The position numbers and the translations under genes were made by a program. DNA of 64,000 nucleotides. Source: the human T2T-CHM13v2.0 reference genome, Homo sapiens. A model generated the notes under the pieces. The model saw only the letters and a program-made list of their open reading frames with translations, made no database searches and had not been told where the DNA came from. The stretch is taken from assembly GCF_009914755.1 (NCBI RefSeq), contig NC_060933.1. The stretch is one strand, 5' to 3'. Shown here one piece after another: positions 1-64,000 of this stretch. How positions within the stretch are numbered: the stretch's first letter is position 1; every line of letters begins with the position of its first letter.

Positions 1-544
1 GGGATTAACCCGAATAGAATGGAATTGAATGGAATGGAACGGAATGGAACGGAACGGAATGGAATGGAATGGAATGGAATGGAATGGAATGGAATGGAAT
101 GGTATGTAATGGAATGGAATGGTACGGAATAGAATGGAATGGAACGAATTGCAATGGAAAGGAATTGAATGGAATGGAATGGAATGGAATGGAATCAACG
201 CGAGTGCAGGGGAATGTAATGGAACGGAATGCAATGGAATGGAATCACCCGGAATGGAATGGAATGGAATGTAATGGAATGGAATCAACCCGAGTGCAAT
301 GGAATGGAGTGGAATGGAATGGAATGGAACAACCCGAATGGAATGGAATGTAATGGAGAGTAAGGGAGTTGAATAGAATCAATCCGAATGTAATGGAATG
401 GAATGCAACGGAATGGAATGGAATGGAATGGAATGGAATGCAATGGAATGGAATCAACTCGAGTACAATGGAATGGAATGGAATGGAATTGAATGCAATG
501 GAATGGAATCAACTGGAGTACAATGGAATGGAATGGAATGGAAT

Positions 545-2400
545 GGAACGGAATGGAATGGAATGGAATGGAATGGAACGGAACGGAACGGAATGGAATG
601 GCATGGAATGGAATGGAATGGAATGGAATCAACGCGAGTGCAGGGGAATGGAATGGAATGGAATGGAAAGGAATGCAATGGAATGGAATCTTCCGGAATG
701 GAATGGAATGGAATGGAATGGAATGGAATGCAATGGATTCAACTCGATTGCAATGGAATGGAATAGAATGGAATGGAATGGAATGGAATGGAATTAACCC
801 TAATAGAATGGAATGGAATGGAATGGAATGGAACGGAATAGAACGGAATGGAAAGGAATGGAATGGAATGGAATGGAATGGAATGCTATGGAATGGAATG
901 GAATGGTACGGAATAGAATGGAATGGAACGAATTGGAATGGAATGGAATCGAATGGAATGGAATGGAATGTAATGGAATCAACGCGATTGCAGGGGAATG
1001 TAATAGAACGGAATGCAATGGAATGGAATCATCCGGAATGGAATGGAATGGAATGGAATGGAATGGAATGCAATGGAATGGAATCAACCCGAGTGCAATG
1101 GAATGGAGTGGAATGGAATGGAATGGAATGGAATCAACGCGAGTGCAGGGGAATGGAATGGAATGGAATGGAATGGAATGGAATGGAATGGAATGGAATG
1201 GAATCAACCCGAGTGCAATGGAATGGAGTGGAATGGAATGGAATGGAATGGAACGGAACGGAACGGAACGGAATGGAATGGAATGGAATGGAATGGAATG
1301 GAATGGAATGGAATTGTATGGAATGGAATGGAATGGTACGGAATAGAATGGAATGGAAAGAATTGGAATGGAATGGAATCGAATGGAATGATATGGAATG
1401 GAATGGAATGGAACGGAATGGAATGGAATGGAATGCAATGGAATGGAATCAACCCGAGTACAATGGAATGGAATGGAATGGAATGGAATGGAATGCAATG
1501 TAATGGAATCAACCCGAGTGCAATTGAATGGAATCGAATGGAATGGAATGCAATGGAATGGATTCAACTTGAATGGAATGGAAAGAATGGAATCAACACG
1601 AGTGGAATCGCATGGAATGGAATGGAATGGAATGGAATCAACCCGAGTACAGGAGAATGGAATGGAAGGGAATGCAATGGAATGGAATCATCAGTAATGG
1701 AATGGAAAGGAATGGAATGGAATGGAATGGAATGGAATGAACTCGATTGCAATCGAATGGAATGGAATGGAATTAACCCGAATAGAATGGAATGGAATGG
1801 AATGGAACGGAACGGAATGGAATGGAATGGAATGGAATGGAACGGAACGGAACGGAATGGAATGGCATGGAATGGAATGGAATGGAATGGAATCAACGCG
1901 AGTGCAGGGGAATGGAATGGAATGGAATGGAAAGGAATGCAATGGAATGGAATCTTCTGGAATGGAATGGAATGGAATGGAATGGAATGGAATGGAATGC
2001 AATGGATTCAACTCGATTGCAATGGAATGGAATAGAATGGAATGGAATGGAATGGAATGGAATTAACCCTAATAGAATGGAATGGAATGGAATGGAATGG
2101 AACGGAATAGAACGGAATGGAAAGGAATGGAATGGAATGGAATGGAATGGAATGCTATGGAATGGAATGGAATGGTACGGAATAGAATGGAATGGAACGA
2201 ATTGGAATGGAATGGAATCGAATGGAATGGAATGGAATGTAATGGAATCAACGCGATTGCAGGGGAATGTAATAGAACGGAATGCAATGGAATGGAATCA
2301 TCCGGAATGGAATGGAATTGAATGGAATGGAATGGAATGCAATGGAATGGAATCAACCCGAGTGCAATGGAATGGAGTGGAATGGAATGGAATGGAATGG
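545..2400 (+). repeat. Direct duplication of a ~580-bp segment (~545-1130 and ~1810-2400)
   Basis: Shared private variants attaaccctaatag (793/2062), gctatgg (885/2154), aacgcgattgcagggg and gtaatagaacgg; offset 1264-1269 bp. Ends approximate. Confidence 0.8.
685..699. promoter_or_regulatory. Perfect canonical heat-shock element motif (nGAAnnTTCnnGAAn); first of at least 14 in the left arm
   Basis: Seen: gGAAt-cTTCc-gGAAt. Other left-arm starts: 1949, 4868, 5273, 9977, 11833, 12666, 21296, 21651, 26546, 27279, 29128, 30541, 32068. The motif match is direct; HSF1 binding here is inferred. Confidence 0.55.
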
Positions 2401-3180
2401 AAGAACCCGAATGGAATGGAATGTAATGGAGAGTAAGGGAGTTAAAAAGAATCAATCCGAATGTAATGGAATGGAATGGAACGGAATGGAATGGAATGGA
2501 ATGGAATGGAATGGAATGGAATGGAATCAACCCGAGTGCAATCGAATGGAATCGAATGGAATGGAATGCAATGGAATGGATTCAACTTGAATGGTATGGA
2601 AAGAATGCAATCAACACGAGTGGAATGGCATGGATTGCAATGGAATGGAATGGAATAAACCTGATTACAGGGGAATGGAATGGAATGGAAAGCAATGGAA
2701 TGGCATCATCCGAAATGGAATGGAAAGGAATGGAATGGAATTGAATGGGATGGAATGGCTTCAAACCGAATGGAATAGAAAGGAATGGAATCAACACGAG
2801 TGGAATGGAATGGAATGGAATGGTATGGAATAGAATGGAATGGAACGAAATGGAATGGAATAGAATGCAATGGAATGGAATGGAATTGTTCCGAGGGAAT
2901 AGGAGGGAATGTATTCGAGTGGAATGGAAAGGAATGGAATCAACCAGAGTGGAATGGAAGGGAATGGAATGGAATGGAAACTAATAGAATGGAATCAACC
3001 CGAGTGGAATGGAATGGAAAGGAATGGAATGGAATGGAATGGAATGGAATGGAATGGAATGGAATCAACTCGATTGTAATGGAATGGAATGGAATGGAAT
3101 GGAATGGAATGGAATGGAATGGAATTAACCCGAATACAATGGAATGGAATGCAATGGAACGGAATGGAGTGGAATGGAAT

Positions 3181-6100
3181 GGAATCAACCCGAGTGCAGG
3201 GGAATGGAATGGAATGGAATGCAATGGAATGGAATCATCCGGAATGGAATGGAATGGAATGGAATGCAATCAACCTGATGCAATGGAATGGAGTGGAATG
3301 GAATGGAATGCAATGGAAACATCCCGAATGGAATGGAATGGAATGGAGTGTAAGGGAATTGAATAGAATCAATCCGAATGTAATGGAATGGAATGGAATG
3401 AAATGGAATGGAATGGAATGGAATGGAATCAACCCGAGTGCAATGGAATGGATTCGAATGGAATGGAATGGAATGGAATGGATTCAACAAGAATGGAATG
3501 GAAAGGAATGGAATCAACCCGAGTGTAATGGCATGGAATGGAACGGAATGGAATGGGATGGAATGGAATGGTATGGAATATAATGGAATGGAATGAAATG
3601 GAATGGAATGGAATGGAATGGAATGGAATGGAATGAACCCGTGTGCAATGGAATGGAATGGAATGAAATGGAATGGAATGAAATGGAATGGAATGGAATG
3701 GAATGGAATGGAATGGAATGGAATGGAATGGAATGGAATCAACCCGAGTGCAATGGAATGGAGAGGAAAGGAATGGAATGGAATGGAAACTACCCGAATG
3801 GAATGGAATGTAATTGAGTGTAAGGGAATTGAATAGAATCAATCCGAATGTAATGGAATGGAATGGAACGGAATGGAATGGAATGGAATGGAATGGAATG
3901 GAATGGAATGGAATACAATGGAATTCACCCGAATAGAATGGAATGGAATGGAATGGAAAGGAATGGAAGGGAAGGAAATGGAATGTAATCAACCCGAGTG
4001 CAGGGGAATGGAATGGAATGGAATGCAATGGAATGGAATCATCCGGAATGGAATGGAATGGAATGGAATGGAATGGAATGGAATGGTATCTACCCGAGTG
4101 CAGGGGAATGTAATGGAACGGAATGCAATGGAATGGAATCATCCGGAATGGAATGGAATGGAATGGAATGGAATGGAATCAACCCAAGTGCAATGGAATG
4201 GAGTGGAATGGAATGGAATGGAATGGAACAACCCGAATGGAATGGAATGTAATGGAGAGTAAGGGAGTTGAATAGAATCAATCCGAATGTAATGGAATGG
4301 AATGCAACGGAATAGAATGGAATGGAATGCAATGGAATGGAATGGAATGGAATGGAATGCAATGGAATGGAATGGAATGGAATGGAATGCAATGCCATGG
4401 AATCAACCCGAGTGCAATCGAATGGAATCGAATGGAATGGAATGCAATGGAATGGATTCAACTTGAATGGAATGGAAAGAATGGAATCAACACGAGTGGA
4501 ATGGCATGGATTGGAATGGAATGGAATGGAATCAACCCGAGTACAGGGGAATGGAATGGAATGGAATGAAATGGAATGGAATCATCCATAATGTAATGGA
4601 AAGGAATGGAATGTAATGGAATGGAATGGAATGGAATGGAATGGAATGGAATGGAATCAACTCGATTGCAATTGAATGGAATGGAATGGAATTAACCCGA
4701 ATAGAATGGAATGGAATGGAATGGAATGGAACGGAACGGAATGGAAAGGAATGGAATGGAATGGAACGGATCGGAATGGAATGGAATGGAATGGAATGGA
4801 ATGGAATGGAATGGAATGGAATCAACGCGAGTGCAGGGGAATGGAATGGAATGGAATGCAATGGAATGGAAACTTCCGGAATGGAACGGAATGGAATGGA
4901 ATAGAATGGAATGGGATGGAATGGAATGGAATCAACCCGAGTACAGGGGAATGGAATGGAATGGAATGCAATGGAATCGAATCATCCGTAATGGAATGGA
5001 AAGGAATGGAATGGAATGGAATAGAATGGAATGGAATGGATTGGAATGGAATGGAATCAACTCGATTGCAATCGAATGGAATGGAATGGAATTAACCCGA
5101 ATAGAATGGAATGGAATGGAATGGAACGGAAGGGAACGGAATGGAATGGAATGGAATGGAATGGAATGGAACGGAAAGGAATGGAATGGAATGGAATGGA
5201 ATGGAATGGAATGGAATGGAATGGAATCAACGCGAGTGCAGGGGAATGGAATGGAATGGAATGCAATGGAATGGAATCTTCCGGAATGGAATGGAATGGA
5301 ATGGAATGGAATGGAATGGAATGGAAAGGAAAGGAAGGGAATGGAATGGAATAGAATGGAATAGAATGGAATCAACGCGAGTGCAGGGGAATGGAATGGA
5401 ATGGAATGGAATCGAATGGAATGGAATGGAATTAACCGGAATAGAATGGAATGGAATGGAATGGAACGGAATGGAATGGAATGGAATGGAATGGAATGGA
5501 ATGGAATGGAATGGAATGGAATCAACCCGAGTGTAGGGGAATGGAATGGAATGGAATGCAATGGAATGGAATCATCCGGAATGGAATGGAATGGAATGGA
5601 ATGCAATCAACCTGATGCAATGGAATGGAGTGGAATGGAATGGAATGCAATGGAAACATCCCGAATGGAATGGAATGGAATGGAGTGTAAGGGAATTGAA
5701 TAGAATCAATCCGAATGTAATGGAATGGAATGGAATGAAATGGAATGGAATGGAATGGAATGGAATCAACCCGAGTGCAATGGAATGGATTCGAATGGAA
5801 TGGAATGGAATGGAATGGATTCAACAAGAATGGAATGGAAAGGAATGGAATCAACCCGAGTGTAATGGCATGGAATGGAACGGAATGGAATGGGATGGAA
5901 TGGAATGGTATGGAATATAATGGAATGGAATGAAATGGAATGGAATGGAATGGAATGGAATGGAATGGAATGAACCCGTGTGCAATGGAATGGAATGGAA
6001 TGAAATGGAATGGAATGAAATGGAATGGAATGGAATGGAATGGAATGGAATGGAATGGAATGGAATGGAATCAACCCGAGTGCAAAGGAATGGAGAGGAA

Positions 6101-6690
6101 AGGAATGGAATGGAATGGAAACTACCCGAAGGGAATGGAATGTAATTGAGTGTAAGGGAATTGAATAGAATCAATCCGAATGTAATGGAATGGAATGGAA
6201 CGGAATGGAATGGAATGGAATGGAATGGAATGGAATGGAATGGAATGGAATACAGTGGAATTCACACGAATAGAATGGAATGGAATGGAATGGAAAGGAA
6301 TGGAAGGGAAGGAAATGGAATGTAATCAACCCGAGTGCAGGGGAATGGAATGGAATGGAATGCAATGGAATGGAATCATCCGGAATGGAATGGAATGGAA
6401 TGGAATGGAATGGAATGGAATGGTATCTACCCGAGTGCAGGGGAATGTAATGGAACGGAATGCAATGGAATGGAATCATCCGGAATGGAATGGAATGGAA
6501 TGGAATGGAATGGAATCAACCCAAGTGCAATGGAATGGAGTGGAATGGAATGGAATGGAATGGAACAACCCGAATGGAATGGAATGTAATGGAGAGTAAG
6601 GGAGTTGAATAGAATCAATCCGAATGTAATGGAATGGAATGCAACGGAATAGAATGGAATGGAATGCAATGGAATGGAATGGAATGGAAT
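3181..6690 (+). repeat. Direct duplication of a ~1.17-kb segment (~3181-4350 and ~5518-6690)
   Basis: Offset 2337 bp at caacctgatg (3271/5608), gtatggaatataatgg (3571/5908) and gtatctacccgag (4086/6423); matching ORF-track translations show the same offset. Confidence 0.85.
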
Positions 6691-9600
6691 GCAAAGGAAT
6701 GGAATCAACCCGAGTGGAATGGCATGGAATGGAATGCAATGGATTGGAATGGAATGGAATCAACTCGAGTGGAAGGGAATGGAATGGAATAGAAAGGAAT
6801 GGAATGAAGTCAACTCGAGTGGAATGGAATGGAATGGAATGGATTGGAATGGATTGCAATGGAATGAAATGGAATGGAATGGAATGGAATCAATCATTCC
6901 GAGTGGAGTGGAAGGGAATGTAATGGAGTAGAAAGAAGGGAATGGAATCAACCTGAATGGAATGCAAGGCAATGGAATGGAATGGAAAGGAATGGACTGG
7001 AATCAACTCGATTGCAATGGAATGGAATGGAATGGAATGGAATGGAATGGAATTAACCGGAATAGAATGGAATGGAATGGAATGGAATGGAAGGGAATGG
7101 AATCAACACGAGTGCAGGGGAATGGAATGGAATGGAATGCAATGGAATGGAATCATCCGGAATGGAATGGAATGGAATGGAATCAACTCCATTGCAATGG
7201 AATGGAATGGAATGGAATGGAATGGAATGGAATGGAATCGTTCCGAGTGGAATAGGAGGGAATGTATTCGAGTGGAATGGAAAGGAATGGAATCAACCAG
7301 AGTGGAATGGAAGGGAATGGAATGGAATGGAAACTAATAGAATGGAATCAACTCGAGTGGAATGGAATGGAAAGGACTGGAATGGAATGGAATGGAATGG
7401 AATGGAATGGAATCAACTCGATTGTAATAGAATGGAATGGAATGGAATGGAATGGAATGGAATGGAATTAACCCGAATACAATGGAATGGAATGGAATGG
7501 AACGGAATGGAGTGGAATGGAATGGAATCAACCCGAGTGCAGGGGAATGGAATGGAATGGAATGCAATGGAATGGAATCATCCGGAATGGAATGGAATGG
7601 AATGGAATGCAAAGCAATGGAATCAACTCGATTGCAATGGAATGGAATGGAATGGAAAGGAATAGAATGGAATCAACCCGAGTGTAATGGAATGGAAAGG
7701 ACTGGAATGGAGTGGAATGGAATGGAATGGATTGGAATGGAATCAACTCGATTGGAATGGAATGGAATGGAATGGAATGGAATGGAATGGAATTAACCCG
7801 AATAGAATGGAAAGGAATGGAATGGAACGGAATGGAATGGAATGGAATGGAATGGAATGGAATGGAATGGACTGGAATCATCCGGAACGGAATAGAATGG
7901 AATGGAATGCAATCAGCTCGACTGCAATGTAATGGAATGGAATGGAATGGAATCGAATGGAATGGAATGGAATTAACCGGAATAGAATGGAATGGAATGG
8001 AATGGAATGGAACGGAACGGAATGGAATGGAATGGAATGGAATGGAATGGAATGGAATGGAATCAACCCGAGTGCAGGGGAATGGAATGGAATGGAATGC
8101 AATGGAATGGAATCATCCGGAATGGAATGGAATGGAATGGAATGCAATCAACCTGATGAAATGGAATGGAGTGGAATGGAATGGAATGGAAACATCCCGA
8201 ATGGAATGAAATGTAATGGAGTGTAAGGGAATTGAATAGAATCAATCTGAATGTAACGGAATGGAATGGAATGAAATAGAATGGAATGGAATGGAATGGA
8301 ATCAACCCGAGGGCAATGGAATGGATTCGAATGGAATGGAATGGAATGGAATGGATTCAACAAGAATGGAATGGAAAGGAATGGAATCAACCCGAGTGTA
8401 ATGGCATGGAATGGAACGGAATGGAATGGGATGGAATGGAATGGTACGGAATAGAATGGAATGGAATGAAATGGAATGGAATGGAATGGAATGGAATGGA
8501 ATGGAATGGAATGGAATGAAGCCGTGTGCAATGGAATGGAATGGAGTGGAATGGAATGGATTCAACTCGAATGGAATCCACTCGATTGCAATGGAATGGA
8601 ATGGAATTGAAAGGAATAGAATGGAATCAACCCGAGTGGAATGGAATGGAAAGGACTGGAATGGAGTGGAATGGAATGGAATGGAATTAACCCGAATAGA
8701 ATGAAATGGAACGGAATGGAATGGAATGTAATGGAATGTAATGGAATGGAATCAACCCGAGTGCAGGGGAATGGAATGGAATGGAATGCAATGGAATGGA
8801 ATCATCCGGAATGGAATGGAATGGAATGGAATGGAATGGAATGGAATGGAATTGAATGGAATGGAATCAACTCGATTTCAATGGAATGGAATGGAATAGA
8901 ATGGAACGGAATTAACACGAATAGAATGGAATGGAATGGAATGGAATGGAACAGAAAGGAATGGAATGGAATGGAATGGAATCAACACAAGTGCAGGGGA
9001 ATGGAGTGGAATGGAATTCAATGGAATGGAATCATCCGGAATGGAATGGAATGGAATGGAATGGAATGGAATTGAATGGAATGGAATGGAATCAACCCGA
9101 GTGCAATGGAATGGAGAGGAATGGAATGGAATGGAATGGAAACTACACGAATGGAATGGAATGTAATGGAGTGTACGGGAATTGAATAGAATGAATCCGA
9201 ATGGAATGGAATGGAATGGAATGGAAAGGAATGGAATGGAATGGAATGGAATGGAATGGAATGGAATGGAATCAACTCGATTGTAATTGAATGGAATGGA
9301 ATGGAATTAACCCGAATAGAATGGAATGGAATGGAATGGAATGGAACGGAACGGAATGGAAAGGAATGGAATGGAATGGAATGGAAACTACCCGAATGGA
9401 ATGGAATGTAATGGAGTGTAAGGGAATTGAATAGAATCAATCCGAATGTAAAGGAATGGAATGGAACGGAATTGAATGGAATGGAATGGAATGGAATGGA
9501 ATGGAATGGAATGCAATGGAATGGAATCAACCCGAGTGCAATCGAATGGAATCGAATGCAATGGAATGGATTCAACTTGAATGGAATGGAATGAATGGAA

Positions 9601-12600
9601 TCAACACGAGTGGAAGGGCACGGATTGGAATGCAATGGAATGGAATCAACCCGAGTACAGGGGAATGGAATGGAATGGAATGCAATGGAATGGAATCATC
9701 CGTAATGGAATTTAAAGGAATGGAATGGAATGGAATGGAATGGAATGGAATGGAATGGAATGGAATGGAATCAACACGATTGGAATCGAATGGAATGGAA
9801 TGGAATTAACCCGAATAGAATGGAATGGAATGGAATGGATCGAAACGGAATGGAATGGAATGGAATGGAATGGAATGGAACGGAACGGAATGGAATGGAA
9901 TGGAATGGAATGGAATGGAAAGGAATGGAATCAACGCGAGTGCAGGGGAATGGAATGTAATGGAATGCAATGGAATGGAATCTTCCGGAATGGAATGGAA
10001 TGTAATGGAATCAACCCGAGTGCAATGGAATGGAGTGGAATGGAATGGAATGGAATGGAACAACCCGAATGGAATCGAATGTAATGGAGAGTAAGGGAAT
10101 TGAATAGAATCAATCCGAATGTAATGGAATGGAATGGAACGGAATGGAATGGAATGGAATGGAATGGAATGGAATGGAATGCAATGGAATGGAATCAACC
10201 CGAGTGCAATCGAATGGAATGGAATGCAATGGAATGCAATGGAATGGATTGAACTAGAATGGAATGGAAAGAATGGAATCAACAAGAGTGGAAGGGCATG
10301 GATTGGAATGGAATGGAATGGAATCAACCCGAGTACAGGGGAATGGAGTGGAATGTAATGCAATGGAATGGAATCATCCGTAATGGAATGGAAAGGAATG
10401 GAATGGAATGGAATGGAATGGAATGGAATGGAATGGAAAAAATTGGTTGCAATCGAATGGAATTGAATGGAATTAACCCGAATAGAATGGAATGGAATGG
10501 AATGGAACGGAACTGAATGGAATGGAATGGAATGGAATGGAATGGAATGGAATGGAAAGGAAAGGAAGGGAATGGAATGGAATAGAGTGGAATAGAATGG
10601 AATCAACGCGAGTGCAGGGGAATGGAATGGAATGGAATGGAATCGAATGGAATGGAATGGAATTAACCGGAATAGAATGGAATGGAATGGAATGGAACGG
10701 AATGGAATGGAATGGAATGGAATGGAATGGAATGGAATGGAATCAACCCGAGTGCAGGGGAATGGAATGGAATGGAATGCAATGGAATGGAATCATCCGG
10801 AATGGAATGGAATGGAATGGAATGGAATGGAATGGAATGGAATGAAATGGAATGGAATGGAATGGAATGGAATCAACCCGAGTGCAATGGAATGGATTCG
10901 AATGGAATGGAATGGAATGGAATGGATTCAAAAAGAATGGAATGGAAAGGAATGGAATCAACCCGAGTGTAATGGCATGGAATGGAACGGAATGGAATGG
11001 GATGGAATGGAATGGTATGGAATATAATGGAATGGAATGGAATGGAATGGAATGGAATGGAATGGAATGGAATGGAATGAACCCGTGTGCAATGGAATGG
11101 AATGGAATGAAATGGAATGGAATGGAATGGAATGGAATGGAATGAAATGGAATGCAATGGAATGGAATGCAATGGAATGGAATCAACCCGAGTGAAATGG
11201 AATGGAGAGGAATGGAATGGAATGGAATGGAAACTACCCGAATGGAATGGAATGTAATGGAGTGTAAGGGAATTGAATAGAATCAATCCGAATGTAATGG
11301 AATGGAATGGAACGGAATGGAATGGAATGGAATGGAATGGAATGGAATGGAATGGAATGCAATCAACCCGAGTGCAATCGAATGGAATCGAAACGAATGC
11401 AATGCAATGGAATGGATTCAACTTGAATGGAATGGAAAGAATGGAATCAACACGAGTGGAATGGCATGGATTGGAATGGAATGGAATCGAATCAACCCGA
11501 GTACAGGGGAACGGAATGGAATGGAATGCAATGGAATGGAATCATCCGTAATGGAATGGAAAGGAATGGAATGGAATGGAATGGAATGGAATGGAATGGA
11601 ATGGAATGGAATCAACTCGATTGAAATCGAATGGAATGGAATGGAATTAACCCGAATAGAATGGAATGGAATGGAATGGAACGGAACGGAACGGAATGGA
11701 AGGGAATGGAATGGAATGGAATGGAATGGAATGGAACGGAAAGGAATGGAATGAAATGGAATGGAGTGGAATGGAATGGAATGGAATCAACGCGAGTGCA
11801 GGGGAATGGAATGGAATGGAATGCAATGGAATGGAATCTTCCGGAATGGAATGGAATGGAATGGAATGGAATGGAATAAACCCGAGTGCAATGGAATGGA
11901 GTGGAATGGAATGGAATGGAATGGAACAACCCGAATGGAATGGAATGTAACGGAGAGTAAGGGAGTTGAATAGAATCAATCCGAATGTAATGGAATGGAA
12001 TGGAACGGAATGGAATTGAATGGAATGGGATGGAATGCAATGGAATGGAATCAACCCGAGTGCAATGGAATGGAGAGGAATGGAATGGAATGGAATGGAA
12101 ACTACCCGAATGGAATGGAATGTAATGGAGTGTAAGGGAATTGAATAGAATCAATCCGAATGTAATGGAATGGAATGGAACGGAATGGAATGGAATGGAA
12201 TGGAATGGAATGCAATGGAATGGAATCAACCCGAGTGCAATCGAATGGAATCGAATGGAATGGAATGCAATGGAATGGATTCAACTTGAATGGAATGGAA
12301 AGAATGGAATCAACACGAGTGGAATGGCATGGATTGGAATGGAATGGAATGGAATCAACCCGAGTACAGGGGAATGGAATGGAATGGAATGCAATGGAAT
12401 GGAATCATCCGTAATGGAATGGAAAGGAATGGAATGGAATGGAATCAACTCGATTGCAATCGAATGGAATGGAATGGAATTAACCCGAATAGAATGGAAT
12501 GGAATGGAATGGAACGGAACGGAACGGAATGGAATGGAATGGAAGGGAATAGAATGGAACGGAAAGGAATGGAATGGAATGGAATGGAATGGAATGGAAT

Positions 12601-15600
12601 GGAATGGAATGGAATGGAATCAACGCGAGTGCAGGGGAATGGAATGGAATGGAATGCAATGGAATGGAATCTTCCGGAATTGAATGGAATGGAATGGAAT
12701 GGAATGAAATGCAATGGATTCAACTCGATTGCAATGGAATGGAATAGAATGGAATGGAAAGGAATGGAATGGAATGGAATGGAATTAACCCGAATAGAAT
12801 GGAATGGAATGGAATGGAACGGAATGGAACCGAATGGAATGGAATGGAATGGTATGGAATGGAATGGAATGGTACGGAATAGAATGGAATGGAACGAATT
12901 GTAATGGAATGGAATTGAATGGAATGGAATGGAATCAACGCAAGTGCAGGGGAATGTAATGGAACGGAATGGAATGGAATGGAATCATCCGGAATGGAAT
13001 GGAATGGAATGGAATGCAATGGAATGGAATCAACCCGAGTGCAATGGAATGGAGTGGAATGGAATGGAATGGAATGCAAAAACCCGAATGGAATGGAATG
13101 TAATGGAGAGTAAGGGAGTTGAATAGAATCCATCCGAATGTAATGGAATGGAATGCAAAGGAATGGAATGTAATGTAATGGAATGGAATGGAATGGAATG
13201 GAATGCAATGGAAAGGCATCAACCCGAGTACAATGGAATGGAATGGAATGGAATGGAATGGAATGGAATGCCTTCAAACCGAATGGAATGGAAAGGAAAG
13301 GAATCAACACGAGTGGAATGGAATGGAATGGAATGGAATGGAATGGAATGGAATGATACGGAATAGAATGGAATGGAACGAAATGGAATGGAATGGAATG
13401 GAATGGAATGGAATGGAATGGAATGGAATGGAATCGTTCCGAGTGGAATAGGAGGGAATGTATTCGAGTGGAATGGAAAGGAATGGAATCAACCAGAGTG
13501 GAATGGAAGGGAATGGAATGGAATGGTAACTAATAGAATGGAATCAACCCGAGTGGAATGGAATGGAAAGGACTGGAATGGAATGGAATGGAATGGAATG
13601 GAATGGAATGGAATCAACTCGATTGTAATGGAATGGAATGGAATGGAATGGAATGGAATGGAATTAACCCGAATACAATGGAATGGAATGGAATGGAACG
13701 TAATGGAGTGGAATGGAATGGAATCAACCCGAGTGGAGGGGAATAGAATGGAATGGAATGCAATGGAATCAACTCGATCGCAATGGAATGTAATGGAATG
13801 GAAAGGAATACATTGGAATCAACCCGAGTGGAATGGAATGGAAAGGACTTGAATGGAGTGGAATGGAATGGAATGGAATGGAATCAACTCGATTGGAATG
13901 GAATGGAATGTAATGGAATGGAATGGAATTAACCCGAATAGAATGGAATGGAATGGAATGGAACGGAACGGAACGGAGCGGAACGGAATGGAATGGAATG
14001 GAATGGAATGGAATGGAATGGAATGGAATGGAATGAATTCAACCCGACTGCAGGGGAATGGAATGGAATGGAATGCAATGGAATGCATTCAACTTGAATG
14101 GAGTGGAAAGAATGGAATCAACACGAGTAGAATGGCATGGATTGCAATGGAATGGAATGGAATCAACCCGAGTACAGGGGAATGGAATGGAATGGAATGC
14201 AATGGAATGGAATCATCCGTAATGGAATGGAAAGGAATGGAATGGAATGGAATTAACCCGAATAGAATGGAATGGAACGGAATGGAACGGAATGGAACGG
14301 AATGGAATGGAATGGAATGGAATGGTATGGAAAGGAATGGAATGGTACGGAATAGAATGGAATGGAACGAATTGTAATGGAATGGAATTGAATGGAATGG
14401 AATGGAATGGAATGGAATCAACGCGAGTGCAGGGGAATGTAATGCAACGGAATGCAATGGAATGGAATCATCCGGAATGGAATGGAATGGAATGGAATGG
14501 AATGGAATGCAATGGAATGGAATGGAATCAACCCGAGTGCAATGGAATGGAGTGGAATGGAAGGGAATGGAATGGAACAACCCGAATGGAATGGAATGTA
14601 ATGGAGAGTAAGGGAGTTGAATAGAATCAATCCGAATGTAATGGAATGGAATGCAACGGAATGGAATGGAATGGAATGGAGTGGAATGCAAAGGAATGGA
14701 ATCAACCCGAGTACAATGGAATGGAATGGAATGGAATGGAATGGAATGGAATGGAATGGAATGAAATGGAATGATACGGAATAGAATGGAATGGAACGAA
14801 ATGGAAAGGAATGGAATGGAATGGAATGGAATGGAATGGAATCGTTCCGAGTGGAATAGGAGGGAATGTATTCGAGTGGAATGGAAAGGAATGGAATCAA
14901 CCAGAGTGGAATGGAAGGGAATGGAATGGAATGGAAACTAATAGAATGGAATCAACCCGAGTGGAATGGAATGGAAAGGACTGGAATGGAATGGAATGGA
15001 ATGCAATCAACTCGATTGTAATGGAATGGAATGGAATGGAATGGAATGGAAAGGAATGGAGTGGAATGGAATGGAATCAACCCGAGTGCAGGGGAATGGA
15101 ATGGAATGGAATGCAATGGAATGGAATCATCCGGAATGGAATGGAATGGAATGGAATGCAAAGCAATGGAATCAACTCGATTGCAATGGAATGGAATGGA
15201 TTGGAAAGGAATACATTGGAATCAACCCGACTGGAATGGAATGGAAAGGACTGGAATGGAGTGGAATGGAATGGAATGGAATGGAATGGAATCAACTCGA
15301 TTGGAATGGAATGGAATGGAATGGAATGGAATTAACCCGAATAGAATGGAATGGAATGGAATGGAACGGAACGGAATGTAATGGAATGGAATGGAATGGA
15401 ATGGAATGGAATGGAATGGAATCAACTCGACTGCAGGGGAATGGAATGGAATGGAATGCAATGGAATGGATTCAACTTGAATGGAATGGAAAGAATGGAA
15501 TCAACACGAGTGGAATGGCATGGATTGGAATGGAATGGAATGGAATGAACCCGAGTACAGGGTAATGGAACGGAATGGAATGCAATGGAATGGAATCATC

Positions 15601-29400: not shown

Positions 29401-32400
29401 TCGAATGGAATGGAATGGAATGGAATGGAATCAACCCGAGTGCAATGGAATGGAGAGGAATGGAATGGAAACTACCCGAATGGAATGGAACGTAATGGAG
29501 TGTAAGGGAATTGAATAGAATCAATCCGAATGGAATGGAATGGAATGGAACGGAATGTAATGTAATGGAATGGAATGGAATCAACCCGAGTGCAGGGGAA
29601 TGGAATGGAATGGAATGCAATGGAATGGAATCATCCGGAATGGAATGGAATGGAATGCAATGGAATGGAATGGAATGGAATCAACCCGAGTGCAATGGAA
29701 TGGAGTGAAATGGAACGGAATGGAATGGAGACAACCAGAATGGATTGGAATATAATGGAGTGTAAGGGAATTGAATAGAATCAATCTGAATGTAATGAAA
29801 TGGAATGGAACGGAATGGAATGGAATGGAATGGAATGGAATGGAATGGAATGGAATGCAATGGAATGGAATCAACCCGAGTTCAATCGAATGGAATCGAA
29901 TGGAATGCAACGCAATGGAATGGATTCAACTTGAATGGAATGGAAACAATGGAATCAACACGAGTGGAATGGCATGGATTGGAATGGAATGGAATGGAAT
30001 CAACCCGAGTATAGGGGAATGGAATGGAATGGAATGCAATGGAATGGAATCATCCGTAATGGAATGGAAAGGAATGGAATGGAATGGAATGGAATGGAAT
30101 GGAATGGAATGGAATGGAATGGAATCGTTCCGAGTGGAATAGGAGGGAATGTATTCGAGTGGAATGGAAAAGAGTGGAATCAACCAGAGTGGAATGGAAG
30201 GGAATGGAATGGAATGGAAACTAATAGAATGGAATCAACCCGAGAGGAATGGAACGGAAAGGACTGGAATGGAATGGAATGGAATGGAATCAACTCGATT
30301 GTAATGGAATGGAATGGAATGGAATGGAATGGAATGGAATCAACTCGATTGCAATCGAATGGAATGGAATGTAATTAACCCGAATAGAATGGAATGGAAT
30401 GGAATGGAACGGAACGGAATGGAATGGAATGGAATGGAATGGAATGGAACGGAAAGGGAGGGAATGGAATGGAATAGAATGGAATGGAATGGAATCAACG
30501 CGAGTGCAGGGGAATGGAATGGAATGGAATGCAATGGAATGGAATCTTCCGGAATGGAATGGAATGGAATGGAATGGAATGGAATGGAATCAACCCGAGT
30601 GCAATGGAATGGAGTGGAATGGAATGGAATGGAATGGAACAACCCGAATGGAATGGAATCGAATGGAGAGTAAGGGAGTTTAATAGAATCAATCCGAATG
30701 TAATGGAATGGAATGGAACGGAATGGAATTGAATGGAATGGAATGGAATACAATGGAATGGAAATAACCCGAGTGCAATGGAATGGAGAGGAATGGAATG
30801 GAATGGAATGGAAACTACCCGAATGGAATGGAATGTAATGGAGTGTAAGGGAATTGAATAGAATCAATCCGAATGTAATGGAATGGAATGGAACGGAATG
30901 GAATGGAATGCAATGGAATGGAATGGAATGCAATGGAATGCAATCAACCCAAGTGTAATCGAATGGAATCTAATGGAATGGAATGCAATGGAATGGATTC
31001 AACTTGAATGGAATGGAAAGAATGGAATCAACACGAGTGGAATGGCATGGATTGAAATGGAATGGAATGGAATCAACCCGAGTACAGGGGAATGGAATGG
31101 AATGGAATGCAATGGAATGGAATCATCCGGAATGGAATGGAATGGAATGGAATGCAATGCAATGGAATCAACTCGTTTGCAATGGAATGGATTGAAATGG
31201 AAAGGAATAGAATGGAATCAACCCGAGTGGAATGGAATGGAAAGGACTGGAATGGAGAGGAATGGAATGGAATGGAATGGAATGGAATCAACTCGATTGG
31301 AATGGTATGGAATGGAATGGAATGGAATTAACCCGAATAGAATGGAATGGAATGGAATGGAACGAAAAAGGAATGGAATGGAATGGAATGCAATGGAACG
31401 GAAAGGAATGGAATGGAATGGAATGGAATGGCATGGAATGGAATCAACGCGAGTGCAGGGCAATGGAATGGAATCGAATGGAATGGAATGGAATGGAATG
31501 GAATCAACCCGAATGCAGGGCAATGTAATGGAACTGAATGCAATGGAATGGAATCATCCTGAATGGAATGGAATGGAATGGAATGGAATCAACCTGAGTG
31601 CAATGGAATGGAGTGGAATGGAATGGAATGGAATGGAACAACTCGAATGGAATGTAATGTAATGGAGAGTAAGGGAGTTGAAAAGAATCAATCCGAATGT
31701 AATGGAATGGAATGGAACGGAATGCAATGGAATGGAATGGAATGGGATGGAATGCAATGGAATGGAGTAAATCCGAGTGCAATCGAATGGAATCGAATGG
31801 AATGGAATGCAATGGAATGGATTCAACTTGAATGGAATGGAAAGAATGGAATCAACACGAGTGGAATGGCATGGATTGGAAAGGAAAGGAATGGAATCAA
31901 CACGAGTACGGGGGAATGGAATGGAATGGAATGCAATGGAATGGAATCATCCGGAATGGAATGGAATGGAATGGAATGGAATGGAATGGAATGGTATGGA
32001 ATGGAATGCAATGGAATGGAATCAACGCGAGTGCAGGGGAATGGAATGGAATGGAATGCAATGGAATGGAATCTTCCGGAATGGAATGGAATTGAATGGA
32101 ATGGAATGGAATGGAATGGAATGGAATGCAATGGAATGGAATCAACCCGAGTACAATGGAATGGAATGGAATGGAATGGAATGGAATGGAATGGAATGGA
32201 ATGGAATGGAATGGAATTGAATGGAATGGAATGCCTTCAAACTGAATGGAATGGAAAGGAATGTAATCAACACGAGTGGAATGGAATGGAATGGAATGGA
32301 ATGGAATGGTACGGAATAGAATGGAATGGAACGAAATGGAATGGAATGGAATGGAATGGAATGGAATGGAATGGAATGGAATGGAATGGAATGGAATGGA

Positions 32401-32699
32401 ATCGTTCCGAGTGGAATAGGAGGGAATATTTTCGAGTGAAATGGAAAGGAATGGAATCAACCAGAGTGGAATGGAAGGGAATGGAATGGAATGGAAACTA
32501 ATAGAATGGAATCGACCCGAGTGGAATGGAATGGAAAGGACTGGAATGGAATGGAATGGAATGGAATGGAATGGAATGGAATGGAATGGAATCAACTCCA
32601 TTGTAATGGAATGGAATGGAATGGAAAGGAATGGAATGGAATGCAATGGAATTAACCCGAATAAAATGAAAAGGAATGGAATGGAACGGAATGCAAAGC

Positions 32700-32727
32700 A
32701 ATGGAATCAACTCGGGTTGATTCCATT
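32700..32727. other. Strand-switch (inversion) breakpoint within the satellite
   Basis: Seen: aatggaatcaac-tcgg-gttgattccatt; 12-bp perfect inverted arms (32700-32711, 32716-32727) around tcgg. Satellite polarity flips here and at no other point I could see. Confidence 0.95.
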
Positions 32728-34443
32728 CCCTTCTTTCCATTCCATTCCATTCCATTCCATTCCTTTCCATTCCATTCCATTGCCTTGCATTCCACTCGGG
32801 TTGATTCCATTCCCTTCTTTCCACTTCATTACATTCCCTTCCATTCCACTCGGAATGATTGATTCCATTCCATTCCATTCCATTTCATTCCATTGCAATC
32901 CATTCCAATCCATTCCATTCCACTGCATTCCACTCGAGTTGACTTCATTCCATTCCTTTCCATTCCATTTCATTCCTTTCCACTCGAGTTGATTCCATTC
33001 CATTCCAATCCATTGCATTCCATTCCATGCCATTCCACTCGGGTTGATTCCATGCCTTTGCATTCCATTCCATTCCATTCCATTGCATTCCATTCCATTC
33101 CATTCCGTTGCATTCCATTAAATTACATTCGGATTGATTCTATTCAACTCCCTTACTCTCCATTACATTCCATTCCATTCGGGTTGTTCCATTCCATTCC
33201 ATTCCATTCCACTCCATTCCATTGCACTCGGGTTGATTCCATTCCATTCCATTCCATTCCATTCCATTCCATTCCGGATGATTCCATTCCATTGCATTCC
33301 GTTCCATTACATTCCCCTGCACTCGCGTTGATTCCATTCCATTCCATTCCATTCCATTCAATTCCATTCCATTACAATTCGTTCCATTCCATTCTATTCC
33401 GTACCACTCCATTCCATTCCATACCATTCCATTCCATTCCATTCCATTCCATTCCATTCCATTCCGTTCCATTCCGTTCCATTCCGTTCCATTCCATTCT
33501 ATTCCATTCTATTCGGGTTAATTCCTTTCCATTCCATTCCATCCCATTCTATTACATTCCATTGCAATCAAGTTGAATCCATTGCATTTCATTCCATTCC
33601 ATTCCATTCCATTCCATTCCGGAAGATTGCATTCCATTGCATTCCATTCCATTCCATTCGCCTGCACTCGCGTTGATTCCATTCCATTCCATTCCATTCC
33701 ATTCCATTCCATTCCGTTCCGTTCCGTTCCATTCCATTCCATTCCATTCCATTCCATTCCATTCTATTCGGGTTAATTCCATTCCATTCCATTCGATTGC
33801 AATCGTGTTGATTCCATTCCATTCCATTCCATTCCAATCCATTCCTTTCCATTCCATTACGGATGATTCCATTCCATTGCATTCCATTCCATTCCATTCC
33901 CCTGTACTCGGGTTGATTCCATTCCATTGCATTCCAATCCATGCCCTTCCACTCGTGTTGATTCCATTCTTTCCATTCCATTTAAGTTGAATCCATTCCA
34001 TTGCATTCCATTCCATTCGATGCCATTCGATTGCACTCGGGTTGATTCCATTCCATTGCATTCCATTCCGTTCCATTCCATTCCATTCCATTCCGTTCCG
34101 TTCCATTCCATTCCATTACATTCGGATTGATTCTATTCAATTCCCTTACACTCCATTACATTCCATTCCATTCGGGTAGTTTCCATTCCATTCCATTCCA
34201 TTCCTCTCCATTCCATTGCACTCGGGTTGATTCCATTCCATTGCATTCCATTCCATTCCATTCAATTCCATTCCGTTCCATTCCATTCCATTACATTCGG
34301 ATTGATTCTATTCAACTCCCTTACTCTCCATTACATTCCTTTCCGTTCGGGTTGTTCCATTCCATTCCATTCCATTCCACTCCATTCCATTGCACTCGGG
34401 TTTATTCCATTCCATTCCATTCCATTCCATTCCATTCCATTCC

Positions 34444-34458
34444 ATTCCGGAAGATTCC
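34444..34458. promoter_or_regulatory. Perfect canonical heat-shock element motif (nTTCnnGAAnnTTCn); first of at least 21 in the right arm
   Basis: Seen: aTTCc-gGAAg-aTTCc. Other starts: 36317, 37737, 38806, 40276, 41505, 42965, 44143, 45786, 46500, 47083, 49974, 50813, 51688, 54098, 55250, 56978, 58572, 60059, 61129, 62996. Binding is inferred. Confidence 0.55.
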
Positions 34459-37400
34459 ATTCCATTGCATTCCATTCCATTCCATTCCCCTGCACTCGCG
34501 TTGATTCCTTTCCATTCCATTCTATTCCATTCCATTCCATTCCATTCCATTCCATTCTTTCCGTTCCATTCCATTCCATTCCATTCCATTCCATTCCGTT
34601 CCGTTCCGTTCCATTCCATTCCATTCCATTCCATTATATTCGGGTTAATTCCATTCCATTCCATTCGATTGCAATCGAGATGATTCCATTCCATTCCATT
34701 CCATTCCATTCCATTCCATTCCATTCCATTCCATTCCATTCCATTCCATTGCACACGGGTTCATTCCATTCCATTCCATTCCATTCCATTCCATTTCATT
34801 CCATTCCATTCTATTCCGTATCATTCCATTCCATCCCATTCCATTCCGTTCCATTCCATGCCATTACACTCGGGTTGATTCCATTCCTTTCCATTCCATT
34901 CTTGTTGAATCCATTCCATTCCATTCCATTCCATTCGAATCCATTCCATTGCACTTGGGTTGATTCCATTCCATTCCATTCCATTCCATTTCATTCCATT
35001 CCATTCCATTACATTCGGATTGATTCTATTCAATTCCCTTACACTCCATTACATTCCATTCCATTCGGGATGTTTCCATTCCATTCCATTCCATTCCACT
35101 CCATTCCATTGCATCAGGTTGATTGCATTCCATTCCATTCCATTCCATTCCGGATGATTCCATTCCATTGCATTCCATTCCATTCCATTCCCCTGCACTC
35201 GGGTTTATTCCATTCCATTCCATTCCATTCCATTCCATTCCATTCCATTCCATTCCATTCCATTCCTTTCCATTCCATTCCATTCCATTCTATTCCGGTT
35301 AATTCCATTCCATTCCTTTCCATTCCATTCCATTCCATTCCATTCCATTGCAATCGAGTTGATTCCATTCCATTCCATTCCATTCCGTTCCGGATGATTC
35401 CATTCCATTCCATTCCATTCCATTCCATTCCATTCCGTTCCATTCCATTCCATTCCATTCTATTCGGGTTAATTCCATTCCATTCCATTCCATTCCATTC
35501 CATTCCATTCCAATGGAGTTGATTCCATTCCATTCCATTCCATTCCATTCCACTCCATTCCACTCCTTTCCATTCCATTACACTCGGGTTGATTCCATTC
35601 TATTACTTTCCATTCCATTCCATTCCATTGCAATCGAGTTGATTCCATTGCTTTGCATTCCATTCCATTCCATTCCATTCCGGACGATTACATTCGATTG
35701 CATTCCATTCCATTCCATTCCCCTGCACTCGGGTTGATTCCATTCCATTCCACTCCATTCCGTTCCATTCCATTCCATTCCATTGTATTCGGGTTAATTC
35801 CATTCCATTCCATTCCATTCCATTCCATTCCATTACAATCGAGTTGATTCCTTTCCATTCAATTCCATTCCATTCCATTCCATTCCAGTCCTTTCCATTC
35901 CATTCCACTCGGGTTGATTCCATTCTATTAGTTTCCATTCCATTCCATTCCCTTCCATTCCACTCTGGTTGATTCCATTTCTTTCCATTCCACTCGAATA
36001 CATTCCCTCCTATTCCACTCGGAACGATTCCATTCCATTCTATTCCATTCCATTCCATTCCATTCCATTCCATTCCATTCCATTCCAGTTCGTTCCATTC
36101 CATTCTATTCCGTACCATTCCATTCCATTCCATTCCTTTCCATTCCATTCCTTTCCACTCGTGTTGATTCCATTCCTTTCCATTCCATTCGGTTTGAAGG
36201 CATTCCATTCCATTCAATTCCATTCAATTCCATTCAATTACATTCCATTCTATTCCATTCCATTGCAATCGAGTTGAATCCATTGCCTTTCATTCCATTC
36301 CATTCCATTCCATTCCATTCCGGAAGATTCCATTCCATTCCATTCCATTCCATTCCATTCCCCTGAACTCGCGTTGATTCCATTCCATTCCATTCCATTC
36401 CATTCCATTCCGTTCCGTTCCATTCCATTCCATTCCATTCCATTCCATTCCGTTACGTTCCATTCCATCCCATTCCATTCTATTCGGGTTAATTCCATTC
36501 CATTCCATTCGATTGCCATCGAGTTGATTCCATTCCATTCCATTCCATTCCATTCCATTCCATTCCTTTCCATTCCATTACGGATGACTCCATTCCATTG
36601 CTTTCCATTCCATTCCATTCCCCTGTACTCGGGTTGATTCCATTCCATTCCATTCCACTCCATTCTGTTCCGTTGCATTCCATTCTTTTGCATTCCATTC
36701 TATTCGGGTTAATTCCATTCCATTCTATTCCATTCCATTCCATTCCATTGCAATGGAGTTGATTCCATTCCATTCCATTCCATTCCGGATGATTCCATTC
36801 CATTGCATTCCATTCCATTCCATTCCCCTGCACTCGTGTTGATTCCATTCCCTTCCATTCCATTCCATTCCGTTCCATTCCATTCCATTCCATTCTATTC
36901 CGGTTAATTCCATTCCATTCCATTCCATTCCATTCCATTCCATTCCATTGCAATCGAGTTGATTCCATTCCATTCCTTTCCATTCCATTCCATTGCCTTG
37001 CATTCCACTCGTGTTGATTCCATTCCCTTCTTTCCACTCCATTACATTCCCTTCCATGATTGATTCCATTCTATTCCATTCCAATTCATTCCATTGCAAT
37101 CCATTCCAATACATTCCATTGCATTCCATTCCACTCGAGTTGACTTCAGTCCATTCCTTTCCATTCTTTTCCATTCCTTTCCACTCGAGTTGATTCCATT
37201 CCTTTGCATTCCATTCCATTCCATTCCATTCCATTCCATTCCATTCCATTCCATTCCTTTGCATTCCATTCCATTACATTCGGATTGATTCTATTCAACT
37301 CCCTTACTCTCCATTACATTCCATTCCATTCGGGTTGTTCCATTCCATTCCATTCCATTCCACTCCATTCCATTGCACTCGGGTTGATTCCATTCCATTC

Positions 37401-40400
37401 CATTCCATTCCATTCCATTCTATTCCGGATGATTCCATTCCATTGCATTCCGTTCCATTACATTCCCCTGCACTCGCGTTGATTCCATTCCATTCCATTC
37501 CTTTCCATTCAATTCCATTCCATTACAATTCGTTCCATTCCATTCTATTCCGTACCATTCCATTCCATTCCATACCATTCCATTCCATTCCATTCCATTC
37601 CATTCCATTCCGTTCCATTCCGTTCCATTCCATTCCATTCCATTCTATTCGGGTTAATCCCATTCCATTCCATTCTATTCCATTCCATTGCAATCGAGTT
37701 GAATCCACTGCATTTCATTCCATTCCATTCCATTCCATTCCGGAAGATTCCATTCCAATGCATTCCATTCCATGCCATTCCCCTGCACTCGCGTTGATTC
37801 AACTCGGGTTGATTTCATTCCATTGCATTCCATTCCATTCCATTCCATTCCATTCCATTCCATTCCGTTCCATTCCATTCCATTACATTCGGATTGATTC
37901 TATTCAATTCCCTTACACTCCATTACATTCCATTCAATTCTGGTAGTTTCCATTCCATTCCATTCCATTCCTCTCCATTCCATTGCACTCGGGTTGATTC
38001 CATTCCATTGCATTCCATTCCATTCCATTCCATTCCACTCCGTTCCATTCCATTCCATTACATTCGGATTGACTCTATTCAACTCCCTTACTCTCCATTA
38101 CATTCCATTCCATTCGGCTTGTTCCATTCCATTCCATTCCATTCCATTCCACTCCATTCCATTGCACTCGGATTTATTCCATTCCATTCCATTCCATTCC
38201 ATTCCATTCCGGATGATTCCTTTCCATTGCATTCCATTCCATTCCATTCCCCTGCACCCGCGTTGATTCCATTCCATTCCATTCCATTCCATTCCATTCC
38301 ATTCCATTCCATTCCTTTCCGTTCCATTACAATCGAGTTGATTCCTTTCCATTCAATTCCATTCCATTCCATTCCATTCCAGTCCTTTCCATTCCATTCC
38401 ACTCGGGTTGATTCCATTCTATTAGTTTCCATTCCATTCCATTCCCTTCCATTCCACTCTGGTTGATTCCATTTCTTTCCATTCCACTCGAATACATTCC
38501 CTCCTATTCCACTCGGAACGATTCCATTCCATTCTATTCCATTCCATTCCATTCCATTCCATTCCATTCCATTCCAGTTCGTTCCATTCCATTCTATTCC
38601 GTACCATTCCATTCCATTCCATTCCTTTCCATTCCATTCCTTTCCACTCGTGTTGATTCCATTCCTTTCCATTCCATTCGGTTTGAAGGCATTCCATTCC
38701 ATTCAATTCCATTCAATTCCATTCAATTACATTCCATTCTATTCCATTCCATTGCAATCGAGTTGAATCCATTGCCTTTCATTCCATTCCATTCCATTCC
38801 ATTCCATTCCGGAAGATTCCATTCCATTACATTCCATTCCATTCCATTCCCCTGCACTCGCGTTGATTCCATTCCATTCCATTCCATTCCATTCCGTTCC
38901 GTTCCATTCCATTCCATTCCATTCCATTGCATTCCGTTCCGTTCCATTCCATCCCATTCCATTCTATTCGGGTTAATTCCATTCCATTCCATTCGATTGC
39001 CATCGAGTTGATTCCATTCCATTCCATTCCATTCCATTCCATTCCATTCCTTTCCATTCCATTACGGATGACTCCATTCCATTGCTTTCCATTCCATTCC
39101 ATTCCCCTGTACTCGGGTTGATTCCATTCCATTCCATTCCACTCCATTCGGTTCCGTTGCATTCCATTCTATTGCATTCCATTCTATTCGGGTTAATTCC
39201 ATTCCATTCTATTCCATTCCATTCCATTCCATTGCAATGGAGTTGATTCCATTCCATTCCATTCCATTCCGGATGATTCCATTCCATTGCATTCCATTCC
39301 ATTCCATTCCCCTTCACTCGTGTTGATTCCATTCCCTTCCATTCCATTCCATTCCGTTCCATTCCATTCCATTCCATTCTATTCCGGTTAATTCCATTCC
39401 ATTCCATTCCATTCCATTCCATTCCATTCCATTGCAATCGAGTTGATTCCATTCCATTCCTTTCCATTCCATTCCATTGCCTTGCATTCCACTCGTGTTG
39501 ATTCCATTCCCTTCTTTCCACTCCATTACATTCCCTTCCATGATTGATTCCATTCTATTCCATTCCAATTCATTCCATTGCAATCCATTCCAATACATTC
39601 CATTGCATTCCATTCCACACGAGTTGACTTCATTCCATTCCTTTCCATTCTTTTCCATTCCTTTCCACTCGAGTTGATTCCATTCCATTCCAATCCATTG
39701 CATTCCATTCCATGCCATTCCACTCGGGTTGATTCCATTCCTTTGCATTCCATTCCATTCCATTCCATTCCATTCCATTCCATTCCTTTGCATTCCATTC
39801 CATTACATTCGGATTGATTCTATTCAACTCCCTTACTCTCCATTACATTCCATTCCATTCGGGTTGTTCCATTCCATTCCATTCCATTCCACTCCATTCC
39901 ATTGCACTCGGGTTGATTCCATTCCATTCCATTCCATTCCATTCCATTCCATTCCATTCCATTCCGGATGATTCCATTCCATTGCATTCCGTTCCATTAC
40001 ATTCCCCTGCACTCGCGTTGATTCCATTCCATTCCATTCCTTTCCATTCAATTCCATTCCATTACAATTCGTTCCATTCCATTCTATTCCGTACCATTCC
40101 ATTCCATTCCATACCACTCCATTCCATTCCATTCCATTCCATTCCATTCCGTTCCATTCCGTTCCATTCCATTCCATTCCATTCTATTCGGGTTAATCCC
40201 ATTCCATTCCATTCTATTCCATTCCATTGCAATCGAGTTGAATCCACTGCATTTCATTCCATTCCATTCCATTCCATTCCGGAAGATTCCATTCCAATGC
40301 ATTCCATTCCATGCCATTCCCCTGCACTCGCGTTGATTCAACTCGGGTTGATTTCATTCCATTGCATTCCATTCCATTCCATTCCATTCCATTCCATTCC

Positions 40401-40874
40401 ATTCCATTCCGTTCCATTCCATTCCATTACATTCGGATTGATTCTATTCAATTCCCTTACACTCCATTACATTCCATTCAATTCTGGTAGTTTCCATTCC
40501 ATTACATTCCATTCCTCTCCATTCCATTGCACTCGGGTTGATTCCATTCCATTGCATTCCATTCCATTCCATTCCATTCCACTCCGTTCCATTCCATTCC
40601 ATTACATTCGGATTGACTCTATTCAACTCCCTTACTCTCCATTACATTCCATTCCATTCGGCTTGTTCCGTTCCATTCCATTCCATTCCATTCCACTCCA
40701 TTCCATTGCACTCGGGTTTATTCCATTCCATTCCATTCCATTCCATTCCATTCCGGATGATTCCTTTCCATTGCATTCCATTCCATTCCATTCCCCTGCA
40801 CCCGCGTTGATTCCATTCCATTCCATTCCATTCCATTCCATTCCATTCCATTCCTTTCCATTCCATTCCATTCC

Positions 40875-40914
40875 GTTCCGTTCCGTTCCGTTCCGTTCCG
40901 TTCCGTTCCGTTCC
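40875..40914 (-). repeat. (GGAAC)8 secondary microsatellite (GTTCC on +)
   Basis: Eight consecutive GTTCC units. Confidence 0.9.
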
Positions 40915-43563
40915 ATTCCATTCCATTCCATTCTATTCGGGTTAATTCCAATCCATTCCATTCGATTGCAATCGAGTTGATTCCATTCCATTCCATTCCA
41001 TTCCATTCCTTTCCGTTCCATTACAATCGAGTTGATTCCTTTCCATTCAATTCCATTCCATTCCATTGCATTCCAGTCCTTTCCATTCCATTCCACTCGG
41101 GTTGATTCCATTCTATTAGTTTCCATTCCATTCCATTCCCTTCCATTCCACTCTGGTTGATTCCATTTCTTTCCATTCCACTCGAATACATTCCCTCCTA
41201 TTCCACTCGGAACGATTCCATTCCATTCTATTCCATTCCATTCCATTCCATTCCATTCCATTCCATTCCATTCCAGTTCGTTCCATTCCATTCTATTCCG
41301 AACCATTCCATTCCATTCCATTCCTTTCCATTCCATTCCTTTCCACTCGTGTTGATTCCATTCCTTTCCATTCCATTCGGTTTGAAGGCATTCCATTCCA
41401 TTCAATTCCATTCAATTCCATTCAATTACATTCCATTCTATTCCATTCCATTGCAATCGAGTTGAATCCATTGCCTTTCATTCCATTCCATTCCATTCCA
41501 TTCCATTCCGGAAGATTCCATTCCATTACATTCCATTCCATTCCATTCCCCTGCACTCGCGTTGATTCCATTCCATTCCATTCCATTCCATTCCGTTCCG
41601 TTCCATTCCATTCCATTCCATTCCATTCCATTCCGTTCCGTTCCATTCCATCCCATTCCATTCTATTCGGGTTAATTCCATTCCATTCCATTCGATTGCC
41701 ATCGAGTTGATTCCATTCCATTCCATTCCATTCCATTTCATTCCATTCCTTTCCATTCCATTACGGATGACTCCATTCCATTGCTTTCCATTCCATTCCA
41801 TTCCCCTGTACTCGGGTTGATTCCATTCCATTCCATTCCACTCCATTCGGTTCCGTTGCATTCCATTCTATTGCATTCCATTCTATTCGGGTTAATTCCA
41901 TTCCATTCTATTCCATTCCATTCCATTCCATTGCAATGGAGTTGATTCCATTCCATTCCATTCCATTCCGGATGATTCCATTCCATTGCATTCCATTCCA
42001 TTCCATTCCCCTGCACTCGTGTTGATTCCATTCCCTTCCATTCCATTCCATTCCGTTCCATTCCATTCCATTCCATTCTATTCCGGTTAATTCCATTCCA
42101 TTCCATTCCATTCCATTCCATTCCATTCCATTGCAATCGAGTTGATTCCATTCCATTCCTTTCCATTCCATTCCATTGCCTTGCATTCCACTCGTGTTGA
42201 TTCCATTCCCTTCTTTCCACTCCATTACATTCCCTTCCATGATTGATTCCATTCTATTCCATTCCAATTCATTCCATTGCAATCCATTCCAATACATTCC
42301 ATTGCATTCCTTTCCACACGAGTTGACTTCATTCCATTCCTTTCCATTCTTTTCCATTCCTTTCCACTCGAGTTGATTCCATTCCATTCCAATCCATTGC
42401 ATTCCATTCCATGCCATTCCACTCGGGTTGATTCCATTCCTTTGCATTCCATTCCATTCCATTCCATTCCATTCCATTCCATTCCTTTGCATTCCATTCC
42501 ATTACATTCGGATTGATTCTATTCAACTCCCTTACTCTCCATTACATTCCATTCCATTCGGGTTGTTCCATTCCATTCCATTCCATTAAACTCCATTCCA
42601 TTGCACTCGGGTTGATTCCATTCCATTCCATTCCATTCCATTCCATTCCATTCCGGATGATTCCATTCCATTGCATTCCGTTCCATTACATTCCCCTGCA
42701 CTCGCGTTGATTCCATTCCATTCCATTCCTTTCCATTCAATTCCATTCCATTACAATTCGTTCCATTCCATTCTATTCCGTACCATTCCATTCCATTGCA
42801 TACCACTCCATTCCATTCCATTCCATTCCATTCCATTCCGTTCCATTCCGTTCCATTCCATTCCATTCCATTCTATTCGGGTTAATCCCATTCCATTCCA
42901 TTCTATTCCATTCCATTGCAATCGAGTTGAATCCACTGCATTTCATTCCATTCCATTCCATTCCATTCCGGAAGATTCCATTCCAATGCATTCCATTCCA
43001 TGCCATTCCCCTGCACTCGCGTTGATTCAACTCGGGTTGATTTCATTCCATTGCATTCCATTCCATTCCATTCCATTCCATTCCATTCCATTCCGTTCCA
43101 TTCCATTCCATTACATTCGGATTGATTCTATTCAATTCCCTTACACTCCATTACATTCCATTCAATTCTGGTAGTTTCCATTCCATTCCATTCCATTCCT
43201 CTCCATTCCATTGCACTCGGGTTGATTCCATTCCATTGCATTCCATTCCATTCCATTCCATTCCACTCCGTTCCATTCCATTCCATTACATTCGGATTGA
43301 CTCTATTCAACTCCCTTACTCTCCATTACATTCCATTCCACTCGGCTTGTTCCATTCCATTCCATTCCATTCCATTCCACTCCATTCCATTGCACTCGGG
43401 TTTATTCCATTCCATTCCATTCCATTCCATTCCATTCCGGATGATTCCTTTCCATTGCATTCCATTCCATTCCATTCCCCTCCACTCGCGTTGATTCCAT
43501 TCCATTCCATTCCATTCCATTCCATTCCATTCCATTCCATTCCTTTCCATTCCATTCCATTCC

Positions 43564-43613
43564 GTTCCGTTCCGTTCCGTTCCGTTCCGTTCCGTTCCGT
43601 TCCGTTCCGTTCC
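43564..43613 (-). repeat. (GGAAC)10 secondary microsatellite (GTTCC on +)
   Basis: Ten consecutive GTTCC units; paralogous to the 8-unit run at 40875. Confidence 0.9.
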
Positions 43614-46600
43614 ATTCCTTTCCATTCCATTCTATTCGGGTTAATTCCAATCCATTCCATTCGATTGCAATCGAGTTGATTCCATTCCATTCCATTCCAT
43701 TCCATTCCTTTCCATTCCATTACGGATGATTCCATTCCATTGCATTCCATTCCATTCCATTCCCCTGTACTCGGGTTGATTCCATTCCATTCCATTCCAA
43801 TCCATGCCATTCCACTCGTGTTGATACCATTCTTTCCATTCCATTCAAGTTGAATCCATTCCATTGCATTCCCTTCCATTCCATTCCCCTGCAGTCGGGT
43901 TGATTCCATTCCATTCCATTGCATTCCATTCCATTCCGTTCCGTTCCGTTCCATTCCATTCCATTCCATTCTATTCGGGTTAATTCCATTCCATTCCATT
44001 CCATTCCATTCCATTCCATTCCATTCCAATCGAGTTGATTCCATTCCATTCCATTCCATTCCATTCCACTCCATTCCAGTCCTTTCCATTCCATTCCACT
44101 CGGGTTGATTCCAATGTATTCCTTTCCATTCCATTCCATTCCATTCCGGAAGATTCCATTCCATTGCATTCCATTCCATTCCATTCCCCTGCACTCGTGT
44201 TGATTCCATTCCATTCCATTCCATTCCATTCCATTCCAATCCATTCCATTCCATTCCGTTCCGTTCCATTCCATTCCATTCCATTCTATTCGGGTTAATT
44301 CCATTCCATTCCATTCGATTGCAATCGAGTTGATTCCATTCCATTCTATTCCATTCCATTCCATTCCATTACGGATGATTCCATTCCATTGCATTCCATT
44401 CCATTCCATTCCCCTGTACTCGGGTTGATTCCATTCCATTCCATTCCAATCCATGCCATTCCACTCGTGTTGATTCCATTCTTTCCATTCCATTCAAGTT
44501 GAATCCATTCCATTGCATTCCATTCCATTCCATTACCCTGCAGTCGGGTTGATTCCATTCCATTCCCTTCCATTCCATTCCATTCCGTTCCGTTCCATTC
44601 CATTCCATTCCATTCTATTCGGGTTAATTCCATTCCATTCCATTCCATTCCATTCCATTCCAATCGAGTTGATTCCATTCCATTCCATTCCATTCCATTC
44701 CACTCCATTCCAGTCCTTTCCATTCCATTCCACTCGCGTTGATTCCAATGTATTCCTTTCCATTCCATTCCATTCCATTGCAATCGAGTTGATTCCATTG
44801 CTTTGCATTCAATTCCTTTCCATTCCATTCCGGGTGATTCCATTCCATTGCATTCCATTCCATTCCATTCCCCTGCACTCGGGTTGATTGCATTCCATTC
44901 CACTCCATTCCGTTCCATTCCATTCCATTCCATTGTATTCGGGTTAATTCCACTCCATTGCATTCCATTCCATTCCATTCCATTCCATTCCATTACAATC
45001 GAGTTGATTCCATTCCATTCCATTCCATTCCAGTCCTTTCCATTCCATTCCACTCGGGTTGATTCCATTCTATTAGTTTCCATTCCATTCCATTCCCTTC
45101 CATTCCACTCTGGTTGATACCATTCCTTTCCATTCCACTCGAACACATTCTCTCCTATTCCACTCGGAACGATTCCATTCCATTCCATTCCATTCCATTC
45201 CATTCCATTCCATTCCATTCCTTTCCATTCCATTGTACTCGGGTTGATTCAATTCCATTGCATTCCATTCCATTCCATTCCATTCCATTCAGTTGCATTC
45301 CATTCCATTACATTCGGATTGATTCTATTCAACTCCCTTACTCTCCATTACATTCCACTCCATTCGGGTTGTTCCATTCCATTCCATTCCATTCCACTCC
45401 ATTCCATTGCACTCGGGGTGATTCCATTCCATTCCATTCCATTCCATTCCATTCCATTCCATTCCATTCCATTCTGGATGATTCCATTCCATTGCATTCC
45501 GTTCCATTACATTCCCCTGCACTCGCGTTGATTCCATTCCATTCCATTCAATTCCATTCCATTACAATTCGTTCCATTCCATTCTATTCCGTACCATTCC
45601 ATTCCATTCCATACCATTCCATTCCATTCCATTCCATTCCATTCCGTTCCATTCCGTTCCATTCCATTCCATTGCATTCTATTCGGATTAATTCCATTCC
45701 ATTCCATTCCATTCCATTCTATTCCATTCCATTGCAATCGAGTTGAATCCATTGCATTTCATTCCATTCCATTCCATTCCATTCCATTCCGGAAGATTCC
45801 ATTCCATTGCATTCCATTCCATTCCATTCCCCTGCACTCGCGTTGATTCCATTCCATTCCATTCCATTCCATTCCATTCCGTTCCGTTCCATTCTATTCC
45901 ATTCCATTCCATTCCATTCCGTTCCATTCCATTCCATTCCATTCTATTCGGGTTAATTCCATTCCATTCCATTCGATTGCAATCGAGTTGATTCCATTCC
46001 ATTCCATTCCATTCAATTCCATTCCATTCCATTCCTTTCGATTCCATTACGGATGATTCCATTCCATTGCATTCCATTCCATTCCATTCACCTGTACTCG
46101 GGTTGATTCCATTCCATTCCATTCCAATCCATGCCATTCCACTCGTGTTGATTCCATTCTTTCCATTCCATTCAAGTTGAATCCATTCCATTGCATTCCA
46201 TTCCATTCGATTCCATTCGATTGCACTCGGGTTGATTCCATTCCATTGCATTCCATTCCATTCCATTCCATTCCATTCCATTCCATTCCATTCCGTTCCA
46301 TTCCATTCCATTACATTCGGATTGATTCTATTCAATTCCCTTACACTCCATTACTTTCCATTCCATTAGGGTAGTTTCCATTCCATTCCATTCCATTCCT
46401 CTCTATTCCATTGAACTCGGGTTGATTCCATTCCATTGCATTCCATTCCATTCCATTCCATTCCTTTCCGTTCCATTCCATTCCATTCCATTCCATTCCA
46501 TTCCGGAAGATTCCATTCCATTGCATTCCATTCCATTCCATTCCCCTGCACTCGCGTTGATTCCATTCCATTCCATTCTATTACATTCCATTCCCTTCCT

Positions 46601-49600
46601 TTCCGTTCCATTCCATTCCATTCCATTCCATTCCATTCCGTTCCGTTCCATTCGATTCCATTCCATTCCATTCCATTCCATTCCATTCCATTACGGATTA
46701 TTCCATTCCACTGCATTCCATTCCATTCCATTCCCCTGTACTCGGGTTGATTCCATTCCATTCCATTCCAATCCATACCATTCCACTCGTGTTGATTCCA
46801 TTCTTTCCATTCCATTCAAGTTGAATCCATTCCATTGCATTCCATTCCATTCGAATCCATTCGATTGCACTCGGGTTGATTCCATCCCATTGCATTCCAT
46901 TCCATTCCATTCTATTCCGTTCCATTCCATTCCATTACATTCGGATTGATTCTATTCAACTCCCTTACTCTCCATTACATTCCATTCCATTCGAGTTGTT
47001 CCATTCCATTCCATTCCATTCCATTCCACTCCATTCCATTGCACTCGGGTTGATTCCATTCCATTCCATTCCATTCCATTCCATTCCGGAAGATTCCATT
47101 CCATTGAATTCCATTCCATTCCATTACCCTGCACTCGCGTTGATTCCATTCCATTCCATTCTATTACATTCCATTCCCTTCTTTTCCGTTCCATTCCATT
47201 CCATTCCATTCCATTCCATTCCGTTCCGTTCCATTCCATTCCATTCCATTCCATTCTGTTCCGTTCCATTCCATTCCATTCCATTCTATACGGGTTAATT
47301 CCATTCCATTCCATTCGATTGCAATCGAGTTGATTCCATTCCATTCCATTCCATTCCATTCCATTCCATTCCTTTCCATTCCATTCCACACGGGTTGATT
47401 CCATTGTATTGCTTTCCATTCCATTCCATTCCATTTCAATCCATTCCATTGCACTCGGGTTGATTCCATTCCATTCCATTCCATTGCATTCCATTCCATT
47501 CCATTCCGGATGATTCCATTCCATTGCATTCCATTCCATTCCATTCCCCTGCACTCGGGTTGATTCCATTCCATTCCATTCCATTACATTCCGTTCCATT
47601 CCATTCCATTCCATTCGGATTGATTCTATTCAATTCCCATACACTCCATTACATTCCATTCCATTCGGGTAGTTTCCATTCCATTCCATTCCATTCCTCT
47701 CCATTCCATTGCACTCGGGTTGATTCCATTCCATTCCATTCCATTCCATTCCATTCCATTACATTCCATTCCATTCCGTTCCATTGTACTCGGGTTGATT
47801 CCATTCCATTGCATTCCATTCCATTCCATTCCATTCCATTCCATTCCATTGCATTCCATTCCGTTCCATTCCATTACATTCGGATTGATTCTATTCAACT
47901 CCCTTACTCTCCATTACATTCCATCCCATTCGGGTTGTTCCATTCCATTCCATTCCATTCCACTCCATTCCATTGCGCTCGGGTTGATTCCATTCCATTC
48001 CATTCCATTCCATTCCATTCCATTCCATTCCGGATGATTCCATTCCATTGCATTCCGTTCGATTACATTCCCCGGCATTCGGGTTGATTCCATTCCATTC
48101 CATTCCATTCCATTCCATTCCATTCCATTCCATTCCATTCCAATTCTTTCCATTCCATTCTATTCCGTACCATTCCATTCCATTCTATACAATTCCATTC
48201 CATTCCATTCCACTCCGTTCCGTTCCGTTCCGTTCTGTTCCGTTCCATTCCATTCCATTCTATTCGGTTTAATTCCATTCCATTCCATTCCATTGCATTC
48301 CATTCTATTCCATTCCATTGCAATCGAGTTGAATCCAATGCATTCCATTCCATTCTATTCCATTCCATTCCATTCAATTCCATAAGATTCCATTCCATTG
48401 CATTCCATTCCATTCCATTCCATTCCATTCCATTCCATTCCAGTCCATTCCATTGTACTCGGGTTGATTCCATTCCATTGCATTCCGTTCCATTCCATTC
48501 CATTCCATTCCATTCCGTTCCATTCCATTCCATTACATTCGGATTGATTCTTTTCAACTCCCTTACTGTCCACTACATTCCATTCCATTCGGGTTGTTCC
48601 ATTCCATTCCTTTCCTTTCCACTCCATTGCATTGCACTCGGGTTGATTCCATTCCATTCCATTCCATTCCATTCCGGATGATTCCATTCCATTGCATTCC
48701 GTTCCATTACGTTCCCCTGCACTCGGGTTGATTCCATTCCATTCCTTTCCATTCCATTCGATTCCATTCCATTCCCCTGTACTCGCGTTGATTCCATTCC
48801 ATTCCATTCCGTTCCATTCCATTCCATTCCATTCCTTTCCGTTCCATTCCATTCCACTCCATTCCATTCCGTTCCGTTCCATTCCATTCCATTCCATTCT
48901 ATTCGGGTTAATTCCATGCCATTCCATTCGATTGCAATCGAGTTGATTCCATTCCATTCCATTCCATTCCATTCCATTCCAGTCCTTTCCATTCCTTGCC
49001 ATTCCATTACGGATGATTCCATTCCATTGCATTCCATTCCATTCCATTCCCCTGTACTCGGGTTGATTCCATTCCATTCCATTCCAATCCATGCCATTCC
49101 ACTGGTTTTGATTCCATTCTTTCCTTTCCATTCAAGTTGAATCCATTGCATTGCATTCCATTCCATTTGATTCCATTCGATTGCACTCGGGTTGATTCCA
49201 TTCCATTGCATTCCATTCCATTCCATTCCATTCCCTTCCATTCCACTCTGGTTGATTCCATTCCTTTCCATTCCACTTGAATACTTTCCCTCCTATTCCA
49301 CTCGGAACGATTCCATTCCATTCCATTCCATTCCATTCCATTCCATTCCATTCCATTTCGTTCCATTCCATTCTATTCCATATCATTCCATTCCATTCCA
49401 TTCCATTCCATTCCATTCCATTCCATTCCATTGTACTCGGGTTGATTCCATTCCATTGCATTCCATTCCATTCCATTCCATTCCACTCCGTTGCATTCCA
49501 TTCCATTACATTCGGATTGATTCTATTCAACTCCCTTACTCTCAATTATATTCCATTCCATTGGGGTTGTTCCATTCCATTCCATTCCATTCCACTCCAT

Positions 49601-50110
49601 TCCATTGCACTCGGGTTGATTCCATTCCATTCCATTCCATTCCATTCCATTCCGGATGATTCCATTCCATTGCATTCCGTTCCATTACATTCCCCTGCAC
49701 TCGCGTTGATTCCATTCCATTCCATTCCATTCCATTCAATTCCATTCCATTACAATTCGTTCCATTCCATTCTATTCCGTACCATTCCATTCCATTCCAT
49801 ACCATTCCATTCCATTCCGTTCCATTCCATTCCGTTCCATTCCGTTCCATTCCATTCCATTCCATTCTATTCGGATTAATTCCATTCCATTCCATTCCAT
49901 TCCATTCTATTCCATTCCATTGCAATCGAGTTGAATCCATTGCATTTCATTCCATTCCATTCCATTCCTTTCCATTCCGGAAGATTCCATTCCATTACAT
50001 TCCATTCCATTCCATTCCCCTGCACTCGCATTGATTCCATTCCATTCCATTCCATTCCATTCCGTTCCATTCCATTCCATTCCATTCCATTCCATTCCAT
50101 TCCGTTCCGT

Positions 50111-50250
50111 TCCATTCTATTCGGGTTAATTCCATTCCATTTCATTCGATTGCAATCGAGTTGATTCCATTCCATTCCATTCCATTCTATTCGGGTTAAT
50201 TCCATTCCATTTCATTCGATTGCAATCGAGTTTATTCCATTCTATTCCAT
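50111..50250 (-). repeat. 70-bp tandem duplication
   Basis: tccattctattcgggttaattccattccatttcattcgattgcaatcgagtt at 50111 and 50181, sharing the private variant tttcattcgat. Confidence 0.85.
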
Positions 50251-53143
50251 TCCATTCCATTCCATTCCATTCCATTCCTTTCCATTCCATTACGGATGAT
50301 TCTATTCCATTGCATTCCATTCCATTCCATTCCGTTGCATTCCATTCCATTACATTCGGATTGATTCTATTGAACTCCCTTACTCTCCATTACATTCCAT
50401 TCCATTCGGGTTTTTCCATTCCATTCCATTCCATTCCACTCCATTCAATTGCACTCGGGTTGATTCCATTCCATTCCATTCCATTCCATTCCATTCCGGA
50501 TGATTCCATTCCATTGCATTCCATTCCATTCCATTCCCCTGCACTCGCGTTGATTCCATTCCATTCCATTCCATTCCTTTCAATTCCATTCCATTACAAT
50601 TCGTTCCATTCCATTCTATTCCGTACCATTCCATTCCATTCCATACCATTCCATTGCATTCCATTCCATTCCGTTCCATTCCGTTCCATTCCTTTCCATT
50701 CCATTCTATTCGAATTAATTCCATTCAATTCCATTCCATTCCATTCTATTCCATTCCATTGCAATCGAGTTGAATCCATTGCATTTCATTCCATTCCATT
50801 CCATTCCATTCCATTCCGGAAGATTCCATTCCATTGCATTCCATTCCATTCCATTCTCCTGCACTCGCGTTGATTCCATTCCATTCCATTCCATTCCATT
50901 CCATTCCAATCGAGTTGATTCCATTCCATTCCATTCCATTCCATTCCACTCCATTCCAGTCCTTTCCATTCCATTACACTCGGGTTGATTCCATTCTATT
51001 CCTTTCCATTCCATTCCATTCCATTGCAATCGAGTTGATTCCATTGCTTTGCATTCCATTCCATTCCATTCCATTCCGGATGATTCCATTCCATTGCATT
51101 CCATTCCATTCCATTCCCCTGCAATCGTGTTGATTCCATTCCATTCCACTCCATTCCGTTGCATTCCATTCCATTCCATTGTATTCGGGTTAATTCCATT
51201 CCATTCCATTCCATTCCATTCCATTACAATCGAGTTGATTCCATTCCATTCAATTCCATTCCATTCCATTCCATTCCAGTCCTTTCCATTCCATTCCACT
51301 CGGGTTGATTCCATTCTATTAGTTTCCATTCCATTCCATTCCCTTCCATTCCACTCTGGTTGATTCCATTCCTTTCCATTCCACTCGAATACATTCCCTC
51401 CTATTCCACTCGGAACGATTCCTTTCCATTCTATTCCATTCCATTCCATTCCATTCCAGTTCGTTCCATTCCATTCTATTTCGTACCATTCCATTCCATT
51501 CCATTCCTTTCCATTCCATTCCTTTCCACTCGTGTTGATTCCATTCCTTTCCATTCCATTCGGTTTGAAGGCATTCCATTCCATTCAATTCCATTCCATT
51601 CCATTCAATTCTATTCCATTCTATTCCATTCCATTGCAATCGAGTTGAATCCATTGCCTTTCATTCCATTCCATTCCATTCCATTCCATTCCGGAAGCTT
51701 CCATTCCATTCCATTCCATTCCATTCCATTCCATTCCCCTGCACTCGCGTTGATTCCATTGCATTCCATTCCATTCCATTCCGTTCCGTTCCATTCCATT
51801 CCATTCCATTCCATTCCATTCCGTTCCGTTCCATTCCATTCCATTCCATTCTAATCGGGTTAATTCCATTCCATTCCATTCGATTGCCATCGAGTTGATT
51901 CCATTCCATTCCATTCCATTCCATTCCATTCCATTCCATTCCATTCCTTTCCATTCCATTACGGATGACTCCATTCCATTGCTTTCCATTCCATTCCATT
52001 CCCCTGTACTCGGGTTGATTCCATTCCATTCCATTCCACTCCATTCGGTTCCGTTGCATTCCATTCTATTGCATTCCATTCTATTCGGGTTAATTCCATT
52101 CCATTCTATTCCATTCCATTCCATTCCATTCCATTGCAATGGAGTTTATTCCATTCCATTCCATTCCATTCCGGATGATTCCATTCCATTGCATTCCATT
52201 CCATTCCATTCCCCTGCACTCGTGTTGATTCCATTCCCTTCCATTCCATTCCATTCCGTTCCATTCCATTCCATTCCATTCTATTCCGGTTAATTCCATT
52301 CCATTCCATTCCATTCCATTCCATTCCATTGCAATCGAGTTGATTCCATTCCATTCCTTTCCATTCCATTCCATTGCCTTGCATTCCACTCGGGTTGATT
52401 CCATTCCCTTCTTTCCACTCCATTACTTTCCATTCCATTCCACTCGGAATGATTGATTCCATTCCATTCCATTCCATTTCATTCCATTGCAATCCATTCC
52501 AATCCATTCCATTCCATTCTATTCCACTCGAGTTGACTTCATTCCATTCCTTTCCATTCCATTCCATTCCTTTCCACTCGAGTTGATTCCATTACATTCC
52601 AATCCATTGCAATCCATTCCATGCCATTCCACTCGGGTTGATTCCATTCCTTTGCATTCCATTCCATTCCATTCCATTGCATTCCATTCCATTCCATTCC
52701 GTTGCATTCGATTCCATTACATTCGGATTGATTCTATTCAACTCCCTTACTCTCCATTACATTCCATTCCATTCGGGTTGTTCCATTCCATTCCATTCCA
52801 TTCCACTCCATTCCATTGCACTCGGGTTGATTCCATTCCATTCCATTCCATTCCATTCCATTCCGGATGATTCCATTCCATTGCATTCCGTTCCATTACA
52901 TTCCCCTGCACTCGGGTTGATACCATTCCATTCCATTCCATTCCATTCCATTCCATTCCATTCCGGATGATTCCATTCCATTGCATTCCATTCCATTCCA
53001 TTCCCCTGCACTCGGGTTGATTACATTCCATTTCCTTCCCTTCCATTCCTTTCCATTCCATTCCATTCCATTCTATTCGGGTGAATTCCATTCCATTCCA
53101 TTCCATTCCATTCCATTCCATTCCATTCCTTTCCATTCCATTA

Positions 53144-53535
53144 CGGATGATTCCATTCCATTGCATTCCATTCCATTCCATTCCGTTGCATTCCATTCCA
53201 TTACATTCGGATTGATTCTATTCAACTCCCTTACTCTCCATTACATTCCATTCCATTCGGGTTTTTCCATTCCATTCCATTCCATTCCACTCCATTCAAT
53301 TGCACTCGGGTTGATTCCATTCCATTCCATTCCATTCCATTCCATTCCATTCCGGATGATTCCATTCCATTGCATTCCATTCCATTCCATTCCGTTGCAT
53401 TCCATTCCATTACATTCGGATTGATTCTATTCAACTCCCTTACTCTCCATTACATTCCATTCCATTCGGGTTTTTCCATTCCATTCCATTCCATTCCACT
53501 CCATTCAATTGCACTCGGGTTGATTCCATTCCATT
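53144..53535 (-). repeat. 209-bp tandem duplication
   Basis: cggatgattcc at 53144 and 53353, each followed by ccgttgcatt, cgggtttttcc and ccattcaattgcactcggg. Confidence 0.82.
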
Positions 53536-56500
53536 CCACTCCATTCCGTTCCATTCCATTCCATTCCATTGTATGCGGGTTAATTCCATTCCATTCCATT
53601 CCATTCCATTCCATTCCATTCCATTCCATTCCATTACAATCGAGTTGATTCCATTCCATTCCATTCCATTCCATTCCATTCCATTCCAGTCCTTTCCATT
53701 CCATTCCACTCGGGTTGATTCCATTCTATTAGTTTCCATTCCATTCCATTCCCTTCCATTCCACTCTGGTTGATTCCATTCCTTTCCATTCCACTCGAAT
53801 ACATTCCCTCCTATTCCACTCGGAACGATTCCATTTCATTCCATTCCATTCCATTCCATTCCATTCCAGTTCGTTCCATTCCATTCTATTCCGTACCATT
53901 CCATTCCATTCCTTTCCTTTCCATTCCATTCTTTTCCACTCGTGTTAATTCCATTCCTTTCCATTCCATTCGGTTTGAAGGCATTCCATTCCATTCAATT
54001 CCATTCCATTCCATTCTATTCAATTCCATTCTATTCCATTCCATTGCAATCGAGTTGAATCCATTGCCTTTCATTCCATTCCATTCCATTCCATTCCATT
54101 CCGGAAGATTCCATTCCAATCCATTCCATTCCATTCCATTCCCCTGCACTCGCGTTGATTCCATTCCATTCCATTCCATTCCATTCCGTTCCGTTCCATT
54201 CCATTCCATTCCATTCCATTCCATTCCGTTCCGTTCCATTCCATTCCATTCTATTCGGGTTAATTCCATTCCATTCCATTCGATTGCCATCGAGTTGATT
54301 CCATTCCATTCCATTCCATTCCATTCCATTCCATTCCATTCCATTCCTTTCCATTCCTTTCCATTCCATTACGGATGACTCCATTCCATTGCATTCCATT
54401 CCATTCCATTCCCCTGCACTCGTGTTGATTCCATTCCATTCCATTCCATTCCATTCCATTCCATTCCGTTCCATTCCATTCCATTCCATTCTATTCCGGT
54501 TAATTCCATTCCATTCCATTCCATTCCATTCCATTCCATTGCAATCGAGTTGTTTCCATTCCATTCCTTTCCATTCCATTCCATTGCCTTGCATTCCACT
54601 CGGGTTGATTCCATTCCCTTCTTTCCACTCCATTACATTCCCTTCCATTCCACTCGGAATGATTGATTCCATTGCATTCCATTCCATTACATTCCATTGC
54701 AATCCATTCCAATCCATTCCATTCCATTCCATTCCACTCGAGTTGACTTCATTCCATTCCTTTCCATTCCATTCCATTCCTTTCCACTCGAGTTGATTCC
54801 ATTCCATTCCAATCCATTGCATTCCATTCCATGCCATTCCACTCGGGTTGATTCCTTTCCTTTGCATTCCATTCCATTCCATTCCATTGCATTCCATTCC
54901 ATTCCATTCCGTTGCATTCCATTCCATTACATTCGGATTGATTCTATTCAACTCCCTTACTCTCCATTACATTCTATTCCATTCGGGTTGTTCCATTCCA
55001 TTCCATTCCATTCCATTCCATTCAATTCCATTCCATTACAATTCGTTCCATTCCATTCTATTCCGTACCATTCCATTCCATTCCATACCATTCCATTCCA
55101 TTCCATTCCGTTCCATTCCGTTCCATTCCATTCCATTCCATTCTATTCGGTTTAATTCCGTTCCATTCCATTCCATCCCATTCTATTACATTCCATTGCA
55201 ATCGAGTTGAATCCATTGCATTTCATTCCATTCCATTCCATTCCATTCCATTCCGGAAGATTCTATTCCATTGCATTCCATTCCATTCCATTCCCCTGCA
55301 CTCGCGTTGATTCCATTCCATTCCATTCCATTCCATTCCATTCCATTCCATTCCATTCCGTTCCGTTCCATTCCATTCCATTCCATTCCATTCCGTTCCG
55401 TTCCGTTCCATTCCATTCTATTCCATTCTATTCGGGTTAATTCCATTCCATTCCATTCGATTGCAATCGTGTTGATTCCATTCCATTCCATTCCATTCCA
55501 TTCCATTCCATTCCATTCCATTCGATTCCTTTCCATTCCATTACGGATGATTCCATTCCATTGCATTCCATTCCATTCCATTCCCCTGTACTCGGGTTGA
55601 TTCCATTCCATTGCATTCCAATCCATGCCCTTCCACTCGTGTTGATTCCATTCTTTCCATTCCATTCAAGTTGAATCCATTCCATTGCATTCCATTCCAT
55701 TCGATTCCATTCGATTGCACTCGGGTTGATTCCATTCCATTGCATTGCATTCCATTCCATTCCGTTCCGTTCCATTCCATTCCATTACATTCGGATAGAT
55801 TCTATTCAATTCCCTTACACTCCATTACATTCCATTCCATTCGGGTAGTTTCCATTCCATTCCATTCCATTCCTCTCCATTCCATTGCAATCGGGTTGAT
55901 TCCATTCCATTGCATTCCATTCCATTCCATTCAATTCCAGTCCGTTCCATTCCATTCCATTACATTCGGATTGATTCTATTCAACTCCCTTACTCTCCAT
56001 TACATTCTATTCCATTCGGGTTGTTCCATTCCATTCCATTCCGTTCCACTCCATTCCATTGCACTCGGGTTTATTCCATTCCATTCCATTCCATTCCATT
56101 CCATTCCATTCCATTCCGGACGATTCCATTCCATTGCATTCCATTCCATTCCATTCCAATCGAGTTGATTCCATTCCATTCCATTCCATTCCATTCCACT
56201 CCATTCCAGTCCTTTCCATTCCATTCCACTCGGGTTGATTCGAATGTATTCCTTTCCATTCCATTCCATTCCATTGCAATCGAGTTGATTCCATTGCTTA
56301 GCATTCCATTCCATTCCATTCCATTCCGGATGATTCCATTCCATTGCATTCCATTCCATTCCATTCCCCTGCACTCGGGTTGATTCCATTCCATTCCACT
56401 GCATTCCGTTACATTCCATTCCATTCCATTGTATTCGGGTTAATTCCATTCCATTCCATTCAATTATATTCCGTTCCATTCCATTCCATTCCATTCCATT

Positions 56501-59500
56501 ACAAACGAGTTGATTCCATTCCATTGCATTCCATTCCATTCCATTCCATTCCATTCCAGTCCTTTCCATTCCATTCCACTCGGGTTGATTCCATTCCATT
56601 AGTTTCCATTCCATTCCATTCCCTTCCATTCCACTCTGGTTGATTCCATTCCTTTCCATTCCACTCGTATACATTCCCTCCTATTCCACTCGGAACGATT
56701 CCATTCCATTCCATTCCATTCCATTCCATTCCGTTCCATTCCATTCCATTCCAGTTCATTCCATTCCGTTCTATTCCGTACCATTCCATTCCATTCCATT
56801 CCTTTCCATTCCATTCCTTTCCACTCGTGTTGATTCCATTCCTTTCCATTCCATTCGGTTTGAAGGCATTCCATTCCATTCAATTCCATTCCATTCCATT
56901 CCATTCCATTCCATTCTATTCCATTCCATTGCAATCGAGTTGAATCCATTGCCTTTCATTCCATTCCATTCCATTCCATTCCGGAATATTCCATTCCATT
57001 CCATTCCATTCCTTTCCATTCCATTCCGTTCCGTTCCATTCCATTCCATTCCATTCCATTCGGGTTAATTCCATTCCATTCCATTCCATTGCCATCGAGT
57101 TGATTCCATTCCATTCCATTCCATTCCATTCCATTCCATTCCATTCCTTTCCATTCCATTACGGATGACTCCATTCCATTGCATTCCATTCCATTCCATT
57201 CCCCTGTACTCGGGTTGATTCCATTCCTTTCCATTCTACTCCATTCGGTTCTGTTGCATTCCATTCTATTGCATTCCATCCATTCGGGTTAATTCCATTC
57301 CATTCTATTCCATTCCATTCCATTCCATTCCATTGCAATGGAGTTGATTCCATTCCATTCCATTCCATTCCGGATGATTCCATTCCATTGCATTCCATTC
57401 CATTCCATTCCCCTGCACTCGTGTTGATTCCATTCCCTTCCATTCCATTCCATTGCGTTCCATTCCATTCCATTCCATTCTATTCCGGTTAATTCCATTC
57501 CATTCTATTCCATTCCATTCCATTCCGTTGCAATCGAGTTGATTCCATTCCATTCCTTTCCATTCCATTCCATTGCCTTGCATTCCACTCGGGTTGATTC
57601 CATTGCCTTCTTTCCACTCCATTTCATTCCCTTCCATGATTGATTCCATTCCATTCCATTCCATTTCATTCCATTGCAATCCATTCCAATCCATTCCATT
57701 CCATTCCATTCCACTCGAGTTGACTTCATTCCATTCCTTTCCATTCCATTCCATTCTTTTCCACTCGAGTTGATTCCATTCCTTTCCAATCCATTGCATT
57801 CCATTCCATGCCATTCCACTCGGGTTGATTCCATTCCTTTGCATTCCATTCCATTCCATTCCATTCCATTCCGTTGCATTCCATTCCATTACATTCGGAT
57901 TGATTCTATTCAACTCCCTTACTCTCCATTACATTCCATTCCATTCGGGTTTTTCCATTCCATTCCATTCCATTCCACTCCATTCAATTGCACTCGGGTT
58001 GATTCCATTCCATTCCACTCCATTCCGTTCCATTCCATTCCATTCCATTGTATGCGGGTTAATTCCATTCCATTCCATTCCATTCCATTCCATTCCATTC
58101 CATTCCATTCCATTACAATCGAGTTGATTCCATTCCATTCCATTCCATTCCATTCCATTCCATTCCAGTCCTTTCCATTCCATTCCACTCGGGTTGATTC
58201 CATTCTATTAGTTTCCATTCCATTCCATTCCCTTCCATTCCACTCTGGTTGATTCCATTCCTTTCCATTCCACTCGAATACATTCCCTCCTATTCCACTC
58301 GGAACGATTCCATTTCATTCCATTCCATTCCATTCCATTCCAGTTCGTTCCATTCCATTCTATTCCGTACCATTCCATTCCATTCCTTTCCTTTCCATTC
58401 CATTCTTTTCCACTCGTGTTGATTCCATTGCTTTCCATTCCATTCGGTTTGAAGGCATTCCATTCCATTCAATTCCATTCCATTCCATTCTATTCAATTC
58501 CATTCTATTCCATTCCATTGCAATCGAGTTGAATCCATTGCCTTTCATTCCATTCCATTCCATTCCATTCCATTCCGGAAGATTCCATTCCAAACCATTC
58601 CATTCCATTCCATTCCCCTGCACTCGCGTTGATTCCATTCCATTCCATTCCATTCCATTCCGTTCCGTTCCATTCCATTCCATTCCATTCCATTCCATTC
58701 CGTTCCGTTCCATTCCATTCCATTCTATTCGGGTTAATTCCATTCCATTCCATTCGATTGTCATCGAGTTGATTCCATTCCATTCCATTCCATTCCATTC
58801 CATTCCATTCCATTCCTTTCCATTCCTTTCCATTCCATTACGGATGACTCCATTCCATTGCATTCCATTCCATTCCATTCCCCTGTACTCGGGTTGATTC
58901 CATTCCATTCCATTCCACTCCATTCGGTTCCGTTGCATTCCATTCTATTGCATTCCATTCTATTCGGGTTAATTCCATTCCATTCTATGCCATTCCATTC
59001 CATTCCATTCCATTGCAATGGAGTTGATTCCATTCCATTCCATTCCATTCCGGATGATTCCATTCCATTGCATTCCATTCCATTCCATTCCCCTGCACTC
59101 GTGTTGATTCCATTCCATTCCATTCCATTCCATTCCATTCCATTCCGTTCCATTCCATTCCATTCCGTTCTATTCCGGTTAATTCCATTCCATTCCATTC
59201 CATTCCATTCCATTCCATTGCAATCGAGTTGTTTCCATTCCATTCCTTTCCATTCCATTCCATTGCCTTGCATTCCACTCGGGTTGATTCCATTCCCTTC
59301 TTTCCACTCCATTACATTCCCTTCCATTCCACTCGGAATGATTGATTCCATTGCATTCCATTCCATTACATTCCATTGCAATCCATTCCAATCCATTCCA
59401 TTCCATTCCATTCCACTCGAGTTGACTTCATTCCATTCCTTTCCATTCCATTCCATTCCTTTCCACTCGAGTTGATTCCATTCCATTCCAATCCATTGCA

Positions 59501-60680
59501 TTCCATTCCATGCCATTCCACTCGGGTTGATTCCATTCCTTTGCATTCCATTCCATTCCATTCCATTGCATTCCATTCCATTCCATTCCGTTGCATTCCA
59601 TTCCATTACATTCGGATTGATTCTATTCAACTCCCTTACTCTCCATTACTTTCCATTCCATTCGGGTTGTTCCATTCCATTCCATTCCATTCCATTCCAT
59701 TCCATTGCACTCGGGTTGATTCCATTCCATTCCATTCCATTCCATTCCATTCCGGATGATTGCATTCCATTGCATTCCGTTCCATTACATTCCCCTGCAC
59801 TCGCGTTGATTCCATTCCATTCCATTCCATTCCATTCAATTCCATTCCATTACAATTCGTTCCATTCCATTCTATTCCGTACCATTCCATTCCATACCAT
59901 TCCATTCCATTCCATTCCGTTCCATTCCGTTCCATTCCATTCCATTCCATTCTATTCGGTTTAATTCCGTTCCATTCCATTCCATCCCATTCTATTACAT
60001 TCCATTGCAATCGAGTTGAATCCATTGCATTTCATTCCATTCCATTCCATTCCATTCCATTCCGGAAGATTCCATTGCATTGCATTCCATTCCATTCCAT
60101 TCCCCTGCACTCGCGTTGATTCCATTCCATTCCATTCCATTCCATTCCATTCCATTCCATTCCGTTCCGTTCCGTTCCGTTCCATTCCATTCCATTCCAT
60201 TCCATTCCGTTCCGTTCCGTTCCATTCCATTCTATTCCATTCTATTCGGGTTAATTCCATTCCATTCCATTCGATTGCAATCGTGTTGATTCCATTCCAT
60301 TCCATTCCATTCCATTCCACTCCATTCCAGTCCTTTCCATTCCATTCCACTCGGGTTGATTCCAATGTATTCCTTTCCATTCCATTCCATTCCATTGCAA
60401 TCGAGTTGATTCCATTGCTTAGCATTCCATTCCATTCCATTCCATTCCGGATGATTCCATTCCATTGCATTTCATTCCTTTCCATTCCGGATGATTCCAT
60501 TCCATTGCATTCCATTCCATTCCATTCCCCTGCACTCGGGTTGATTCCATTCCATTCCACTGCATTCCGTTACATTCCATTCCATTCCATTGTATTCGGG
60601 TTAATTCCATTCCATTCCATTCAATTATATTCCGTTCCATTCCATTCCATTCCATTCCATTACAAACGAGTTGATTCCAT
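53380..60680 (-). repeat. Direct duplication of ~3 kb with internal indels (~53380-56520 and ~57860-60680)
   Basis: gtatgcgggt 53571/58050 (offset 4479); gcaatcgagttgtttcc 54541/59220 (offset 4679); ccattgcttagcatt, caattatatt and acaaacgagt at ~56290-56510 and ~60410-60670. Ends approximate. Confidence 0.75.
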
Positions 60681-62170
60681 TCCATTCCATTCCATTCCAT
60701 TCCATTCCATTCCATTCCATTCCATTGTACTCGGGTTGATTCCATTCCATTGCATTCCATTCCATTCCATTCCATTCCATTCCATTCCATTCCATTCCAT
60801 TCCGGATGATTCCATTCCATTGCATTCCGTTCCATTACGTTCCCCTGCACTCGGGTTGATTCCATTCCACTCCTTTCCATTCCATTCAATTCCATTCCAT
60901 TACAATTCGTTCCATTCCATTCTATTCCGTACCATTACATTGCATTCCATACCATTCCATTCCATTCCCTTCCATTCCATTCCATTCCGTTCCATTCCAT
61001 TCCATTCCATTCCATTCCATTCCATTCCATTCTATTCGGATTAATTCCATTCCATTCCATTCCATTCCATTCTATTCCATTCCATTGCAATCGAGTTGAA
61101 TCCATTGCATTTCATTCCATTCCATTCCATTCCGGAAGATTCCATTCCATTGCATTCCATTCCATTCCATTCCCCTGCACTCGCGTTGATTCCATTCCAT
61201 TCCATTCCATTCCATTCCGTTCCATTCCGTTCCATTCCATTCCATTCCATTCCATTCCGTTCCGTTCCATTCCATTCCATTCCATTCCATTCTATTCGGG
61301 TTAATTCCATTCCATTCCATTCGATTGCAATCGAGTTGATTCCATTCCATTCCATTCCATTCCATTCCATTCCATTCCATTCCATTCCATTCCTTTCCAT
61401 TCCATTACGGATGATTCCATTCCATTGCATTCCATTCCATTCCATTCCCCTGTACTCGGGTTGATTCCATTCCATTGCATTCCAATCCATGCCCTTCCAC
61501 TCGTGTTGATTCCATTCTTTCCATTCCATTCAAGTTGAATCCATTCCATTGCATTCCATTCCATTGGATTCCATTCGATTGCACTCGGGTTGATTCCATT
61601 CCATTGCATTCCATTGCATTCCATTCCATTCCATTCCATTCCATTCCGTTCCTTTCCATTCCATTACATTCGTATTGATTCTATTCAATTCCCTTACACT
61701 CCATTCCATTCCATTCCATTCGGGTAGTTTCCATTCCATTCCATTCCATTCCTCTCCATTCCATTGCACTCGGGTTGATTCCAATCAATTGCATTCCATT
61801 CCATTCCATTCCATTCCATTCCTTTCCATTCCATTACGGATGATTCCATTCCATTGCATTCCATTCCATTCCATTCCCCTGTACTCGTGTTGATTCCATT
61901 CCATTCCATTCCAATCCATGCCATTCCACTCATGTTGATTCCATTCTTTCCATTCCATTCAAGTTGAATCCATTCCATTGCATTCCATTCCTTTCGATTC
62001 CATTCTATTGCACTCGGGTTGATTCAATTCCATTGCATTCCATTCCATTCCATTCCATTCCATTCCATTCCATTCCGTTCCGTTCCATTCCATTCCATTC
62101 CATTCTATTCGGGTTAATTCCATTCCATTCCATTCCATTCCATTCCAATCGAGTTGATTCCATTCCATTC

Positions 62171-62750
62171 CATTCCATTCCATTCCACTCCATTCCAGTC
62201 CTTTCCATTCCATTCCACTCGGGTTGATTCCAATGCATTCCTTTCCATTCCATTCCATTACATTGCAATCGAGTTGATTCCATTGCTTTGCATTCCATTC
62301 CATTCCATTCCATTCCGGATGATTCCATTCCATTGCATTCCATTCCATTCCATTCCATTCCATTCCATTCCGTTCCATTCCATTCCATTACATTCGGATT
62401 GATACTATTCAATTCCCTTACACTCCATTACATTCCATTCCATTCGGGTAGTTTCCATTACATTCCATTCCATTCCACTCCATTCCAGTCCTTTCCATTC
62501 CATTCCACTCGGGTTGATTCCAATGCATTCCTTTCCATTCCATTCCATTACATTGCAATCGAGTTGATTCCATTGCTTTGCATTCCATTCCATTTCATTC
62601 CATTCCGGATGATTCCATTCCATTGCATTCCATTCCATTCCATTCCATTCCATTCCATTCCGTTCCATTCCATTCCATTACATTCGGATTGATACTATTC
62701 AATTCCCTTACACTCCATTACATTCCATTCCATTCGGGTAGTTTCCATTC
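62171..62750 (-). repeat. 290-bp tandem duplication
   Basis: ccaatgcattcctttcc 62230/62520 and gatactattc 62401/62691; constant 290-bp offset. Confidence 0.88.
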
Positions 62751-64000
62751 CATTCCATTCCATTCCTCTCCATTCCATTGCACTCGGGTTGATTCCATTC
62801 CATTGCATTCCATTCCATTCCATTCAATTCCATTCCGTTCCATTCCATTGCATTACATTTGGATTGATTCTATTCAACTCCCTTACTCTCCATTACATTC
62901 CATTCCATTCGGGTTGTTCCATTCCATTCAATTCCATTCCACTCCATTCCATTGCACTCGGGTTTATTCCATTCCATTCCATTCCATTCCATTACATTCC
63001 GGAAGATTCCATTCCATTGCATTCCATTCCATTCCATTCCCCTGCACTCGCGTTGATTCCATTCCATTCCATTCCATTCCATTCCTTTCCGTTCCATTCC
63101 ATTCCATTCCATTCCATTCCAATCCATTCCATTCCGTTCCGTTCCGTTCCATTCCATTCCATTCCATTCTATTCGGGTTAATTCCATTCCATTCCATTCG
63201 ATTGCAATCGAGTTGATTCCATTCCATTCTATTCCATTCCATTCCATTCCATTCCATTCCATTCCTTTCCATTCCAATCCATTACGGATGTTTCCATTCC
63301 ATTGCATTCCATTCAATTCCATTCCCCTGTACTCGGGTTGATTCCATTGCATTCCATTCCAATCCATGCCATTCCACTCGTGTTGATTCCATTCTTTCCA
63401 TTCCATTCAAGTTGAATCCATTCCATTGCATTCCATTCCATTCCATTCCCCTGCAGTCGGGATGATTCCATTCCATTCCATTCCATTCCATTCCATTCCA
63501 TTCCATTCCGTTCCATTCCATTCCATTCCATTCCATTCTATTCGGGTTAATTCCATTCCATTCCATTCCATTCCATTCCAATCGAGTTGATTCCATTCCA
63601 TTCCATTCCATTCCATTCCACTCCATTCCAGTCCTTTCCCTTCCATTCCACTCGGGTTGATTCCAATGTATTCCTTTCCATTCCATTCCATTCCATTGCA
63701 ATCGAGTTGATTCCATTGCTTTGCATTCCATTCCATTCCATTCCATTCCGGATGATTCCATTCCATTGCATTCCATTCCATTCCATTCCCCTGCACTCGG
63801 GTTGATTCCATTCCATTCCACTCCATTCCGTTCCATTCCATTCCATTCCATTGTATTCGGGTTAATTCCATTCCATTCCATTCCATTCCATTCCATTCCA
63901 TTCCATTCCATTACAATCGAGTTGATTCCATTCCATTCCATTCCATTCCAGTCCTTTCCATTCAATTCCACTCGGGTTGATTCCATTCTATTAGTTTCCA

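What the first reader, a model, noticed from the sequence alone, without database searches (positions are those of the whole stretch)
685..63010. A recurrent single-base variant creates at least 35 perfect canonical heat-shock elements in the satellite
Established: HSF1 trimers prefer alternating nGAAn units (nGAAnnTTCnnGAAn); HSF1 binds Sat III, drives SatIII RNA and nucleates nuclear stress bodies. Seen: plain (GGAAT)n gives only head-to-tail nGAAn units, but the landmark ggaatcAtccggaat has a common sister ggaatcTtccggaat that is an exact three-unit HSE. I count 14 left and 21 right, about one per 1.8 kb, nearly always just after the caacgcgagtgcagggg landmark. Several mutated copies keep the motif (1949, 4868, 21296, 51688, 55250, 56978); a few lose it (~16830, ~17100, ~33620). 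Gaps exist at 12681-21295 and 21666-26545. Inference: these sites could be high-affinity HSF1 seeds in a weak-site lattice, and their density could help explain why HSat3 arrays differ in stress response. I cannot check whether this has been reported.
Basis: partly seen in the sequence, partly recalled or inferred. Interest (0 to 1): 0.72.

Follow-up and report, generated by a model that had tools for sequence, protein, structure and literature searches.

The report
Heat-shock switches in chromosome 9 satellite
The giant repeat block on human chromosome 9 carries a textbook binding sequence for the heat-shock regulator HSF1 about every 2 kb (12,700 exact copies genome-wide, estimated to lie almost all there), likely the spots where HSF1 first docks after heat shock; the general idea is already in print, but I found no paper naming this exact sequence.

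Summary
Observation confirmed: 35 perfect three-unit HSEs (14 on +, 21 on -, across a strand switch at ~32,714; shuffles give 3.2). The exact 15-mer has 12,700 copies in the genome, none listed on chr1-8; 20 samples across the chr9 HSat3 array extrapolate to ~12,600, so it is essentially a chr9 marker. It is mostly amplified, not recurrent: 9,216 of 12,700 copies follow one landmark allele, 542 the other. It meets the canonical HSE definition and the flanking-base preferences from HSF1 structures. In small samples only chr9 (0.55/kb) and DYZ1 on Y (0.5/kb, different sequences) had perfect HSEs; these are the two known primary stress-body loci. Against: binding was not testable here, one-mismatch sites outnumber perfect ones 2.4:1, HSF1's domain also binds plain SatIII, a published JASPAR scan scores chr15 and Y above chr9, and I found no selection signal. 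The concept is published: HSF1 ChIP follows motif density in HSat3 (Franklin), perfect HSEs in DYZ1 (Penin), unpublished HSEs in 9q12 (2022 review). New here: the site's identity, count, origin and a built-in allelic series that makes a 2002 puzzle testable on existing ChIP reads.

The parts
1..32714 (+). HSat3 block, G-rich strand on +. Holds 14 perfect three-unit HSEs (15 bp each) starting at 685, 1949, 4868, 5273, 9977, 11833, 12666, 21296, 21651, 26546, 27279, 29128, 30541, 32068
32715..64000 (-). HSat3 block, G-rich strand on -. Holds 21 perfect three-unit HSEs (15 bp each) whose lowest + coordinate is 34444, 36317, 37737, 38806, 40276, 41505, 42965, 44143, 45786, 46500, 47083, 49974, 50813, 51688, 54098, 55250, 56978, 58572, 60059, 61129, 62996
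630..699 (+). Example of the carrier module: CAACGCG-type landmark, plain pentamer linker ending in a GCAAT unit and one GGAAT, then the HSE (685-699). The commonest form is 60 bp (e.g. 5228-5287)
685..699 (+). Type copy of the HSE: GGAAT-CTTCC-GGAAT. A purine precedes each GAA, and the tail-to-tail spacer is the pyrimidine-purine step C-G, a CpG
   Evidence: sequence; preferences from PMC8379338
1025..1039 (+). Type copy of the ATC sister (one mismatch in the middle unit, all three key G:C pairs kept). 60 exact copies in the window, 20,563 in the genome
16834..16848 (+). Broken copy (first unit lost)
17104..17118 (+). Broken copy (first and third units lost)
33616..33630 (-). Broken copy (first unit lost)
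32703..32724 (.). Strand-switch (inversion) junction with the G-rich strands converging. It falls inside a landmark read as an inverted repeat with 9-bp arms (GGAATCAAC / GTTGATTCC) around 4 bases

Best explanation
The window is part of the chromosome 9 HSat3 array, where one ~60-bp repeat module carries a perfect three-unit heat-shock element, amplified to 12,700 exact copies (estimated almost all on chr9), which are likely the preferred landing sites for activated HSF1 trimers. Shown: the sequence, the count, the module linkage and the fit to the HSE definition. Inferred: the site arose by an A-to-T change in the older ATC landmark and spread by ordinary satellite amplification, without needing selection. 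Inferred: on heat shock a trimer binds each site head-to-head then tail-to-tail as in the solved structures; further trimers load on the in-register GAA that follows all 35 sites, on the ~1.3-1.5 per kb one-mismatch sites and on the step-type pentamer lattice; the megabase density then nucleates the 9q12 stress body and recruits Pol II. The element does not explain why the G-rich strand is the one transcribed.
For: 35 sites vs 3.2 expected. 12,700 exact copies, none listed on C1-C8 on either strand. 4.55 +/- 0.71 per 10 kb in 20 chr9 samples x 27.6 Mb = ~12,600. 9,216 copies follow the G-landmark and 542 the C-landmark; in samples 113 of 146 G-landmark plain modules vs 1 of 277 C-landmark modules carry TTC. 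Three alternating units, a pyrimidine-purine tail-to-tail spacer and a purine before each GAA are the preferences in PMC8379338. The site is 11 of 13 identical to the HSP70 HSE probe printed in PMC2173303 (compared by eye). HSF1 prefers canonical over discontinuous HSEs (PMC4552642 passage). HSF1 ChIP follows motif density within HSat3 (Franklin). chr9 and Y, the two primary nSB loci, were the only 2 of 6 sampled satellite sets with perfect HSEs.
Against: No binding data could be examined here. One-mismatch sites that keep all three key G:C pairs are 259 vs 110 perfect in 200 kb of chr9, and substitutions outside the G are tolerated. HSF1 shifted the 158-bp chr9 clone pHuR98, whose units the authors judged non-canonical, though at >12.5 ng vs >3 ng for an HSE and only in slower-migrating forms. 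The HSF1 DNA-binding domain has been co-crystallised with head-to-tail SatIII (cited). Franklin's JASPAR HSF1 enrichment has a median of 10.0 over 235 chr9 blocks, 16.1 over 43 Y blocks, 18.6 for chr15 A5 and 47.2/29.0 for two chr1 A1 blocks. HT1080 cells form bodies on Y and not on chr9. Non-chr9 samples are single 4-kb stretches, and 5 of 10 missed HSat2/3. No HSat3A1 array was sampled.
Confidence: 0.65

Rival explanations
1. Mass action on weaker sites: HSF1 accumulates on 9q12 mainly through the far more numerous one-mismatch sites and the step-type GGAAT lattice. The perfect sites bind well but add little to the total.
For: One-mismatch sites at 1.3-1.45/kb vs 0.55/kb perfect; 4,210 step-type triplets in the window. 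Binding to pHuR98 and a head-to-tail SatIII co-crystal. Step-type HSEs give low-level activation. 27.6 Mb is the largest HSat3 array in CHM13.
Against: Lattice-rich chr20 and chr21 samples (423 and 426 GGAAT per 4 kb) belong to arrays not described as primary sites in the papers read. ChIP signal is uneven and follows motif density. HSF1 prefers canonical HSEs.
Confidence: 0.2
2. Chromatin state decides: methylation, nucleosomes or cofactors determine which HSat3 array HSF1 reaches, and the motif is permissive but not limiting. The site is a neutral by-product of array amplification.
For: HT1080 cells use Y and not chr9, although 9q12 still binds HSF1 in vitro or on overexpression. The spacer is a CpG. 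No selection signal: distinct substitutions core 5 vs spacer 6, p=0.12, and the A positions rarely change anywhere in the lattice. SatIII RNA after osmotic stress does not need HSF1.
Against: Recombinant HSF1 targets 9qh on chromosome spreads, including protease-treated ones (figure legend), which points to DNA sequence. Neutral origin and present-day binding are compatible.
Confidence: 0.1
3. HSF1 recognises a secondary structure or special conformation of chr9 SatIII rather than canonical elements (the 2002 alternative).
For: Only slower-migrating forms of pHuR98 were shifted.
Against: That proposal rested on the lack of canonical HSEs in a 158-bp clone; the array holds ~13,000-14,000 of them. 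Cold HSE competes the binding away.
Confidence: 0.05

Closest known systems
HSF1 motif-dense sub-regions of HSat3 (Franklin et al., bioRxiv 10.1101/2024.10.22.616524, Fig. 2b text and supplementary table)
   Same: HSF1 motifs are unevenly spread in HSat3; heat-shock HSF1 ChIP follows their density; per-array motif scores for 489 blocks, including 235 on chr9.
   Different: It is a PWM scan; in the sections read it names no site or module, does not separate perfect from near matches, and ranks chr15 and Y above chr9. Figures were not seen.
Perfect HSEs in the Y-chromosome DYZ1 repeat (Penin et al. 2021, PMC7889540)
   Same: Canonical HSEs interspersed in SatIII, ChIP-supported; HSE number proposed to explain chr9 vs Y preference.
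   Different: Different sequences and array. They report four per 3,564-bp unit; my strict pattern found 2 in one 4-kb stretch. chr9 was not counted there.
Putative HSEs in 9q12 (2022 review PMC9032817, 'our unpublished observation')
   Same: The same locus and the same claim in outline.
   Different: No sequence or count; the review states the number of sites is unknown.
Canonical three-unit HSE of HSP70-type promoters
   Same: nGAAnnTTCnnGAAn with favoured flanking bases; 11 of 13 identical to the HSP70 probe in PMC2173303.
   Different: Sits in pericentric heterochromatin in >10,000 copies, only three perfect units, no known core promoter beside it.

Membership tests
Canonical (perfect-type) HSE | At least three contiguous alternating nGAAn units | tested here: met
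   35 in the window, none with four units; definition from PMC8379338
Canonical (perfect-type) HSE | Pyrimidine-purine step between TTC and GAA; purine before each GAA | tested here: met
   Spacer is C-G and G precedes all three units in the exact 15-mer (29 of 35 copies); preferences
Canonical (perfect-type) HSE | Bound by HSF1 trimers in vitro and in heat-shocked cells | not testable with these tools
   Array-level binding is published; no site-level data seen
Canonical (perfect-type) HSE | Confers heat-inducible transcription | not testable with these tools
   HSat3 RNA arises along the whole chr9 locus after heat shock (PMC11622622 passage); start sites not mapped to this motif in the papers read
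chr9 HSat3B5 array | GGAAT-based satellite in the large chr9 pericentric array with many strand switches | tested here: met
   Place given by the hub; strand switch at ~32,714; >200 inversion breakpoints described. The subfamily label rests on position, not on a k-mer classifier
chr9 HSat3B5 array | Motif confined to this array | tested here: inconclusive
   None listed on C1-C8; extrapolation 12,600 +/- 2,000 vs 12,700 total; C10-C24 checked only by ten 4-kb stretches, 0 exact copies
Selected functional element | Core bases more conserved than neutral expectation | tested here: inconclusive
   By copies 9 core vs 13 spacer changes (p=0.012), by distinct substitutions 5 vs 6 (p=0.12); copies are not independent and lattice A positions rarely change anyway

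The most novel reading that the evidence does not exclude
One point change in a 60-bp module, amplified to ~13,000 copies, is the sequence reason why chromosome 9 is the primary site of human nuclear stress bodies. DYZ1 on Y gained different perfect HSEs independently, and arrays without them (chr15, 20, 21) are only secondary sites. TTC-module copy number would then be a heritable quantitative determinant of stress-body size and HSF1 titration between people.
Probability: 0.3. Interest if true: 0.72.

Novelty: new member of a known kind. Interest (0 to 1): 0.45.

Why it matters
Jolly et al. 2002 left open how HSF1 picks 9qh, noting that its nGAAn units were not organised like a canonical HSE, and a 2022 review still calls the number of sites unknown. 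This gives a sequence, a count (~13,000-14,000 perfect sites) and a natural allelic series in the same context (perfect, one mismatch, two mismatches). That allows a mapping-free k-mer test on existing ChIP reads, and it supplies chr9-specific probes or dCas9 targets. It refines a published idea rather than overturning one.

Tried and rejected
(1) 'Recurrent mutation': rejected for the bulk, since the site is tied to one landmark allele. A minor second origin on a CC-spacer background is listed on chr5 (6 places) and chr9. (2) Purifying selection on the motif: not supported. (3) Longer, four-unit HSEs: none in the window. (4) The idea that chr9 is uniquely HSE-rich: rejected, DYZ1 has a similar density of different sites; a pattern that excludes chr9-type spacers gives 9,727 forward vs 551 reverse hits, and one DYZ1-type motif 4,800 vs 305, which fits a one-directional array, though the contig was not listed. 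(5) Sampling other arrays from recalled coordinates: 5 of 10 stretches were not HSat2/3 and were dropped from the per-kb comparison. (6) Literature: searching the exact 15-mer and its reverse complement gave 0 occurrences in the 5 papers listed of 6 found, all matched by a shorter third term. Searches found no paper naming the site. PMC13634412, PMC13705371 and bioRxiv 10.64898/2026.02.12.705659 (passages only) had nothing on it. Two look-ups for a 2005 SatIII RNA paper failed. Subscription papers (Eymery 2010, Neudegger 2016, the 2025 Cell nSB paper; recalled or seen only as citations) were not read and may bear on novelty.

Full report
Observation. The pattern GAAnnTTCnnGAA occurs 35 times in the window, 14 on + and 21 on -, against a shuffle mean of 3.24 (0 of 100 shuffles reach 35). 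The G-rich strand switches at about 32,714, so all 35 read the same way on the G-rich strand. 29 of 35 are the exact 15-mer. 32 of 35 follow a CAACGCG-type landmark. There is no four-unit site, but all 35 have an in-register GAA one unit further downstream, which is a gap-type extension.

Genome-wide count and place. The exact 15-mer has 12,700 matches in G000 (6,460 + 6,240; reversed-pattern control 0 and 3). Listings run by contig (starts on C1), and for both orientations the first listed match is on C9, so none is listed on C1-C8. Twenty 10-kb samples from 49.1 to 76.5 Mb of chr9 hold 4.55 +/- 0.71 exact copies each (range 0-10; 3 of 20 have none). Over the 27.6-Mb array (bioRxiv 10.1101/2021.07.12.452052, passages) that gives about 12,600 +/- 2,000. 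The ATC sister behaves the same way: 20,563 in the genome vs 7.45 per 10 kb, or about 20,600. Any-spacer HSEs followed by two pentamers number 13,334, with 6 listed on C1-C8; the chr9 extrapolation is 13,900. Confinement to chr9 is therefore an estimate with about 16% error; C10-C24 were not enumerated.

Origin. In the window plus the 20 samples, 113 of 146 G-landmark modules with a plain linker carry TTC, against 1 of 277 C-landmark modules. Genome-wide, 9,216 of the 12,700 exact sites lie 28-58 bases behind CAACGCG and 542 behind CAACCCG, although the C form is the commoner landmark. So the copies are mostly one module amplified. A small second group on a CC-spacer background is listed on chr5 and chr9. 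That ATC is ancestral is inferred from its higher number and from a related ATC site in the DYZ1 sample. Retention of the motif in mutated copies is not evidence of selection. By copies the split is 9 core to 13 spacer changes (p=0.012), but by distinct substitutions it is 5 to 6 (p=0.12). Two spacer bases are a CpG, and in 1,531 plain lattice units the two A positions change only 30 times against 72, 153 and 91 at the other three.

Is it an HSE? By PMC8379338 (passages and section 11) a typical HSE has at least three alternating units, a pyrimidine-purine step in the tail-to-tail pair, and preferably a purine before GAA. The 15-mer meets all three. It is 11 of 13 identical to the HSP70 probe printed in PMC2173303 (by eye). 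PMC4552642 (passages) states that HSF1 prefers canonical HSEs, that substitutions outside the G are tolerated, and that step-type elements give low activation. Binding itself could not be tested here.

Other arrays. Of ten 4-kb stretches picked from recalled coordinates, five were HSat2/3 and five were dropped. Perfect HSEs per kb: chr9 0.55 (110 in 200 kb, and 35 in 64 kb), chrY DYZ1-like 0.5 (2 in 4 kb, other sequences), and 0 for chr15, chr20, chr21 and chr16 HSat2. One-mismatch sites that keep the three key pairs: 1.29-1.45, 2.25, 0.5, 0, 0.5 and 0. A pattern that excludes chr9-type spacers has 9,727 forward and 551 reverse matches, which fits Y but was not placed. chr9 and Y are the two described primary HSF1 targets (PMC7889540 and PMC10813801, passages). 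These samples are small, and no HSat3A1 block was seen.

Mechanism. Most likely (0.65), activated trimers land preferentially on the perfect sites, spread to neighbouring imperfect and step-type sites, and at about 2 perfect-or-near sites per kb over 27 Mb nucleate the 9q12 body. Every step after the sequence is inferred. The element gives no direction, so the G-rich strand bias of SatIII RNA (PMC2241877, passages) needs another cause. The rivals are mass action on weaker sites (0.2), chromatin state as the limiting factor (0.1) and structure recognition (0.05). Results against my reading: one-mismatch sites outnumber perfect ones 259 to 110. HSF1 bound pHuR98, judged non-canonical by its authors (Fig. 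4A not seen, so I cannot say whether the clone holds the site). A head-to-tail SatIII co-crystal exists (seen only as a citation). HT1080 cells ignore chr9. Franklin's table gives chr9 a median JASPAR HSF1 enrichment of 10.0 (n=235) against 16.1 for Y (n=43), 18.6 for chr15 A5 and 47.2/29.0 for chr1 A1 (columns matched by hand). Those scores come from 50-bp pieces scored with a weight matrix and count near matches. The HSF4 row of the same table puts chr9 near 24 and Y and chr15 A5 near 4-5 (read by eye).

What is known. Franklin et al. (sections 5 and 13, passages, two supplementary tables; figures not seen) report that HSF1 motifs lie in sub-regions of HSat3 and that heat-shock ChIP follows them. 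Penin et al. found four perfect HSEs per DYZ1 unit and proposed that HSE number explains chr9 vs Y. A 2022 review mentions putative HSEs in 9q12 as unpublished and says their number is unknown. Jolly et al. 2002 (passages and the end of results, discussion and methods) said the organisation of nGAAn units argued against canonical recognition. I found no paper naming this 15-mer (open-access full text only). Franklin's supplementary PDF and subscription papers were not read and could name it.

Verdict. It is a new member of a known kind: the chr9 counterpart of the DYZ1 HSEs, anticipated in print but apparently not specified. Its value is that it turns a loose claim into a cheap, sharp test. 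Interest 0.45.

Noticed in passing
window 32703-32724: The inversion junction falls inside a landmark that reads as a 9-bp-arm inverted repeat, with the G-rich strands converging. Read-through would give C-rich or fold-back RNA. Inversions in this array are described; whether junctions generally use this landmark was not checked.
   Followed up: partly
L019 (G000:C9:75800001-75810000), about 6073-6097: A second strand switch, in the divergent orientation (C-rich on + first, then G-rich); this 10 kb has no perfect HSE.
   Followed up: no
L001, L011, L018, L019: chr9 stretches with 0-1 perfect HSEs per 10 kb; L011 and L018 are instead rich in the ATC sister (13 and 16). Natural low-density controls inside the array.
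   Followed up: partly
G000:C5:49.72-49.91 Mb: Six listed perfect HSEs in the small chr5 HSat3 array, five with a CC spacer, so a C precedes the third GAA, which is less favoured.
   Followed up: no
window and L001-L020: A large sub-lineage of the ATC site has also lost the third GAA (80 of 246 C-landmark sites; 25 in the window by a looser pattern), giving a three-step natural series in one context.
   Followed up: partly
window 37481-43024 (- strand): Landmark variants alternate in a repeated order (e.g. 37796, 40335, 43024 share the same linker changes), suggesting a local ~2.5-2.7-kb tandem duplication.
   Followed up: no
Franklin supplementary table, HSF4 row: HSF4 motif enrichment is about 5-fold higher on chr9 blocks than on Y or chr15 A5 (by eye), the opposite of the HSF1 row; HSF4 on 9q12 may merit a look.
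   Followed up: no

What the first reader, a model, noticed from the sequence alone, without database searches (positions are those of the whole stretch)
32700..32727. Strand-switch breakpoint joined through 5-bp microhomology between two landmark decamers, leaving a tight hairpin
Seen: elsewhere the left context continues aaagcaatggaatcaACTCGattgc (e.g. 7611-7635), and the right context is preceded by gcattccACTCGggttg (e.g. 32787-32803). The only exact shared bases are ACTCG (32710-32714; 7 of 8 if extended to tc[a/c]actcg). The product is a 12-bp-arm inverted repeat with a 4-nt centre. Inference: pure GGAAT has no homology to its own reverse complement, so the quasi-palindromic CAAC-NCG-AGT landmark is one of the few places a strand switch can anneal, and HSat3 inversion breakpoints should be enriched at this motif. 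Established: inversions occur in HSat3 arrays (many in the chr9 array of T2T assemblies), so the event class is known; the base-level rule is the testable part.
Basis: partly seen in the sequence, partly recalled or inferred. Interest (0 to 1): 0.8.

Follow-up and report, generated by a model that had tools for sequence, protein, structure and literature searches.

The report
Multi-copy inversion junction in chr9 HSat3
This is a real flip in the direction of the chromosome 9 satellite repeat, joined through five shared bases, but it is one of about fifty inherited copies of one old junction rather than a unique event.

Summary
The window has one GGAAT-to-ATTCC strand switch, at 32710-32714, inside an exact 12-bp-arm, 4-nt-loop inverted repeat. 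Random opposite-strand joins in this array reach 5 bp of microhomology about 1 time in 1000.

The junction is not a single event. The 28-mer occurs 42 times exactly, plus 10 times with one mismatch, only in the chr9 HSat3 array and on both strands. Sampled copies share flanking sequence. A near-identical twin lies at chr9:52.549 Mb, within the published CHM13 9qh+ duplication.

I catalogued 206 strand switches in the array. Five sequence classes account for 192 of them.

The hairpin is a by-product: 22% of random joins give stems of 12 bp or more. The proposed decamer rule is not established. Landmarks cover 19% of the array, and 9-10 of 22 independent junction classes touch one against 32-37% expected (not significant). 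Within the main chr9 array it is 7 of 11 (p = 0.03-0.07).

HSat3 inversions on chr9 are already published; the founder-junction structure is the new detail.

The parts
1..32714 (+). Left arm: HSat3 block in GGAAT orientation. On the chromosome it runs about 79.6 kb back to a divergent D1 junction at chr9:61,209,102.
   Evidence: 65 of 65 bins GGAAT-only; position of the nearest D1 junction.
32693..32714 (+). Retained end of the left parent, GCAAAGCAATGGAATCAACTCG. Intact copies continue ATTGCAATGG.
   Evidence: 8 of 8; at least 31 of 37.
32710..32714 (.). ACTCG, the 5-bp microhomology shared by both parental contexts. This is the breakpoint interval.
   Evidence: Chance of 5 bp or more is about 0.001.
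32700..32727 (.). Junction inverted repeat: 12-bp arms AATGGAATCAAC / GTTGATTCCATT with loop TCGG. This 28-mer marks the C1 junction family.
   Evidence: 42 exact copies genome-wide, all on chr9.
32715..32738 (-). Retained start of the right parent, GGTTGATTCCATTCCCTTCTTTCC. Intact copies are preceded by ...CATTCCACTCG.
   Evidence: 5 of 6; 8 of 10.
32715..64000 (-). Right arm: HSat3 block in ATTCC orientation. It runs about 200.5 kb on to a divergent D2 junction at chr9:61,489,201.
   Evidence: 62 of 62 bins ATTCC-only.
32787..32822 (-). Intact copy of the right-parent motif with its normal upstream context, 84 bp (motif starts 32715 and 32799) downstream of the junction. It is present only in the 'type a' right-arm haplotype.
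7609..7635 (+). Example of an intact left-parent motif (GCAAAGCAATGGAATCAACTCGATTGC).

Best explanation
The hairpin at 32700-32727 is one copy of a founder inversion junction, here called C1, in the chromosome 9 HSat3 array.

Origin. The junction formed once. A GGAAT-strand end finishing in ...GGAATCAACTCG was joined to an opposite-orientation landmark, ...CATTCC-ACTCG-GGTTGATTCC..., through the shared ACTCG. This is microhomology-mediated joining. I favour a replicative template switch of a nascent end onto a same-sense CGAGT site roughly 1-3 kb away. Polymerase-theta-type end joining of a break is the near-equal alternative.

Spread. The junction was then carried passively as blocks of the array were duplicated, in both orientations, giving 52-53 copies. 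The most recent step was the multi-megabase 9qh+ duplication of CHM13.

Function. The 12-bp hairpin is a by-product of the join and has no demonstrated function.

Shown: the strand switch, the parental contexts, the 5-bp microhomology without inserted bases, the copy number, the shared flanks, and the duplicated junction order.

Inferred: the single origin, the enzymology of the join, and neutrality.
For: 1. Microhomology. Both parental contexts were recovered from intact motif copies and share ACTCG (8 of 8 and 5 of 6; at least 31 of 37 and 8 of 10). Random +/- joins reach 5 bp or more with P about 0.001. No unexplained bases lie at the junction.

2. Copy number. The 28-mer occurs 42 times (15 forward, 27 reverse; reversed-pattern control 0), all at chr9 51.07-75.68 Mb. 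Another 10 copies have one mismatch and one candidate has two. The 66-mer 32680-32745 is 100% identical at 31 places and 98% at 9, among 40 of 160 candidates scored.

3. Common descent. All 10 sampled copies match the window exactly for 32-659 bp to the left and 25-1500 bp to the right. Left arms stay at 83-95% identity for about 750 bp, against a background of 69-81% (left-arm controls; one 250-bp bin at 88). Within subfamilies both arms are 90-97% identical over 1.4 kb. The five one-mismatch variants each occur exactly twice, 8.7-10.6 Mb apart.

4. Co-amplification. The order and spacing of junctions recur to the base between 52.3-54.6 Mb and 61.0-63.4 Mb: 21,432; 17,811; 18,453; 25,842; 17,894; 27,519 and 44,424 bp. 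A D1-C1 unit of 12,681 bp occurs three times. The twin at 52,549,243 differs from the window by 2 mismatches and 2 GGAAT-unit indels in 10 kb.

5. Published support. Nurk et al. 2022 describe a recent multi-megabase tandem HSat3 duplication on chr9 of CHM13 (passages). The correlation of switch number with array length (r = 0.90, passages of bioRxiv 10.64898/2026.07.22.740206) is what passenger junctions predict.

6. Few classes. C1 (53), C2 (28), C4 (20), D1 (80) and D2 (11) make up 192 of 206 catalogued switches.
Against: - The parents are inferred from paralogous motif copies, not observed. If any k-mer in the array is allowed as a parent, 34% of random joins show an apparent overlap of 5 bp or more, so the microhomology claim rests on the extended-context argument.
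- No reciprocal junction was identified. Neither D1 nor D2 has the sequence a simple two-break inversion of the C1 parents predicts (my reading). Template switch and end joining therefore cannot be separated.
- Between subfamilies the right arm diverges after only 25-50 bp. I attribute this to later exchange inside a pure (ATTCC)n run, but that is an assumption.
- Only 10 of about 53 copies were examined beyond the 66-mer.
- At least 21 further switches in the array were not found.
- No reads and no other human or ape assembly could be examined.
Confidence: 0.75

Rival explanations
1. Recurrent hotspot, the reader's rule: the same junction formed many times independently, because the quasi-palindromic landmark is one of the few places where opposite strands can anneal.
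For: ACTCG/CGAGT makes up 6.8% of 5-mer annealing opportunities. A second class, C2, reads AATGGAATGCACTCGGGTTGATTCCATT, only 2 bases from C1. All five amplified chr9 classes have at least one arm broken in or at the edge of a landmark.
Against: All 52 copies carry the same specific left and right contexts, although those contexts are a small minority of ACTCG and CGAGT sites: 37 and 10 copies per 191 kb, against 153 and 383 ACTCG/CGAGT sites per 64 kb. Flank homology extends for hundreds of bp. Variants occur in duplicated pairs, and junction spacings repeat to the base.
Confidence: 0.06
2. Fold-back origin: a resected or nascent end snapped back on itself at the short inverted repeat, primed synthesis and made an inverted duplication. 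The arm symmetry was later erased by array turnover.
For: The spacer is tight, a 4-nt loop with 12-bp arms. D2 (13-bp arms with a 4-nt loop, read from the match strings) and D3 (about 18-bp arms with a 3-nt spacer, read) look similar. Parental motifs lie 1.3-3 kb apart in normal array.
Against: Symmetry stops at 12 bp. Left arm against reverse-complemented right arm share only scattered 70-440-bp stretches, at unrelated distances from the junction. The 12 bp is explained by both parents carrying GGAATCAAC. 22% of random joins give such stems.
Confidence: 0.13
3. Blunt or NHEJ two-break inversion in which the ACTCG overlap is coincidental.
For: Other classes have only 2-bp overlaps (D1 has CC, C4 has GG), and 14% of random joins reach 2 bp or more.
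Against: P is about 0.001 for 5 bp or more with the contexts supported.
Confidence: 0.04
4. Assembly artefact: a false join of two HSat3 contigs in opposite orientation.
For: The region is a near-perfect twin of another locus. The chr9 array needed two traversals of a graph loop (Nurk 2022, passages).
Against: The same junction sequence occurs at 52 places with diverged flanks. More than 200 inversion breakpoints are reported across the chr9 HSat3B5 array and the beta-satellite arrays, and about 129 switches per haplotype on chr9 (passages).
Confidence: 0.02

Closest known systems
Inversion breakpoints (strand switches) of the chr9 HSat3B5 array in T2T-CHM13. Sources: Altemose et al., bioRxiv 10.1101/2021.07.12.452052, passages seen; Nurk et al. 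2022, 'mosaic inversion structure', passages seen.
   Same: Same object class and same array. Altemose reports over 200 inversion breakpoints across the chr9 HSat3B5 array and the beta-satellite arrays together. My catalogue finds 206, and at least 227 by the alternation rule.
   Different: The passages I saw count switches but do not give junction sequences, classes or microhomology. Here one class of 52-53 copies is resolved to the base and shown to be inherited rather than independent.
Population surveys of CEN09 HSat3 strand switches. Sources: bioRxiv 10.64898/2026.07.22.740206, passages seen; PMC13684623, passages seen.
   Same: They report hundreds of switches, or about 129 per haplotype, and a switch number that correlates with array length (r = 0.90).
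   Different: The first preprint reads the switches as randomly distributed stochastic by-products of expansion. Here 192 of 206 fall in five sequence classes whose order and spacing are copied, so they are passengers of block duplication.
Microhomology-mediated rearrangement junctions (MMEJ/alt-EJ; FoSTeS/MMBIR). This comparison is from my own knowledge, not from a call.
   Same: 2-5 bp overlaps (C1 5, D2 4-5, C2 up to 4, D1 2, C4 2), no long homology, and no inserted bases in the main classes.
   Different: The event lies inside a 5-bp satellite, so parents can only be inferred from paralogous motif copies. The product was afterwards amplified about 50-fold.
Fold-back inversions and palindromic inverted duplications. 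This comparison is from my own knowledge, not from a call.
   Same: A short spacer between inverted arms at the junction.
   Different: The arms are complementary for only 12 bp, with no mirror-image flanks.

Membership tests
HSat3 intra-array strand switch (chr9 9q12 array) | Abrupt change from GGAAT-rich to ATTCC-rich sequence within continuous HSat3. | tested here: met
   65 of 65 bins before and 62 of 62 bins after the mixed bin 32501-33000 (junction at 32710-32714) are single-orientation.
HSat3 intra-array strand switch (chr9 9q12 array) | Location inside the large chr9 array. | tested here: met
   One search places the window at C9:61,256,001-61,320,000. All 42 exact copies lie at C9 51.07-75.68 Mb.
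HSat3 intra-array strand switch (chr9 9q12 array) | Subfamily HSat3B5, by subfamily-specific k-mers. | not tested
   No subfamily k-mer library was available. The B5 label comes from passages of Altemose et al..
Microhomology-mediated junction (MMEJ / MMBIR) | A short identity, about 2-20 bp, present at the end of both parental sequences and kept once in the product. | tested here: met
   ACTCG is shared by both contexts. P about 0.001 by chance.
Microhomology-mediated junction (MMEJ / MMBIR) | No long homology between the joined partners. | tested here: met
   only scattered short inverted matches between the arms; the two orientations share few long words.
Microhomology-mediated junction (MMEJ / MMBIR) | The true parental alleles are known. 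| tested here: inconclusive
   Parents were inferred from paralogous motif copies only. No pre-inversion haplotype was available.
Fold-back / palindromic inverted duplication | Arms are mirror images well beyond the junction. | tested here: not met
   complementarity ends at 12 bp, with no collinear inverted match.
NAHR inversion between inverted repeats | The breakpoint is embedded in long, highly identical inverted segments. | tested here: not met
   plus the base-resolved switch at a 5-bp overlap.
Single-origin, amplified junction family | Copies share flanks beyond what the join itself requires, and their order and spacing are duplicated. | tested here: met
   Flanks were examined for 10 of about 53 copies.
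Assembly artefact | No long reads span the join. | not testable with these tools
   No read data were available.

The most novel reading that the evidence does not exclude
Strand switching in HSat3 preferentially breaks inside the CpG-bearing landmark motifs. All five amplified chr9 classes have at least one arm broken in or at the edge of a landmark, and so do 7 of 11 main-array classes against 32-37% expected. Landmarks would then be fragile or annealing sites. In addition, the roughly five founder junction words would form a lineage barcode from which the history of 9qh expansion, including 9qh+ heteromorphisms, can be reconstructed across human haplotypes.
Probability: 0.25. Interest if true: 0.55.

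Novelty: new member of a known kind. Interest (0 to 1): 0.4.

Why it matters
Strand switches in the chr9 HSat3 array are published as counts. This work shows that most of them are copies of a handful of founder junctions.

- Breakpoint statistics must be computed on junction classes, not on occurrences.
- The finding gives a mechanical reason why switch number tracks array length.
- It yields array-specific words that could anchor reads, tell the two 9qh+ duplicates apart, and trace array expansion in pangenomes. The C1 28-mer, for example, has 42 exact hits, all in this array.
- The clean 5-bp overlap is one well-supported case of microhomology-mediated joining inside a simple satellite.
- From my own knowledge, not from a call: 9q12 HSat3 is the main source of stress-induced SatIII RNA. 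A mosaic orientation means that the GGAAU-sense strand is read in both chromosomal directions.

Tried and rejected
I used pattern searches instead. The listings were cut at 100 of 742 and 100 of 592 lines, so junction classes on contigs after C9 for those two patterns were not seen.
- blastn of left against right half: timed out. I replaced it with a rare-40-mer diagonal analysis.
- Automated k-mer parse of breakpoints: rejected as a measure of microhomology and of landmark membership. It lets rare variant words act as parents, and random joins then show an overlap of 5 bp or more in 34% of cases and 8 bp or more in 15%. By this parse 13 of 22 classes had an arm in a landmark, against a null of 0.486 (p = 0.22).
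- Reciprocal partner of C1: the junction predicted from the C1 parents matches neither D1 nor D2 (my reading).
- Fold-back palindrome: looked for and not found.
- Missing junctions: at least 21 are implied by same-type neighbours.
- Literature: the junction 12-mer gave one unrelated primer hit. 'HSat3' with 'microhomology' gave 10 papers and 'HSat3' with 'strand switch' gave 5. None describes junction sequences, judging by titles, abstracts or the passages read.

Full report
OBSERVATION

The window is chr9:61,256,001-61,320,000 of T2T-CHM13 (hub note). It is HSat3 throughout.

- In 500-bp bins, 65 of 65 bins up to 32,500 hold 44-68 GGAAT and 0-1 ATTCC. One bin is mixed (25 against 28). The remaining 62 of 62 hold 43-65 ATTCC and 0-1 GGAAT. 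There is exactly one strand switch.
- At the switch the sequence reads AATGGAATCAAC-TCGG-GTTGATTCCATT (32700-32727). This is an exact 12-bp inverted repeat with a 4-nt centre. Ungapped complementarity collapses beyond 12 bp.

PARENTAL CONTEXTS AND MICROHOMOLOGY

I recovered the parents from intact copies of the specific flanking motifs, not from the generic decamer.

- Left parent: GCAAAGCAATGGAATC occurs 8 more times in the oriented window, and 8 of 8 continue AACTCGATTGCAAT. In a 191-kb oriented reference (window plus 14 fetched chr9 stretches) at least 31 of 37 continue AACTCGATTGCAATG.
- Right parent: GGTTGATTCCATTCCCTTCTTTCC is preceded by ...CATTCCACTCG in 5 of 6 copies and 8 of 10.
- The two parents share ACTCG (32710-32714), or 7 of 8 as TCAACTCG against TCCACTCG. 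No extra bases lie at the join.
- In 5000 simulated random joins of a + position to a - position of this array, with parents known, microhomology of 2 bp or more occurred in 13.9%, 3 bp or more in 2.3%, and 5 bp or more in 0.1%. The overlap is therefore far above chance.
- Caveat: if any word of the array is allowed as a parent, 34% of random joins show an apparent overlap of 5 bp or more. The argument depends on the extended contexts.

THE HAIRPIN

As single-stranded DNA it folds at -11.7 kcal/mol, z = -5.2 against shuffles. However, 22% of the random +/- joins give a perfect stem of 12 bp or more, because GGAAT and ATTCC runs are complementary by construction. Here the stem exists because both parents carry GGAATCAAC. 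I treat it as a by-product.

THE JUNCTION IS A FAMILY

- The 28-mer occurs 42 times in the genome (15 forward, 27 reverse; reversed-pattern control 0), all on chr9 between 51.07 and 75.68 Mb.
- Allowing mismatches adds 10 copies with one mismatch and one candidate with two. The total of 123 matches at two mismatches or fewer is consistent with 42 exact sites, their 42 opposite-strand images, 10 variants, 28 sites of a second class and that one candidate (100 of 123 lines were listed).
- The 66-mer 32680-32745 is 100% identical at 31 places and 98% at 9, among 40 of 160 candidates scored.
- The five one-mismatch variants each occur exactly twice, 8.7-10.6 Mb apart.

FLANKS

I compared 10 of the roughly 53 copies with the window.

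- The copy at 52,549,243 differs by 2 substitutions and two GGAAT-unit indels (5 and 10 bp) over 10 kb.
- For the other nine, exact identity runs 32-167 bp to the left and 25-159 bp to the right. The left arm stays at 83-95% for about 750 bp and then falls to the background of 69-81% (left-arm controls; one 250-bp bin at 88).
- The right arm comes in two haplotypes that part inside a pure (ATTCC)n run 25-50 bp from the junction. Type a comprises the window, L004 and L009. Type b comprises L001, L002, L003, L005, L007, L008 and L028. L006 differs again.
- Within type b both arms are 90-97% identical over 1.4 kb.
- This pattern fits one origin followed by block duplication and occasional unequal exchange. 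Recurrent formation would have to pick the same two rare contexts every time.

ARRAY-WIDE PICTURE

Pattern searches of the genome gave the following classes.

Convergent (GGAAT to ATTCC):
- C1: 53 copies.
- C2, AATCAACCCGAGTG|CATTCC...: 28.
- C4, GGAACGGAATGG|GTTTATTCC: 20.
- C5: 1.
- Ten minor sites.

Divergent (ATTCC to GGAAT):
- D1, ATTCCATTGCACACGGAATGGAAT: 80.
- D2, ATTCCATTACGGAATGGAAT: 11.
- D3: 2.
- One further site.

All fetched candidates are true switches. The total is 206 (112 convergent, 94 divergent). Twenty-one pairs of same-type neighbours show that at least 21 more exist. Five classes account for 192 of the 206.

Junction order and spacing at 52.3-54.6 Mb recur to the base at 61.0-63.4 Mb (21,432; 17,811; 18,453; 25,842; 17,894; 27,519; 44,424 bp). 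A 12,681-bp D1-C1 unit occurs three times.

Local context of this copy: the window's copy sits 79.6 kb after a D1 and 200.5 kb before a D2. Its twin sits 84.6 and 199.3 kb from the same classes.

LITERATURE

What I saw was passages only, in every case.
- Altemose et al. (bioRxiv 10.1101/2021.07.12.452052) report that the chr9 HSat3B5 array and the beta-satellite arrays contain over 200 inversion breakpoints.
- Nurk et al. 2022 (PMC9186530) describe a recent multi-megabase tandem HSat3 duplication on chr9 of CHM13 (9qh+) and a mosaic inversion structure in HSat arrays.
- A 2026 preprint (10.64898/2026.07.22.740206) finds hundreds of switches in CEN09 HSat3. Their number correlates with array length (r = 0.90), and the authors read them as randomly distributed stochastic by-products.
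- Another preprint (PMC13684623) gives about 129 switches per haplotype.
- Searches for the junction word, for HSat3 with microhomology, and for HSat3 with strand switch found no description of junction sequences.

THE PROPOSED RULE

I defined landmarks as the 10 bp around any CG that is not of the plain GGAACGGAAT kind. They cover 19% of the oriented window, one per 57 bp. A random breakpoint is inside one with P = 0.17, or touching one with P = 0.21. At least one of two arms does so with P = 0.32-0.37.

I classified 22 junction classes by hand. This is my reading and is open to bias.

- In or at the edge of a landmark (9): C1 (both arms), C2 (edge), C4, C5, chr9:63.83 Mb, D1, D2, chr1, chr2 (edge).
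- Ambiguous (1): the chr7 convergent junction.
- Not at a landmark (12): C3; chr9:56.04, 75.37 and 48.71; the chr7 divergent junction; chr17 (3-4 nt past the decamer); chr14; chr9:76.54, 76.55 and 76.57; chr10; D3.

That is 9-10 of 22 (p = 0.12-0.44). Within the main chr9 array it is 7 of 11 (p = 0.03-0.07). The chr9:75.37 class shares its right arm with C2 and is not independent.

Several classes join in pure repeat at short palindromes (GAATTC twice, CCATGG, GGAATCCATTCC). A model that weights sites by shared 5-mers puts 62% of opportunities with at least one partner in a landmark and 20% with both. The rule is neither shown nor excluded, and the number of independent events is small.

MECHANISM

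- Shown: a clean 5-bp overlap, no long homology, no mirror-image arms, overlaps of 2-5 bp in the other main classes, and passive amplification.
- Inferred: a single microhomology-mediated join. I favour a replicative template switch, in which a nascent ...ACTCG-3' end pairs with CGAGT on a same-sense strand 1-3 kb away. Those are the distances at which the two parental motifs lie in normal array. End joining of a two-break inversion is nearly as likely. I could not identify a reciprocal junction, so the two are not separated.

VERDICT

The junction is real and the base-level description is correct. The event class is already published. The new content is that this junction is the commonest convergent class of a small set of founder junctions that make up most strand switches of the array. 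The generalisation to a decamer rule is unproven.

Noticed in passing
L011 (chr9:61,489,201) and L012 (chr9:61,508,315); paralogues at 52,748,575 and 52,767,684: D2 and the pure-repeat convergent junction C3 bound a 19.1-kb inverted segment. Both carry the same stretch of about 45 nt, (ATTCC)n TTTCCATTCCATTACGGA. This looks like a short direct duplication flanking an inversion, as staggered breaks or template switching would leave.
   Followed up: partly
window, for example 7629-7636; 107 copies in the oriented 64 kb: The perfect 8-bp palindrome ATTGCAAT directly follows CAACTCG in the left-parent motif. It is the most abundant self-complementary word of 8 bp or more in the array, and the C1 break lies exactly at its 5' edge.
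   Followed up: partly
window 1-32714: Repeated rare 40-mers show preferred offsets of about 2320, 1260 and 9500 bp. This suggests a loose higher-order periodicity in this HSat3 block.
   Followed up: no
chr9 52.3-60.8 Mb against 61.0-71.4 Mb (outside the window): The two copies of the 9qh+ duplication are offset by about 8.7-8.8 Mb up to about 54.6 Mb, and by about 10.6 Mb from 54.78 Mb onward. About 1.8 Mb (63.43-65.18 Mb) is therefore present in only one copy or was rearranged.
   Followed up: no
chr9:57,614,465 and 68,236,272 (L032): Divergent junction D3 is a near-palindrome, with ACTCGGGTTGATTCCAT facing ATGGAATCAACCCGAGT across a 3-nt spacer. It is centred on CCATGG in pure repeat between two landmarks.
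   Followed up: partly
chr9:54,611,547/54,779,505; 65,183,050/65,359,178; 72,185,109/72,321,662: Pairs of C1 copies in opposite orientation (minus then plus) lie 137-176 kb apart, with no catalogued divergent junction between them. An uncharacterised divergent class, possibly the centre of a large palindrome, must lie there.
   Followed up: no
window 32715 and 32799: The right-parent motif occurs twice, 84 bp apart, but only in the type a right arm (window, L004, L009). Type b copies have a different sequence from about +50.
   Followed up: partly
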